DNA of 64,000 bases from an uncultured Acidobacteriota bacterium (GCA_963770895.1 CAVYRF010000002.1:1312001-1376000); one strand, 5' to 3'; shown: positions 1-64,000, counted from the stretch's first letter. Numbers and translations: made by a program. Notes: generated by a model not told the origin, from the letters alone.

Positions 1-741
1 GGCACTTTTTCGCGCGAAGCCACGGGTCTGGCGCGGAATCCATTGGGCATCATTGCCCTTTTCATTATTCTGATCTATGGTTTTGCGTCGCTCACACTTG
101 GCTTCAATGCCTCACTTCAATCTGAGGAGCGACTTCCTCTGGTCTGGTTCCTCGTTGCGTTTCCAGTGGTAGTTCTCGCAACTTTCAGTTGGTTGGTGAG
201 CCGACACCCCACAAAGCTTTACGCCCCCGGGGACTATCAAACAGACGCCGCTTTCGTCGAGGCGACGAAGGCGGCAGTGGAAACCCGAACTCGGCAGCTA
301 CAAGAACAGACGAGCCAGATCAAGGAGATCGTGCGAGAAGTACTATCCACGTCGAATCTGCCAGGGAAAGAAAATCCCGAGGCCGGTGACCTGGCAGATC
401 AGGTGTCGGAAGCGATCGACCGTGCGACCACCATTACAGTCGATGCACGCACCTTCCTCAACGACGAGTCCGCAACTTTCGTTTTTCCTGTTGCAGCATT
501 TGAATCTCTCAACAACCTTACGGACAAGGTCTTCTTTGAGCTGTCCCCCAGGGTGAAGCCATATGAGTACGGCTATACCTGGGTACTGCGCAACGATGCT
601 TCTAGCGAGGTCATTCGCAACGCCCGAATGATTACGCGGACCCCTCCCGGGAAGCCCCTGCCAGACTACCGATCTCTTTCTGAGGTGGGAATCAAACCCG
701 GTGCGACTCTGCGCGTTGTGCGCCTTGACGCACCAACCTGA
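1..741 (+). CDS. Membrane-anchored hypothetical protein (two N-terminal TM segments) with ubiquitin-like C-terminal region; 5'-partial
   Basis: Frame is open from base 1 (GTFSREATGLARNPLGIIALF...). Two hydrophobic segments. C-terminus DYRSLSEVGIKPGATLRVVRL resembles the ubiquitin C-terminal strand. GC visibly lower than the backbone. Confidence 0.7.
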   Translation, partial: GTFSREATGLARNPLGIIALFIILIYGFASLTLGFNASLQSEERLPLVWFLVAFPVVVLATFSWLVSRHPTKLYAPGDYQTDAAFVEATKAAVETRTRQLQEQTSQIKEIVREVLSTSNLPGKENPEAGDLADQVSEAIDRATTITVDARTFLNDESATFVFPVAAFESLNNLTDKVFFELSPRVKPYEYGYTWVLRNDASSEVIRNARMITRTPPGKPLPDYRSLSEVGIKPGATLRVVRLDAPT

Positions 742-924
742 CTGGCCGTGCGGCTGGGGTGCGCGGACACGGGACAGCACCGCCCAGGACGGCGGCCGCG
801 CGAACAACGGCCATGCGATCTCGCTGGCGAGCGCCGGCGTTTCGCAGCGCCAACCCACGAACAGGACGGCGCCAAACCGGGGGTAGCGTCCCAAGATCGT
901 GTTGGTGCTCATTACCAACACTAA

Positions 925-2235
925 GGAGTCGCGCCAGAATAACATGACTATCTTTTGCGACGCTTGGGGCGAATGGCGTAGTTCCATTCGCCGTGAAAGC
1001 TGGCGCGCTTCAGATTGACGGTCGCGAGTTCTTCGTCAGCTACAGCAACCCCGGTTGGATAGCTACCGCGGTCGAGTTCGGCACGGATCTCCAGTCCAGC
1101 CTTGGTCACCGTGGCAGCGATTAGGTTGATGATGACGTCGTGACTGATCAGCGGTTTGCCCCGCCAGTTTTCGGTGATGTGGCAGAACATGCGATGCTCG
1201 ATCTTGTTCCACTTGCTGGTGCCCGGCGGGAAGTGGCGGACGTTGATGGTCAGGCCCAGCTGGCTCGCCAAGTCTTGCAGCGCAACCTTCCAGAGCCGGC
1301 AGCGACTGCCGTTGCTGCCACCGCCATCGGCGGTGATCAGCAACTCGCGGGCGTTGGGGTAGCGAGGGGAACCCATCTTACGCCACCAACGACGGATCGC
1401 TTCGACGGCGAACCGGGCTGTGTCGTGGTCCACGCCGACGCTCACCCACCCCTGGTTCGAGCTCAGGTCATACACGCCATAGGGAATTGCTTTGCCCAAC
1501 TCGGGGTCCACGAAGTCGTAGATTTTGACCGACTCTGGATTTCCCTTCGGTCGCCACTCACGTCCGACATTCTTGAACGCTCCGACCAGTTCCTTCTTCT
1601 TCGTGTCCACCGAGATGACCGGTTGGCCCCGCTTCTGAAACGCCTGGACCGTGCGGCTGATGTGCTCGAACTGGGCGTTGCGGTCCGGATGCGCGGCACC
1701 CTCCAAGGTTTTGCGGTTGCTCTGTAGGCTGTAGCCCGCCGCATTCAGCAGCCGCCCTACGCTGCGCGGGCTCAAGGCGTGTCCCTGCCCCGTCAACGCT
1801 GCTGACAATTGGGTCGTACTCTTGCAGGTCCAGCGCAACGGGGATTCCGGGTCGCCGCGCGCCACCGGGTCGACCAAGTGCTCCAACGCATCCAGCAGGT
1901 CAGGGTCATTCTCGCTCAGCGCCTTACGCCCGCCACCGGGCCGGCGAACCCGCAAGGCCACTGGCACCTCAGGATGAGCCTGCCGGTCCTGCAACTCCGC
2001 CAAACCCCGCCGGATCGTATTCGGCGACATGCCAATAGCCCCGCTCACCGCTCGCACTCCGCCCCAGCCATAGGCCCATGCTTCCGAAGCAGCCCACTGG
2101 CGCCGCATCCGCTCATCCATCATCGGCGCAAGCGAAAGGTACTTCATTGCAATCTGCTCCGCCGAGGCGGGATCTTGCATGTCCCGCAGTAAAACACAAT
2201 CTCATAACCTAGTCAAGTTATTTTGACGCGACTCC
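925..2235 (-). mobile_element. ISAzo13-family insertion sequence, apparently intact
   Basis: 26-bp imperfect terminal inverted repeats (925-950 GGAGTCGCGCCAGAATAACATGACTA; 2210-2235 TAGTCAAGTTATTTTGACGCGACTCC), flanked by a TAA direct repeat (922-924 and 2236-2238); single transposase ORF. Confidence 0.92.
948..2180 (-). CDS. ISAzo13-family DDE transposase
   Basis: Family motifs GDPESPLRWTCKS, SVDTKKKELVG, ITADGGGSNG, PPGTSKWNKIEH. Confidence 0.95.
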   Translation of the reverse strand: MQDPASAEQIAMKYLSLAPMMDERMRRQWAASEAWAYGWGGVRAVSGAIGMSPNTIRRGLAELQDRQAHPEVPVALRVRRPGGGRKALSENDPDLLDALEHLVDPVARGDPESPLRWTCKSTTQLSAALTGQGHALSPRSVGRLLNAAGYSLQSNRKTLEGAAHPDRNAQFEHISRTVQAFQKRGQPVISVDTKKKELVGAFKNVGREWRPKGNPESVKIYDFVDPELGKAIPYGVYDLSSNQGWVSVGVDHDTARFAVEAIRRWWRKMGSPRYPNARELLITADGGGSNGSRCRLWKVALQDLASQLGLTINVRHFPPGTSKWNKIEHRMFCHITENWRGKPLISHDVIINLIAATVTKAGLEIRAELDRGSYPTGVAVADEELATVNLKRASFHGEWNYAIRPKRRKR

Positions 2236-2293
2236 TAAGTAAGGACACCACCCGCGGCCGGGGTCGCTTGACGGCCTGGGGGCCCCCCGAGGC

Positions 2294-2452
2294 TCAGCAG
2301 CAGAAGCTGACGTTCGTGCCCGAGTGGCAGCGGTAGGTGGCGCCGCCGCCGATCTTGGGGAGCACCGCGGCTTCGAGCTCGCGCAGCGTCTCGCAGTGGA
2401 GGGTGAGCCTGGAGCCTTCCTGGGTCGTGGTGCGCTGCGCAGCTTTCTTCAT
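2294..2452 (-). CDS. Putative RiPP (lanthipeptide-like) precursor peptide, 52 aa
   Basis: AGGAG RBS before ATG at 2452; leader RLTLHCETLREL...IGGG; Ser/Thr/Cys core ATYRCHSGTNVSFCC. Confidence 0.72.
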   Translation of the reverse strand: MKKAAQRTTTQEGSRLTLHCETLRELEAAVLPKIGGGATYRCHSGTNVSFCC

Positions 2453-2725
2453 GGTCTTCTCCTGTCTCCTGTAGTTTCGCCGCGGATCGTCGAGCGGTCG
2501 GCCCGCCGGGCCAACTCTGTCGGCCACCCTCAGTGAAAAGAGTGTGCACGGGATGGGCGGCGAGACAGTCTGGTGAAGGAGAGGAGCGGTCCTCCCTTTA
2601 TCGGAGAAACCTACCAGCAGATCAGGAGAGGCGCGAATAGGGCGGCAGCACAACACAGTCTTGGCACACTACCAACCCGGCGCGCTTTTCACCGCGGGGG
2701 CCTAACGCGCTATCCTTGAGGCGCC

Positions 2726-5308
2726 ATGGCTACGACTGAAGCTGCCGCTGTGTCCGTTCTGGAACCTCCTGCCCAACTCGATACCAAAACGCTGAACGCT
2801 TTCCGCCGCCTGGGCTTCCTGCAGGCGGACCTGGACCCGCTGCGGCGGCTGCGCAGCGAGCCGCAGCCGGCGCTGGAAGAAGAAGCGGATGCGGCCACCG
2901 CGGAATGGGCGCGGCGGCGCTACTGCGGCCCGATCGGCGCGGAATTCATGCACGTGCCGGACCCGACGCGCCGGCGCTGGATCGGCGAACGGATGGAAGC
3001 GGACGCCGACTCCAGCCTGGGCTTCCACCTGGGGACGTCCGAGCGCGACCACGTGCTGGCGCTGATCATGCGCGCCGAAATGTTCGAGCAGCTGGTGCAG
3101 ACCCGGTACCAGGGGAGCAAGCGGTTCTCGATCGAGGGCGTCGCGGCGGTGATTCCGGCGCTCGATGAGATGCTGCGGCAGGCGGCGGCGTTCGCGGCGC
3201 GTCAGGTGGTGCTGGCGATGAGCCACCGCGGCCGGCTGAGCGTGATGGTCAACACCGTGGGCAGGCCGGCGGCGGAGATCTTCGGCGGCTTCGAAGACGT
3301 CGACCCGCGCAGCGTCCTGGGAGGCGGCGACGTCAAGTACCACCAGGGCGCGACCGGCACCTTCCGCGCCCCCAACGGGCGCGAGATCGGCATCCACCTG
3401 GTATCCAACCCCAGCCACCTGGAAGCCGTCGATCCTGTGGCCGTCGGGCGCGTGCGGGCCAAGCAGGTGCGCCTGGGCGACGACGACTGGACGCAGGTCA
3501 TGCCGATCGTCCTGCACGGCGACGCCGCCTTCGCCGGCCAGGGGATTCTGGCCGAAACCCTCAACCTGGCCGAGCTGCCGGGCTACCGCGTCGGCGGCAC
3601 CGTGCACGTCATCGTCAACAACCTGATCGGCTTCACCACCGAGCCGAAGAGCTTCCAGTCGTCGCGCTTCGCGTCCGACATCGCGCGGCGGCTGCCGATC
3701 CCCATCTTTCACGTCAACGGCGAGGACCCCGATGCGGTGGTGCGCGTGGCGGCCCTTGCCGTCGCCTATCGCTACGCCTTCAAGTCGGACGTGGTGGTCG
3801 ACCTGATCGGCTACCGCCGCTGGGGGCACAGCGAAGTCGACGACCCGACGATCACCCAGCCGCTGCTGTACAAGCTGATCGAAGCGCATCCGCCGCTGTG
3901 GAAGATCTACGCCCAGCACATGGGCTTGAGCGACGACGAAGCCGAGCGGCGCATGGCGGTGGTGCGCGCCGAGCTGGACGCGGCGCAGGAAGCCGCCAAG
4001 GGGCTTGCAAAGAAGCCCACCCTGCGCACGCTGCCCGCCTACTGGGACAAGTACAAGGGCGGCCGCCACCTGGAAGCCTACGAGGTGACGACGGGGCTCG
4101 ACCGCGAGCGGCTGCGCCGGCTGACGGCGCCGCTCACCAGCTGGCCGGCTGGTTTTGCCGTGCACAAGAAGATCGAAGCGCTGCTCAAGCAGCGGGCGGA
4201 GATGGGCGAGGGCAAGCGGCCGGTCGACTACGGCATGGCCGAAGCGCTGGCGTTCGCCTCGCTGGTCGACGGCGGGACGCCGGTGCGGCTGGGCGGCCAG
4301 GACAGCCGCCGCGGCACCTTCGCCCAGCGCCACGCCGTGCTGATCGACGTCGAAACCGGCGCCGAGCACACGCCGCTGGCCCACGTCTCGCCCACCCAGG
4401 CGCGCTTCGAAGTCTACGATTCGATGCTGTCCGAGGCCGCCGTGCTGGGCTTCGAGTACGGCTACAGCCGCGACTACCCGGAAACGCTGGTGGCCTGGGA
4501 GGCGCAGTTCGGCGACTTCGCCAACGGCGCCCAGATCATCATCGACCAGTTCATCGCCGCCGGCGAAGACAAATGGGACCTGCTGTCGGGCCTGGTGATG
4601 CTGCTGCCCCACGGCTACGAAGGCCAGGGCCCCGAACATTCCAGCGCCCGCGTCGAGCGCTACCTGCAGCTGGCCGCCGAAGACAACATCCAGGTCTGCC
4701 AGCCGTCGACCGCCGCCCAGTACTTCCACCTGCTGCGCCGTCAGGCGCTGCGCATCTGGCGCAAGCCGCTGGTGGTGCTGACGCCCAAGAGCATGCTGCG
4801 CCATCGCGACTCGTCGTCGCCGATCGACGATCTGTGCCGCGACCGGTTCCAGAACGTCCTGCCCGACACGACGGTGCACGACGCGCAGCGCGTGCTGCTG
4901 TGCACCGGCAAGATCGCCCACGAGCTGCGGCAGGAGCGCACCCGCCGCCAGGACACGACCACCGCCATCGTCACCCTGGAGCAGCTCTACCCGCTGCCCA
5001 AGGCTGAGGTCGTCGCGGCGCTGGCCCAACACCCCAACTGCCACGACCTGGTATGGGTGCAGGAGGAGCCCGCCAACATGGGCGCCCTGTTCCACGTGCG
5101 CCCACGGCTGGAACGCCTGACCGGCCGCCGCCTGCGCTCGGTGCAGCGCCACGCCAGCGGCAGTCCCGCCACCGGCTCCGCCAAGGCCCACCACCTGGAG
5201 CAGCAGACCCTGCTGACCCTGGCCTTCACCATCGGCCTGGACCACGCCGCCGGCGGCGCGCCCGACGCGGCCAAGGCGCCCGACGCGGCCAACTCCGCAG
5301 GCACGTAG
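2726..5308 (+). CDS. sucA: 2-oxoglutarate dehydrogenase E1 component
   Basis: Motifs KRFSIEG, MSHRGRL, GDVKYH, NPSHLE, HGDAAFAGQG (ThDP binding), WEAQFGDF, GPEHSSAR, QEEPANMG. Confidence 0.97.
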   Translation: MATTEAAAVSVLEPPAQLDTKTLNAFRRLGFLQADLDPLRRLRSEPQPALEEEADAATAEWARRRYCGPIGAEFMHVPDPTRRRWIGERMEADADSSLGFHLGTSERDHVLALIMRAEMFEQLVQTRYQGSKRFSIEGVAAVIPALDEMLRQAAAFAARQVVLAMSHRGRLSVMVNTVGRPAAEIFGGFEDVDPRSVLGGGDVKYHQGATGTFRAPNGREIGIHLVSNPSHLEAVDPVAVGRVRAKQVRLGDDDWTQVMPIVLHGDAAFAGQGILAETLNLAELPGYRVGGTVHVIVNNLIGFTTEPKSFQSSRFASDIARRLPIPIFHVNGEDPDAVVRVAALAVAYRYAFKSDVVVDLIGYRRWGHSEVDDPTITQPLLYKLIEAHPPLWKIYAQHMGLSDDEAERRMAVVRAELDAAQEAAKGLAKKPTLRTLPAYWDKYKGGRHLEAYEVTTGLDRERLRRLTAPLTSWPAGFAVHKKIEALLKQRAEMGEGKRPVDYGMAEALAFASLVDGGTPVRLGGQDSRRGTFAQRHAVLIDVETGAEHTPLAHVSPTQARFEVYDSMLSEAAVLGFEYGYSRDYPETLVAWEAQFGDFANGAQIIIDQFIAAGEDKWDLLSGLVMLLPHGYEGQGPEHSSARVERYLQLAAEDNIQVCQPSTAAQYFHLLRRQALRIWRKPLVVLTPKSMLRHRDSSSPIDDLCRDRFQNVLPDTTVHDAQRVLLCTGKIAHELRQERTRRQDTTTAIVTLEQLYPLPKAEVVAALAQHPNCHDLVWVQEEPANMGALFHVRPRLERLTGRRLRSVQRHASGSPATGSAKAHHLEQQTLLTLAFTIGLDHAAGGAPDAAKAPDAANSAGT

Positions 5309-5338
5309 GGGCGGCGGGCACCGCGCCCCCCACGCGGC

Positions 5339-8053
5339 CTATTCGCCGCGCAGGGTGTTGAGGGGATCGACGGCGGCGGCCCTTTGGGCGGGGCCGGCGC
5401 TGGCGCCCAGGCCGACACAGACCAGGACCAGGGTGGCGGCGGCGATGGTGGGGGCGTCCATGGAGTGGACGCCGAAGAGCTGACTTTCCACCAACCGGCC
5501 GAGCAGCCACGAAGCGGGGAGGGCGATGGCGATGCCGCCCACGGCCAGCGCGGCCGCCTCGCGCAGGATGAGGCCCAGGGCGGCGCGGCGCGGCGCGCCC
5601 AGGGCCAGCCGGATGCCGATTTCGCGGGTGCGGCTGGCGGCCGAAAACGAGAGGACGCCGTACAGGCCGATCATCGCCAGCAGGGTCGCCAGCACGGCGA
5701 AGCCGCCGGCCAGCGTGGCCAGCATGCGCTCGTTGGCCAGCATGCGATCCTGCTGGTCGTCCAAGGTGCGCAGCGACAGCACGGCGAGCGCCGGATCGAT
5801 GCGCCGCACGGCGGCGCGGATCAACGGAAAGACCACCGCCCTAGCGCTGCGGGTGCGGACGTAGTAGGTGGCCTCGGAGGCCCTGCCCGCCCACAGCGGG
5901 AAGAACACCTCGGGCTCCGTTTCGCGCAGGTGGTTGTCGTGGAAGTCCCTGACCACGCCGACGATCTCGGTATCCGGGACCGCGTCGGGGCCGTCGCCGA
6001 TTCCCAGCCGGGCGCCGAGCGGTTCTTCCCCCTGAAAATACTGGCGCACAAATTCCTGGTTGACGATCGCCACGTCGGGCGAGCGCAGCTTGCCATCGGC
6101 GCCGTATAGCGCATCCTGATCCTTGAAGTCGCGGCCGCGCACCAGAGGCGCACCCAGGGTGGCGAAGAAGCCTGGGCTGACCGAGTTCATCGGCAGGTCC
6201 TCGGTGACGAAGCGGCGCCGGCCGGCGACGGTCAGCGGGTTGTTCCAGCCGCCGCCGGTCAGCATCTCCCAGCGGGTGGCCCCCGCCAGCTCCACTTCGG
6301 GCAGCGCCTGGATGGCCGCCAGCACCTGCTTTTCGACGGGCTTGGCGCGCGTTTGCTGGTAGCCGCTGCTCTGCGGTTCCAGGCGGAACATCACCAGGTT
6401 GGCGGTCGCGTAGCCGGGTCCCTGCAGGCGCAGCGCACCCAGCGTGCGCACGAAGAGACCGGCGCCGACGAGCAGGATGAGGGCAAGGGCAAACTGGCCG
6501 ACGACCAGCGCCCGGCGCAGGCCGAAGCCGCCGGCGACCGTCGACCAGCGCTGCCTGAGCGCCGACGCCGGCGAGACCGAGGTGGCATACAGGGCCGGCG
6601 CCGCACCCGAAAACAGCGCCGTCAGCACGGTGACCACCAGCGCGAACCCCAGCACGCGCAGATCCAGGTCCGGGCGCAGCGCCATGCTGACGGCGGCCCC
6701 GGTGCCGGTGCCGCCGCCGGCGGCCGGCAGGAAGGTGAGGATGCCGCGGCTGACCAGCGGCGCCAGCAGCAGGCCGGCGCCGCTGCCGAGCACGGCCAGC
6801 ACGCAACTTTCGATCAGCTGCTCGGCAAGGATGCGGCGGCGCCAGGCTCCCAGCGCCACGCGCGTCGCGATCTCCTGGCGGCGGGCCAGCGTCTTGGCGA
6901 GCGACAGGTTGGCAACGTTCAGGCAGGCCAGCAGCAGGATGAGCGCGGTCGCCGCCAGCAGGATCAGGATCGGCTGGCGCATCTGGCGCCGCAGGTCCGA
7001 GCGGCCTTGCGCCGCCGGCAGCAGGTCCAGGGTGGACGCCATGTAGGCCTTCAGCTGCGCCGGCGTCACCGGCGGCCATCCTTCGCGCCGCGTGTCCGCC
7101 GCCAGGTACGACTTGAACCACACCTGCAGGCGCGCCCGCGCCTGGTCCGGCGCGATGCCGGGCCGCAGGCGGCCGAAGACGTGCAGCCAGCGGGTGCGCC
7201 GGTCGAAGAGCCCGTCCCAGCTGGGAGTGGCCTGACGCTTCATCATGATCGGCAGCCACAGCGCCGGCGCGGCACCCCAATCGACGCCGTGGAAGCCCGG
7301 CGCGGCGACGCCGACGACAACCATGGGATGGCTGTTGACCAGCACGCGCCGGCCGGCAACCCGGGGATCGGCGCCCAGGCGGCTGCGCCAGTAGTCGTAG
7401 GACAGGACGACCACGGGTTGGCCGTCCGGCACCAGGTCGTCGCCGTCGTCGAGCAGGCGGCCCAGCGCCGGCCGCACGCCCAGGGTCTTGAAGTACGAGC
7501 CCGAAACCAGCTCGGCGCCGACCGGCTCGGCCTGGCGCCCGGTCGCCAGCTGCACCGGCGCCGGACAGTGCGCGAACATGTCCGAAAAGACGTCGTTCTG
7601 CTGCCGCAGCTCGCGGTAGAACTGGTGCGGGAACAGGTTGTCGGTGCCGACGCCGCCGCCCACAAAAGCGCCGTGCCAATCGAGCAGCACCAGCTGGTCG
7701 GGCCTGGCGACCGGCAGCGCGCGCAGCAGGGCCTGGTCGGCAAGCGAAAAAATCGCCGTGTTGAAGCCGATGCCCAGCGCCAGCGAAACCACGACGATCG
7801 CCGCCGCGACGGGCGCGCCCAGGATCTGCTTGCCGGCATGCCGGACGTCCCGCCGCAGGTGATCGAGCCACATCCAGCGCCCCGCTTCGTAGAAGCGCTC
7901 GCGGCTGCGCGTCACGTTGCCAAAGGCGCGGCGGGCGGCGGCCAGCGCCTGCCGCCGGCTCATCCCATCGGCGACCAGGCGGTCGGCTTCGATCTCGATG
8001 TGGGCCTCGATCTCGCGCTGAAAATCCTCATCGCTGCGCCGCCTTCCCATCAT
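5339..8053 (-). CDS. ABC transporter permease, ADOP-type (duplicated MacB-PCD/FtsX)
   Basis: N-terminal 'EIEAHIE...ARRAFGN' prefix, LALGIGFNTAIFS, LLACLNVANL, RTREIGIRLALGA, terminal DPLNTLRGE. Confidence 0.93.
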   Translation of the reverse strand: MMGRRRSDEDFQREIEAHIEIEADRLVADGMSRRQALAAARRAFGNVTRSRERFYEAGRWMWLDHLRRDVRHAGKQILGAPVAAAIVVVSLALGIGFNTAIFSLADQALLRALPVARPDQLVLLDWHGAFVGGGVGTDNLFPHQFYRELRQQNDVFSDMFAHCPAPVQLATGRQAEPVGAELVSGSYFKTLGVRPALGRLLDDGDDLVPDGQPVVVLSYDYWRSRLGADPRVAGRRVLVNSHPMVVVGVAAPGFHGVDWGAAPALWLPIMMKRQATPSWDGLFDRRTRWLHVFGRLRPGIAPDQARARLQVWFKSYLAADTRREGWPPVTPAQLKAYMASTLDLLPAAQGRSDLRRQMRQPILILLAATALILLLACLNVANLSLAKTLARRQEIATRVALGAWRRRILAEQLIESCVLAVLGSGAGLLLAPLVSRGILTFLPAAGGGTGTGAAVSMALRPDLDLRVLGFALVVTVLTALFSGAAPALYATSVSPASALRQRWSTVAGGFGLRRALVVGQFALALILLVGAGLFVRTLGALRLQGPGYATANLVMFRLEPQSSGYQQTRAKPVEKQVLAAIQALPEVELAGATRWEMLTGGGWNNPLTVAGRRRFVTEDLPMNSVSPGFFATLGAPLVRGRDFKDQDALYGADGKLRSPDVAIVNQEFVRQYFQGEEPLGARLGIGDGPDAVPDTEIVGVVRDFHDNHLRETEPEVFFPLWAGRASEATYYVRTRSARAVVFPLIRAAVRRIDPALAVLSLRTLDDQQDRMLANERMLATLAGGFAVLATLLAMIGLYGVLSFSAASRTREIGIRLALGAPRRAALGLILREAAALAVGGIAIALPASWLLGRLVESQLFGVHSMDAPTIAAATLVLVCVGLGASAGPAQRAAAVDPLNTLRGE

Positions 8054-8230
8054 CGCCTGGCTCCTCGCACCCAGCGCCCGCGCGCCGTGGCTCGCCGTGA
8101 ACAGGCCGCGGCAGCCTTGGGTAGAATGTCAACCCAAGTGTATACGGGTGCCGCCCGGCCCAGGTTTCAGCTGGGGGCGCCCCAGATCCAACCGGCACCT
8201 GGGGCGGGCTGCTCGCGCCCAGGCCTTGGC

Positions 8231-8599
8231 TCAGGTGAGGCCGGTAGTGTGGCGGGCGACCGCACCGCGCACGATGGCGAGGTTGGACGAGGAGCGGTCT
8301 GCCGCCAGATAGAGGAACGATGCCGTGCCGACCAGGCGGATCATGTGGATCTGATCGCTCAAGGTCATCAGGATCTCCTCGAGCGTCGATTTGAGGTTGA
8401 GCGAGTTGATGATCTTGTACTTCTGCTTGACGATCTCGCTGTTGAACGCGCTGGCCGCCGCCAGGTCGAAGTCGGACCGCACCGACTTGACGGCGAGCGT
8501 CATGCCCGACTCCAGATCGACCAGCGAGCAGCCGATGAAACCAGGGATATCAGCTTGGATCTTGTCGAAGATCGCGAGTACTTCTCGTTCGGATGCCAT
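8231..8599 (-). CDS. Roadblock/LC7 (MglB-like) domain protein
   Basis: GFIGCSLVDLESGMTL...LEEILMTLSDQIHMIR...NLAIVR; ATG at 8599 with RBS. Confidence 0.8.
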   Translation of the reverse strand: MASEREVLAIFDKIQADIPGFIGCSLVDLESGMTLAVKSVRSDFDLAAASAFNSEIVKQKYKIINSLNLKSTLEEILMTLSDQIHMIRLVGTASFLYLAADRSSSNLAIVRGAVARHTTGLT

Positions 8600-8674
8600 C
8601 GAAGCGCCTCCCTTCCTCTTTGCCGCTGCCCCGCTCCGAGTGGCGCAGGGAAACCGCACCGCCCGGTGCGTGCG

Positions 8675-9040
8675 TCACATGACTAGCGAGCTTTCCGCCT
8701 CGGCGAGCCGCATGCGCGCCATGGCGAGGTTGCTCTTGCCCCGGTCGAGCACAAGATAGGCGAAAAGGCCGTCCTTGGCCGCGAGCGGGCGGATCAGATG
8801 GTACTGCTTGCCCAGGGTGATCAGGATATCTTCGATCGAATCCTTGAGGCCCATCGAAATCATGGTCTTGCGCTTGGCACGCACGACCTCGGTGTTGCCG
8901 GCCGCCGCCACCTCCAGATTCAGGCCGCCGCCACCGCCTTCGGCGGCGAGCATCATGCCGCTGGTGCTGTCAACGATACAGGCACCCATGAACCCGTCCA
9001 ACGTCGACAGGTGCGTCAGGGTTTCCCTCAGGTTCGCCAT
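8675..9040 (-). CDS. Roadblock/LC7 (MglB-like) domain protein
   Basis: DGFMGACIVDSTSGMML...AAAGNTEVVRAK...IEDILITLGKQYHLIRPL...NLAMAR; paralogue of the downstream gene. Confidence 0.85.
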   Translation of the reverse strand: MANLRETLTHLSTLDGFMGACIVDSTSGMMLAAEGGGGGLNLEVAAAGNTEVVRAKRKTMISMGLKDSIEDILITLGKQYHLIRPLAAKDGLFAYLVLDRGKSNLAMARMRLAEAESSLVM

Positions 9041-9134
9041 CGCGCCATCCCGCCTTTCGTCTTGCGGCTTGCGCCGCACGGTTGGACATGCCCGTCCTTC
9101 ATGGTCAGCACCGGCTGCGACGTACCACCCTCGA

Positions 9135-9566
9135 TCACGGCACCAGCGGTTCGACGTGCGGAATGGCCGAGCGCAGCTGCGCCCAACCCAGGCCCAGGCA
9201 GGTGGTCTTGCGCGTCACCAGCATCATCGCCGCCTTGCCGTCGCAGATGGTCTTGGCGAAGTGGTAATGGTGCTCCGAAGTGACGTGGACCTCGTGCAGG
9301 CAGCGATTTGTGGACGTCGCGCCGGTGACGGCGAGGGCATCGTAGCCAGCGCAGGGAGCCTGCACCAGCTGCGCCAAGCGGCCGATGGCGCTACCTCGGA
9401 ACAGGCGGGTTGCGGCCGCCGCCACGGCCTGATCCATCGGTTGCGTGCAATCGGGCGCGTTGTGGATGCCAAGCAGCGCGCCGCTCGCAAGGTCCACCAC
9501 GCCGCAGGCCACCGCGCCATCGACGCCAGCGACCACCTCCCTGCACGAGTCGTCGATCTTGCTCAC
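9135..9566 (-). CDS. Roadblock/LC7-like protein (divergent paralogue)
   Basis: VDGAVACGVVDLASGALLG...EVHVTSEHHYHF...LGLGWAQL aligns by eye with the two downstream genes. Confidence 0.7.
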   Translation of the reverse strand: MSKIDDSCREVVAGVDGAVACGVVDLASGALLGIHNAPDCTQPMDQAVAAAATRLFRGSAIGRLAQLVQAPCAGYDALAVTGATSTNRCLHEVHVTSEHHYHFAKTICDGKAAMMLVTRKTTCLGLGWAQLRSAIPHVEPLVP

Positions 9567-9569
9567 CGC

Positions 9570-10910
9570 TCAACTCCCTTCTTCACCGGGTTTGAGCGCC
9601 CGCACCATGCGCGCCAGGGTGGCGAATTGCAGATGAAACCACGACGCGGCGGCCGGCTCGGGCAGCGCCGACGCGACGACCAGCGCGTCGTCGTCCTGCC
9701 ACAGCAGGCCGACGAACAGCCGCTCGCCAACGTATTCGCAGGCACCGGCCGCCACGTGGCCGGCGAAGTCCATGGCCTGGGTCAACAGGTCAAGGCACAC
9801 CGGCGACCAGGACGGATCGCCTTCGCCGCGCAAGACCTGGATCGCACCGTCGGAAATGCGCAACGCCATCGCGAAGGCGGGTAGAGCGACGCCGCCCAGG
9901 GGATCGGCCTGGCTCCACCACCGGCACGGCAGAGGCAGATCCCGCTCGGCCTGTGCGGATATGGCCAGCGGCAGCGGCGCCCTGTCTGGCATCGGCGCCT
10001 TGTCGGAAGGCAACGCCTTGGCCGGCAGCGCGGCCTTGGCGGGCGGCTGCGCCTTGTCTGGCGGCTGCGCCTTATCTGGCGCCTGCGCCCTATCTAGCGG
10101 CTGCGCCCTATCTGGCGGCTGCGCCCTATCTGGCGGCTGCGCCCTATCTGGCGGCTGCGCCCTATCTGATACCGGCGCCTTGGCCGGCGACGGGACGTGC
10201 CGCGCCGCGGGCTGCCGCTGATCGTCCCGCCGGCGCTCGTCCGCCAGGCGGGCGGCTTCCATCAACAGCTCTGTCAGCCGGGCGCGCACGGTGCGCTCCG
10301 AGGTATGGCAGACGTGTTCGATGTCGATTTCAGGCGCTTCCCATTCACCCAGCCGCAGCACCGCCTGATCGCCGGTCAGGCCGTCGGCTTCGGCGTGGAC
10401 CAGTTCCCCGGCACGGATGCCGAGCACCGCCCGGCGCTCGTCCAGCCGCAGCGTCAGGGTGCAGGTCTTGCGCTCGATTTCGAGCAGCTGCAGGAAACCG
10501 AACAGCGTGATCCCTTCGAGATGGCCGCGGGTGCGCGGGCGCAGCGCTTCGTCGATGCGCAGATGCAGCGCTCGCAGGTCGATCGGCTTTTCCAGGTACC
10601 ACACGTCGCCGAGCAACCGCAGGTTGGCTTCCAGCTCCGGCGAGCCGTGCGCCGTCAGCACCAGCGCGGGTTTGCCAGGCTGCACGCGCATGTATTCCTG
10701 GAGCAGCTCGAAACCGCCGAGCACCGGCATGTGCAGGTCCGTGATCAGCAGATCGACCTGCTGGCACCGCAACAGCGCCAGCGCCTGGGCGCCGTCCGGC
10801 GCGGTCATCACGCTGAGGGCGCCACCGCGGACCGACAACGCTTCCGCCACGCTGGTGCGGAACAGCGCCTCGTCATCGACCAGCAAAATTCGTTTCGCTG
10901 TTTCGGTCAT
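9570..10910 (-). CDS. Response regulator with REC and DUF4388 (PATAN-like) domains and a repeat linker
   Basis: REC motifs ILLVDDE, LITDLHMP, YLEKP; DUF4388 motif LEGITLFGFLQLLEIERKTCTL...LLMEAARLADE. Confidence 0.88.
   Translation of the reverse strand: MTETAKRILLVDDEALFRTSVAEALSVRGGALSVMTAPDGAQALALLRCQQVDLLITDLHMPVLGGFELLQEYMRVQPGKPALVLTAHGSPELEANLRLLGDVWYLEKPIDLRALHLRIDEALRPRTRGHLEGITLFGFLQLLEIERKTCTLTLRLDERRAVLGIRAGELVHAEADGLTGDQAVLRLGEWEAPEIDIEHVCHTSERTVRARLTELLMEAARLADERRRDDQRQPAARHVPSPAKAPVSDRAQPPDRAQPPDRAQPPDRAQPLDRAQAPDKAQPPDKAQPPAKAALPAKALPSDKAPMPDRAPLPLAISAQAERDLPLPCRWWSQADPLGGVALPAFAMALRISDGAIQVLRGEGDPSWSPVCLDLLTQAMDFAGHVAAGACEYVGERLFVGLLWQDDDALVVASALPEPAAASWFHLQFATLARMVRALKPGEEGS
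10042..10168. repeat. 18-bp tandem repeat (about 7 units) encoding AQPPD(R/K)
   Basis: GGCGGCTGCGCCCTATCT-like units; degenerate copies extend to about 9975-10190. Confidence 0.9.
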
Positions 10911-10942
10911 CGTAAGCTTCCACGCAATTGAACCATATCTTA

Positions 10943-10958
10943 AGCACGGATCGTGCCT
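10943..10958 (-). promoter_or_regulatory. Putative sigma54 -24/-12 promoter
   Basis: Minus strand AGGCACGATCCGTGCT = GG-N10-GC, close to consensus TGGCACG-N4-TTGC; about 33 bp upstream of the ATG at 10910; next to an NtrC-family activator gene. Confidence 0.7.
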
Positions 10959-11039
10959 ATCTGCGGCGGCTCAGAGCGATGGCGCGCCGCCATCCCGATT
11001 CGCTGTCGTAGCGGGCCGAAAGCGCGACTTGCCAGGCCA

Positions 11040-12538
<1,499 letters not shown>

Positions 12539-12542
<4 letters not shown>

Positions 12543-14419
12543 CGCGTCTCCTCTTCCAAGGATGGCAGCGACAGGGTGAACATGGTGCCGCTGCCGCGCT
12601 CGCTCTCCACGTCGATGATGCTGCTCATCTGACTGAGCAGCTTGCGGACGATCGTCAGGCCCAGACCGGTGCCGCCGGCCTTGGTGGTGAAGAAGGGCTT
12701 GAACAGGTTGGCCAGATCCGCGGCGGCGACGCCACAGCCGTTGTCCTGGACCACCACCTCCAGCCGCCGGCCGCGCCGCCGCCCGGCGATGCGCACCCGC
12801 GGCTCCTGGCTGCCGGCCACGGCGTCGGCGGCATTGGTCACCAGGTTGAGCAGGGCCTGGCTGAAGGCGCGCGGATCGACGTGCACCTGCCCCAGATCGG
12901 CTTCGATCTGGGTTTCGAGCACGATGCCGCGCCGCTCCAGGTCGCCGCGCACCAGGTTGGCAAAATCGTTCAGATAGCGGGCGGCGGCGACCGGTTCCAG
13001 GCGAGGGCGCTCGAAGGCGCCGAAGCTCTTGAAGGCGCGCAGCAGATATTCCATGCGCGCGATCTCGGCCAGCGACCGCTCCAGGTACGACGACACCATT
13101 TCGGGCGGGTAGTGGGCAAGGTTCTGGTGCAGCACGGTGAGCGCCGTCTTGACCGAATTGATCGGGTTGCCGAGCTCGTGGCGCAAGGTGGCGAAGACGA
13201 AGCCGACCTGGTCGACCATGTTGACGGCATCCGCGATCGCCTCCAGCCGCCGCGGCTCGGTGACGTCGCGGGCGACGCAGACAAAATGCGTGGTGGCACC
13301 GCTTTCGGTGCGCACCGGCGCCACGTCGGCTTCGATCTGGTGCACCGACCCGTCGGGCCCGATCGCCGCGAAGGTGCCGCGCCAGACGCGTCCGGCGAGC
13401 ACCGCGGCGAGGATCGGCCGCAACTCCTGGCGCGGCGCGAGCGGCATGCTGAAGGCGCGCCGTGCGACCAGCCGTTCGGCGTCCAGGCCGGCGGCATTGC
13501 GGTAGGCCGGGTTGGCGTAGAGCAGCTCGCCATTGCGGCTGACGATGAGCAGCATTTCGCCGGTCTGCTCGATCGCCGCCGACAGGCGCCGGGCTTCTTC
13601 CTCGAAACGCCGCCGCTGCGTAACATTGGCGATTACGTGCGCCCAGGCGGCGCCGCGCCGCGCCAGGCCGCGCAGCTGGACATTCGAGATCTCGAACCAG
13701 TCGGCACAGCCGGGGAACTGCGCCGTCACCTGCTCCTTGCGGAAGTTGCCGGCGTCGGCGTCCGCCCCCGGTCCGAAAAAAGCGCTGTGGAGGTCACGGC
13801 CGATCAGCGAGCGGAAGGGCAGGCCGAGAAAGCGCGAGGCGGCCAGGTTGCAGCGGGCGATCCTGCCTTCGGAGTCCTCCAGCACGATCATGTCCTTGAC
13901 GGAATCGACGGTGGCGCACCATTCGTCGCGCAGGCGGCCAAGGTCGTCCTGGGTTGCCTTGAGCTCGCTGATGTCGAGGATCAGGCCGTTCCAGGTCTGG
14001 CCTCCGTCAGGCAGCGGCGGATCCGGCACCGCGTGCAGGCGCAGCCAGCGCACGGCGCCGTGCGAGCGGACGCGGAATTCTGCGGTACAGGTGTTGCCGG
14101 AAGTCGTAGCGTCGTCGAGAGCCGCGGTGAGAGCGGCGCGGTCCGCTTCGACCAGACCGTGGGCCAGCGCCTCAAGGTCGGTGGTGACCGGCGCCGGCAC
14201 GCTGTCGCAGGCGCGGTCGAAGATCTGGCCGGCGCCAGCGCTCATGAACAGCAGCCGGCCCTGGCGCAGTCCCAGGCGATGAAACTGAAAAATTGCTCCT
14301 GGAACGGCTTCGACGGCACGAGCCAAGCTTTGGTGGCCGCCGGCGGCCACGGACAACTCGCGATGAGATGAACCTTCAGCCCAAGCCATTGCAGTCTTTG
14401 CTCGAAAAAAGCCCGCCAA
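12539..14419 (-). CDS. PAS-domain sensor histidine kinase
   Basis: Several PAS/PAC segments, H-box LRHELGNP, N box, DNGCG, FFTTK, GTGLGL; start codon uncertain (TTG 14419 or ATG 14389). Confidence 0.92.
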
Positions 14420-14558
14420 AGAGCGCGTATTTCGCGGTGGCGCAGCCGCAGAGACTTTATGTCTTCATTCTACAGTAGTTGAACGCATGAAACCAGAGCT
14501 TTGTCGTCAACGCCACCGGGGTATGACAAACGATGGATCTGTGATGCACGCCGGAGGG

Positions 14559-15302
14559 TCATTCGACCTCGAAGTTCACGGTCAGGTTGAAGTACACCTT
14601 GACCGGCACGCCGTGCAGGGTTCCAGGGGTGAACTTCCACTGGCGAACGGCCTTCACGGCCTCCTCGTCGAGCCCCAGGCGGAGCGGCTTGATCAGCACC
14701 ACGTCGATGACGTTGCCCTGCTCGTCGATGGTGGCCTGCAGGACCACCGCTCCTTGCAGGCGTACCTTGCGCGCCCTCTCGGTATACAGCGGCTGCACGC
14801 GCCGGATCACCTGCGGCCGGCTGATCGGGCCACCCACCGCGAGCGGCGCGTCGCCTGACCGGTCGCCGTGGGCGCCTGAACCACTGTCGCTACCCATGCC
14901 GAAAGGATCGCTGCCGTCGCCGTCGGCGGGTCCGCTTGCCGACGGTTGCAGCGGCGACACCGCCGGCACGTCGGCCGGCGGCAGCTCGGAGTGCGGCGTG
15001 ATCGCGGCCAGCTGGGCCGCCGGCGGCTGAGGCGTGGTGGGCGCCGCGGGCACCGTGGAATGCGACGCCGGGCTCGGCCTGGCGGCGGCCGGCGGCCGGC
15101 TCGCCGCCGGCAGCAGCGGCGGCGGCAGCTGCACCTGGAACACGTCGTTTGTCGGCGGCTCCGCCACCGCCTCCACGTGCCACAGCTGGATCGCCGCCAG
15201 GGTGGCGACGGCCAGCGCGTGCGCGACGACGGAGGACGTCAGGATGACCCAGATCTGCTTGCGGTTGCGCCGGCGCGGAGCGCTATAGGAGCTGGTGAAC
15301 AT
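14559..15302 (-). CDS. TonB family protein
   Basis: N-terminal TM helix, Pro/Ala-rich linker, TonB_C motif PLYTERARKVRLQGAVVL...GLDEEAVKAVRQWKFTPG. Confidence 0.9.
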   Translation of the reverse strand: MFTSSYSAPRRRNRKQIWVILTSSVVAHALAVATLAAIQLWHVEAVAEPPTNDVFQVQLPPPLLPAASRPPAAARPSPASHSTVPAAPTTPQPPAAQLAAITPHSELPPADVPAVSPLQPSASGPADGDGSDPFGMGSDSGSGAHGDRSGDAPLAVGGPISRPQVIRRVQPLYTERARKVRLQGAVVLQATIDEQGNVIDVVLIKPLRLGLDEEAVKAVRQWKFTPGTLHGVPVKVYFNLTVNFEVE

Positions 15303-15560
15303 CGGAGCCTCCCCGGCGGCGGTTGGCGCGTCCCCTGGATGCGGCGGAGGCGCTGGTAACGGTGCCGCCTGCTTGAATTGGAGGGCCGAGTCGCAACGAA
15401 GGTTCCCGACGGCAGGCCGGTAAATGGCCTACATGGAACCGAGCACACTCGCCGCTATTGCGCCCGCACCGACACGCCGTAGATTGAATCGCAACAGAGA
15501 GCCCGCGGTACCGGCCAGTCCCGAGACCGACCGCATGCCTGCAACCAGAGGAGCGCGCCC

Positions 15561-16892
15561 ATGTCCACTCAAACCCCAAACCCGCGCCCGCCTGATTCCA
15601 CCGGCACCCAGTCGCAGGTTGCCGCTGGCGATCAAGCGGCAGGGCAGACGCTGAAGCTCGTGGTGCAACGCAACCGCGCCCTGGCCTACACCGTTGCCGG
15701 CGCGGTGACCCTGCTCGACAAGCTGATGGGGATCGGCCGGTTCGACTATGTCTTGAGCCTCGCGGCCCTCGGCCTCGGCTATCTGACCGTCCTGGCGTTC
15801 GTGGCCGAGGAGCGGCGGCAGCGGCGACGGGGCCGGCCACGCGACGTGGAGGTCTGGTGGATCAGCTGCGACGCGATTCTCATCACCGCCATGATCTGGC
15901 TGACCGGCGGCGTGGCAAGCCCGTGGTTTCTTTGGTATCTCGCCTGCGCCGGCGCGGCGGCCGCTCACTGCAGTCTGCGCGTGTCGATGGTTGGCGCCGG
16001 CTTGACCAGCGTGCTGTACCTGGCCACCCTCGCGGCTATGGGGCAGATCCGCGGTTTGGACGCCGGACTGTTCCACGCCGCCTCGAACCTGCTGTTCCTG
16101 CTCGGCTCGTCGCTGTTCCTGCTGTTCAACACGCGACAGCTGCGGGGGAGCGTGGTGCTCAACCGGCAGCTCAAGCGCCAGGCCGTCGAGCGCGTCGAGG
16201 AGCTGACGCGCATGACTCGCGAGCTGGAGGAAATGAGCAGCCTGCTCCAGGACTTCACCGAGAAGGACCCGCTCACGGACCTGCACAACCGGCGTTACTT
16301 CACCAAGCACATAGCCACCCAGGCCGCGCGTTTCGCGTCCGACCGCCGCTTTGCGGAACACCAGCGCACGACCGGCATCCTCATGCTCGATCTCGACCGT
16401 TTCAAGCCGATCAACGACACATATGGCCACTCCGCAGGTGATCAGCTGCTCAAGCATCTCGCCCAGGTGCTGCGCAGCTGCGTGCGTAGCGACGACCGCA
16501 TCGTGCGTTGGGGCGGCGACGAATTCGTGATCCTGGTGCCGCAGACGCCGGAGGAGGCGATCGGCGAAATGGCAGAGCGCATCGTCAATGCGGTCAGGTC
16601 GCAGCCGGTCGAGTTGGCCGACGGAGCCCGCCTGGCTCTCTCCTGCAGCGTCGGTTGGTCGGTGATCGATTGGCGGGCGGCGGCGGGCGAGGCGGAGTTG
16701 CCCTGGGAAAGCGCCATGGCGGCCGCCGACCAGGCGCTCTACCTGTGCAAGGCAGCGGGAGGTAGCTGCAACCATTTCCTGCCGGCAGCGCGCCAGCACA
16801 GCCCTGCGACGCAACCGGTTGCGGACGGCGGCGCCGCCGAAAAGGTCGCCAGCCCAGCGGCGAGCCACCCCGCGCACAGGTCCGCCGCGTGA
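15561..16892 (+). CDS. Membrane diguanylate cyclase (GGDEF)
   Basis: N-terminal TM helices; DPLTDLHNRR, DLDRFKPINDTYGH, RWGGDEF, ADQALY. Confidence 0.93.
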   Translation: MSTQTPNPRPPDSTGTQSQVAAGDQAAGQTLKLVVQRNRALAYTVAGAVTLLDKLMGIGRFDYVLSLAALGLGYLTVLAFVAEERRQRRRGRPRDVEVWWISCDAILITAMIWLTGGVASPWFLWYLACAGAAAAHCSLRVSMVGAGLTSVLYLATLAAMGQIRGLDAGLFHAASNLLFLLGSSLFLLFNTRQLRGSVVLNRQLKRQAVERVEELTRMTRELEEMSSLLQDFTEKDPLTDLHNRRYFTKHIATQAARFASDRRFAEHQRTTGILMLDLDRFKPINDTYGHSAGDQLLKHLAQVLRSCVRSDDRIVRWGGDEFVILVPQTPEEAIGEMAERIVNAVRSQPVELADGARLALSCSVGWSVIDWRAAAGEAELPWESAMAAADQALYLCKAAGGSCNHFLPAARQHSPATQPVADGGAAEKVASPAASHPAHRSAA

Positions 16893-16951
16893 TTCCGGCA
16901 TTCGCCAGGCATTGAACAATGGACGCTTTTGCAAGCAAGGAGTGGTCGCCA

Positions 16952-17365
16952 ATGTCTACGCAATTCATGCCCCTGCTCTCCTCACTGCTCACCGGACTGA
17001 TCGCCATCGCGGTCCTCGTCCTGAGCCGGCGCAGAGAGGACCGGATCGCCGAAGCCTCTCGGCTCGGCGAGTCTCAGCTGAGCATTCGCGAAAAAAGAGC
17101 CCTCCAGTGCGCACGCCTGATCGGTGCGGCGGATCTGTTGGTGCAGGGTGACGGCCTGGAGAAAACCAGGGCAAACCTGGACGACGCCCACGACATGCTC
17201 CTGCTGCTCGGTCCGGAAGACCTGGCGAGCACTGCCGCGGAGCTGGTGGCGGTATCCCGGCAGGAGGGTTTCGTCTCCTCTGCCTACACCAAGGCGCGGG
17301 CCGATTTCTATCGCGCCGCCAACCGGACCCTCGGCTACTGCCAGCGTCGATCCCTGCAAGCGTGA
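16952..17365 (+). CDS. Hypothetical protein with N-terminal TM helix
   Basis: AGGAG RBS, hydrophobic N-terminus, host-like codon usage. Confidence 0.6.
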   Translation: MSTQFMPLLSSLLTGLIAIAVLVLSRRREDRIAEASRLGESQLSIREKRALQCARLIGAADLLVQGDGLEKTRANLDDAHDMLLLLGPEDLASTAAELVAVSRQEGFVSSAYTKARADFYRAANRTLGYCQRRSLQA

Positions 17366-17438
17366 GCGCCCAAGCGGCCGCCGCAGGGCGAAACCCGCGG
17401 CGCAGGTTGCCGTAGTGGGGAGCAGGAGGATGCACACC

Positions 17439-17732
17439 ATGTTCATCATCCCGGTCCTGATGGTTGCCGGTTTCTTCCTGATGCTCAGCCTGCTGCTGGT
17501 TGCGGGGCTGGTGAAAGTCGTCCTGCGGGTGGCGCTGGTGCCCGTCGCCCTGTCGTTGGGCCTGATCAAGATCCTGCTGCTGCCCATCCTGGGCGTGGCG
17601 GCGCTGGCGGTGCTGGTGACGTTGGGGCCCATCGTGCTTGCCGTGCTCGCGGTCCTGGCGCTGCCGCTGCTGGTGCTCGGCATGATCGGCGGCGCCTTGT
17701 GGGGCGGCCTGCGCCTACTCGCGATGATCTAG
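17439..17732 (+). CDS. Small integral membrane protein
   Basis: AGGAGG RBS; almost entirely hydrophobic, about 97 aa; alternative start at 17430. Confidence 0.7.
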   Translation: MFIIPVLMVAGFFLMLSLLLVAGLVKVVLRVALVPVALSLGLIKILLLPILGVAALAVLVTLGPIVLAVLAVLALPLLVLGMIGGALWGGLRLLAMI

Positions 17733-17797
17733 TGCGGGGCACTAGCCAGCGCACAGCCGCGACCAGGCCGCCGCCGGAGTCCGGTCGGGAGACAGGT

Positions 17798-18955
17798 CTA
17801 GCAGGCGGAGGGGGCCGGGATGCGCACCGGCGTGGTGGCAGTCACGCCCGGCAGCGAGGCGGCCAGACCCGGGCCGAGCGCCCGCGCCGGCGTCCAGCTG
17901 CCGGGCTTCACTTGGCCGGCGAGCACCCGCAGGGTGCATTCGACCGCTGCCACGGCGGTCAAGCCGTACGCTTCGGGCGTCTCCATGGTGGCGGTGACCC
18001 GGTCGCCGGCGGCATTGGTCACCTCTCCCCACAGGTAGACGCGCGCGGTGTCGCGCAGCGCCGCCGAGGGGCCGCTGACCCGCCAGCCGATGGCCTTTTG
18101 CAGCAGGCGCTTGCAGGGAGGCAGAGCGAGCAGCGGCAGCAACGGACCCAGGCGGCGGGCGCGCCGCACGGCAGAGGGCGGCGTCGCGGCGTAGACGCGG
18201 ATGTTGGGGATGCCGGTCGTGTGGTAGGCGGTCGCCACGTCTCCCCAGGGGATGGTCATCGCCAGACGCCGGCCGCAGGCAAAGTCGATCTGCCGCACGT
18301 CAAAGGCGAGCGGCACCGGCACGATGCGCCCGGCGCGCCGCACCGCGCCGGCATTGGGAAAGGCCTCGACCATCGTCTTGAGCGTGCCGCCGCTGAAGGT
18401 TCCGCGCTCGGCCGCAAACGCCAGCGTCAGGTCGGTGGCGTCGATCAGGCTGTCGCCCAGGGTCGCTCCCAGGCAGTCGCTGGGCACGACGTCAAACCCG
18501 GTGCCGGGCAGCAGCACCACTCCGGCTTCGCGCGCCGCCGTGCCGCGCGCCATCACCGCTTCGAAAAACGCGATCTCGCCGGTGATGTCCAGGTAGTGGG
18601 CGCGCGCCGCCAGGCACGCGTCGACCATCGGTGGGCCGGTGCGAGCGAAGGGGCCGGCGCAGTGCAGCACCGCGGCGATGCGCGGGGGGCCGGCGAGCGC
18701 GGCGGCGATGGCCGCCGGCTGGTCCAGGTCGAAGGCGCGCCAGGGCAGACCCAGCTGGTGCGCCAGCTGCTCCACGGCTGGCGCCCGCCGGCCGGCGAGC
18801 ACCGGCCGCGCGCCGCGCCGCACCGCCTCGCGCGCCACCAGCTCGCCGGTATAGCCGGTCGCGCCGTAGATCAGCCATTCGCCGGCGGCGCCGGCGTCGG
18901 CGGGGGCGTCCGCATTGCCGGCGGCGCCGGCGGCGGTGGCAGCGGCGTCGGTCAT
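17798..18955 (-). CDS. Saccharopine dehydrogenase-like NADP-binding oxidoreductase
   Basis: IYGATGYTG Rossmann motif, HCAGPF, HYLDITGE, GFDVVPSD; ATGA overlap with purK. Confidence 0.9.
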   Translation of the reverse strand: MTDAAATAAGAAGNADAPADAGAAGEWLIYGATGYTGELVAREAVRRGARPVLAGRRAPAVEQLAHQLGLPWRAFDLDQPAAIAAALAGPPRIAAVLHCAGPFARTGPPMVDACLAARAHYLDITGEIAFFEAVMARGTAAREAGVVLLPGTGFDVVPSDCLGATLGDSLIDATDLTLAFAAERGTFSGGTLKTMVEAFPNAGAVRRAGRIVPVPLAFDVRQIDFACGRRLAMTIPWGDVATAYHTTGIPNIRVYAATPPSAVRRARRLGPLLPLLALPPCKRLLQKAIGWRVSGPSAALRDTARVYLWGEVTNAAGDRVTATMETPEAYGLTAVAAVECTLRVLAGQVKPGSWTPARALGPGLAASLPGVTATTPVRIPAPSAC

Positions 18956-20132
18956 CGGTCGCTCCCGGCAGCCAGGGTTGTCGCCGTGGCGCGGCGCGGC
19001 AGCGAGTCGCGCGCCGCCAGGACGCGCGCCAGCGCCGCTCCGGTATCGGCCTCCATCGCGGTCAGGTGCCCCATCTTGCGGCCGGGGCGCGGCGCGGCCT
19101 TGCCGTACAGGTGGAGCTTGACGGTCGGAAACCCGCAGACCGCGGCCCAGTCGGGTTCGCCGTCGTGCCACAGGTCGCCCAGCAGGTTCGCCATCGCGGC
19201 GGGCCGCAGCAGGTCGGTCGCGCCCAGCGGCAGACCGCAGATGGCGCGCAGCTGCTGCTCGAACTGGCTGGTGACGCAGGCGTCGAACGTGAGGTGACCC
19301 GAGTTGTGCGGCCGCGGCGCCAGCTCGTTGACCAGCAGCCGCCCGGAGCGGGTCACGAACAGCTCGACGCACAGCACCCCCACCACCGCCAGCGCCTCCA
19401 GGATGCCGCGCGCCATCTCGACCGCCTCGCGCTGCAGGGACGGCGAGCCGACCGCGACCGGCGCCGGCGCCAGCGAGACATCCAGGATGTGGCGGCGGTG
19501 CCGGTTTTCGATCAGGCCGAAGCAGGCAAACGCCCCGTCCAGGCCACGCGCCGCCACCACCGAGACCTCCGCCGCAAAATCGACGAACGCCTCCAGCACG
19601 GCTTCGCCGGTCGCCAGCTCGGCCCAGGCCGCCGCCGCCTCCTCGGCCGCGGCGATGCGCACCTGCCCCTTGCCGTCGTAGCCCCAACCCGCCGTCTTGA
19701 GCACTGCCGGCGTTCCCAGGGCATCCAGGGCGGCGGCCAGCTCGGCCGCCGAGCGCACCGCCACGAACGGCGTCACCGGGAACCCGGCCGCCGCCAGGAA
19801 GCCCTTCTCGCGCAGGCGATTTTGCGTCGTATGCAGCACCGCGCCGGCGGGCCGCACCGGCGCCTGCTCGGCGGCCGCATTGGCGGTCGCCGCCGGGACG
19901 TTCTCGAATTCAAAGGTCACCACGTCGACGCCGCGCGCGAACCCGCGCACCGCATCGAGGTCGTCGTAGGCGGCGCGCACCTCGCGGTCCGCAACCTGTC
20001 CGGCGGGGGTGTCGTCCTCGGGCGAAAAGGTGTGCACCCGATACCCCATGCGGCGCGCCGCGATGGCGAACATGCGGCCGAGCTGGCCGCCGCCCAGGAC
20101 GCCCAGCGTGGCGCCGGGAAGGATGGCGCCGT

Positions 20133-20136
<4 letters not shown>
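18952..20136 (-). CDS. purK: 5-(carboxyamino)imidazole ribonucleotide synthase
   Basis: [40 protein letters not shown]; GTG start overlapping the purE stop. Confidence 0.96.
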
Positions 20137-20627
<491 letters not shown>

Positions 20628-20722
20628 GTGGCGGTCGTCTCCCGCGCCCCGGCCCGGCCAGTTTGCGTCAGCCGGCGAGTTTGCCAGACACTAGCATAGC
20701 GGCAGCATGGCGATCACTGCGC

Positions 20723-22678
20723 TCACCGTGGCCGGATCGGATCTTTGCGACATTCCGTGCCGCGCAACGCATACAGCTGCGCGCCGCCATCCGCATAGAC
20801 CGCACGAAAGCGGTCGCGAAAGGCCGCGCCGTGGACCGGCGGCGGCTGAGGATCGGCGGCCGTCACCAAAAAGTGATCGACACCCAGAGCGCGCAGGCGC
20901 TGGTAGAGCACGCCCGCGTCGCCGTCGACGGGAACGACGCGGCCGTACGACGCGGGCCCGCTCCAGTCACCCAGGAACCGCCCGGCGGCAAAATACAGCA
21001 TGTTTTCGGCGTGCAGGGCATACAAGGTGTACGAGCTGCCGCAAACGCCGTTCAGGTAGCGAATCGCCGGATAGACCGCGAACGAGCGCGCCAGAAAGGT
21101 TTCTCGGCCTGCCCGCGTCAGCGGCAGCGGCCCGGCGACATGCAAGCGGTACCCTGCATACAACCAACCCGGCAGATAGCACGTCAGCGCCAGCAGCGCC
21201 GCCGCCGGCGCCAGCCACCCCCCCTGGCGCCGCCGCCAGCGTCCCCACGCGGCCAGCATCCGGATCACCCCCTCCCCCATCGCCAGGCTGACCAGCGGCA
21301 GCGCCAGCAGCAGGTAGCGCGCGTCCGGAAGAAACACGAACACCACCAACCCATACCCTGCCGCGGTCAACAGCAAGGCCCGCACCCGAGCGTCGGCGAC
21401 GAACGCCGCCGGCAGCACCGGCAGGGCGATCAAGAACACCGGCGAGTAGGGCGGGTAGCCGCCCAGGCGCTGGCGGGCCAGAACCGCGTCCCAGGGAGCG
21501 CGCAGCAGGCCGAGCGCCAGGCTGCCCAGCCGCGGCACCGCCCCCGCCAGGGAGTGGAACTCGCGCGCCACCCACGGCGACTCGCCAAAGACCTCCGGCA
21601 GAAACGGAAACACGGGATTGCCGGTGGCCACCACGATGCGGCCGTACCAGGGCGCGACCACCAGGCCGCCGACCAGGGCGACGCGCGCCAATCGCCGCCA
21701 GTGCCGCCAATCCCGCCAGATCCGCCAGCGCGACCCGCTTTCGCCTGGCGGCCGCAGCACCGCCGCCGCCAGGCCCACCAGGGCCAGCGAGAACAAACCC
21801 AGGTACTTGCTGTCCGCCGCCGCGCCGCCAAACACCGCCGCCAGCGTCAGCCAACCCTCGCCGTCCCCGTCGCGCCAGCGCGCCACCGCAAACAGCGCCG
21901 CCGTCGAGCACAGCACCAGCCCCGGCTCGATATACGAAGTGGTCGCCAGGTACACCACCAGCGGGCACCCCGCATACGCCGCCGCCGCGACCCACGACGC
22001 CTCGCGCGAGAACCGCCGCCCCCACGCCACCACCAGCGCCACCGTCAACGCCGTCGCCCCCAACGCCACCGCCTGCGTCGCCACGTCGTCGGCAAACGCC
22101 ATCAGCAGGGCAAACAACACCTCCTGCAGCTGCGGAAAGATCGGATAGCGCAACCCCGGCAGAAAAGGCAGCGAGCCGGTAGCCACAAACGCCCGCGCAT
22201 ACGGCAGATGGTAGGACGTGGCGTCAAACGCGGTCGGCGGATACAGCGTCAGCAGCAACAGCGGCGCGACCGCCACCCCCACCGCAAACGGCACCCACCG
22301 CCCCCACCGCTCCCGCCCCATGCGCGCCGCGGCCGCGCGCCAGTCCGCCGCCAGCCGCCGCCACCCCGCCAGGCTCGCCGCGTTGAGCGCCACCACCGCC
22401 CCCACGATCGGCCCCGGCCGCAGCCACCCCGCCAGCCCCAGCAGCAGCCCCGCGTACCCGACCGCCACCAGCCCCAGCGCCGCCGCCACCGAAACCGTTT
22501 CCAACCCCCCCGCCAGCCGCACCTCCCACTCCCCGCCAGCTCCCTCAGCAGCCGGCCGCCGCGCCACCGGCACCGCCAGCAGCGCCCGCCCCACCGCCAA
22601 AGCCGTCGCCCCCAGCACCCCGGCCGCCCCCAGGTTGCGCACCACAAACCAACACCCCGCCACGCCGGCGCTCAACAT
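20723..22678 (-). CDS. Polytopic membrane GT-C glycosyltransferase-like protein (ArnT/PMT-like)
   Basis: Many TM segments; FDATSYHL, YIEPG, SKYLG, PWYGR..ATGNPVFPF, ARYLL motifs. Confidence 0.7.
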   Translation of the reverse strand: MLSAGVAGCWFVVRNLGAAGVLGATALAVGRALLAVPVARRPAAEGAGGEWEVRLAGGLETVSVAAALGLVAVGYAGLLLGLAGWLRPGPIVGAVVALNAASLAGWRRLAADWRAAAARMGRERWGRWVPFAVGVAVAPLLLLTLYPPTAFDATSYHLPYARAFVATGSLPFLPGLRYPIFPQLQEVLFALLMAFADDVATQAVALGATALTVALVVAWGRRFSREASWVAAAAYAGCPLVVYLATTSYIEPGLVLCSTAALFAVARWRDGDGEGWLTLAAVFGGAAADSKYLGLFSLALVGLAAAVLRPPGESGSRWRIWRDWRHWRRLARVALVGGLVVAPWYGRIVVATGNPVFPFLPEVFGESPWVAREFHSLAGAVPRLGSLALGLLRAPWDAVLARQRLGGYPPYSPVFLIALPVLPAAFVADARVRALLLTAAGYGLVVFVFLPDARYLLLALPLVSLAMGEGVIRMLAAWGRWRRRQGGWLAPAAALLALTCYLPGWLYAGYRLHVAGPLPLTRAGRETFLARSFAVYPAIRYLNGVCGSSYTLYALHAENMLYFAAGRFLGDWSGPASYGRVVPVDGDAGVLYQRLRALGVDHFLVTAADPQPPPVHGAAFRDRFRAVYADGGAQLYALRGTECRKDPIRPR

Positions 22679-22738
22679 CGTCCGCTAGGGATTCCTGCTA
22701 GTAGCACGGGGCGGATCGAGGACCTTGAGGAGGAGGCC

Positions 22739-23116
22739 CTACCAACCTACCCGGAGGAGACCTGGAACCGAGTCGAAGTGGTCGTCACGGCTGACCACAG
22801 GGTGCCGATGTTGCAGCGCCAGTGCAGCAATCCAGACATCGTTTTCCGGGATCGGCCGGCCGCTTGCGCGGAGGTCCTCTCGTACCTGGGAATAGATTTC
22901 AGCCGTGACCAGGTCGACAACCAGAACGCTGCTCTCCTGGATGAGCGTCGCCAGCAGAACGCCCAACCGCTCGCGGTGGCGCGACCGCAGCAGCCCGAAC
23001 CGGTACTCGCCGATCACGATCACCGGCAGGTGGTGCCGCGAACGCGCGGCAAGAACGTCTGCCAGCGCCGGGTCGCCGGCGAACAAAGACGAAACCGCAT
23101 TGGTGTCCAGGATCAC
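22739..23116 (-). CDS. vapC: PIN-domain toxin
   Basis: VILDTN, IGEY, GRPIPENDVWIAA, VSRDDHF; GTGA overlap with the antitoxin. Confidence 0.92.
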   Translation of the reverse strand: MILDTNAVSSLFAGDPALADVLAARSRHHLPVIVIGEYRFGLLRSRHRERLGVLLATLIQESSVLVVDLVTAEIYSQVREDLRASGRPIPENDVWIAALALQHRHPVVSRDDHFDSVPGLLRVGW

Positions 23117-23364
23117 CGCCACGCATCCGGGTCGACACGTTCCAGCTCCTCGGCAACGATCCGTTCGACCTCCTCCACCTCTTCTGGCCGAGCCATGCCA
23201 AAGACGCTGCGCCACCCAAGCTCCTTGGGCTTTTGGGCTTCCTGACTCTCCACATGCGCCCAAAGTGCCGCCGTCACAAAGTCTTTGAGGCTTTCAGCCC
23301 GCAGAGCCGCGGCAGCCTTGGCTTGGCGGAACAGGGCATCCGGGATTTCGATCGTCGTCTTCAC
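23113..23364 (-). CDS. vapB: Type II antitoxin (RHH, VapB-like)
   Basis: VKTTIEIPDALFRQAK RHH N-terminus, directly upstream of the PIN gene. Confidence 0.85.
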   Translation of the reverse strand: MKTTIEIPDALFRQAKAAAALRAESLKDFVTAALWAHVESQEAQKPKELGWRSVFGMARPEEVEEVERIVAEELERVDPDAWR

Positions 23365-23410
23365 CAGGCCAACTTTCCCATATTTATGGGCGACAATCCA
23401 GCTATCGGGA

Positions 23411-23526
23411 GGTAGCGTCAAGGATGTGCCGCAGGTACAGTTCGTCGCGGCTCACAGCGGCATAGCTTCAGCCAGGACACGCTCTCGTATGTACGGGGAG
23501 AGGGCTGGCTCGGTCACCACATCGAC
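23411..23526 (-). pseudogene. Relic of a second MNT-HEPN module (MNT C-terminus plus HEPN N-terminus)
   Basis: Reads VDVVTEPALSPYIRERVLAEAMPL* overlapping VSRDELYLRHILDAT, paralogous to the junction of the intact pair (VDVVSERALSPYLRERVLSEAVPL*/VNRDQLYLQHMLDA). Confidence 0.8.
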
Positions 23527-23819
23527 GCGGGAAGATCATCTTGAGTGACCTGCCAGACGGCCTCGATGTCCACGCCCATGTAGTTGTGGATAAGGACGTC
23601 CCGCATTCCAGCGATACGACGCCAGGGAATGGAGGGGCAGCGCGCAGTTGCCTCGGGGGAAAGTCTCTTCACCGCTTCGCCGATGATCTCGAGCTGGCGG
23701 ATCACCGCATCTTGCCAGTGGGACACGATGATGAATTCGTCGTGACCCACCGCGATGTAGCGCTCGACCTTCATTATGGCGTCGAGCATGTGCTGCAGAT
23801 ATAGCTGGTCTCGGTTCAC
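23514..23819 (-). CDS. hepT: DUF86/HepT-like HEPN RNase toxin, probably C-terminally clipped
   Basis: QDAVIRQLEIIGEA, PWRRIAGMRDVLIHNY (Rx4H); ends abruptly after DLP where the relic begins. Confidence 0.88.
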   Translation of the reverse strand: MNRDQLYLQHMLDAIMKVERYIAVGHDEFIIVSHWQDAVIRQLEIIGEAVKRLSPEATARCPSIPWRRIAGMRDVLIHNYMGVDIEAVWQVTQDDLPASMW

Positions 23820-24109
23820 AGCGGAACAGCTTCGGAAAGGACCCGCTCCCGGAGATACGGAGACAGCGCTCGCTCCGACACGACGTCTACCGGGTGATGC
23901 ACAAGATCCTCCAAGTCCTGCTTTAGCCCTACGAGATCGAGGAGCGAGCGCCCTTCTCCGAGGGTGACCAGCAAATCGAGGTCGCTTTCCTCGGTGCCTT
24001 CACCTCGGGCCAAAGAACCAAAGATACGGACGTTCTTCGCGCCGTGGCGTTTCGCCAAGTTGAGAATATCGGCGCGGTGCTGCTGCAAGCCCTCGACGGT
24101 CATGGACAC
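23816..24109 (-). CDS. mntA: Minimal nucleotidyltransferase antitoxin
   Basis: FGSLARG...SDLDLLV motif; overlaps the HEPN gene. Confidence 0.9.
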   Translation of the reverse strand: MSMTVEGLQQHRADILNLAKRHGAKNVRIFGSLARGEGTEESDLDLLVTLGEGRSLLDLVGLKQDLEDLVHHPVDVVSERALSPYLRERVLSEAVPL

Positions 24110-24219
24110 CCAGTTTAGCAGCAGGCCCTAACGCTCCTCCTCCTCATTGGAAGCAGAAGTGTCACCCAAAGGTGTCACCCGCGGCCGGCTTCATCATGGA
24201 ACTGCTGAAAGAAAAGAAG

Positions 24220-25896
24220 TTAGAGGCGGGGAATCTGGATTGGCTGGGAGGCAGGGACTCGAACCCCGATTCTGCGGTCCAGAGCCGCATGTCCTACCAT
24301 TGAACGACCTCCCAGGACAGCGACGAAGCGTAGCCGAACGACGGGAAGGCGGTCAACCCTCGGGCGGGCTCGGGGCGATGGGGGGACAGCTGGGGCGTTG
24401 ACGTCTCCAGGGCTGGCGGTGGCGCCGGCCGGCTGGGCGGGCGCGGCGGCGGCGGCCGGCGCGGCGCGCAGGAGCTGGACCAGGTGGTCGAGGTGGCGGA
24501 CGGTGGCGTCGCGGCCCATGACTTCGATGAGATCGAAGAGGGGGGGGCCGGCGTTGGTGCCGGAGAGGGCGGTGCGGGTGGGGTGGATGAGGGCGCCGGC
24601 CTTGATCTTGCGCTCGGTGGCCACGGCCCGCAGCTCGGTTTCCAGGGCGTCCTTGGCGAAGGGGTCGAGGCGGCCGTAGCGGTCGCGCAGGGCGGCCAGG
24701 TGGTCGGCCAGGTGCGGGTCGGCGGCGAACTTGGCGACGGTTGAGGCGTCCTGGTCGATGCGGTCGCTGAAGTAGGGCGCGATCACGGCGACCAGCTCCT
24801 TGAGGGAGCGGACGCGGACGCGGTGCAGGTCGATCGCGGCGTGGAGGCGGGCGGGGTCGGCCGTGTCCAGGCCGGCCTGGGCCAGGAAGGGCGCCAGGTG
24901 CGGCATCAGGTCGGCCAGCGGCAGGCTCGACATGTACTGCGCATTGACCCAGGCCAGCTTCTCCTGGTCGAAGACCGCGGCCGAGGCGTTCAGGCGGTCG
25001 ACCGAGAAGAGCGCGACCATTTCGGCGCGGGACAGGATCTCGCGGTCGCCGCCGGGATTCCAGCCGAGCAGCGCCAGGTAGTTGTACAGCGCCTGCGGCA
25101 GGATGCCCTCGGCGCGGAACTCCTCCACCGAGCTGGCGCCGAAGCGTTTGGACAGCCGCTTCTTGTCGCTGCCCAGGATCAGGGGCAGATGGCCGAAGAC
25201 CGGCACCTGGCCACCCATCGCCAGGAACAGCGGGATGTGCTTGGGGGTGTTGGACAGGTGGTCCTCGCCGCGCACCACGTGGGTGATCCCCATGTCGATG
25301 TCATCGCAGACGACGGACATGTGATAGGTCGGCGAGCCGTCCGAGCGCAGCAGGATGAAGTCGTCCAGGGCGTCCGGCGGGAACTCCATGTCGCCGCGCA
25401 CCAGGTCGTGGAAGCGAATGTTGTCATCCGGCATGCGGAAGCGCACCACGAACGGCTCGCCCGCGGCGGCCCGCTCGGCGGCCTGCTCCGCCGGGATGCC
25501 CAGACAGGTGCGCGGGTAGCGAAACGCGACGCCGTGCCGCTGCGCTTCGGCGCGCCCGGCCTCCAGGACCTGGGCGCTGCAAAAGCAGCGGTAGGCGCTG
25601 CCCGCCGCCAGCAGCTGCTCGCCCCGCTCGCGATGGCGCGCCAGCCGCTCGCTCTGCAGGAACGGCCCTTCGTCCCAGACCGTGCCGATCCACGCCAGCG
25701 CCGACTGGATCTGGCGCGTCATGGCGTCGTCCGAGCGCTCGCGGTCGGTATCTTCGATGCGCAGCACGAACGCCCCGCCCAGGCTCTGCCGCAGCAGGTC
25801 GTTGTAGATCGCCGTACGCGCCCCACCGACGTGCAGGAATCCGGTGGGAGAGGGGGCAAAGCGGACCCGCACAGGGCCTTGGATCATTTCGCTCAT
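24220..25896 (-). CDS. gltX: Glutamate--tRNA ligase; 3' end anomalous (reads through tRNA-Gln)
   Basis: RFAPSPTGFLHVGG (HIGH), LRIEDTD, RGEDH, KRLSKR (KMSKS-like); conserved part ends near 24470. Confidence 0.95.
   Translation of the reverse strand: MSEMIQGPVRVRFAPSPTGFLHVGGARTAIYNDLLRQSLGGAFVLRIEDTDRERSDDAMTRQIQSALAWIGTVWDEGPFLQSERLARHRERGEQLLAAGSAYRCFCSAQVLEAGRAEAQRHGVAFRYPRTCLGIPAEQAAERAAAGEPFVVRFRMPDDNIRFHDLVRGDMEFPPDALDDFILLRSDGSPTYHMSVVCDDIDMGITHVVRGEDHLSNTPKHIPLFLAMGGQVPVFGHLPLILGSDKKRLSKRFGASSVEEFRAEGILPQALYNYLALLGWNPGGDREILSRAEMVALFSVDRLNASAAVFDQEKLAWVNAQYMSSLPLADLMPHLAPFLAQAGLDTADPARLHAAIDLHRVRVRSLKELVAVIAPYFSDRIDQDASTVAKFAADPHLADHLAALRDRYGRLDPFAKDALETELRAVATERKIKAGALIHPTRTALSGTNAGPPLFDLIEVMGRDATVRHLDHLVQLLRAAPAAAAAPAQPAGATASPGDVNAPAVPPSPRARPRVDRLPVVRLRFVAVLGGRSMVGHAALDRRIGVRVPASQPIQIPRL
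24241..24314 (-). tRNA. tRNA-Gln(CTG)
   Basis: TGGGAGGTCGTTCAATGGTAGGACATGCGGCT-CTG-GACCGCAGAATCGGGGTTCGAGTCCCTGCCTCCCAGCCA; cloverleaf with encoded CCA. Confidence 0.97.
24327..24356 (-). promoter_or_regulatory. Putative sigma70 promoter for tRNA-Gln
   Basis: TTGACC-N18-TACGCT, 12 bp upstream of the tRNA. Confidence 0.55.
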
Positions 25897-26094
25897 CGTT
25901 CTTTCGCCGGGACGCCGGCAGGGAGCGTTGCCAGGTTAAGCAATGCGGCTTTTGCGTCCGGCGCCACCTCTTGTGCCACCCGGACGGGCCAATGATAGGA
26001 GACTTGCTCCGCCCCGGATAGTGCCTTCGTTCTTGCAGAGACAGCTGGATGATTCTACAATTGTTGGTGGATTCTTCCTTGAAGGAGCCACCCC

Positions 26095-26349
26095 ATGGCC
26101 TTGAACATCAAGAACCCCGAAGTGGAGCTGCTGGCCCGCCAGGTGGCATCGCAGGCGGACGAAAGCCTGACCGAAGCCGTGCGGCACGCCCTGGAAGAGC
26201 GGCTGGAACGACTCAAGGGCAGGCGGTCGGCACCCGACCTGCTGGAAGAGCTGATGGGAATCAGCAGGCGCTGCAGCGACCTGCCCGACCGGGACTCCCG
26301 CGACCCCGACGACATCCTGGGCTACGACGCGGTGGGGGCCTTCCTCTGA
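26095..26349 (+). CDS. vapB: VapB-family antitoxin (Rv0623-like)
   Basis: MALNIKNPEVELLAR...SLTEAVRHAL...ILGYD; TGATG overlap with the toxin. Confidence 0.9.
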   Translation: MALNIKNPEVELLARQVASQADESLTEAVRHALEERLERLKGRRSAPDLLEELMGISRRCSDLPDRDSRDPDDILGYDAVGAFL

Positions 26350-26735
26350 TGGTGATCGACGCCTCCGCCCTGCTGGCGATTCTGCTCGGCGAGCCGGAAG
26401 CGAAGGCTCTGGCCGAAGCCATCGCCGGCGATCCCAAACGGCTGGTCGGAGCCGTATCCGCCCTGGAAGCAGCCATCGTCATTCACGCCCGCAAAGGCGC
26501 CGCGGGAGTCCGTGAGCTGGATCTCCTGATGCACACCGCGCGGGTCACGGTGGTCAGCCTGGACGCCGACCAGGTGCTGCTTGCCCGCTCAGCCTACGAA
26601 AAGTTCGGCAGGGGCCATCACCCGGCAGCCCTCAACTTGGGAGATTGCTGCAGCTACGCCCTGGCCCGCGCCTCTGGCGAGCGGCTGCTCTTCAAAGGCA
26701 ATGACTTCGCGCAAACCGACCTGTCCAGCCAGTGA
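26349..26735 (+). CDS. vapC: PIN-domain toxin
   Basis: MVIDASALLAIL, HPAALNLGDCCSYALA, LLFKGNDF. Confidence 0.93.
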   Translation: MVIDASALLAILLGEPEAKALAEAIAGDPKRLVGAVSALEAAIVIHARKGAAGVRELDLLMHTARVTVVSLDADQVLLARSAYEKFGRGHHPAALNLGDCCSYALARASGERLLFKGNDFAQTDLSSQ

Positions 26736-26800
26736 CAGCCGCCGGCAGGCGCGACCAGACAGCGGATCGCAAGTCTCGACTTAAAAGTTGAGGCGGGAAG

Positions 26801-26822
26801 ATGGCGGAGAGGGAGGGATTCG
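26801..26822. repeat. att site (duplicated tRNA-Ser 3' end)
   Basis: Identical to 38347-38368. Confidence 0.93.
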
Positions 26823-26959
26823 CCGGAGGGGCCGGCCCAAAGGCTCTACGGGGAGAATGAATTAGGAGCTAACCAACGTTGACACAGTAACTTAGCTCTC
26901 TTCCTCCCTTGCCGTTCTCCTTCGTCTCTTAGCCGGCTTTTGCCGGCTTTTTCGTCCCT

Positions 26960-26977
26960 TGTGTCTTCGATTGTGTC
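26960..26977. promoter_or_regulatory. Putative integrase arm-type site (paired TGTGTC)
   Basis: TGTGTC-N6-TGTGTC here and TGTGTC-N7-TGTGTC at 38255-38273, one inside each element end. Confidence 0.5.
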
Positions 26978-27044
26978 GCTGGCGCTCCCAAGGGGATTCG
27001 CCGCCCGTCATTAGGGCGGGCTCTCTCCGCCCTCTGCCGCTGTC

Positions 27045-27236
27045 CTAATCCGCCAGGTTGAAGTACCGGCGGATGGCTTCACGGATTAAAGACGCCTCGC
27101 TCGCCCGCCTTTGGTAGGCCGCCTCCCGAAGGGCGGCTTCCTCATCGTCGTGGAGCCAGACGGTCTTTTTCACCTGGCCAGGCTTCCTGGTCGTCTCGCC
27201 GCCGCGCGGCCCGATGCGGTCTTTCTCTTCGGTCAT
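27045..27236 (-). CDS. Ribbon-helix-helix (CopG-like) protein
   Basis: KKTVWLHDDEEAALREAA...SEASLIREAIRRY. Confidence 0.75.
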   Translation of the reverse strand: MTEEKDRIGPRGGETTRKPGQVKKTVWLHDDEEAALREAAYQRRASEASLIREAIRRYFNLAD

Positions 27237-27367
27237 GTCCGGAGGATAGGGCGCGCCGGATTCCTGAAAGCCAGATTGCGTATTGCGGATTCCGTAAGTA
27301 TGGTAATCTCGCTCCTCGCAGCCTTTCCGCTAATCCGTGCCTTACCCCTTGCGAGAGGAGGAGAACC

Positions 27368-28068
27368 ATGCGTTTCGGAGCCCTGTTCTTAGCCCTTACC
27401 CTCATCCTCGCCGTCTCGGCAAATGCCGAACATCTGCCCGCGCAGCCTTGCCGGCATGACGCACGTCCGCACGCCTCCCTACTACCCGCAGTCCAACGGC
27501 AAGATCGAGCGCTGGCACAAGACGCTCAAGACCGATGCTCTGCGGCCCGCGGCCCCCGCTGGCCTCGATCCCGCTCGTGCCACTGTTGCTGACTTCGTCC
27601 ACCACTACAACCACGTCCGGCTTCACAGCGCCATCGGCTACGTCACCCCGGACGCCTTCATGCTCGGGTTGGCGCCGTCCATCTGGGTCGAACGCGATCG
27701 CAAACTCGAGGCCGCGCGGCAAACACGCCGAGAACACCGCGAGGCTGCAAGGACGCACGCCGCTTGACCCCACCACCTCGAACGCTCATGCCTCTGTTAC
27801 GATCGAAACCAGTCGTCCCGTTCACGGTGAACCAGTACAAGTCAAGTTCACCTTCTTCGATCCCTCGAATATCGAGATGATCTTGAAAATCCTCAATGCC
27901 TGCTCGCCACCCTTCAACCACTGGTGGGTCTTCGCTGGGGGCCTTACAAACGTCGGGGTCTCCATTACCGTAACCGACACCGTTGGCCTTTCGGTGAAGA
28001 CCTACAAGAGCACCAAGGGCGCCCTCTTCCAGACTTTCGCCGATACGGCGGCCTTCGATTGTCCGTGA
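27368..28068 (+). pseudogene. Secreted protein gene disrupted by an IS fragment
   Basis: GAGGAG RBS and signal peptide MRFGALFLALTLILAVSANA at 27368; C-terminal domain FFDPSNIEMILKILNAC...WWVFAGGLTNV...DTAAFDCP at about 27841-28068. Confidence 0.6.
27432..27839 (+). mobile_element. IS3/IS481-type transposase 3' fragment with right end
   Basis: rve core YPQSNGKIERWHKTLK...YNHVRLHSAIGYVTP; terminus ...GTGAACCAGTACA; left boundary approximate. Confidence 0.75.
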
Positions 28069-28081
28069 TGTGCAGGAGGAC

Positions 28082-28111
28082 AGAGCCGGCCTTCGGGCCG
28101 GCTCTCTTCTT
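28082..28111 (+). terminator. Intrinsic terminator-like hairpin
   Basis: AGAGCCGGCC-TTCG-GGCCGGCTCT followed by CTTCTT, between convergent genes. Confidence 0.65.
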
Positions 28112-28149
28112 GGCTATTGGCAGATCACCACGGCTAACGACGAGCGTTG

Positions 28150-28434
28150 CTAAGAGCAGGTGAGTTGATTGAGCAGGTTGTCGGTCGGCGTATCGTCGGC
28201 GTATGTGCGCAGATACTTCCCATGAATCCCATTCACCACTCGGATGTACTGCCGGCCGTTCCCGTGCCTAGTGTAGTAGTGCTGTCCATGCTGTTCGATC
28301 GAGGCGATGACCTTCTCGCGAGTGTCTTTCCAGCGCATGCCTTGCCCATTGTCGGGGCCACCGAGATACTCGATACCATAGTGCGGGTCATGGTGATGCG
28401 GACGTTTGATGATGCAGTCTACAAGATAGTCCAT
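28150..28434 (-). CDS. DUF3892-like protein
   Basis: IEYLGG...TREKVIASIE...YYT...KYLRTYADDTPTDNLLNQL pattern. Confidence 0.8.
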   Translation of the reverse strand: MDYLVDCIIKRPHHHDPHYGIEYLGGPDNGQGMRWKDTREKVIASIEQHGQHYYTRHGNGRQYIRVVNGIHGKYLRTYADDTPTDNLLNQLTCS

Positions 28435-28590
28435 AATTTCTCCGTAACAATTTAGAAAGTGTAAGTTGTTGGTGATCCATAGCCATGGCGGGTAATTTTA
28501 CCACGAGGGTATGAAGAGCTAGGCCGGAGAACGTATCCGGCCTCCCCGGCAGGAAAGAGCCTCTCACCGGAGCGCCCGCTCCAGCCCATC

Positions 28591-29802
28591 ATGGCCGGCA
28601 TGCAGGATGTCGCAATCTTTGCTCGAACCACCTGGAGGGGACAGGGGCGCCCATTCGGCATCCGCCGCGCCGACCGCTTGTCGCACCTCTACATGATCGG
28701 CATGACCGGTGTCGGCAAATCGACCCTCTTCGAGACTCTGGTCGGCGAAGACCTGCGGCATGGGGAAGGCTTCGCCCTCCTTGATCCGCACGGCGACCTC
28801 TACGAGTTGATCAAGCACTCGATTCCCCAGGAACGCCAGAGCTCGACCGTCCTCTTCGACGTGCCGAGCCCCTCGCAGCCGATCCGCTTCAATCCTCTAT
28901 CGGGCGTCTCCGCCGCCAAGCGCTCCCTTGCCGTCGCGGGACTTCTCTCGGCCTTCGAGCGCCAGTGGGCCGACTCCTGGGGGGTGCGGATGGAGCATGT
29001 CCTCCGCCATACGCTCTTCGCCCTTCTTGAAGCGGGAGGCATGAGCTTCGCGGACATACCGCGCCTTCTCGAAGATGGCGGCTTCAGGCAGGCTGTCGTC
29101 TCCCGCCTCTCGAACAAGCAGGTCAAGGGCTTCTTCCAAGGGGAGTATGCGAGCTACTCACCTTCGGCACGCGCTCAGGTCATCGGGCCAATCCTCAACA
29201 AGGTGGGGGCCTTCCTGGCCGACCCCACCCTCTACCGCATCTTCTCGTCACCCGAGAGCTCGTTCGACCCGCGACGCTTGATGGACGAAGGCGGCATCCT
29301 CCTGGTCAACCTCTCCAAGGGGCAAATCGGCGAGGGAGTAGCCAACCTTCTTGGCTCACTCCTCGTCGCATCTCTCGGTCTTGCCGGCCTCTCCCGCGCC
29401 GAGCTGCCGGCAGAGAAGCGTCGGCCGTTCTTCGTCTACCTGGATGAGTTCCAGACTTTCGCCTCGCTCTCCCTGGCCGGCATGCTATCGGAGTTGCGCA
29501 AGTACGGCGTCGGCCTGGTGCTCGCCAACCAATATTTGGGCCAGCTTCCGCCGGAGATTCGCGAGGCTGTCCTCGGGAACGTCGGCAGCCTGATTGCCTT
29601 CCGCGTCGGGGCGGCCGATGCGCCTCTCTTGGCTCGGGAGTTCTCGCCGGTCTTCGGCGTGGAGGATTTGCTTCGCCTGCCCAATCACTCTATCTACGTG
29701 AAGCTCATGGTGGACGGAGCGCTGTCGCGGCCCTTCTCGGCGGAGACCCTCGCGCCGGCTACTCGCCGATCTCAAGGTACTGGCGCAAGGCCCGGCGGAT
29801 GA
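28591..29802 (+). CDS. TraD/TrwB-like coupling-protein ATPase
   Basis: HLYMIGMTGVGKST Walker A, DPHGD, YLDEFQ Walker B, SELRKYG, LANQY, LGNVGS. Confidence 0.88.
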   Translation: MAGMQDVAIFARTTWRGQGRPFGIRRADRLSHLYMIGMTGVGKSTLFETLVGEDLRHGEGFALLDPHGDLYELIKHSIPQERQSSTVLFDVPSPSQPIRFNPLSGVSAAKRSLAVAGLLSAFERQWADSWGVRMEHVLRHTLFALLEAGGMSFADIPRLLEDGGFRQAVVSRLSNKQVKGFFQGEYASYSPSARAQVIGPILNKVGAFLADPTLYRIFSSPESSFDPRRLMDEGGILLVNLSKGQIGEGVANLLGSLLVASLGLAGLSRAELPAEKRRPFFVYLDEFQTFASLSLAGMLSELRKYGVGLVLANQYLGQLPPEIREAVLGNVGSLIAFRVGAADAPLLAREFSPVFGVEDLLRLPNHSIYVKLMVDGALSRPFSAETLAPATRRSQGTGARPGG

Positions 29803-29947
29803 CCTCGGCCTTGGAGCAGCGGTCGCGCGCGGCCCGCTTGGCAAGGGCCGCTTCTTCGTCCTCGTAGAGGTACGCCTGTTCCCGAAACATGCTGCCGGGC
29901 TTGCGCCGCCGGTCGGATGGCATGCCTTCCTGTCTCGCCGCCGCCAT
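29759..29947 (-). CDS. Ribbon-helix-helix (CopG-like) protein
   Basis: YLYEDEEAALAKRA...SKAEVIRRALRQYL; paralogue of 27045-27236. Confidence 0.72.
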   Translation of the reverse strand: MAAARQEGMPSDRRRKPGSMFREQAYLYEDEEAALAKRAARDRCSKAEVIRRALRQYLEIGE

Positions 29948-29995
29948 GGTCGAAGCGTAGACGAGGGCAGTACCGGTGTGATACAGGTACTATAC

Positions 29996-30322
29996 ATGTA
30001 CTCTACCGGTAATGGCGAACAGAGCGCCTGGCCGATCGACCGGGTGCAGGCCGCCCTTGGAGAAGTGGCCTGGCTCCTTCGGACGATTCAGGACGTACTC
30101 TCCGCGGTCTACCGCAACATGCCGCGTCCCGCCGACCTCGCGGACCGCGAAGAGCACCGGTTGCCGTACGACATTGCAACCGACATCCTCGGAACCCTGG
30201 AGGGCACGCTCGACGAAGACCTGCCGGCACTGATCCGCCGGCTGGAGCGATCGGCCCAGATCACGAACGAAGAATTGGCGGAAGAGTTCCGCAAATGGAA
30301 GGAGCACAATCATGGTTTCTAA
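29996..30322 (+). CDS. Hypothetical protein
   Basis: ORF overlapping the radC start; start uncertain (29978 or 29996). Confidence 0.55.
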   Translation: MYSTGNGEQSAWPIDRVQAALGEVAWLLRTIQDVLSAVYRNMPRPADLADREEHRLPYDIATDILGTLEGTLDEDLPALIRRLERSAQITNEELAEEFRKWKEHNHGF

Positions 30323-30974
30323 AGACAACGGAATCGCCTCTCGGCTCTATCGCGCGGGGGCCGTGGCCCTCTCCGATTCCGAACTCCTCTCGGTACTTCT
30401 TTCGGCAGGCAAACCGGACGAGGCCACGCTTCGCCGCTCAAAGGAGTGCCTCTCCAACCTCGGGGGCATCGGCATCGTGCCGGCCGCTTCCCGCGGCATG
30501 CTGCGAGCGGCCGGACTCGGAGAGCCGGAGTCATCGGTTGCCCTCTGCCTCTCGGAGGTTGCCTGCCGCATGGCAAAGGCCAAGCTTGCCAAGTACGTCC
30601 GCTTCAAAGAGCCGATCGATGTCGTCCACTATCTGAAGCTCCGCTACGGGCAGATCGGCCAGGAAGTGTTGGGCGGTCTCTTTCTCACCAGCCGCAATCG
30701 CCTCATCGCCGATCGGGAGCTCTACCGCGGCACCCTCTCGCGCATTGACGCCGAGCCGCGGGAGGTGCTTCGGCAGAGTCTCATCCTTGGCGCGGCGCGG
30801 GTCGTCCTTTTCCATAACCATCCATCGGGCGACCCCACCCCGAGCCCTGGCGACAGAGCCTTTACGGTGCGCCTGCGCAGGGCGGCAGAGATGATGGGCG
30901 TTGATCTCTTCGACCATTTCATCCTGGGTGCGGGCGGGCGATGGACGTCGCTTCGCCTCATTATGAAGTGGTGA
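30312..30974 (+). CDS. radC: RadC-like JAB domain protein
   Basis: ALSDSELLSVLL N-terminus; QE...PREV...HNHPSGDPTPSPGD...DHFI. Confidence 0.92.
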   Translation: MVSKDNGIASRLYRAGAVALSDSELLSVLLSAGKPDEATLRRSKECLSNLGGIGIVPAASRGMLRAAGLGEPESSVALCLSEVACRMAKAKLAKYVRFKEPIDVVHYLKLRYGQIGQEVLGGLFLTSRNRLIADRELYRGTLSRIDAEPREVLRQSLILGAARVVLFHNHPSGDPTPSPGDRAFTVRLRRAAEMMGVDLFDHFILGAGGRWTSLRLIMKW

Positions 30975-30977
30975 GCC

Positions 30978-31277
30978 ATGCCGCAATTCGATGACGATAC
31001 GGCGGAAGCGCGAAGCCTCCTCGAAACGCTTATCTCCCTTTCCGGATTGACCAAGGTTGAAATCCAGCGGCGCATCTCGGAAGGAGAGCGGCATTTCGAC
31101 TTGTCGAACGTCCTCAGGGGACGGCAGGATCTGAAGGTGATGCACATCGCGGCCATCTGCGGGGCCTTGGGCATCTACGTAGCGGAATTCCTGCGCATGG
31201 CATATCCCGACCCGACGGAGCCGAGCCGATTCCAAACGCGCATTGAGACACTGCTTGGCAGGGGGGCGAGGGGGTAG
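30978..31277 (+). CDS. XRE-like HTH protein
   Basis: GLTKVEIQRRI...LSNVLRGRQDLKVMHIAAICGALG. Confidence 0.65.
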   Translation: MPQFDDDTAEARSLLETLISLSGLTKVEIQRRISEGERHFDLSNVLRGRQDLKVMHIAAICGALGIYVAEFLRMAYPDPTEPSRFQTRIETLLGRGARG

Positions 31278-31407
31278 CGCCGATCCTGCCACTCCGGCAC
31301 TTTTGCCATCCTTTTTCTCTCTTCTCCTCGGGCGCATTGTGGGACGCAGAGAAGTTCTTCTGCAACAACTCACAACCGCCGGCCACGCCGGCAAAGGAGA
31401 AGAGACC

Positions 31408-32358
31408 ATGACCGCATCGACCATCACCCGCGCATCCAAAGAGTGGTTCCGCCGTCCGGCAGATGAGCGCTACCTGTCCCTCGCCGATTTGCGGAAGGCC
31501 ACCCACGAGCGCGCAAGGATCTCCCGAAGCAAGGTCATCATGAGTACGAGCCTCTACGCCGAGGGGGAGAGCGCGGCCGAAGGCTCCCTGTGGCTCCATC
31601 ATCGGGACATTGGCACTCTCTCCCTTACGGACTGGTCTCTCGGCCAGCTCGCCACCATTTCCCGCACACCAGCCCGCTGGCTTCGGGATGTCGCCCAGGT
31701 TCCGGCCGGCCCGATCCTCGCGGCCAATGCTCTGAACCTCGGACTCCGCTACCTCGCGGGGTGCGGTGAGAATCAGATGCTCACTCTTGACCACGGCGAG
31801 GAAGCGCCCAAGGAGCTTCGCGCCCTGGTCGGGAGAGACTACGGCCGCATCTACGACCATGAGGTTGTCGCCCTGGTCGAGGAAGTGGCCGCCGACCGCT
31901 GGCACATTCCGGCGGCAAGCTACCAGGCCCGCGATCCGCTCCGTGCGACAACCCTCTACGCCTCCGACCGCGATGTCTTCATCTTCCTGGTGGACGAGAA
32001 GAATCCGGTTGAAGTCCGCATCGGATCGGACGTGCGCCACCTCTTCCGCGGCTTCATGGTCTGGAACAGCGAGGTCGGCCACCACCGCTTAGGCATCCTC
32101 ACCTTCCTCTACGATTTCGTCTGCGACAACCGCATGGTGCACGGCGCGCGGGAGGTGAAGGAGCTCTCCATCCGCCACACCAAGAACGGCCCGTACCGCT
32201 TCGCGAGGGAGGCGCGCCCCATGCTTCAGGCTTACGCCGAGGCGTCGGTCTCCCAAGTCGAGAGCGAACTTCAGCGGGCAACCGAAACAATGGCGGGACG
32301 GCGCTCGCGCGGTCGATCCCGCATGCGGACCAGCGGGTTTCCTTCGAGCGCAAGGTGA
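31408..32358 (+). CDS. DUF932-like protein, possibly C-terminally truncated
   Basis: WFRRPADERYLSL, YGRIYDHEV, LYASDRDVFIFLVD, FRGFMVWNSEVG, VCDNRMV, IRH; AAGGAG RBS. Confidence 0.82.
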   Translation: MTASTITRASKEWFRRPADERYLSLADLRKATHERARISRSKVIMSTSLYAEGESAAEGSLWLHHRDIGTLSLTDWSLGQLATISRTPARWLRDVAQVPAGPILAANALNLGLRYLAGCGENQMLTLDHGEEAPKELRALVGRDYGRIYDHEVVALVEEVAADRWHIPAASYQARDPLRATTLYASDRDVFIFLVDEKNPVEVRIGSDVRHLFRGFMVWNSEVGHHRLGILTFLYDFVCDNRMVHGAREVKELSIRHTKNGPYRFAREARPMLQAYAEASVSQVESELQRATETMAGRRSRGRSRMRTSGFPSSAR

Positions 32359-32387
32359 GTTCGTTGCTCCGGGCTGCATAGCCCAAG

Positions 32388-32414
32388 AGCCCCTCCACTG
32401 GAGGGGCTTGTCTT
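32388..32414 (+). terminator. Terminator-like hairpin
   Basis: AGCCCCTCC-ACT-GGAGGGGCT followed by TGTCTT. Confidence 0.5.
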
Positions 32415-32506
32415 GTGGTAACATGGCGGTAACGGCGCACAAGAAACCAATAAAGTGGGGGCGCACACTACAAGCTATCTGAGCAGACTCTTTTGGAGAA
32501 GTACCA

Positions 32507-32938
32507 ATGGATGACATGGGTAACACATTGCAGAATGCTCGCCGGAGTTGGGACGAGCCATGGGGATGGTTCACATTTGAAGAGGGTAACCGGGTCATAC
32601 ATCTGCTTCTCCGGCGCAGCGATCCCGTTGCCCAGAGGCTAGACGAGGCTCGGCATCGAGGTGAACCTTTAGGAGGCAAATACTCCGCCCGCCTGGACCC
32701 TCCCCACACCCCGATGGGTCAACAGCACCTGCACCTCTTCGCCAATGGCAATCAACTCTGCGCCTTGAATGTAGACGGCACGGCTCACGACCGAAGCCAT
32801 AGCGTCCAAATCCCTCGGAGGGCTGCAGCAGGGATTACTAGGCGCTTTCCGCAGTTCCTCCTACCCTCGGACAATCTAATCGAGGCTTTTGATGTGAGAT
32901 CCGCAGATGACGTCAAAGCGCTCCTCGAATCGCTCTAA
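32507..32938 (+). CDS. Hypothetical protein with HxH...NxDGxxHD motif (DUF6367-like)
   Basis: RLDPPHTPMGQQHLHLF...LNVDGTAHD; GGAG RBS. Confidence 0.6.
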   Translation: MDDMGNTLQNARRSWDEPWGWFTFEEGNRVIHLLLRRSDPVAQRLDEARHRGEPLGGKYSARLDPPHTPMGQQHLHLFANGNQLCALNVDGTAHDRSHSVQIPRRAAAGITRRFPQFLLPSDNLIEAFDVRSADDVKALLESL

Positions 32939-34622
32939 GCGGCGGCCGAATGCTCCGAGAAAGGCGCAGCAAGTGCGACAGAGAAAGACAGCTCCATCTA
33001 CAGCACCTCCGGCAGCTCATAACGCGGGAGTGGTTTGGACGCCGACCTGGCTTGCCTCTTTAAGTGAAGCTGATCTCCGCACACAGGTGCTCATACCGTT
33101 GTTTGAGGCAATGGGCTATCAAGGGGTTTACCACCATCACGGCGGAGCGTCCGAACTCGGCAAAGACCTCGTCATGTGGAAGGATGACCCAGCCATCGGC
33201 CGCTCCTATTATGGCGTGGTTGCCAAAGCCGGTGACATAAAAGGTGGCGTGACATCATCAGCCATACAGACAGTACTAATTCAGATTCGCCAAAGCTTTG
33301 GCAAACCGTACACAGACCCTCATTCGGGCGAGGAAAGAGCCATCACAACATGCTTTGTGGTCACATCGGCAGGCTTTCCAAAGGAGGCCCGGGATAGCAT
33401 TCGCGCAGACCTGGGCGACGCACATAGGCATGTAACATTTCACGATGGCGCATCACTTTGGAAATTGGTGGAGACTTATCTCTCAGGCAGATTGCTGCCT
33501 CACTACCTTGAGTCGGCGGCCAAGCTTCTTAACGACACTCATCCTGACTGGGCAATTGATGTTCATATAGTTGGTCGAGATATCTCACTCGAGCTGGCGC
33601 CAAAGACCCCCGACGCGCCACCCCTTGCTTGGTCGTTAGTCCCGCGCTTTCCGAACACGCAAGAAGGTCTGGCCGCAAAAGAAGCGTACAAAGAACATCT
33701 CGCCGTTGGCTCCGAGGTAACGCTTGACGGCTCCATGATCGAACGCTTCACCGCGCCTGAGTTTCTCCAACACTTGCACCCACACCCGATCACATCTCTA
33801 ACACTCTTTACCCGCTTTATTCTTCCAAAACCGCTAGTCGTTAATTTTGTCATTCAGTCGCGAGATAGTGCGCAGGTGTTCGAAATATCAGGAATCACCC
33901 TATCTACAGGTCAGCGCGGAGAACTGGAGACCAGCATAAATAATGAATCTCAATATACGCCCTTCAGGTTCAGGCTTCGCTTCCCGAAAAGCGGGAACGG
34001 CAGTTTTTCGCTCAGATTCGACCTGGATGGGCACAATATATATCGCCTCTGGCAAGCCATTCAAGCACTGACCCTCCTGGCCACAGGCGCGGACATCTTC
34101 TTCGTCGACGCAGAGACCGGTCGACACCTTCTCGGTGGACAGCCGGAAACTGATTTTAAGGCGCCATCTGAAGAGTTCGCCGCAAGCGTTGGAAAACTAC
34201 TAACCATTCAAGAGTTGACTGCTACTAACTTTCAGATTCCAGACCATAGTCCCACCGCGGATGAACTCTTAGAAGTTGAGTATGCCTATATTGCGCTTAC
34301 AGTGGGGCACTGCCCCGTAACAGAACTCGGCCTTTCGGTACCAGCCAAGGATGCACAGAACATTCTGGTCTCCCACGAGAAAGAGGGCGCCACTTTTTTG
34401 ATGTCACAAGAGGACAGAGTAATATCGGTTTTTGGGCAAGAAATACATCTCGGCCCCGTGGAAGTAAGGTGCAAAAGAGCGACAATCCATCCCGACGACC
34501 TGCCGGCGCTGACTAGCAACACAAACGACGATGAGAATATCCTCTTTAGGATGATTCCTCTTGGGAGCGAAGCCATGGAAGCGTTTTTTCTGAATTGGCC
34601 CAAGCCGGGACACAACCCCTGA
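32907..34622 (+). CDS. Restriction-endonuclease-like (Mrr-type PD-(D/E)xK) N-terminal domain protein
   Basis: SEADLRTQVLIPLFEAMGY...ELGKDLV...VVAKAGD; low GC; uncharacterised C-terminal region. Confidence 0.72.
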   Translation: MTSKRSSNRSKRRPNAPRKAQQVRQRKTAPSTAPPAAHNAGVVWTPTWLASLSEADLRTQVLIPLFEAMGYQGVYHHHGGASELGKDLVMWKDDPAIGRSYYGVVAKAGDIKGGVTSSAIQTVLIQIRQSFGKPYTDPHSGEERAITTCFVVTSAGFPKEARDSIRADLGDAHRHVTFHDGASLWKLVETYLSGRLLPHYLESAAKLLNDTHPDWAIDVHIVGRDISLELAPKTPDAPPLAWSLVPRFPNTQEGLAAKEAYKEHLAVGSEVTLDGSMIERFTAPEFLQHLHPHPITSLTLFTRFILPKPLVVNFVIQSRDSAQVFEISGITLSTGQRGELETSINNESQYTPFRFRLRFPKSGNGSFSLRFDLDGHNIYRLWQAIQALTLLATGADIFFVDAETGRHLLGGQPETDFKAPSEEFAASVGKLLTIQELTATNFQIPDHSPTADELLEVEYAYIALTVGHCPVTELGLSVPAKDAQNILVSHEKEGATFLMSQEDRVISVFGQEIHLGPVEVRCKRATIHPDDLPALTSNTNDDENILFRMIPLGSEAMEAFFLNWPKPGHNP

Positions 34623-35057
34623 ATCGTTGCGCACGGTTTCGCAAGCAAGAACAGCCCCACACGTTTCTGTGCAGGGCTATTCTGCACCAGCTGTCTCGCC
34701 TTTACGGATTGTCCTCAAGCTCCAGGAGCTTGGCGATCATTCTTTGTGCATTGGCCCCTGACCGAGAGTCCTCTCGTTGTGGGTCACGCAAAGCAACAGA
34801 CAGCCAATTTGCAATGACCTGGTAGCGCTTCGACAGCTTAACCTCAACGTTTTTCCGAAGTACGGTGCAGTTCGAAACGACTTCCGCGACGAGAAGGCGC
34901 TTTTCCTCCGGCAGCGCCATCTCGTAGCTTTAACAGAGCGCTCTTTGCCAGTTCGAAAAACTCGCCGAGGCGTTTTGGGGCCGGCCTTTCGGCGTCATCC
35001 CTCTGGGCTGTTTTCTGGTCAAGGAGCGAGCGCTGCTCTTCGAGGAGTCCGAGCTTG

Positions 35058-36126
35058 TGCGGATTCCGGCGAAGGCGACCACCTGTTCCGACGCAAGGCG
35101 ACCAGTCTGGTCGGAGCGAAGCGACGAAGAGGCTCAGGTTGGGTTCAAGGTAGTACCTCGCCGTAGCCCGTCTTTCCGCTGAAATCCAAATCTGGCAGGG
35201 TTGTGCTCCGAGAGGAGGACGACCATGGACGAGTTGGCACGGCGGTTTCGCCATCAGGTTCCCCTTGGTCGGGCGCCTTTCCTCCATCCCCTCCGCCGGT
35301 TGGTGAGCATCGGTCGCTTCCACCGTAGGCCTCCCCTTGTCTGTTTCCGGCGTTTCCGCCTTCGTGCCCGCATAGGGTCGGCCATAGCCGCGTTTCCTCC
35401 ACTCTCGCTCGTTGTTCGGGGACTTCGTAGGTAGTACGCGCCCGTCTGACTTCCCGAGTCTGTTCATCGCTGGCTTCTGTCCGTAGACTTCCCAGCACGA
35501 CCCGTGGCACCATCTGCCCAGGGTGGACCCGGGATCTCCCGGTTCTCGCGTGAGATGGTTCTGTACATGCTCGAGGCCTCTGACCACGCGGGGTCCGTGC
35601 CCTTCTTGCCATACCGAAGGACCCGATGTTGCCTTCCGCCCGAGAGAACGGCGTCGGCACCCCGGACGACAAGCTTTTCGAGGCTCAATACTCGGCCTGT
35701 ACATACCCCTGTCAACGCTTCACGCCCGGCCTCACGACCGTCCGTGCATGACTCGGGGCCAGCATGGCTGGCTATGCCTTTGCTGTACGGCTCTTCCATC
35801 CGCTCCACCTCACCGGTTTATCCCGGCGCACTCTCTCGAATCTTCCTCATGCTCACTCTCCGTGCTGGCATCTCGACTCCTGATCGTCAAACGACCAGGA
35901 TGCCAGAGGTTTGTGAGCCCCTCCAAACGCTTATCGCGCATGCACTTACGGCGCATCGCGACCGGCATTCCGGGGAAGGCGACCACCCTTCCGGGCTTGG
36001 CGACCACTCTTCCGGCGGTCACACCAAAACCGGTCGTCTTCCCGTCGGAATCACTGGTCGCCTTCCGCCCGGAACGGTGGTCGCCTTCGACCCGGAATCG
36101 GTGGTCGCCTTCGACCGGATTACGCA
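35058..36126 (-). mobile_element. IS21-family element, internally deleted
   Basis: Termini TGCGGATTCCGG / CCGGATTACGCA; 8-bp target duplication CGAGCTTG (35050-35057, 36127-36134); multiple GAAGGCGACCA subterminal repeats; IstA-like start MPARRVSMRKIRE at 35871. Confidence 0.85.
35255..35831 (-). ncRNA. Group II intron 5' fragment (domains I-III; RT ORF and DV/DVI lost)
   Basis: Starts GTGCG at 35831 inside istA codon 14. Intron-typical text GATGGAAGAGCCGTACAGCAAAGG...GGCCCCGAGTCATGC...GAAGCGTTGACAGGGG...GGGAAGTCAGACGGGCGCGTACTACCTACGAAG. Downstream boundary approximate. Confidence 0.82.
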
Positions 36127-36812
36127 CGAGCTTGCGGCCTTCGAAGATTTCTTTCTCGATCGTGCCGTCAAGGAAGGCATCGGTGAGGCGCATGAGACGG
36201 CTCTCGACCAGCCCTTTTCGGCAAGCGCGAGAGAAAGGCTATCCAGGGTGAAGGCACCGGTTGCGTATGCTTCGAATGCCCATCTGATGAGCGGCCCATG
36301 TACCGGATCGATCTCCTTGGCCTTGCCTCTGCCGCGGTCGAGATAGCCGAGCGGAGCTTTCAGCGGATAGAGCCCCTGCTTCAGGCGGCCGTAGAATCCC
36401 TTGATGGTCTCTTCCCGAAGATTGCGGATGTAGTCCACGGCGACAACGGCCTGCACGTCGGCGGCCAGGCGGTCGTCGCGCGTCTCGATCCTGCGGTTCT
36501 CGCTTGCAATGTGGATCTCTACGCCCTCATCCATGAGGTCGTTCATGTCTGCCCAATCGAAGAAGTTCCGCGCACTGCGGTCTATCTTGTGGACGATCAC
36601 CCCTGCCGCGCCGGCTTTCCGGCGCTCGCGAAGCATCCGCTCGAAGACTCGCCGGCCGCGCTTTGCGGCCGTGACCTGATCCTCGTACCAGCGGTCAACA
36701 GCGAGATTATGCCGTCGAGCGTACTGCTCGATCGCGGTTCGCTGCTCTTGAAGCGAGACGCCTGTCTGCCCCTGCTTGGGCGTCGATACGCGTATATAGC
36801 CAAAGTAATGCT

Positions 36813-37049
36813 TCATGGCTTTTCATATTGATTTGTAAACGACCTTTCTGCGGCCATGGTAGGTTCTGAAGCGTCCGTTGTCAAAGCGCGAAGGGCGGCA
36901 AGGCGCTCGGGATCTGCCTCAATCGCCTCATATATTGTGAGGACGATCGCCAAATACCGCACCAATCCTTCGACGGCACTGTCTGTGTCTTCTCCCAGGA
37001 CAGGACTCAAGCGCTGTCGCAACTCGCGGAGCGCCTCGGTTTCTTTTGA

Positions 37050-37061
<12 letters not shown>
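36813..37061 (-). CDS. Hypothetical protein upstream of the serine recombinase
   Basis: ATGA overlap with the recombinase start; 82 aa, predicted helical. Confidence 0.55.
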
Positions 37062-38440
<1,379 letters not shown>

Positions 38441-38462
38441 GCGGAGACCGACAGGACGCCTC

Positions 38463-38491
38463 ATTCTAGAGGCGCCCGCTACGAGAGTCAA
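38463..38491 (-). promoter_or_regulatory. Sigma70 promoter for tRNA-Ser
   Basis: TTGACT-N17-TAGAAT, 22 bp upstream of the tRNA. Confidence 0.75.
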
Positions 38492-38505
38492 AATGACTGG
38501 CTGAA

Positions 38506-39042
38506 TGAGACGCCGTCTCCGACCTGGGCTTCTCGCATGGTGCCGGCGTCCCCCTTGTGCCGATCCGAATTGGCGTGGCGAAACCCGCCCTCGGGGGACA
38601 CCGGCGGGGCGCTTGCTCCCAGCGTCCGCGACGGGCGCCGGCAGGGGTTCGCGCGTCCCGAAGGATTGCCGGGCGCCCGATCTACGGCCGGCCCAACGCG
38701 AACACCGCGGTCGCGAGCCGGGCGCCCCGCACTTGCTTGCGGACAAGCCGGCCTGGCTTCGGCGCCCGCCTCAACCGTGGGGAGGAAGCCCCCCGCCGAG
38801 GTCCCCGCGAGTCAGCAACTCCGCCTCCTTCCGCAACGCCGCCGCGGGGACCTCGGCGTAAAGGATTTGAGACTCCCTCTCCCACCTGGTCTTCTCGAAG
38901 GGGTGCCGGCGTCCCCCTTGTGCCGATCCGAATCGGCGTGGCGAAACCCGCCCTCGGGGGACACCGGCGGGGTGCTTGCTCCCAGCGTCCGCGACGGGCG
39001 CCGGCAGGGGTTCGCGCGCCCAGAAGAATTGCCGGGCGCCCG
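38506..39042. repeat. Two ~174-bp near-identical direct repeats with an intervening hairpin
   Basis: Copies at 38506-38679 and 38868-39042; spacer contains the inverted pair CGCCGAGGTCCCCGCG / CGCGGGGACCTCGGCG. Confidence 0.88.
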
Positions 39043-39123
39043 GCGCACGCAGCACACAGCGTACGCGAAGGCAATACAGACCTAAGTGTGAAAAACGCCG
39101 CACAGCTGTCGCCGGTGCGGCCC

Positions 39124-39181
39124 TAGAATCGCCGCGGGCCTCCGGACCTCATCCGGCAGGCGGATGCCGGATGAGGTCCGG
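39124..39181 (+). promoter_or_regulatory. -10-like box and perfect 17-bp 5'-UTR hairpin upstream of a peptide gene
   Basis: TAGAAT (39124-39129); CCGGACCTCATCCGGCA-GGCGGA-TGCCGGATGAGGTCCGG (39142-39181); then AAGGAG. Confidence 0.6.
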
Positions 39182-39196
39182 CAAAGGAGAGCGAAC

Positions 39197-39382
39197 ATGC
39201 GCAAGAGTGCTCGGAAGTTCCGGCTGCATCGTGAATCGCTGCGCCGGCTGGATCCGGCGGCCTTGGGGCAGATGGTCGGCGGCATCAAGGCCACCGGGGT
39301 TCCGACCGCCTGCGACGCGGCATCGGGGTGTGCTTACAGTCTTTGTCGCAACTACCTTTCCGTCTGTAACAACCTCTGCTGA
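39197..39382 (+). CDS. Putative RiPP (lanthipeptide-like) precursor peptide, 61 aa
   Basis: AAGGAG RBS; leader KFRLHRESLRRL...MVGG; core with 5 Cys and several Ser/Thr. Confidence 0.8.
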   Translation: MRKSARKFRLHRESLRRLDPAALGQMVGGIKATGVPTACDAASGCAYSLCRNYLSVCNNLC

Positions 39383-39571
39383 TCGACGCCCCTGCGGGCG
39401 CGCCCGCCGCTTCGCCGCAGGGCGAGCGGCTGGGCCAGGGCGCCGGCGTTGCCGCGCCGGGCGGGGCGGCAACGCCGGGCGTCCATCCAGCAGCGACAGC
39501 TACGGCGGCCGGCGGCGCGGCAGGTCAGCGTGCGGCGCCACCGGCGCAACGGTCACAGCCGGCCCGCCGGC

Positions 39572-39763
39572 TCAAGCGTTGGTGACCGGCTCGGGGCAGG
39601 GCTTCTGGGTGAACTGCGGGCACCAGGCGGGCGTCGACGGGCAGCCGTCGACGACGGACGGGTTGGTGGTGGTGATGACGGCGCCGCCCGCCGGCAGGCG
39701 GAGATCGGCGGCCACATGCAGGCAGCGGAGGGTTTCACGGCTGAGATTGAGCTTCTTTTTCAT
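39572..39763 (-). CDS. Putative RiPP (lanthipeptide-like) precursor peptide, 63 aa
   Basis: AAGGGAG RBS; leader KLNLSRETLRCL...PAGG; Thr/Ser/Pro-rich core with 3 Cys. Confidence 0.78.
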   Translation of the reverse strand: MKKKLNLSRETLRCLHVAADLRLPAGGAVITTTNPSVVDGCPSTPAWCPQFTQKPCPEPVTNA

Positions 39764-39977
39764 CGTCGTCTCCCTTTCGACCAGGCTTTGACACTGCGGT
39801 TCTGTTCTCTAGTGTGCAGGCGCCGGTAACGGCCGGGACGCTGGGGCGGGCGCTCCCGCTGGGGGGCAGAGAGACGAACGCTCCGCCTGCAGCCCCGCCG
39901 GCAGGACCCGGCGGTCGCAAGGACCGGGGACCCGGCGGGGGGGTGGCAGGGCAGCTGGAGGAGGGCCGGGCCGGGAG

Positions 39978-40361
39978 CTACTCGAAAGCGGCGGCGACCA
40001 GCTTGGGGGGGCCGCCGGCGGCGGCCAGTTCTGCGACCAGGACGGTTTCGTTGCTGCCGAAATCGTTGGGCGCGAAGGTGACCTTGACGGTCTTGGCATC
40101 GGCGACCTGGGGTTGGCCGGCCGGAGTGTTGAAAAAGATGCCTTCGTACTCGAAGTTGAACTTGCAGGCGTCGATCTGGATCGGCCGGTCGCATTCGAGG
40201 CGCACGGTGCGCGCGGAGAACGGGACGTTGGTCGCCAGGCGGACGCGCAGGATGTCCACGGGCGAGCCCTGGTGGTCCCTGCGATCAAGCTCTTCGGATT
40301 CGCTCTTGAGGCGGGGTTGGGCCTGTGTGCCGGCGGACCCCGGCGGGTTTCTCCAGGTCAT
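39978..40361 (-). CDS. Hypothetical protein (about 127 aa)
   Basis: Host-like third-position GC, balanced composition, divergent from tkt. Confidence 0.6.
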   Translation of the reverse strand: MTWRNPPGSAGTQAQPRLKSESEELDRRDHQGSPVDILRVRLATNVPFSARTVRLECDRPIQIDACKFNFEYEGIFFNTPAGQPQVADAKTVKVTFAPNDFGSNETVLVAELAAAGGPPKLVAAAFE

Positions 40362-40437
40362 GGGCCGAGTATACACGAGGCCTCAAACGTGCAGGATAGA
40401 CTGTTGGCTGGCCGAAGCCGAGGGAGGGTTTGCGACG

Positions 40438-42471
40438 ATGGAAACGCTGGACATGGACGTCGATCAGCAGGTCATCAACACCATCCGCTTTCTGGCGGTG
40501 GACATGGTGGAAAAGGCGAACTCGGGGCACCCAGGCGCGCCGATGGGCCTGGCGCCGCTGGCGTACCTGCTGTGGGCGCGGCACATGCGCTTCGATCCCA
40601 CCGATTGCGACTGGCCGAACCGCGATCGGTTCGTGCTGTCCGCCGGCCATGCGTCGGCGCTGCTATACGCGATGCTGCACCTGACCGGGTATCCCCTGCC
40701 GATGGAGGAGCTGCAGCGCTTCCGCCAGCTCGACTCGCGCACGCCCGGCCACCCGGAATACGGGCACACGCAGGGCGTCGAGACGACCACCGGTCCGCTG
40801 GGCCAGGGGCTCGGCAACGCCGTCGGCATGGCGATCGCGCAGCGCAAGGCGGCCGCCGCCTTCAACCGCGACGGCTATTCGCTGTTCGACTACCGGGTGT
40901 GGGTGATCGCGAGCGACGGCGACATGATGGAGGGGGTGGGCGCCGAGGCGGCGTCGCTGGCCGGCCACCTGCAGCTGGGCAACCTGAAGGTCTTCTACGA
41001 CGACAACCACATCACCCTCGACGGCCCCAGCGCCCTGTCCTTCGGCGACGACGTGCCGAGCCGCTTTGCGGCGTACGGCTGGCGCGTCGAGCGGGTGCAC
41101 GACGTCAACGACCTGGCAGCGCTCGAGGCGGCGATCGCCGCCGCCGAAAGCGAGACCGAGCGGCCGTGCATGGTGGCGGTGCGCTCGATCATCGGCTACG
41201 GCGCCCCCACGAAGCAGAACACCGCCAAGGCGCACGGCTCGCCGCTGGGCAAGGCGGAGGCGGAGGGGGCCAAGAAGTTCTTCGGCTGGCCGCTCGATCC
41301 CACCTTCCTGGTGCCGCAGACGGCGCGCGACGCCTTCGCTCCCGCCCGCGAACGCGGCGCCCAGCTGCGGGCGGCCTGGCAGGACCTGTGGCAGCGCTAC
41401 CAGCAGGCCTTCCCGCAGGAGGGCGCCGACCTGGCCGGTCGCCTGGCCGGCCGCCTTCCCGACGGCTGGCATGAGGCGCTGCCGACGTTCGCGCCGGGCG
41501 ACGGACCGATCGCCACCCGCAACGCTTCGGGCAAGGTGCTCAACGCCCTGGCGCCCAAGCTGCCGCAGCTGATCGGCGGCGCCGCGGACCTGTCGTCCTC
41601 CAACGAGACGATGATCAAGAACGAGGCGAACTTCGAGCCGGACCAGCCCGCCGGCCGCAACTTCTTTTTTGGCGTCCGCGAGCACGCCATGGGGTCGGCG
41701 CTCAACGGCATCGCCGTGTCGCGCCTCTGGATACCCTACGGCGGCACCTTCCTCATCTTCTCCGACTACATGCGGCCGCCGGTCCGCCTTGCCTGCTTGA
41801 TGGGGCTGCAGGTGATCTACGTGTACACCCACGATTCGATCTTCCTCGGCGAGGACGGCCCGACGCACCAGCCGATCAGCCAGCTGGCGTCGTTGCGCTC
41901 GCTGCCGCACATGACGGTGATCCGGCCGGCCGACGCCAACGAAACGGCGGCGGCGTGGCGGGTGGCGATCGAAAACAGCCACGGTCCGACGGCGCTGGTG
42001 CTGACCCGGCAAAACCTGCCCGTCTTCGCCGAAACGGCCACCGCCGCCGTCAGCGGCGTGCCGCGCGGCGCCTACGTGCTGAGCGAGCCGGCTCCCGCCG
42101 CCGGCGCGGCAGCGGGCCAGCCGGACATCCTGCTGCTGGCCACCGGTTCCGAGGTTTCCCTGGCGTACGACGCAGCCCAGCGCCTGGCAGGCCAGGGAGT
42201 GCGGGCGCGGGTGGTGAGCATGCCCAGCTGGGAGCTGTTCGACCGCCAGGACGCCGCCTACCGCGACCAGGTGCTGCCGCCGGCGGTGCGCCGGCGCCTG
42301 GCGATCGAAGCCGCGGCGCCCTTCGGCTGGCACAAGTACCTTGGCCTCGACGGCGAGATGATCGGCATGGAAGGCTTCGGCGCCTCGGCGCCGGCCAAGG
42401 ACCTGTATCCGCGCTTCGGCTTCACCGTCGACAAGATCGTGGAGCGCGCCCTGCACATCATGAAACGCTGA
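40438..42471 (+). CDS. tkt: Transketolase
   Basis: ANSGHPG, RDRFVLSAGH, TPGHPE, TTGPLGQG, SDGDMMEG, THDSIFLGEDGPTHQP. Confidence 0.98.
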   Translation: METLDMDVDQQVINTIRFLAVDMVEKANSGHPGAPMGLAPLAYLLWARHMRFDPTDCDWPNRDRFVLSAGHASALLYAMLHLTGYPLPMEELQRFRQLDSRTPGHPEYGHTQGVETTTGPLGQGLGNAVGMAIAQRKAAAAFNRDGYSLFDYRVWVIASDGDMMEGVGAEAASLAGHLQLGNLKVFYDDNHITLDGPSALSFGDDVPSRFAAYGWRVERVHDVNDLAALEAAIAAAESETERPCMVAVRSIIGYGAPTKQNTAKAHGSPLGKAEAEGAKKFFGWPLDPTFLVPQTARDAFAPARERGAQLRAAWQDLWQRYQQAFPQEGADLAGRLAGRLPDGWHEALPTFAPGDGPIATRNASGKVLNALAPKLPQLIGGAADLSSSNETMIKNEANFEPDQPAGRNFFFGVREHAMGSALNGIAVSRLWIPYGGTFLIFSDYMRPPVRLACLMGLQVIYVYTHDSIFLGEDGPTHQPISQLASLRSLPHMTVIRPADANETAAAWRVAIENSHGPTALVLTRQNLPVFAETATAAVSGVPRGAYVLSEPAPAAGAAAGQPDILLLATGSEVSLAYDAAQRLAGQGVRARVVSMPSWELFDRQDAAYRDQVLPPAVRRRLAIEAAAPFGWHKYLGLDGEMIGMEGFGASAPAKDLYPRFGFTVDKIVERALHIMKR

Positions 42472-42569
42472 ACATGGGGGCCGGGTACTTCCAGTAACCG
42501 CCCCCCCTGCGCTACCATGCGGCGAGGGTTGATTGGGAACGCCTGCTGACACCTGACAGCCAAATAGAA

Positions 42570-43985
42570 ATGACTAATTCTCTGCCTCATGCGGCCGGCC
42601 CGCGCCGCTGCGGGCTGGGCTTGCGCCGCCAGGCTCGGCAAGCCCGGCCAGCTCAGCCAGCTCGGCCGGCCCGGAAACGGCGCCAAGCCCCCTACGCCTC
42701 GATCCCCGCCACCGTCGTTGTCGCCGGCGTGATGGCCATCGCCCTGGCCGGCTGCGGCGGCGGCCAGGCCGACAAGCAGAAGGCCGCGCCGCCGCCGCCG
42801 CCCGAAGTGGTGGTGGTCCAGGCCCTCCAACGCGACGTGCCGATCTACAACGAATGGATCGGCACCACCGAGGGCGACATCAACGCCGACATCCGGCCGC
42901 AGATCAGCGGCTACCTGCTGCGGCGGGTCTACCAGGAGGGCAGCTTCGTCCACCAGGGCGACCTGCTGTTCGAGATCGACCCCCGCCAGCTGCGCGCCGC
43001 GCTCGAACAGGCGCAGGCCAACCTGGGGCAGGGCCAGGCGACGCTCGCCAAGGCGCAGCGCGACGTGGCCCGCTACCGGCCGCTCGCCGCGCAGCGCGCG
43101 GTCAGCCAGCTGGAGCTGGACAATTCGATCGCCGCCGAAGAGGTGGCGGCGGCCAACGTCGAATCGCTCAAGGCGCAGGTCGACCAGGCCAAGCTCAACC
43201 TGTCGTGGACGCGGGTGACGGCGCCGATCAGCGGCATCGCCGGCCTTGCAGTGGCCCAGGTGGGCGACCTGATGAACCCGCAGACGGTGCTCGCCACCGT
43301 GTCGCGGGTGGACCCGCTGCGCGTGCGCTTCAACCTGAGCGAGCAGGAATACCTGCGCTTCCGCCAGAAGGGCGAAGCCGACCCCGCTGCGGCCAAGCGT
43401 TTTGCCAACCTGCAGATGATCCTCGCCGACGGCCAGACCTTCCCGCCGCAGGGCCGGCTGATCTTCACCGACCGGCAGGTGGACGTGAAGACCGGCACCA
43501 TCGGCGCGATCGGCCTCTTCCCCAATCCCGGCAACCTCCTGCGCCCCGGCCAATACGCCAAGGTGCGGGCGGAAGTGGACATGAGGCAGGGGGCGCTGCT
43601 GGTGCCGCAGCGCGCCGTCAACGAACTGCAGGGCGGCTACCAGGTCGCCGTCGTCGGCCCCGGCGACGTGGCGGAGGTGCGCAACGTCCAGGTGGGCCCG
43701 CGGCTGGGCGACCTGTGGGTCATCGACAAGGGGCTCCAGCCGGGTGACCGGGTGGTGGTCGCCGGCTACTCGCGCGTCAAGTCGGGCGCCAAGGTGACGC
43801 CCAAGTCGCCGCAGCAGGCCTCCGCCGTGTCGGGCGAGGGCTCCGGCTCGGGCGCCGGAGGGTCGGGCGGTTCCGGCGCGGGCGGTTCGGGCTCCGGGTC
43901 GGGATCGGGCTCCGACGCAGGCGGTTCGGGTTCGACTGCCGGCGGTTCGGGCTCCGGCTCCGGCAGCGCACCGGCGGGACGGTAA
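42570..43985 (+). CDS. RND efflux periplasmic adaptor (AcrA-like lipoprotein)
   Basis: LAGC lipobox, IRPQISG, GDLLFEIDP, TAPISG, LRPGQY; Gly/Ser tail; true start may be downstream. Confidence 0.93.
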   Translation: MTNSLPHAAGPRRCGLGLRRQARQARPAQPARPARKRRQAPYASIPATVVVAGVMAIALAGCGGGQADKQKAAPPPPPEVVVVQALQRDVPIYNEWIGTTEGDINADIRPQISGYLLRRVYQEGSFVHQGDLLFEIDPRQLRAALEQAQANLGQGQATLAKAQRDVARYRPLAAQRAVSQLELDNSIAAEEVAAANVESLKAQVDQAKLNLSWTRVTAPISGIAGLAVAQVGDLMNPQTVLATVSRVDPLRVRFNLSEQEYLRFRQKGEADPAAAKRFANLQMILADGQTFPPQGRLIFTDRQVDVKTGTIGAIGLFPNPGNLLRPGQYAKVRAEVDMRQGALLVPQRAVNELQGGYQVAVVGPGDVAEVRNVQVGPRLGDLWVIDKGLQPGDRVVVAGYSRVKSGAKVTPKSPQQASAVSGEGSGSGAGGSGGSGAGGSGSGSGSGSDAGGSGSTAGGSGSGSGSAPAGR

Positions 43986-43992
43986 GCCGGCC

Positions 43993-46900
43993 ATGTCGCG
44001 CTTCTTCATCGACCGGCCCATCGTCGCGATCGTCCTCGCGATCCTGACCGTCATTCTCGGCGTCGTGTCGATGCTCGGGCTGCCGATTGCGCAGTTCCCG
44101 CTGATCGTGCCGCCGCAGATCCAGATCCAGACCACCTACACGGGCGCCGACGCGGTGACGGTCGAGCAGACGGTGGCGACGCCGATCGAGCAGCAGATGA
44201 ACGGCGTCGACAACATGCTGTACATGTATTCGGTCAACGCCAGCGACGGCACGCTCACCCTGCGCGTGGTCTTCGACGTCGACACGGACGTCAACATCGA
44301 CCAGGTGAACGCGCTCAACCGCGTCGCCCAGGCGCAGCCGAACCTGCCCACCGACGTGAGCCAGTTCGGTTTGACCTACCGCAAGACCGCCGGCGTGCCG
44401 CTCATCCTGATCGGCCTCTACTCGCCGAAGGGCACGTACGACAGCCTGTTCCTGGGCAACTACGCGCTGATCAACGTCGACGACCCGCTGTATCGCGTCA
44501 ACGGCGTCGGCCAGGTGCTCAACTTCGGCGCCGGCGACTATTCGACGCGCATCTGGATCAAGCCCGACCAGCTGGCCAAGCTGGGCCTCACCGTGTCCGA
44601 CCTGATGCGGGCGATCCAGGCGCAGAACACCAACAACCCTTCAGGCCAGATCGGCGCCGAGCCGGCGCCGCCGGGGCAGGAGTTCACCTATTCGGTGCGC
44701 GCCCAGGGCACGCTGATCACCCCCGAACAGTTCGGCAACGTGGTGGTGCGGCTCAACCCCGACGGATCGATCGTGCGGCTCAAGGACGTGGCGCGCATCG
44801 AGCTGGGAGCGCTCTATTACAAGCAGGTCGCCCGCCTCAACGGCCAGCCGTCCAGCATCATCGGCATCTATCAGCTGCCCGGCTCGAACGCCCTGGCGGT
44901 CGTGCAGGGCGTGCGCAAGGTGATGGAGCAGCTCAAGCAGCGCTTCCCCAACGACCTCGACTATTCGGTTTCGCTCGACACCACGGTGGCGGTCACCGAA
45001 GGCATCAAGGAGATCCTGACCACGCTGCTCGAAGCGATCGGCCTGGTCGTGCTGGTGGTCTTCATCTTCCTGCAGAACTGGCGCGCGACGTTGATCCCGC
45101 TGATCGCCGTGCCGGTGTCGCTGATCGGCACCTTCGCGGTCTTCCCGATGCTCGGCTTCTCGATCAACACCCTGTCGCTGTTCGGCCTGGTGCTGGCCAT
45201 CGGCTTGGTGGTCGACGACGCCATCGTCGTCGTGGAAGCGGTGGAGCACAACATCGAAGAGGGGCTGGCGCCGCGCGACGCGACGATCAAGGCGATGGAT
45301 CAGGTTTCGGGGCCGGTGGTCGCGATCGCGCTCATCCTCGCCTCGGTGTTCCTGCCGGTGGCGTTGATGAGCGGCATCCAGGGGCGCCTCAACAAGCAGT
45401 TCGCCGTCACCATCGCCATCTCGGTGTTGATCTCGGCGTTCAACGCTCTCAGCCTGTCGCCGGCGCTGTCCGCCATGCTGCTCAAGCCGCGCAAGGAATC
45501 GAAAGGGCTGCTGGCCCGCTTCTTCAAGGGCTTCAACCGCTACTTCGAGAAGACCACCAACGGTTACATCAAGGCGTCGGGCTTCCTCATCCGCAAGTTC
45601 GTGGTCGGCCTGTTGATCCTGGTCGCCTTCGGCGTGCTCGCTTTCATTTTCGCCAAAAAGACGCCGTCGAGCTTCCTGCCGGACGAAGACCAGGGCTACT
45701 TCTTCCTGAACATCCAGCTGCCCGACGCTTCGTCGTTGCAACGCACCGACCTGGCCTTGCGCAAGGTGGACACCATCCTCAAGCAGACGCCAGGGGTGAG
45801 CAACGCCACGACCATCGCCGGCTTCAGCCTGCTGTCCTACGTCTCGGCCAGCTATTACGGCTTCTACTTCGTGTCGCTCAAGCCGTGGGATCAGCGCTCC
45901 GGCGGCCAGACGGCACAGGAGCTGATCGCGCGCATCAACCGCGACCTCAAGGCGCAGATCCCCGAAGCCACCTCCGCCTTCGGCTTCCTGCCGCCGGCGA
46001 TCCCCGGCCTGGGCCAGGCCGGCGGCTTCTCGTTATGGTTGCAGGACCAGAGCGGCGGCACGCCCGACTTTCTGTATCAGAACCTGCAGCGCTACCTGAC
46101 CGCGGCGCGCAAGCGGCCCGAGCTGCAGAACGTCAACGCCGTCTTCCGCGCCGGCGTGCCGCAGCTCTTTGTCGACGTCGATCGCGACAAGGTGATCAAG
46201 CAGGGCGTGCCGATCACCGACGTCTACCAGACGCTGCAGGCGTTCCTGGGCGGCATCTACGTCAACCAGTTCAACCGCTTCGGCCGCCAGTGGCGCGTCT
46301 TCCTGGCGGGCGAGGCGGCCTCGCGCGCCGATGCGCGCCAGATCGATCAGTATTACGTGCGCAACAACGACGGCAACATGGTGCCGCTGTCGGCACTGGT
46401 CACCACGCGCAGCATCGCGGGCCCCGAATACACCACCCGCTTCAATCTGTTCCGCTCCGCCCAGATCACCGGCTCGGCATCCGAAGGGCACAGCTCGCAG
46501 CAGGCGATGGCGGCGCTCGAGGAGGTCGCCAAACAGGTGCTGCCGCGCGACATGAGCTACACCTGGTCCGACCTGTCCTACCAGGAGCAGCAGGCCCAGG
46601 GGACGGAGGGCAGGGTCCTGATGCTGTCGCTGGTGTTCGTGTTCCTGATCCTGGCGGCGCTCTACGAAAGCTGGTCGCTGCCGTTCAGCGTCCTGCTGTC
46701 GGTGCCGGTCGCGGTCTTCGGCGCCTTCGCGGGCCTGCTGATGCGGCATTTCGACTTCGACATCTACGGCCAGATCGGGCTGGTCATGCTGATCGGCCTG
46801 GCGGCCAAAAACGCCATCCTGATCGTCGAGTTCGCCAAGGACGGCCTGGACAACGGCAAGCCGCTGGTGGACGCCGCGCTGGAGGGGGCGAAGCTGCGCC

Positions 46901-47313
46901 TGCGCCCCATCCTGATGACCTCGTTCGCCTTCATTTTCGGCTGCCTGCCGCTGTGGGCGGCCACCGGCGCCGGCGCCGCGGCACGGCAGATCCTGGGCAC
47001 CACCGTGATCACCGGCATGATGGCGGCGACCTGCCTCGGCATCTTCCTGATCCCGGTGCTGTTCGTGGTCGTCGAGCGCCTCTCCGGCGCCGAGCGCAAG
47101 CACGGCAAGGGCAAGCCTGGCGAAGGCGGCCAGCCGCCGGACCAGGGGGGAGGCGAGCGGCACGGACGCGATGGGCGGCAGGACCGCGACGAACGGCAGG
47201 ACCAGGACTACCAGGACGGCCAGAGCGGCCGGAGGGAGGGACGCGCCGACCCGCGGGACCACGCCGCCCCCGCTCCGACCGCGCCGACCGCCCCGGCGGG
47301 CGCACACCGATGA
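43993..47313 (+). CDS. RND efflux permease (AcrB/HAE1 family)
   Basis: FFIDRPI, GLVVDDAIVVVE, GLAAKNAILIVEF, RLRPILMTS. Confidence 0.97.
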   Translation: MSRFFIDRPIVAIVLAILTVILGVVSMLGLPIAQFPLIVPPQIQIQTTYTGADAVTVEQTVATPIEQQMNGVDNMLYMYSVNASDGTLTLRVVFDVDTDVNIDQVNALNRVAQAQPNLPTDVSQFGLTYRKTAGVPLILIGLYSPKGTYDSLFLGNYALINVDDPLYRVNGVGQVLNFGAGDYSTRIWIKPDQLAKLGLTVSDLMRAIQAQNTNNPSGQIGAEPAPPGQEFTYSVRAQGTLITPEQFGNVVVRLNPDGSIVRLKDVARIELGALYYKQVARLNGQPSSIIGIYQLPGSNALAVVQGVRKVMEQLKQRFPNDLDYSVSLDTTVAVTEGIKEILTTLLEAIGLVVLVVFIFLQNWRATLIPLIAVPVSLIGTFAVFPMLGFSINTLSLFGLVLAIGLVVDDAIVVVEAVEHNIEEGLAPRDATIKAMDQVSGPVVAIALILASVFLPVALMSGIQGRLNKQFAVTIAISVLISAFNALSLSPALSAMLLKPRKESKGLLARFFKGFNRYFEKTTNGYIKASGFLIRKFVVGLLILVAFGVLAFIFAKKTPSSFLPDEDQGYFFLNIQLPDASSLQRTDLALRKVDTILKQTPGVSNATTIAGFSLLSYVSASYYGFYFVSLKPWDQRSGGQTAQELIARINRDLKAQIPEATSAFGFLPPAIPGLGQAGGFSLWLQDQSGGTPDFLYQNLQRYLTAARKRPELQNVNAVFRAGVPQLFVDVDRDKVIKQGVPITDVYQTLQAFLGGIYVNQFNRFGRQWRVFLAGEAASRADARQIDQYYVRNNDGNMVPLSALVTTRSIAGPEYTTRFNLFRSAQITGSASEGHSSQQAMAALEEVAKQVLPRDMSYTWSDLSYQEQQAQGTEGRVLMLSLVFVFLILAALYESWSLPFSVLLSVPVAVFGAFAGLLMRHFDFDIYGQIGLVMLIGLAAKNAILIVEFAKDGLDNGKPLVDAALEGAKLRLRPILMTSFAFIFGCLPLWAATGAGAAARQILGTTVITGMMAATCLGIFLIPVLFVVVERLSGAERKHGKGKPGEGGQPPDQGGGERHGRDGRQDRDERQDQDYQDGQSGRREGRADPRDHAAPAPTAPTAPAGAHR

Positions 47314-48971
47314 GAGCCCCGCGCGCCCGCTTCCTGTCGCCGCTGCTCGCCGCCGCGGTTCTCGCCGGCTGTACGGTCGGACCGACCTACCAGCGTCCGG
47401 AGATCACCTCGCCTGACCGGTTCTACGGCCAGGCCGCCGCCGCCCAGGCCGCCTCGCTGGCCGACCTGCCCTGGTGGCAGGTCTTCCAGGATTCGGCGCT
47501 CCAGTCGCTGATCCAGGAAGCGCTGCGCGACGGCTACGACGTCAAGATCGCCGCCGCCCGCGTGGCGGAGGCCCGCGCCCGCTGGGGCATCGCGGGAGCC
47601 GCGTTCTACCCGCAGGTCTCCTACCAGGGGGAGTTCGCCCGCGAGCGGTTCTCCGGCTACCAGCCGGGCGTGCCGTCCAACGGCGCCGTCAGCGACCTGG
47701 TGAGCGCCACCGTGCCCAACGTCTCGTGGGAGATCGACATCTGGGGCCGCGTGCGACGCCTCAATGAATCGGCCAAGGCGCAATACTTTGCCACCGAAGA
47801 GGCGCGGCGCGGCGTCGTGCTCACCCTGGTCTCCGAGGTCGCGGCAGCCTATTTCGACCTGCGCCAGCTCGACGAAAACCTCGAGATCGCGCGCCGCACC
47901 ACGGCCGAGTTCCAGGATACCTACAACCTGTTCAACGCTCAGCTCCAGGGCGGCATCGCCTCGGCGCTCGACACCGCCGACGCCGAAGCGGCATGGGCCA
48001 ACGAGGCGGCCCAGGTGCCGCTGATCGAAAGCCAGATCGCCGCCAAGGAGAACCAGCTGGCGGCGCTCCTGGGGCGCAATCCCGGCCCCATGCCGCGCGG
48101 CACGCCGCTGTTCCAGCAGCCCTTCCCGCCCGAGATCCCGCCGGGTCTCCCCGCGGCCCTGCTGCTGCGGCGGCCCGACCTGCGCCAGTCCGAGCAGCAG
48201 CTGATCTCCGCCAACGCCAACATCGGCGTCGCCGAAGCCGCCTTCTACCCCACCATCAGCCTCACCGGCATGTTCGGGGGCCTCAGCCCCGACCTGACCC
48301 ACCTGTTCACCAAGGGCGAAACCTGGTCCGTCGGCGCCGGCCTCACCGGTCCCATCTTCGAGGGCGGCAGCCTGCGAGCCCAGTACAACGTCGCCAAGGC
48401 GCAGTTCGACCAGGCGCGCCTGCGCTACGAGCAGCAGGTCAACAACGCCCTGGGCGAAGTCTCCACCTCGATCGTCGCCCTGGGCAAGCTCGCGGACGCC
48501 ACCGTCCAGCGCCAGCGCGGCGTCCACGCCTACCAGGAAGCCGTCCGTCTGGCCACCCTGCGCTACACCTCGGGCCTGTCCGCCTACTTCGAAGTCATCG
48601 ACGCGCAGGAAAATCTGCTCACGTCGGAGAACAGCCTGGCGCAGACCCAGCACGACCGCCTCATCTCCCTGGTCAACCTCTACAAAGCCCTGGGCGGCGG
48701 CTGGCAAGTCGAAGAAAAATCAGTCCCACCCCCTGCCACCGGCGCCGCCGCTCCGCCCCCCGCCGCGGCCGGACCCGGATCGGGAGCCGAAACCGGAACC
48801 GCAGGAACCGCGGGTCCAGGAGGAGTCCCAGAGCCCTCCGCGCCAGCCACCCCGCCGGGCGCGACACCAGCCACTCAGGCGCCGCCCCCGGTGCCTGCCG
48901 AGCCCTCGACCACTCCGCCGCCACCATCGTCCGCCTCCCCAGCAGCCGCCCACCTGGGCGACCAGCTCTAG
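47310..48971 (+). CDS. Outer membrane factor lipoprotein (OprM/NodT family)
   Basis: LAGC lipobox, WWQVF, SWEIDIWG, RRPDL, LYKALGGGW; ATGA overlap with the permease. Confidence 0.95.
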   Translation: MRAPRARFLSPLLAAAVLAGCTVGPTYQRPEITSPDRFYGQAAAAQAASLADLPWWQVFQDSALQSLIQEALRDGYDVKIAAARVAEARARWGIAGAAFYPQVSYQGEFARERFSGYQPGVPSNGAVSDLVSATVPNVSWEIDIWGRVRRLNESAKAQYFATEEARRGVVLTLVSEVAAAYFDLRQLDENLEIARRTTAEFQDTYNLFNAQLQGGIASALDTADAEAAWANEAAQVPLIESQIAAKENQLAALLGRNPGPMPRGTPLFQQPFPPEIPPGLPAALLLRRPDLRQSEQQLISANANIGVAEAAFYPTISLTGMFGGLSPDLTHLFTKGETWSVGAGLTGPIFEGGSLRAQYNVAKAQFDQARLRYEQQVNNALGEVSTSIVALGKLADATVQRQRGVHAYQEAVRLATLRYTSGLSAYFEVIDAQENLLTSENSLAQTQHDRLISLVNLYKALGGGWQVEEKSVPPPATGAAAPPPAAAGPGSGAETGTAGTAGPGGVPEPSAPATPPGATPATQAPPPVPAEPSTTPPPPSSASPAAAHLGDQL

Positions 48972-49125
48972 AAACAGTAGTCCGACGCCGGCGCGGCGCC
49001 AGCGCCGCGCCGGCCCTGGCTGCACCAGCCGGAGGGTACACTGTCACCGGGGCCTGCCGGGGCAGAGGGCGGACGCCGATCTGGGCGCCGCCGAACCAGG
49101 CGGGTGCGCGCGAGGGGTCGAGACC

Positions 49126-50019
49126 GTGCCTGCGACTGCCATATCATCATCTGAGACTGCCGCCCGCGATCTGCGGGTGGTCAGCCATAGCTCCGGGCAC
49201 GGCCGGTGGCAGTTTGTATACGGGGAGGCGGCGCCGCGGCTGCGCCCGCTGCTGGCCGGGCCGTACCTGGGGTATTCCGAAAGCGCCACCAGCTTCCTGC
49301 GGCGCATCGAGGTGGCCAACGCCAACGCGGTGCTGATCGTCGCCTTTTCACCGCTCTACCTGATCGACCCGCTGCAGCCAGCCGCTGCCGTCGAGTGCCG
49401 CGCCTTCGTCGGCGGCATCAGCGACTCGCACGTCATCACTGAAACCGAACGGGAGTCGCTGGGCTTGCAGGTGGACCTGACGCCGCTCGGCGCCTACCAG
49501 CTGTTCGGACTGCCGATGAGCGACACCACCAATCGCGTCGTGACGCTCGACGACATCTTCGGCCACGACGGCCGCCGCCTGAGCGAACGCCTGCAAGCCG
49601 CGCCCACCTGGGAAGCCCGCTTCGCCATCCTGGACGCCTTCCTATGCGCCCGCCTGGACCGCGCGCGAGCCCCGTCCGCCGCCGTAGGCTGGGTCTGGGA
49701 TCGCCTGCAGGAAACCGCCGGCAACGCCAGCATCGCCGATCTGGCCGCCGCCGTCGGCTGGAGCCGCAAGCACCTCATCGAGCGCTTCCGCGACCAGGTC
49801 GGCATGCCGCCCAAGCTCTACGCCCGCCTGCTGCGCTTCCAGCGCGTCATCCAACTGCTCAAACGCGGCACCCCCGTCCGCTGGGCCGACCTGGCCCTGG
49901 ACTGCGGCTACTACGACCAGGCCCACTTCATCCGCGACTTCCGCCAGTTCGCCGGCAAAACCCCCACCGACTTCCAGCCCCGCATCCTCCCCGACAGCGG
50001 CGGCATCATCGGCGACTAG
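49126..50019 (+). CDS. AraC-family transcriptional regulator
   Basis: C-terminal HTH ...LALDCGYYDQAHFIRDFRQFAG. Confidence 0.93.
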   Translation: MPATAISSSETAARDLRVVSHSSGHGRWQFVYGEAAPRLRPLLAGPYLGYSESATSFLRRIEVANANAVLIVAFSPLYLIDPLQPAAAVECRAFVGGISDSHVITETERESLGLQVDLTPLGAYQLFGLPMSDTTNRVVTLDDIFGHDGRRLSERLQAAPTWEARFAILDAFLCARLDRARAPSAAVGWVWDRLQETAGNASIADLAAAVGWSRKHLIERFRDQVGMPPKLYARLLRFQRVIQLLKRGTPVRWADLALDCGYYDQAHFIRDFRQFAGKTPTDFQPRILPDSGGIIGD

Positions 50020-50029
50020 CTGGCGCGCG

Positions 50030-50458
50030 TCAGGCGCGGCCGGTGTAGTTGGGGCCGAAGAAGATGAGGAGGGAGAGGCCTTCGGAGTGGTCGAAGTCGT
50101 GGAAGGTGTGGGGGGTGTCGCGGGGGACGAAGATGAGGTCGCCGGTGACCAGGGGGTGGCGCTTGCCGGCGACGGTGAGGGCGCCGCTGCCGGCAAGGAC
50201 GTAGTAGAGCTCGTCCTGCTTGTGGGGCTGCTGGTTGTCGTGATCGCCGGGCTTGAGGTGCCAGAGGTGGGCGCTCAGGGTGTCGAGGGCCGGGGGCAGC
50301 GGGTCGGAGCCATTGCCTTCCATGTAGGTGCCGATGAGGGTCTTGAAGCTGGCGCCCGAGCGCAGGATGGCGGGGAGGTTCCAGGTCTGGCCGGGGGCTG
50401 GCGCCGGATGGGCGGCGGTGCCGGGTTGGGGGTGGGGCGAATCGGTTGGCGCGGTCAC
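50030..50458 (-). CDS. Cupin-domain protein
   Basis: QQPHKQDELYYVLAG...GDLIFVP..TPHTFH. Confidence 0.85.
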   Translation of the reverse strand: MTAPTDSPHPQPGTAAHPAPAPGQTWNLPAILRSGASFKTLIGTYMEGNGSDPLPPALDTLSAHLWHLKPGDHDNQQPHKQDELYYVLAGSGALTVAGKRHPLVTGDLIFVPRDTPHTFHDFDHSEGLSLLIFFGPNYTGRA

Positions 50459-50537
50459 GACGATACTGTACAGCAGGGTGGTGGGGGTGGGCGGCGCGGC
50501 GGCTGGCGGCTACCGGAGGACGGCTGGCGGCCGGGCT

Positions 50538-50564
50538 GTTAACCTTGGGACGGGGTTCTCCGTT
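50538..50564 (+). promoter_or_regulatory. Putative ECF sigma promoter
   Basis: GTTAAC-N17-CGTT (AAC...CGT consensus) upstream of an operon containing an ECF sigma gene. Confidence 0.55.
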
Positions 50565-50622
50565 GGTTGGCTAGAGGGTGGCATAACGCGCCCACAACCT
50601 GACGACTGCCAAGGAGACTGCC

Positions 50623-51093
50623 ATGGCCTACATGGTTCCAATCATTCTCGTGCCGGGGTTCTTCATCGCCGTGGTGTTGGCGATCCGTTTGGTGGTGACC
50701 AATCGGCGCCGGATCCAGATCGCGACCCTGCATGCCGAGCTGCACCGGCACCTGTTGGAAAAGTTTGGCTCGGCGAGCGAAGCGCTCCAGTATCTGCAGA
50801 GCGATGCCGGCAAGAGCGTGCTGGACGCGGCATCGGTGGAGCAGGCCAATCCGTTCGGCCGCGTGCTGGGCTCGGTCCAGGCCGGGTTGATCACGCTGGG
50901 TGCGGGCATCGCCATGCTGATCAGCCAGCGGGTGATCCGAGACGGCGACGCCGCCGATGGTTTCTACGTCATGGGCATGCTGGGCTTGATGATCGGGATC
51001 GGTTTCCTGGTGTCGGCGGCGGTCGCCTACGTACTGATCCGCCGCTGGGGACTGGTGTCGCGTCCCAGCCAGGCACACAGTGACGCGGCCTGA
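50623..51093 (+). CDS. Membrane protein (3 TM) heading the ECF operon
   Basis: AAGGAG RBS; three hydrophobic segments. Confidence 0.8.
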   Translation: MAYMVPIILVPGFFIAVVLAIRLVVTNRRRIQIATLHAELHRHLLEKFGSASEALQYLQSDAGKSVLDAASVEQANPFGRVLGSVQAGLITLGAGIAMLISQRVIRDGDAADGFYVMGMLGLMIGIGFLVSAAVAYVLIRRWGLVSRPSQAHSDAA

Positions 51094-51117
51094 CGACCTG
51101 CATAGATCCAGACCCTG

Positions 51118-51867
51118 ATGCGCGCGCTGTTCACCGTCATGGACCCGCCGGTTTCGCCGCCGGCGCCGCCAGCCTTCCGGCCCGCGTCCGGGCTGCTGGC
51201 GTCGCCGTCGACGGGCACCGTGACGGCGGCGGCGAGCGCGACAGCCGCGGCGGCGGCGGCGGCGGCGAACGATGCCGAAGCCGCCGCGGCGGAGTTTCAG
51301 GCGTTCTACCTGCGGACGTCGCGGGCGCTGTGGGCCTACCTGGTCGCCGCCGGCCGCGACCGCGCCCTGGCCGACGACCTGTTGCAGGAGAGCTATCTGC
51401 GTCTGTTGCAGGCGCGTGGCGCACCGCGCAATGAAGAAGACCGGCGCCGCTACCTGTTCCGCATCGCCAGCAACCTGCTCGCCGACGAACGGCGGGCAGG
51501 CCGGCGCTCGGTGCAGCTTGCCCCTCCCGGACGCGACGCGCGTGACGCCGGCGCAACCGGCGACGGCGCCCCTTCAGGTGAGCTGCACGCGAGCAGCGCT
51601 CCGGGCATGCTGGGCGCGGTCGACCCGGCGGCCCAGGGCGACACCAACGTCGAGATCAGCCGCGCCCTGGCCGAGCTGCCCGCGCAGCAGCGCCGGCTGC
51701 TCTGGTTGGCGCACGTCGAGGGCTGGGATCACCGCGAGATCGCCGCCATTGTCGGCGTGGGGGCTACCAGCGTGAAAGTGCTGCTGTTCCGCGCCCGCAA
51801 ACGCCTGGCCGCCCTGCTGGGCGCCGCCACCGGCACAGATGCCAGGTCCCAAGGAGCCCGCTCATGA
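51118..51867 (+). CDS. ECF RNA polymerase sigma factor
   Basis: ADDLLQESYL, YLFRIASN, EGWDHREIA...SVKVLLFRAR. Confidence 0.93.
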   Translation: MRALFTVMDPPVSPPAPPAFRPASGLLASPSTGTVTAAASATAAAAAAAANDAEAAAAEFQAFYLRTSRALWAYLVAAGRDRALADDLLQESYLRLLQARGAPRNEEDRRRYLFRIASNLLADERRAGRRSVQLAPPGRDARDAGATGDGAPSGELHASSAPGMLGAVDPAAQGDTNVEISRALAELPAQQRRLLWLAHVEGWDHREIAAIVGVGATSVKVLLFRARKRLAALLGAATGTDARSQGARS

Positions 51868-52367
51868 CCCAAGTCGATTGCCCGCGGACCACCCAGGTGC
51901 TCGCAGCCCGGCGCCGTACGCCGCTCGGGGCCCCCGGCACCGGCGTCACGGCCGACCACGCAGCCGGCGCCGCAGACGCCACAGCGACGGCCGATCACAT
52001 CGCCACGTGCCCCACCTGCGCCGCCGCGCTGGTGGCCGATCGCGCGCTGAGCGATTTCGCCGCGGCCCTGGAGCGCCAGGCGGCGCTCCCCACCGCGACC
52101 CAGATTCTGTTTCGCGCCCAGCAGCGGCAGACCGCGCTGGCCGCCGACCGCGCCGTGCGGCCCATCAAGCTGTGGGGGCTGTGCGTGGCCGTGGGCTGCA
52201 TCCTGGCTGCCGCCGTCCTGCTGGTGACCCACGCCGGCGCTCTTTGGCACCGCGTGCTGTCGCTGCAAGCCGCCGCCGCCCCGCCGCTCCTGATCCTCGC
52301 CGGCGTGGTCAGCGTCGGCCTGGCCAGCCTCCTGCTGCACCTGCACGCCGCCTGGACCGAGCCCTAA
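51864..52367 (+). CDS. Putative zinc-binding membrane anti-sigma factor
   Basis: HIATCPTC (Hx3Cx2C), two C-terminal TM helices, ATGA overlap with the sigma gene. Confidence 0.8.
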   Translation: MTQVDCPRTTQVLAARRRTPLGAPGTGVTADHAAGAADATATADHIATCPTCAAALVADRALSDFAAALERQAALPTATQILFRAQQRQTALAADRAVRPIKLWGLCVAVGCILAAAVLLVTHAGALWHRVLSLQAAAAPPLLILAGVVSVGLASLLLHLHAAWTEP

Positions 52368-52535
52368 GCCCCGCCAACTGGTCGTACGCGGCGTGCCGGA
52401 AGTGGATCTCGCAACAGCTGGCCTGAGCTGCAAGAATCTCCCAGGTTCCCAGGGCACCGCCCAGCGGATCCAGTCGGGTTCGGTCGGCGCCTGCGCGAAG
52501 ACGGGCAGGGGCGGACCGCAACCTTGGAGGAGATG

Positions 52536-53720
52536 ATGATCAGAGCCTGCCGAAGCCTTGCCGCGCTCGCCGCGGCGGCGCTTGTTGCCGCTCCCGCGGC
52601 CGCCCAGCTGTTCAGCGGCGTCACGATCCCTTTGTCGGACTCCGACATCGATACTCATAGCCGTGGCGGCGCTCAGCACGCCTTGGTCAGCCAGGGCATC
52701 GGCCTGGTCCAGGTGACGATCGACTACAGCAGTCCGCACGTGCACAGCCCGACCGGCGTCGATCGACGGGGCAAGATCTGGGGCAAGGGCAACCTGGTCG
52801 AATACGGGATGGCGACTCTTCCCTGGGGCAGCTGCGGCAGTCAGTGCCCGTGGCGCGGCGGCGCCAACGAGAACACCGTCTTCACCACGACTCACGACGT
52901 CACCATCCAGGGCCAGCGCCTGCCGGCCGGCTCCTACGGCCTCTTTTTCATCCCCGACGCGACCGAATGGACGATCATCTTCTCGAAGAACCACACCTCC
53001 TGGGGCAGCTTCACCTATGACGCGAAGGAAGATGCCTTGCGCGTCACGGCGAAGCCCCAGCCGAGCGAGTATCACGAAGATCTCACCTACGAGTTCCGCG
53101 ACCAGAACCCCGACAGCGTAACGGCCGTGCTGCGCTGGGAGGACCTGCAGCTGCCGTTCGCCATCAAGGTCGAGAACATCGATGAGCTCTATTTCCAGAA
53201 GATCCGCCAGGAGCTGCGCTCGGCGGGCGGCTTCAATTGGCGCGGCTGGGCCATGGCGGTCCAGTTCTGCCTCACCCACAAGATCCACCTCGACGAAGCT
53301 CTCCTCTGGGCCCGGCACGGCATCGACCCGAACTTCGGCGGCCAGGAGAACGCGACGACCCTCTTCACCCTGGCGATGGCGCTCGAGGACAACGGCCAGA
53401 CGGCCGAGGGAAAGGCCGTGCTGGTCAAGGCAGTCCATCGCCCGGACGCCGCCCCGATCGACGTCCACCTCATCGGCCGCCGGCTCCTCGCGATGCACCG
53501 CCCCGCCGAAGCGATGGAAGTCTTCACGGCCAACGCCCAGCTCCACCCGGACGCCTGGCCGGTGCACTTCGGGCTGGCCCGCGGTTATGCGGCGCTGGGC
53601 CAGCAGGACCAGGCGATCGCCGAGGCCAAGCTGGCGCTGCGGCAGGCCCCCGACGCCGCAAACCAGCAGGCGGTCAAGGACTTCATCGCGACTCTCGAGG
53701 CAGGAAAGCCCGCCAACTGA
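52536..53720 (+). CDS. Secreted DUF2911-domain protein with C-terminal TPR
   Basis: Signal peptide; IDYSSP...RGKIWG...WRGGANENT...GSYGLF..W.IIF; TPR-like tail. Confidence 0.85.
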   Translation: MIRACRSLAALAAAALVAAPAAAQLFSGVTIPLSDSDIDTHSRGGAQHALVSQGIGLVQVTIDYSSPHVHSPTGVDRRGKIWGKGNLVEYGMATLPWGSCGSQCPWRGGANENTVFTTTHDVTIQGQRLPAGSYGLFFIPDATEWTIIFSKNHTSWGSFTYDAKEDALRVTAKPQPSEYHEDLTYEFRDQNPDSVTAVLRWEDLQLPFAIKVENIDELYFQKIRQELRSAGGFNWRGWAMAVQFCLTHKIHLDEALLWARHGIDPNFGGQENATTLFTLAMALEDNGQTAEGKAVLVKAVHRPDAAPIDVHLIGRRLLAMHRPAEAMEVFTANAQLHPDAWPVHFGLARGYAALGQQDQAIAEAKLALRQAPDAANQQAVKDFIATLEAGKPAN

Positions 53721-53896
53721 GCCCGCCGCCCCGGGGCCGGACCTCCAGGTCGTCCGGCCCGGCGCGGCCCGCGCCGGGCACGGCTGGACCGACCTGACGG
53801 ACCTGACCAGCAGGCTCGCCGGTTCCGGCCCTCTGTGTGCTAGCATCCCGCCCGCTCGGCTGGGAAGGCTGTCGGTCCTGGCCGCGGCGCACACCT

Positions 53897-54874
53897 ATGG
53901 AAATCTACGACGACATCCTGGAAACGCTCGGCAATACGCCGCTGGTGCGCCTGCGCCGGTTTCACCCCGCAGGGGCGACGCTGGCGGCGAAGATCGAGTC
54001 GTTCAACCCTGGCGGCAGCGTCAAGGACCGGATCAGCATCGCCATGATCGAGGCCGGGGAGCGCGCCGGCCTGCTGAAGCCTGGCGGCACCATCGTCGAG
54101 CCCACCTCGGGCAATACCGGCGTGGGTCTGGCGATGGCGGCCAACCTGCGCGGCTACCAGCTGATCTGCACCGCCGCCGACAAGATCCCGCAGGAGAAGA
54201 TCGCCCTGTTGGAGGCCTTGGGCGCCAAGGTGATCACCTGCCCGACCCACGTCGAGGCGGACGACCCCCGGTCGTATTACAAGGTGGCGGAGCGGCTGCG
54301 CGACGAGGAAGGCGCCTACCTGCCCTACCAGTACTACAACCAGGCCAACCCGGAGGCGCACTATCGCACCACCGGCCCCGAGATCTGGCGCCAGACCGAC
54401 GGCAGGATCACCCACTGGATTGCCGGCGTGGGCACCGGCGGCACCATCAGCGGCACCGCCAAATATCTCAAAGAGCAGAACCCGGCGATCCGGGTCATCG
54501 GCGTGGACCCGATCGGCAGCGTCTACCTGTATTACCGCCAGCACGGCAAGCTGCCGCCCGCCGACCAGATCCACCAATACCTGATCGACGGCATCGGCGA
54601 AGACTTCCTGCCTTCGTGCGTGTGGTGGGACTATATCGACGAGATCGTCAAGGTGGACGACAAGGCGGCCTACCGCGCCACCCTGGAGCTGGCCCGCAAG
54701 GAGTCGATCTTTGTCGGCTCGTCGAGCGGCGCCGCCGCCGCCGGCGCCCGCCAGATCGCCGCCGGCCTGCCCGCCGACGCCCTGGTCGTCACGCTCTTCC
54801 CCGACTCGGGCGAGCGCTACCTTTCAAAGCTCAATCAGACCTGGCTGCGCGGCCACGGCCTGCTCGACGACTGA
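53897..54874 (+). CDS. PLP-dependent cysteine synthase / cystathionine beta-synthase family protein
   Basis: GNTPL, NPGGSVKDR, EPTSGNTG, GTGGT, GIGEDF, PDSGERY. Confidence 0.93.
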   Translation: MEIYDDILETLGNTPLVRLRRFHPAGATLAAKIESFNPGGSVKDRISIAMIEAGERAGLLKPGGTIVEPTSGNTGVGLAMAANLRGYQLICTAADKIPQEKIALLEALGAKVITCPTHVEADDPRSYYKVAERLRDEEGAYLPYQYYNQANPEAHYRTTGPEIWRQTDGRITHWIAGVGTGGTISGTAKYLKEQNPAIRVIGVDPIGSVYLYYRQHGKLPPADQIHQYLIDGIGEDFLPSCVWWDYIDEIVKVDDKAAYRATLELARKESIFVGSSSGAAAAGARQIAAGLPADALVVTLFPDSGERYLSKLNQTWLRGHGLLDD

Positions 54875-54983
54875 CCGCGGCACACCCGCCGCCCCGCGCT
54901 CACCGCACGACGTCACCGGTCACCGCTCCGGCCGCCCCCTGGGGGACGACCGGGTGGCGTCTGCGTGCCCTTGGCGGCGCCGG

Positions 54984-56990
54984 CTAGGCGTCCAGCTTCT
55001 TTTGCGCGTTGGTGTACAGGCGCCAGCAGAGGACGCCGAAGACGGCGGCGCAGAGCAGGCCGCCGGTCACGTCGCCGCGCTTGAAGGCGCCGAAGGCCGG
55101 CACGAGGTTGCCCAGGTCGATGCGGTCGAGCAGCGTCGGATTTTCCATGTGGAAGAGGGAGTCGCCGCAGAAGGCGACCAGGGCTATGAGCACGCCTCCT
55201 AACGAGCCGCCGGCGACCAGGCCGGTGGCGTAGAGCATGCCGCTCGATAGCTCGCTCTCCTCCTTTCTGTTCGCCATCTTGTCGGCGAAGGCCTTGACCA
55301 TGCCGCCGATCCAGATGGGGAAGGTGGTGGACAGCGGCAGGTAGGCGCCGACCGCCCAGGATAGGGCGTGCGCGCCCGCCATCTGCGCCATGAAGGCGAG
55401 CCCGACGCCGACCAGGACCGGCGCCCAGGGGAGGTTCTTGGCCAGCAGGCCCTTGATGATCGTGGCCATCAGGGTGGCCTGCGGCGCGGCCAGCTTGGGG
55501 CCGCCGATGCCGTGCAGCTCGCCGGCACGATAGGTCTGGTCGAGCAGGAAGAGCGTGCCGCCGATGACCAGGGTCGACACCAGCACGCCGATGATGAAGC
55601 CGATCTGCTGGCGGCGCGGCGTGGCGCCGACCAGGAAGCCGGTCTTCAGGTCTTGCGAGGTGGCGCCGGCGTTGGCGGCGGCGATGCAGACCAGGGCGCC
55701 GACGCACAGGGCGACGGCCTGGTAGACGTCACCGGTGCGGCCGACGACGACGAAGACGACGCAGGTCGCCATCAGGGTGGCGATGGTCATCCCCGAGATC
55801 GGGTTGGACGAGGTGCCGATGATGCCGACGATGCGGCTGGACACGGTGACGAAGAACAGGCCGAACACCACGACCAGCAGGCCCATCAGCAGCGACCCCG
55901 GGAACTCGCCGTGCGGGAAGTGGGGCAGCACGGTGATGATCAGCGCCAGCACCAGCGATCCGACGATGACGATGCCGATGCCCAGGTCGTCGTCGGTGCG
56001 CAGCTTCTTGGCGCCCCCCGACCCTTCGCGCAGCGACTTGACCGACTCGCGGAAGGCGGAGACGATGGTGGGCAGCGTCTTGATCAGGGTCATCACGCCG
56101 GCACAGGCGACCGCCCCGGCGCCGATGTAGCGGATGTAGGCGCGATAGATCCATTCGGCGTGCGAGTGGCCGGAGCGCCAGCCTTCCGAGAAGCCCAAAG
56201 CCTGCAGGTCCTGCACCAGGCGCGTTTCGGGCACCAGCCACGAGATCAGCGGGATCAGCGCCAGCCAGGCCAGCACGCCACCCGAGGCCAGCTCGCCGGC
56301 GATCTTGGGGCCGATGATGTAGCCCAGGCCCAGGTACTCGGGGGTGACGTCGCACTGCAGGGTGGCGTCGGGGATGACCCCCGCTGTCTTGGTGCGGAAC
56401 CAGGTGGCGGTTTCGTTCCACAGGCCCAGGATGCCGTACAGGAACTTGTAGAGCAGCGCCATGCCCACACCGGCAAACACCGTCTTGGCCAGGTCGCCGC
56501 CGCGTTCGCCGGCGATCAGCACGTCGGCGCAGGCGGTGCCCTCGGGGTACGGCAGCTTGCCGTGCTCCTTGACGATGAGCGCCCGGCGCAGCGGGATCAT
56601 GAACAGCACGCCGAGCGTGCCGCCGACCGCCGACAGCACGAAGATGGTGGCGTAGTTGAAGTATTCGTTGCCGTTGGCGAGAAAGAGCAGCGCCGGCACG
56701 GTGAAGACGACGCCGGCGGCGACCGACTCTCCGGCCGAGCCGATCGTCTGCACGATGTTGTTTTCCAGAATGGTGGAGTTGCCGAGCCGCTTGAACACCG
56801 CGATCGACAGCACCGCGATCGGCACCGACGCCGAAACGGTGAGGCCGGCGCGCAGCGCCAGGTAGACCGTGGCGGCGCCGAACAGGACGCCGAAGAGGCT
56901 GCCCAGGATGACCGCCCTGGGCGTGAACTCCGCGATGTTCTGCGACGCGGGGATGAAAGGCTCGAACTTCTCGGGGCTCGTCTCGGCCAT
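54984..56990 (-). CDS. OPT-family oligopeptide transporter
   Basis: [45 protein letters not shown]. Confidence 0.95.
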
Positions 56991-57153
56991 CGGGACCTCC
57001 ATCCAAGAAACCGCGCGCTGGACCAACGCCGTGGAAAACCGTTGGCGATGCTACTGTGGTCTGTCGAATGGCGCAACAGCCTTGCCGGCTTGCCCATTCA
57101 CGCCTGCCGCAAAACGTCGCCGGCGCCCGTCCTGGCCGCGGCGCCCGGCCGCC

Positions 57154-58116
57154 TCAGGGCGCGAGCAGCGCGTCGAGCAGCGCCGCCAGGCGGTAGCCGG
57201 CGAGCGCGATCGCCGGCTGGGCGACGTCCGCGGCCAGCTGGCGATAGGTCTCCGGCGGCTCCTGGCCGCGCACCAGGAGCGGCGAATAGACCCTGGCCTT
57301 CACCGTGTCGTAGCCGTCGTTGGCCCACGCCTCGAAATGCAGCAGGTCCAGCCGAGCCGCCGTCCCGGCCGGCGGATGGAGCGCGGTCACCCGCGCCGCC
57401 AGGCGGCCGATGTAGTCCGCGTCGCTTTCCTGCGGCTGCCGCGGATAGGAGATGGTGAGGATCGAATCCCAATACCAGTGCAGGCTCGCATGGACGGGAT
57501 CGAGCTTGAACAGCAGGCCCCCCCGGTCGCCCTGCGGCTCCTCCGCGGTGACCCGCGACGCGGCGTGGAGCGGCATGTGGATGTCGCCCACCAGGTGCAG
57601 CACCCAGGCCAGGTCGAGCGCCTTCTGGGCCGGCAGCTGGCGCGGGTCCGCCAGGTGCGCCGCGAACAGCCGCAGCCGCTCGATGACGTTTTCGGGGCTG
57701 GCGGGCAGGTCGAGGCGGTCGCGCGCCACCCCCGTCCAGGGGCCGGCCGCGGCCACCTGCCAGAACCAGTCGACGTAGTGCCAGGGCGGGTGGTTGTACC
57801 TGGCCATGCGCTGCGGATGGCCGGCGTCCCGCACCAGGTCGGCCCAGGTCGCCGCCAGCTCGAACAGCTCGCGCTGGCGCACCGCCGCGGGCCGGCCGTC
57901 GCTGGGCAGCAGGCTGGCCAGGTCGGCGTCGCCGGGCGCCGCGGCGAGGATCGCCACCGCCCGCTCGCGCGTCGCCGGCTGCATGGCGTCCCAGGCGATG
58001 CGCGCCACCACGCGGTGGCCGTTGGGATCCCAGCCCGCCGCCGGGACGGCCGCCGGGAGCGCCGCGGCGGCGGCGACCACCCCACCGGCGACCAGGGCGC
58101 GGGCGAGCCGGTTCAT
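57154..58116 (-). CDS. S1/P1 nuclease (secreted)
   Basis: Signal peptide then WDPNGH, WAD, WHYVD, HLVGDIHMPLH, LHWYWD zinc ligands. Confidence 0.92.
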   Translation of the reverse strand: MNRLARALVAGGVVAAAAALPAAVPAAGWDPNGHRVVARIAWDAMQPATRERAVAILAAAPGDADLASLLPSDGRPAAVRQRELFELAATWADLVRDAGHPQRMARYNHPPWHYVDWFWQVAAAGPWTGVARDRLDLPASPENVIERLRLFAAHLADPRQLPAQKALDLAWVLHLVGDIHMPLHAASRVTAEEPQGDRGGLLFKLDPVHASLHWYWDSILTISYPRQPQESDADYIGRLAARVTALHPPAGTAARLDLLHFEAWANDGYDTVKARVYSPLLVRGQEPPETYRQLAADVAQPAIALAGYRLAALLDALLAP

Positions 58117-58622
58117 GGGGCACCCCTGCGGGCCTTGAACGACCAGGTGAAGACGAAGCGGGCCACCATGTCGCCCTGGGGATTGCGGCCGATGGTGACG
58201 GCGCGCACCTGGGTGGGCTCATTGGAGGTGAGGGCCGCGGCGACGGCGCCGAAGATGGCGTCGCCGTCGACGCAGGTGAAGGTGGTGGGGGTCGTGGCTT
58301 TCTTTTCGAAGCTCCCCTCCATGCCGACGATCAGCAGCGCGACCGGGGCCGGAGCGCTGGTCGTCGCCAGCATCGCCAGGGCGCCGGTCGAAAGCTCCGC
58401 CGCCATGCTGAGCGCCGCGAAGTAGGTGGAGCGGAACGGATTGGTCGTGCGCCAGCCGTAGGGCACCGTCACCACGCAGTGCTGGCGGTCGACTTCGGGA
58501 ATGCGCAAGCCGGCGACCAGCGCCAGCGGCAGCCGCCGCAGAAAAAGGGCGCGCAGCAGCCAGGGACGGCCCAGGCGCGCCCGCAACGGTTCGACCGGCC
58601 AATCGGCGGTGGGATCGCTCAT
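58113..58622 (-). CDS. DUF4442/hot-dog thioesterase-like protein
   Basis: VPYGWRTTNPFRSTYFAALSMAAELSTG. Confidence 0.82.
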   Translation of the reverse strand: MSDPTADWPVEPLRARLGRPWLLRALFLRRLPLALVAGLRIPEVDRQHCVVTVPYGWRTTNPFRSTYFAALSMAAELSTGALAMLATTSAPAPVALLIVGMEGSFEKKATTPTTFTCVDGDAIFGAVAAALTSNEPTQVRAVTIGRNPQGDMVARFVFTWSFKARRGAP

Positions 58623-58737
58623 CGCTGCCTCCTGCTCGTCGTGCTCATCCTGCTCATCGTCATCACATCATGCTCCATATGACGGACCTTGCGGGGGCGG
58701 ACCGCTGGCGCTGCCGCTCCCGGCTCACGCCGCACGC

Positions 58738-60579
58738 TCACGGCACCGCCAGGTGGGCCGACTCGGCATCGCCCATTTCGACGCCGCCGCCGGGGAAGTA
58801 TTCGCGCCAGCGGCGGGTGACCAGCGCCGCGGTGTCGGGATCGCAGTGCAGCTCAGCCGGAAACCCCGGTTTGAGGCGGGCGTCGATCAGCACCGGCGGC
58901 CGGTAGACCAGGTGGTTGCGCTCGACGGTGGTGGCGGCGGCGTGGATGTCGGCCGCCGGCTCGAAGCGGGTGAAGGTCGTCCACAGGAAGTTGATCGGGC
59001 TTGCCGCGGCCCGCCGCGGTTCGTCGGTCAGCACCAGCAGCGGCCAGCCGGCAAAGGCCGGGTGGGCGGCAAAGCGCGCCGCCGCGCCAGGGTCGGCGGC
59101 GGCGGACGGTCCGCCCAACACCAGGCAGCCGGGGCTGAACACCAGCGCCTCGGTCAGCCCCTGCGGCAGGCCGTGCGCGCCGGGCGCAAACTGGCGCGGC
59201 AGCTCGCGCACCGGGCTGCCCAGGCCGAGCCACACGCCCTTGGAGCCTTCGTTGACCCGCGGACCGGTGTAGTCCAGGGTGTCCATCGACAGATTGGCGA
59301 ACACGAACAGGTCGGTTTCGGGGCGCGTCCGCTCCAGGACATGGGTGAGCGTGGCGCGAAAATCCTTGAGATCGACGGCCTGGTCGGTGACCAGCAGGAA
59401 CTTGGTGAGCGACAGCTGCCCTTCGCCCAGGATGCGGAACGCCGAGGCCATCGCTTCGCGCGGGTAGCGCTGCTTGACCACCGCCGCCGCCAGCGAGTGG
59501 TAGCCGGTTTCGCCGTACGACCACAGCGCCTCGACCGCCGGCATCACCAGCGGGAAGAGCGGCGCCAGCAGCTCCTGCAGCAGGTCGCCCAGAAAGAAGT
59601 CCTCCTGCCGCGGCTTGCCGACCACGGTGGCGGGAAAGATCGCGTCGCGCCGGCGCGCCAGCCATTCGACTTCGAAGACCGGATAGTCGTGCCGCAGCGA
59701 GTAGTAGCCGTAGTGATCGCCGAACGGCCCCTCCGGCCGCCGCACCCCCGGCGGCACGCGGCCGAACAGCGCCAGCTCCGCCGCCGCCGGCACGCGGCGC
59801 CCGGCGGCGGGTCCCGGCATCATCGGCAGCCGGGCGCCGGCGACCAGCGAGGCCAGCATCAGCTCGGGGACGTTTTCGGGCAGCGGCGCGATGGCGGCGA
59901 GCATCAGCGCCGGCGGCCCGCCCAGCCAGACGCTCACCGGCAGGCTCTGGCCGCGCGCTTCCGCGACGGCGTAGTGGAAGCCGCCGCCCTTGCCGATCTG
60001 CCAGTGCATGCCGGTGGTGTGCGGATCGTGCACCTGCAGCCGGTACATGCCGAGGTTGTGCCCCTTGCCGGCGGGGTGCTCGGTGTAGACCAGCGGCAGG
60101 GTGACAAAGGGGCCGCCGTCCTCGGGCCAGGTGGTGAGCGCCGGCAGGCGGTCCAGCCGCACGTCCCGCGTCACCACCTCCATGACGGTGCCGCGCCGCC
60201 GGCGCGGCCGCTCCGCGATGCCGACCCGCAGCGCCTGGCGCGCCACGTCGCGCGCCCCCCACAGCTTGCCGGGGGTCGGCGGCAGCAGGGTTTCAGCCAG
60301 CTCGACCAGGCGCCGCACCAGCTGGAACGGCCGCCGGCCGAACGCCGTTTCGGCCCGCCGGGCGGTGCCGAACAGGTTGGTGGCCAGCGGCAGCTCGGCG
60401 CCGCGCACGTTCTGAAACAGCAGCGCCGGGCCGCCGGCCGCGATCACCCGCCGGTGGATCTCCGCCGCCTCCAGCCGCGCGTCGACCGGCGCCTCGACCA
60501 CCGCCAGGTCGCCGTCGCGGCGCAGCTGCGCCAGAAACGCGCGCAGGTCCGGGAAGGTGGCACCAGGGTCGGCCGGCAT
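58738..60579 (-). CDS. UbiD-family (prFMN) decarboxylase
   Basis: DGGPFVT, NLGMYR, EGPFGDHYGYYS, VVGKPRQED, DTLDY. Confidence 0.93.
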   Translation of the reverse strand: MPADPGATFPDLRAFLAQLRRDGDLAVVEAPVDARLEAAEIHRRVIAAGGPALLFQNVRGAELPLATNLFGTARRAETAFGRRPFQLVRRLVELAETLLPPTPGKLWGARDVARQALRVGIAERPRRRRGTVMEVVTRDVRLDRLPALTTWPEDGGPFVTLPLVYTEHPAGKGHNLGMYRLQVHDPHTTGMHWQIGKGGGFHYAVAEARGQSLPVSVWLGGPPALMLAAIAPLPENVPELMLASLVAGARLPMMPGPAAGRRVPAAAELALFGRVPPGVRRPEGPFGDHYGYYSLRHDYPVFEVEWLARRRDAIFPATVVGKPRQEDFFLGDLLQELLAPLFPLVMPAVEALWSYGETGYHSLAAAVVKQRYPREAMASAFRILGEGQLSLTKFLLVTDQAVDLKDFRATLTHVLERTRPETDLFVFANLSMDTLDYTGPRVNEGSKGVWLGLGSPVRELPRQFAPGAHGLPQGLTEALVFSPGCLVLGGPSAAADPGAAARFAAHPAFAGWPLLVLTDEPRRAAASPINFLWTTFTRFEPAADIHAAATTVERNHLVYRPPVLIDARLKPGFPAELHCDPDTAALVTRRWREYFPGGGVEMGDAESAHLAVP

Positions 60580-60709
60580 GGAGGCAGGCAGTCTATCGCC
60601 ATTCGCCAGGCCCCTTGGGGGAGCCGGACCGATCCAGCCGCGGGATCGGCGATAATGCGACGACGATCGACTCCTCCTCCCTGCAGCTCCCCCTCAAGAG
60701 GACAGCGCG

Positions 60710-63295
60710 ATGGCGGCAGACCCGACATACCCCGACCAGTACCCCGCCGGCGACCGCAACGGCGGTTCGCGGAGCTGCCTGGGGATGGCGGCGTGGGGCG
60801 TGGCGGGGCTCGTCGTGCTGGCGATCCTGCTGGCGGCGGCGGGCGGCTTCTGGCTGCGCTCGCGGCTGACGGCCAGCCTGCCGCGCACCACCGGCGAGGT
60901 GCGGGCGGCCGGCCTGGGCGCCGCCGTGCAGATCGACCGCGACGCGTCGGGGGTGCCGACGGTGGCGGCGGCAAGCCGGCTGGATGCCGCCCTGGCGCTG
61001 GGCTTCCTGCACGCGCAGGAGCGGTTCTTCCAGATGGACCTGCTGCGCCGGTTGGCCGCCGGCGAACTGGCCGAGCTGGTGGGGCCCGGCGCGCTGCCCA
61101 CCGACCGCGATCACCGCGTGCACCGCGGCCGCGCCCTGGCGGAGAGCTGCCTGCTGCGCGCCAGCCCCCAGGAGCGGGCGCTGGTCGCGGCCTACACGCG
61201 CGGCGTCAATGCCGGCCTGGCCGCGCTGGGCGGCCCGCCGCCCGAGTACCTGCTGCTGCGCACCGCTCCGGCCCCCTGGCGGGAGGCCGACTCGTATCTG
61301 GCGGTGCTCGCCATGTTCTTCAACTTGAACGATTCCCACGCCGCGACCGAGGCGATGCTGGGCGACCTGCAGGCCCGTCTGCCGCGCCCGCTGTACGAGT
61401 TCATCGAGCCGATCGGCACCGAATGGGACGCGCCGCTGGCCGGCGCCGCCTACACCACGCCGCCCATCCCCGGCCCCGACGTCCTGGATCTGCGCCAGGG
61501 ACCGGTGCCCCCGGCACCCAGGCGACCGCCGCGAGTGGCGGCCGCCACCGACGCGGCGCGGCCGCTGCTGGCAAACAGCCCACCGGCATCCGACGCCGCG
61601 CTCGCCACGCTCGCCACCCTCCCAGCCGGCGGCGGCATCCTGCCCGACCCGGCCGACCTGGATGCGGCGCAGCCGTTCGCCGCCGCCACCGGCAGCAACA
61701 ACTGGGCGGTGTCCGGCGCGCACACCGCCGACGGCGGCGCGCTGCTCGCCAACGACATGCACCTGGGCCTGTCGCTGCCCAACGTCTGGTACCGCGCCGT
61801 GCTGCGCTGGCGCGACGCCGGCGGTGCCCAGCGGCAGCTTGCCGGCGTCACCCTGCCGGGCACGCCGGGGGTGGCGGTCGGCAGCAACGGCCACGTCGCC
61901 TGGGGCTTCACCAACAGTTATGGCGACTGGACCGATCTCATCGACCTGGAGCTGGACCCCAAGGACCCCGACGTCTACATGACGCCCGCCGGGCCGCGCC
62001 ACTTCCTCCACCAGCACGAGCGCATCGCGGTGAAGGGCCGTCCCGACCAGGACCTGGACGTGCTCGCAACGATCTGGGGACCGGTGATCGAACGCACCGT
62101 CGGCCACCGGCGCGCGCTGGCGTGGACGGCGCACCACCCCGAAGCGCTCAATCTCTCCCTGGCGGCCCTGGAAGATGCGACCACCGTCGCGCAGGCGATC
62201 GAGGCGGCGCACGGCGCCGGCATCCCGCCGCAGAACTTCACCGTCGTCGACGACCACGGCCACATCGGCTGGACCATCATCGGCAAGATCCCGCGCCGGG
62301 TGGGTTTCGACGGCCGCACCCCGACCTCGTGGGCGGACGGGCGCCGCTCGTGGAACGGCTGGGTCTCCTCGGCCGAGGTGCCGCAGGTGGTGGACCCGCC
62401 CTCGGGCCGCATCTGGACCGCCAACGCGCGCACCATGGACGGCCAGCCGCTGGCGCTGCTGGGCAACAGCGGCTACGACCTGGGCGCCCGCGCCCAGCAG
62501 ATCCGCGACGACCTGCTGCGGCTGGAGGGCGCCACCCCGCGCGACCTGCTGGCGATCCAGCTCGACGACCGCGCCGTGCTGATGGCGCGCTGGCACACCC
62601 TGCTGCTTGCCGTGCTGACTCCCCAGGCGGTCCAGGCCGATCCGCGCCGCGCCACGCTGCGACGCGTCGTCCTCGGCGACTGGGACGGCAGAGCCAGCAT
62701 TGCGTCGGTCGGCTATCGCGCAGTGCGCGCCTTCCGCGGCCAGGTCGCGCTGCACACCTTCGCCAGCCTGACCGGTCTGGGCTCGGGCGAACGGGGAGCT
62801 CAGGCCCTGCGGCTCAGCAAGCAGTTCGAGGGCCCGCTGTGGCGGCTGGTCACCGAACGACCGCCGCACCTTCTGGCGCGACGCTACGCCACCTGGGATG
62901 CGGCGCTGCTGGCCGCCGCTGACGCCACGATCGCCCAGGCGGGAGCCAAGGGCCTGGACGGCCATCCCTGGGGCGAGCGCAACGCCCTGGCCGTGCGCCA
63001 CCCGCTGTCGCGCGTCCTGCCGTTCCTGTCGGGAGTGCTCGACGTGCCGGCCCACTGGATGCCCGGCGACACCGACATGCCGCGCGTGCAGGGCCCCAGC
63101 TTCGGCGCCTCCGAACGCCTGGTGGTGTCGCCGGGGCGTGAGGCCCAGGGCCTGTTCGAGATGCCGGGCGGTGAGAGCGGCCACTTCCTGTCGCCGCACT
63201 ACCGCGACGGCGAAGCCGCCTGGGAGCGCGGCCTGCCGACGCCGCTGCTGCCCGGCTCGACCGTCGCCACCCTGCGCCTGGTGCCGGCCGGCTAG
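60710..63295 (+). CDS. Penicillin acylase family Ntn-hydrolase
   Basis: GFLHAQERFFQMD, GSNNW (nucleophile Ser), ANDMHL, WGFTN, PGGESG. Confidence 0.94.
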   Translation: MAADPTYPDQYPAGDRNGGSRSCLGMAAWGVAGLVVLAILLAAAGGFWLRSRLTASLPRTTGEVRAAGLGAAVQIDRDASGVPTVAAASRLDAALALGFLHAQERFFQMDLLRRLAAGELAELVGPGALPTDRDHRVHRGRALAESCLLRASPQERALVAAYTRGVNAGLAALGGPPPEYLLLRTAPAPWREADSYLAVLAMFFNLNDSHAATEAMLGDLQARLPRPLYEFIEPIGTEWDAPLAGAAYTTPPIPGPDVLDLRQGPVPPAPRRPPRVAAATDAARPLLANSPPASDAALATLATLPAGGGILPDPADLDAAQPFAAATGSNNWAVSGAHTADGGALLANDMHLGLSLPNVWYRAVLRWRDAGGAQRQLAGVTLPGTPGVAVGSNGHVAWGFTNSYGDWTDLIDLELDPKDPDVYMTPAGPRHFLHQHERIAVKGRPDQDLDVLATIWGPVIERTVGHRRALAWTAHHPEALNLSLAALEDATTVAQAIEAAHGAGIPPQNFTVVDDHGHIGWTIIGKIPRRVGFDGRTPTSWADGRRSWNGWVSSAEVPQVVDPPSGRIWTANARTMDGQPLALLGNSGYDLGARAQQIRDDLLRLEGATPRDLLAIQLDDRAVLMARWHTLLLAVLTPQAVQADPRRATLRRVVLGDWDGRASIASVGYRAVRAFRGQVALHTFASLTGLGSGERGAQALRLSKQFEGPLWRLVTERPPHLLARRYATWDAALLAAADATIAQAGAKGLDGHPWGERNALAVRHPLSRVLPFLSGVLDVPAHWMPGDTDMPRVQGPSFGASERLVVSPGREAQGLFEMPGGESGHFLSPHYRDGEAAWERGLPTPLLPGSTVATLRLVPAG

Positions 63296-63322
63296 CGGCG
63301 GGCCGGCCGGGGATCTGCGGCC

Positions 63323-63727
63323 TTACGCCAGCGGCTTTTCGGCCATCAGCGCCAGCAGGTTGTCTTCGCTGTCGTAGAAGTCGGCCAGCCACAGCTCGTG
63401 GTCGGGCATGCGGGCGACCAGGTGGGGGGCCTGCTCGAAGCGGACGCCGCGCGCCGCGAGGGCGGCATGGGCGGCGTCGATGTCGGCGACGCGGTAGTAC
63501 AGGATGGACGCCTTGTGGTCGAGGTCGGGGCGTTCCGCCCTGGCGAGCATCAGGCGCAGGCCGCCGCAGTCGAAGAAGCTCAGCGCCGGGCCGGCGGCGA
63601 ACAGAAAGCGCATGCCGAGCGTGTCGCGATAAAACGCCGTGGCCCGCGCCACGTCCTGCACGTTGACGGCGACCTGGCCGATCTGCGAGAGCCCGGCGAA
63701 CGCGGCGCCGTCGGTCGTTTCGGTCAT
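63323..63727 (-). CDS. VOC/glyoxalase family protein
   Basis: IGQVAVNV...FYRDTLG...FFDCGG...FYDSEDN. Confidence 0.88.
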   Translation of the reverse strand: MTETTDGAAFAGLSQIGQVAVNVQDVARATAFYRDTLGMRFLFAAGPALSFFDCGGLRLMLARAERPDLDHKASILYYRVADIDAAHAALAARGVRFEQAPHLVARMPDHELWLADFYDSEDNLLALMAEKPLA

Positions 63728-63742
63728 CGTGGTTGGAACCGC

Positions 63743-64000
63743 TCAGTTGACGGCGTGCGGTGCGGCCAGGCCGAAGGGCGCGATGGCGGCGTCGAAGGCG
63801 CCGCCGTCCTTGTAGACCATGCGGTAGGAGCCGTGCATGGAGCCCACCGCCGTCGGCAGCGGGCAGAAGCTGGTGTATTCGAAGCTTTCACCGCGGGCGA
63901 GCACCGGCTGTTCCCCCACCACGCCGGGCCCTTCCACCCGTTGCACTTCGCCGTTGGCGTCGGTGATGATCCATTCGCGGCTCATCAGCTGCACCGTGCG
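63743..64000 (-). CDS. apaG: ApaG protein, 5'-partial
   Basis: QLMSREWIITD...GPGVVGEQP...FEYTS...GSMHG. Confidence 0.92.
   Translation of the reverse strand, partial: RTVQLMSREWIITDANGEVQRVEGPGVVGEQPVLARGESFEYTSFCPLPTAVGSMHGSYRMVYKDGGAFDAAIAPFGLAAPHAVN

Follow-up and report, generated by a model that had tools for sequence, protein, structure and literature searches.

Dispersed precursor genes with a class I lanthipeptide-type leader and unrelated cores in the genome of an uncultured Acidobacteriota bacterium

Class I lanthipeptide precursors (LanAs) with an LxLxKx5L...GG leader have been reported together with C39 proteases (Walker et al., 2020, BMC Genomics, PMC7268733), and this system (NCBIfam NF038153, lant_leader_L1a; pinensin family, Bacteroidetes) resembles the one studied here in its leader, its GG-type site, its Cys/Ser/Thr cores and its partners LanB, LanC and a C39 exporter (PCAT), which we propose here as well. 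Prochlorosins and synechococsins (ProcA/ProcM and SyncA/SyncM of marine picocyanobacteria) share with the present family a conserved leader, hypervariable cores and many precursor genes; many of these genes lie at a distance from the one synthetase and therefore escape cluster-based mining, and a review gives 79 precursors for SyncM (PMC12328550). The tha/the clusters (LanM plus GMC oxidoreductase; Nature 2026, PMC13083261) also come from Thermoanaerobaculia and have Cys-rich cores behind GG, and the main text, as far as available, makes no mention of dispersed class I precursors. TIGR04149 (GG_sam_targ_CFB) peptides have a short Lys-rich N-terminus, a Leu-rich leader and a GG site, as here, and are modified by radical SAM enzymes. 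In the literature on lanthipeptides of Acidobacteriota and Thermoanaerobaculia, with thin coverage of subscription journals, we found no description of a dispersed class I precursor library.

We analyzed a stretch of 64,000 nucleotides (C2:1312001-1376000, hereafter the window) in which a first-pass annotation had reported three small ORFs with good ribosome-binding sites and a common leader. All three were recovered: precursor 1 at 2294..2452 on the minus strand (52 aa; leader MKKAAQRTTTQEGSRLTLHCETLRELEAAVLPKIGGG, core ATYRCHSGTNVSFCC; family HMM E 6.4e-7), precursor 2 at 39197..39382 on the plus strand (61 aa; leader MRKSARKFRLHRESLRRLDPAALGQMVGG, core IKATGVPTACDAASGCAYSLCRNYLSVCNNLC; E 5.9e-12) and precursor 3 at 39572..39763 on the minus strand (63 aa; leader MKKKLNLSRETLRCLHVAADLRLPAGG, core AVITTTNPSVVDGCPSTPAWCPQFTQKPCPEPVTNA; E 1.2e-8). 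A Shine-Dalgarno (SD) sequence stands 6-7 nt before each ATG, namely GGAG at 2459..2462 (minus strand, 6 nt 5' of the ATG, position derived from the upstream 20 nt), AAGGAG at 39184..39189 (plus strand) and GGGAG at 39770..39774 (minus strand), the latter two read from the upstream strings; an alternative in-frame ATG of precursor 2 at 39164 lacks one. The leader motifs of precursors 1 to 3 were RLTLHCETLREL, KFRLHRESLRRL and KLNLSRETLRCL as first read, with the GG cut site present in all three and following after 8, 9 and 10 residues respectively, and the core sequences agreed with those in the annotation. Searching Pfam and NCBIfam with these three peptides gave nothing useful, and NF038153 had no match at E<=10. 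Precursors 2 and 3 lie at the edge of an integrated element, and an IS transposase adjoins precursor 1.

Precursor 2 has orthologues of 93% and 72% identity among public metagenome proteins; genome G001, from the same genus, encodes another that retains most of the Cys pattern. One soil metatranscriptome run contained an identical 151-nt contig over 39636-39786 (precursor 3), which is only a weak hint of transcription because an RNA library can contain DNA. DNA sequencing runs contain parts of the window (shares 0.24-0.48); none spans all of it, and the gaps are uninformative.

Two hairpins flank precursor 2. A perfect 17-bp hairpin (inverted repeat I5, 39142..39181, plus strand, 100% complementary) ends 2 nt 5' of its ribosome-binding site and folds at -46.1 kcal/mol (z -6.9; 0 of 200 shuffles equally stable), making it a candidate 5' stabiliser, operator or upstream terminator. 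We rejected such a hairpin as a family-wide trait, as folding at <= -40 kcal/mol is seen upstream of just 2 of 96 members. Between the convergent precursors 2 and 3, a GC-rich hairpin (inverted repeat I7, 39443..39478, 17-nt arms, 94% complementary) folds on either strand (z -3.0 and -2.6) without a T-run and is likely a two-way terminator or stabiliser. Across the family, the 70 nt downstream fold at a mean of -33.0 kcal/mol versus -28.2 kcal/mol for background genes (Mann-Whitney p 6e-7).

To our reading of the sequence, the three ORFs are probably class I LanA genes, belonging to a set of about 97 dispersed precursors whose unrelated cores one enzyme set would mature in trans. The six-frame scan that the first-pass annotation had proposed as a test returned, with a leader HMM on the 8.16-Mb genome, 97 genes distributed over 86 loci, of which 78 hold one gene. 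Run against 119,748 six-frame segments, the HMM, which was built from the family itself, matched 93 at E<=1e-3 and 98 at E<=0.1, and a reversed-genome decoy gave 0 matches at E<=1 among 167,774 segments. The shared leader reads MKK..LxLx[RK]ETLxxL..GG/AG (consensus MKKxxxKLxLxRETLRxL in alignments A1 and A3, where L, E, T and L reach >=90%). A cut site was located in 96 members (GG 58, AG 25, GA 7, AA 5, GN 1) and is missing in 1 of 97.

These genes carry the marks of coding sequence. Pooled third-position GC is 0.83 in the family and 0.88 in called genes, versus 0.53-0.54 in the other two frames, and an SD-like motif at -18..-4 precedes 87 of 96 members, compared with 450 of 1499 among background genes with merely approximate start positions. 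No common promoter motif emerged from the 96 upstream regions, in which the enriched 7-mers were ribosome-binding sites only; a shared sigma-54 promoter was rejected (pattern in 1/96 upstream regions versus 29/1499 in the background). The coding signal in third-position GC, the SD-like motifs and the 97 intact ORFs make it highly improbable that the copies are for the most part decaying remnants of earlier clusters that have lost expression, although a family match at C2:1993446 does lack a start codon, the element edge and the IS transposase beside the window's precursors would suit decay, and the syntenic site upstream of the transketolase orthologue holds no precursor in G003, G008 and G002. 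Decay is also at odds with the precursor 2 orthologues, in which the core Cys pattern is kept mostly or in part at 93% and 72% identity, and with the family f1 relatives, where 20 of 24 genomes carry the family in up to 56 copies.

The cores had been described as completely different, and indeed alignment fails outside the Cys columns. They have a median length of 26 aa and consist of 16.4% Cys (proteome 0.9%), 15.1% Thr and 8.3% Ser, with a modal Cys count of 4 and at least two Cys in 93/96. Such Cys-rich cores behind a GG-type leader, together with the PCAT/HlyD orthologue encoded in this genome and the lack of an adjacent modifying enzyme at most copies, could also describe unmodified or disulfide-bonded double-glycine-leader peptides of bacteriocin or signal type, cleaved and exported by the PCAT without lanthionine. 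We hold this to be quite unlikely: Ser and Thr make up 23% of the cores and are at least as numerous as Cys in 94 of 96, LanC-like genes abut precursors, the family co-occurs with LanB, and in relatives its leader stands in cis with LanB/LanC. Within a 'KETLLPL' sub-branch, three peptides have 0-1 core Cys and a fourth (C1:1579906) lacks both Cys and the GG site; these low-Cys peptides are therefore incapable of forming ordinary multi-ring lanthipeptides.

Judged by its motif, the leader is of the published LxLxKx5L...GG class I type (NCBIfam NF038153). The likeness to LxLxK-type class I leaders that the annotation had noted was borne out by the match to the motif of Walker et al. 2020 and by LanB, LanC and PCAT encoded in cis in relatives. 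Its description of the precursors as orphans applies to their position, but not to their leader, which is of an already described type. Compared with the described LanAs, which come from another phylum, the Acidobacteriota family comprises 97 copies at 86 loci with none beside LanB or PCAT, its enzyme genes are divided between two sites, the Lys of the motif is usually Arg, and AG, GA or AA (besides the one GN) stands in place of GG in 38 of 96 members. None of the 38 copies scored reached the NF038153 cut-off (weak matches in 27, best 19.7 bits; cut-off 22 bits), and they are unannotated for that reason, whereas cluster-linked relatives pass it (G027 36.8 bits, G030 23.0 bits). Public members, among the 120 of 715 matches listed, are mostly 'hypothetical protein', with six named 'natural product precursor' and one 'class I lanthipeptide', and PF28317 is precomputed on 8 of these 120 homologues. 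No Pfam or NCBIfam match to Nif11/NHLP was found on family peptides.

TIGR04149 matched 3 of the 38 tested peptides of this genome, up to 14.8 bits against a cut-off of 25. These sub-threshold matches, and a GMC oxidoreductase 217 bp downstream of precursor C2:4970417-4970578 whose 74%-identical orthologue in G181 likewise neighbours a family precursor, would be expected if another enzyme class recognised the leader, be it a radical SAM enzyme (TIGR04149-type GG leaders), a GMC oxidoreductase or an unknown enzyme; a thiazole-making GMC enzyme of Thermoanaerobaculia RiPPs is described in PMC13083261. We give this reading little credence. Within 5 kb of a precursor we found 0 of 5 SPASM loci (the feature that separates the family from radical-SAM-modified TIGR04149 peptides, along with the sub-threshold scores) and 0 of 1 YcaO locus, only 2 of 6 GMC genes lie within ~2 kb of a precursor, and the one near C2:4970417-4970578 shares only 27% identity with the published TheO candidate. 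Enzymes of radical SAM or GMC type would more probably act in tailoring some members than take the place of LanB.

The annotation had seen no modification enzyme in the window, and we obtained no match there to LanB, LanC, LanM, C39, SPASM or YcaO; nor did Pfam yield any of these on the 32 called window genes, the gene caller under-calling the low-GC stretch at 26-38 kb. As it had anticipated, synthetases and a PCAT are encoded elsewhere in the genome: the sole full-length LanB (C2:5180050-5183583) with a convergent LanC, several further LanCs, and a C39-peptidase ABC exporter with HlyD (C2:2970256-2974784) and a LanC alongside. In a blastp comparison of 16 enzyme queries against six-frame segments, identities to the enzymes of cluster-linked relatives were 46-55% for LanB, 58-63% for PCAT and 36% for HlyD. 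The nearest precursor lies 17.7 kb from the LanB+LanC pair and 48 kb from the HlyD+PCAT+LanC locus, and because of these distances the link between precursors and enzymes is one of homology and co-occurrence. Four of nine stand-alone LanC-like genes lie within 300 bp of a precursor, a count reached in 0 of 2000 random placements.

These elements suggest a class I pathway acting in trans, each step of which draws on homology and gene linkage. Each precursor gene would be transcribed singly and translated from a strong ribosome-binding site, and the leader motif LxLx[RK]ETLxxL would dock the peptide on the single full-length dehydratase LanB. LanB would then dehydrate Ser/Thr of the variable core by glutamyl-tRNA-dependent glutamylation followed by elimination, and LanC cyclases (one convergent with LanB, one by the exporter, several stand-alone paralogues next to precursors) would form thioether rings between the dehydro residues and the thiols of core Cys. 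The C39-peptidase ABC exporter with HlyD would cut after GG/AG and export the peptide. A single LanB/LanC/PCAT set would therefore act in trans on a whole library of unrelated cores, and the trans-modified library put forward in the first-pass annotation gains in silico support from the 97 members and from the synthetases and PCAT encoded elsewhere.

A complex prediction of LanB residues 1-800 with precursor 2 scored 0.59 against 0.00 for the best of 3 controls (partner pLDDT at least 39; runs agreeing in at least 33% of contacts), which was graded as weak support. The mark was reached by 58/80 solved complexes and 2/110 mismatched pairs, and passing scores of 0.60 or below came from only 7/80 solved complexes and from both passing mismatches. 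The structure of the NisB-leader complex has been solved, so that this pass may mirror likeness only.

In relatives, the same leader occurs in ordinary HlyD-PCAT-precursor-LanC-LanB clusters; in G027 (two clusters), G030 and G040, it adjoins PCAT, LanC and LanB. Counting the 45 of 80 LanB loci with sufficient flank, those 40-55% identical to the LanB of this genome had within 5 kb a family precursor in 15/28, PCAT in 16/28 and LanC in 24/28, and those at least 55% identical in 4/17, 2/17 and 13/17 respectively. Among 41 related and thus non-independent genomes, a strong LanB (>=280 bits) was present in 20 of the 22 with at least 3 family copies and in 1 of the 16 with none. G024 has a LanB orthologue split into ~10 frame-shifted pieces. 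Exceptions that speak against the link are G002 (94% complete), with a 580-bit LanB and only 1 family copy, G029, with a 477-bit LanB and 0 copies, and G005 (84% complete, 56 copies), with only a 228-bit LanB and a 74-bit fragment at a contig end. From the nearest LanB-bearing records, we judged the host class to be Thermoanaerobaculia.

The same genomes bear on whether a class II synthetase, LanM, matures the family instead of LanB/LanC, as for prochlorosins. This genome has two LanM genes, one of which (C2:4307702-4310992) lies 3.5 kb from a family precursor (C2:4304002-4304220) with an ABC transporter between, and LanM occurs in 17 of the 22 precursor-rich genomes (at least 3 copies). We nevertheless regard a LanM route as improbable, as the cis partner of the family leader in relatives is LanB, and LanM was not found (E<=1e-10) in the other five of these 22, G008 (85% complete), G018 (100%), G022 (94%), G027 (98%) and G040 (96%), unlike the dependence on ProcM/SyncM. 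Moreover, next to the second LanM lies a precursor of its own whose leader differs and is of class II type, the sole such in the genome, and the Thermoanaerobaculia LanM clusters published in PMC13083261 use this other leader type. The candidate TheA (L192:8645-8893) likewise has a class II-type leader, adjoins LanM and GMC, and is undetected by the family leader model; G181, the genome of locus L099, holds 33 members of the present family. Prochlorosins and synechococsins are class II products of one LanM with Nif11-type leaders, whereas the leader here is of class I type, and the family count of 97 exceeds the 79 given for SyncM in the review; by analogy, the family would be the class I counterpart of prochlorosins.

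We also considered an ADOP-type MacB/FtsX permease (5339..8053, minus strand; Pfam MacB_PCD and FtsX; TIGR03434 801.6 bits), located 2.9 kb from precursor 1, as a possible companion of that precursor in export or immunity. Of the 48 ADOP genes in the genome, 6 have a precursor no more than 300 bp away versus 1.76 expected, the window copy not among the six, and under a lenient null 20 of 2000 random placements reached 6; with so modest an enrichment, an obligate partnership was rejected. Sigma-54 activators, ABC transporters and giant proteins are each near 9-12 precursors (raw counts).

A broader proposal, which we advance tentatively, is that one lineage of soil Thermoanaerobaculia possesses a natural lanthipeptide library larger than any seen before, and the first on class I enzymes, in which about 100 unrelated cores are native substrates of one LanB acting in trans, paralogous stand-alone LanCs set the ring topology of particular members, and some orphan ADOP permeases act as dedicated exporters or immunity proteins. 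If one LanB/LanC set matures about 100 cores, this class I system, of the nisin-type enzymes widely used in peptide engineering, would be promiscuous by nature; for a single synthetase, the record quoted is the 79 substrates of the class II enzyme SyncM. Nearly all of the family's peptide diversity escapes cluster-based mining and NCBI's model, which points to a large reservoir of unexplored ring peptides in an uncultured, abundant soil lineage.

The three small ORFs of the first-pass annotation are all present in the window, at 2294-2452 (-), 39197-39382 (+) and 39572-39763 (-) (precursors 1, 2 and 3), with ATG starts and, as claimed, good ribosome-binding sites (GGAG, AAGGAG and GGGAG, respectively) 6-7 nt upstream; their leaders, the spacing of 8-10 residues to the GG site and the three cores are identical to those quoted there. 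The window was also said to lack RiPP enzymes, and accordingly LanC, LanB, C39, LanM (DUF4135), SPASM and YcaO gave no match in C2:1312001-1376000, nor did a Pfam search of the 32 genes called in the window recover any of these enzymes. An ISAzo13-family DDE transposase (948-2180 (-), 477 bits) comes within 114 bp of the precursor 1 stop codon. The stretch at about 26000-38400, most of which the gene caller passed over, has a GC content of 56-63% against about 70%, carries an rve integrase-core fragment, a TrwB-like coupling protein and a phage-type integrase, and is probably an integrated mobile element whose end lies immediately ahead of precursors 2 and 3. A pair of 141-nt direct repeats (38539-38679 and 38902-39042; 96% identical, 363 nt apart) lies in the interval separating the integrase gene (37050-38405) from precursor 2; the repeats have long imperfect inverted repeats inside and could be attachment-site or REP-like elements.

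To find further family members, as the first-pass annotation had proposed, we scanned the source genome (8.16 Mb, 70.7% GC, three contigs). A loose regular expression applied to the six-frame translation gave 54 matches, mostly small ORFs of the same build. A leader HMM (37 seeds, one iteration) was then searched against 119,748 six-frame segments, yielding 98 at E ≤ 0.1, of which 93 at E ≤ 1e-3, and 97 family ORFs after discarding one match without a start codon; in a reversed-genome decoy of 167,774 segments the same HMM had no match at E ≤ 1. All three contigs carry such ORFs, at 86 loci in total (78 singles, 6 pairs and 2 triplets). They look like coding genes, because their pooled GC3 is 0.83 (0.88 for called genes), an SD-like motif is found at -18..-4 in 87/96 of them against 450/1499 background genes (whose starts are approximate only), and folding of the 70-nt downstream regions is more stable than for background genes (p = 6e-7), as expected of small stand-alone transcription units. 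Orthologues of precursor 2 were found at 93% and 72% identity, with one more in a same-genus genome, and retain its Cys pattern fully or partly, which indicates that individual cores are conserved between species. A reading of the copies as relics clashes with these conserved orthologues, the intact frames and the ribosome-binding sites. A single 151-nt contig of identical sequence, assembled from soil metatranscriptome data, covers the 5' part of precursor 3, a weak hint of transcription from a type of library in which DNA is possible.

The leaders have a mean length of 29 residues and the consensus MKKxxxKLxLxRETLRxLxxxxLxxAAGG, and a cut site could be assigned in 96 peptides (GG 58, AG 25, GA 7, AA 5, GN 1). 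Judged by its residues, the family's L-x-L-x-[K/R]-E-T-L-R-x-L is the LxLxKx5L motif, which bears out the resemblance to LxLxK-type class I lanthipeptide leaders noted in the first pass; passages of Walker et al. (2020, PMC7268733) report this motif in Bacteroidetes for LanAs of class I, whose leaders frequently end in Gly-Gly and whose clusters contain a C39 protease. The NCBIfam model of this leader, NF038153 ("class I lanthipeptide", lant_leader_L1a; cut-off 22 bits), scored cluster-linked relatives above its cut-off (36.8 and 23.0 bits), gave 27 weak matches on 38 copies from the source genome (best 19.7 bits, 0/38 above cut-off) and did not match the three window peptides, so that standard annotation would leave family members unnamed. 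A profile search of public proteins retrieved 715 relatives at E ≤ 1e-3; the name "hypothetical protein" prevails among the 120 of these listed, of which six are called "natural product precursor" and a single one "class I lanthipeptide". The cores (median 26 residues) show no mutual alignment and contain 16.4% Cys (0.9% in the proteome), 15.1% Thr and 8.3% Ser, with at least two Cys in 93/96, Ser+Thr equal to or exceeding Cys in 94/96, and Cys as the last residue in 40.

Synthetases and exporters were located outside the window. The only full LanB (C2:5180050-5183583 (-), 1177 aa; Lant_dehydr_N 550 bits plus Lant_dehydr_C) is convergent with a LanC (C2:5178405-5180015 (+), 536 aa), the pair being surrounded by housekeeping genes, and a single HlyD + PCAT + LanC locus lies at C2:2967235-2974784; no precursor is closer than 17.7 kb to LanB or 48 kb to PCAT. 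Dependence on a particular tRNA is known among class I dehydratases. The genome also encodes a second LanB-like protein (N-domain only), two LanM, two kinase-LanC proteins and nine stand-alone LanC-like genes, 4/9 of which lie within 300 bp of a family precursor, a count reached in 0/2000 random placements. Plain disulfide peptides would leave the Ser/Thr excess and the links to LanB and LanC unaccounted for, and a radical SAM or YcaO route is at odds with the fact that no such enzyme adjoins the precursors.

Elsewhere the leader is encoded in clusters with LanB. Three genomes from other families of the source genome's taxonomic order, G027 (two clusters), G030 and G040, have it in ordinary clusters arranged HlyD - PCAT - one to six precursors - LanC - LanB, whose enzymes are orthologous to those of the source genome (LanB 46-55% identical, PCAT 58-63%, HlyD 36%). 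An alignment search with LanB, taking one genome per species, found 532 relatives, of which the best 80 were kept, 45/80 loci having at least 5 kb on both sides. Within this set, 28 loci encode a LanB 40-55% identical to that of the source genome, with a family precursor within 5 kb in 15, PCAT in 16 and LanC in 24, in records including Holophagales, Gemmatimonadota, Myxococcus/Corallococcus, Blastococcus/Modestobacter, Paenibacillus and Phycisphaerae; the 17 loci with LanB at least 55% identical, all from Thermoanaerobaculia/Acidobacteriota MAGs, have these neighbors in 4, 2 and 13 cases, respectively. By these counts the leader accompanies LanB across phyla, and the LanB-LanC pair became uncoupled from precursors and exporter in the lineage of the source genome. 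In the six-precursor cluster of G027, LanB (L093:6778-10863, contig C7; 1361 aa) has an N-terminal extension of about 270-330 residues without a Pfam match, and no LanC was called at the locus.

Co-occurrence was then assessed across 41 genomes (the source genome and others of its genus, family and order), which are related, so that counts are not independent. At least 3 copies were present in 22/41 genomes (maximum at least 83), 20/22 of which have a LanB match of at least 280 bits. In the other two, G024 carries a LanB orthologue in about ten frame-shifted pieces, either a pseudogene or an error-prone assembly, and G005 (84% complete) has a match of only 228 bits plus a fragment at a contig end. 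A LanB of at least 280 bits was found in 1/16 genomes without a family copy (G029), and G002, with a 580-bit LanB yet a single copy, counts against a simple one-to-one link. LanM is unlikely to be the maturase: it was found in 17/22 of the precursor-rich genomes and not in G008, G018, G022, G027 and G040, the second LanM of the source genome adjoins its own precursor, whose leader is of a different, class II type found nowhere else in that genome, and the published Thermoanaerobaculia LanM/GMC clusters, as far as described in PMC13083261, have a leader of that other type (candidate TheA at L192:8645-8893). At class level the family occurs in 14/151 genomes, with large copy numbers only in the source genome's taxonomic family and one neighboring family; a third family contributes nine genomes with 1-2 copies each.

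Predicted as a complex, LanB residues 1-800 and precursor 2 scored 0.59 (best of three controls, 0.00; partner pLDDT at least 39; at least 33% of contacts agreeing between runs), lending weak support to a LanB-precursor 2 pairing. The mark applied is reached by 58/80 solved complexes and 2/110 mismatched pairs, and passing scores of 0.60 or below comprise only 7/80 solved complexes plus both passing mismatches. Since the structure of a NisB-leader complex is available, likeness alone may explain the pass.

Several other loci adjoin precursors or carry unusual ones. A GMC-family oxidoreductase (C2:4968422-4970200 (-)) lies 217 bp downstream of the precursor at C2:4970417-4970578; it is only 27% identical to candidate TheO, and its 74% identical orthologue in G181 (L191, contig C552) also adjoins a family precursor, with differing core and orientation. 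Of about 48 full-length ADOP (TIGR03434) orphan permeases, 6 lie within 300 bp of a precursor against 1.76 expected (20/2000 placements as high under a lenient null), and nine related, unannotated giant ORFs (637-7598 aa; e.g. C2:1950600-1970984, C2:2132211-2142758 and C1:2197139-2207821) lie within 5 kb of 12 precursors. A "KETLLPL" sub-branch (leader ...R[IL]xKETLLPLxSR; C1:1579906-1580058, C2:2709152-2709301, C2:5020187-5020345 and C1:652841-652984) has cores with 0-1 Cys and several His, and for 2/4 members the gene immediately upstream is a stand-alone LanC-like one (C1:1580170-1581435 and C2:2707677-2709035); that a cyclase should accompany a peptide lacking Cys is puzzling. The family leader also occurs in LanB/LanC/PCAT loci of a Blastococcus record (precursor at L144:8217-8471) and a Modestobacter record (precursor at L152:3414-3668), where the cores consist of Lys-Asp repeats or of His/Arg/Asp runs and contain one Cys, which makes them unusual lanthipeptide substrates.

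The RiPP class and leader type of the family are already known. Our literature search, which covered few subscription journals and no supplements, found no description of a dispersed class I precursor library; for the prochlorosin-like SyncM system 79 genes are quoted, against 97 here. The first-pass interpretation, a library of precursors modified in trans, is supported in silico, and what is new is its scale, the dispersal of its genes, the placement of its machinery in two separate loci, the predicted class I chemistry and the host lineage.
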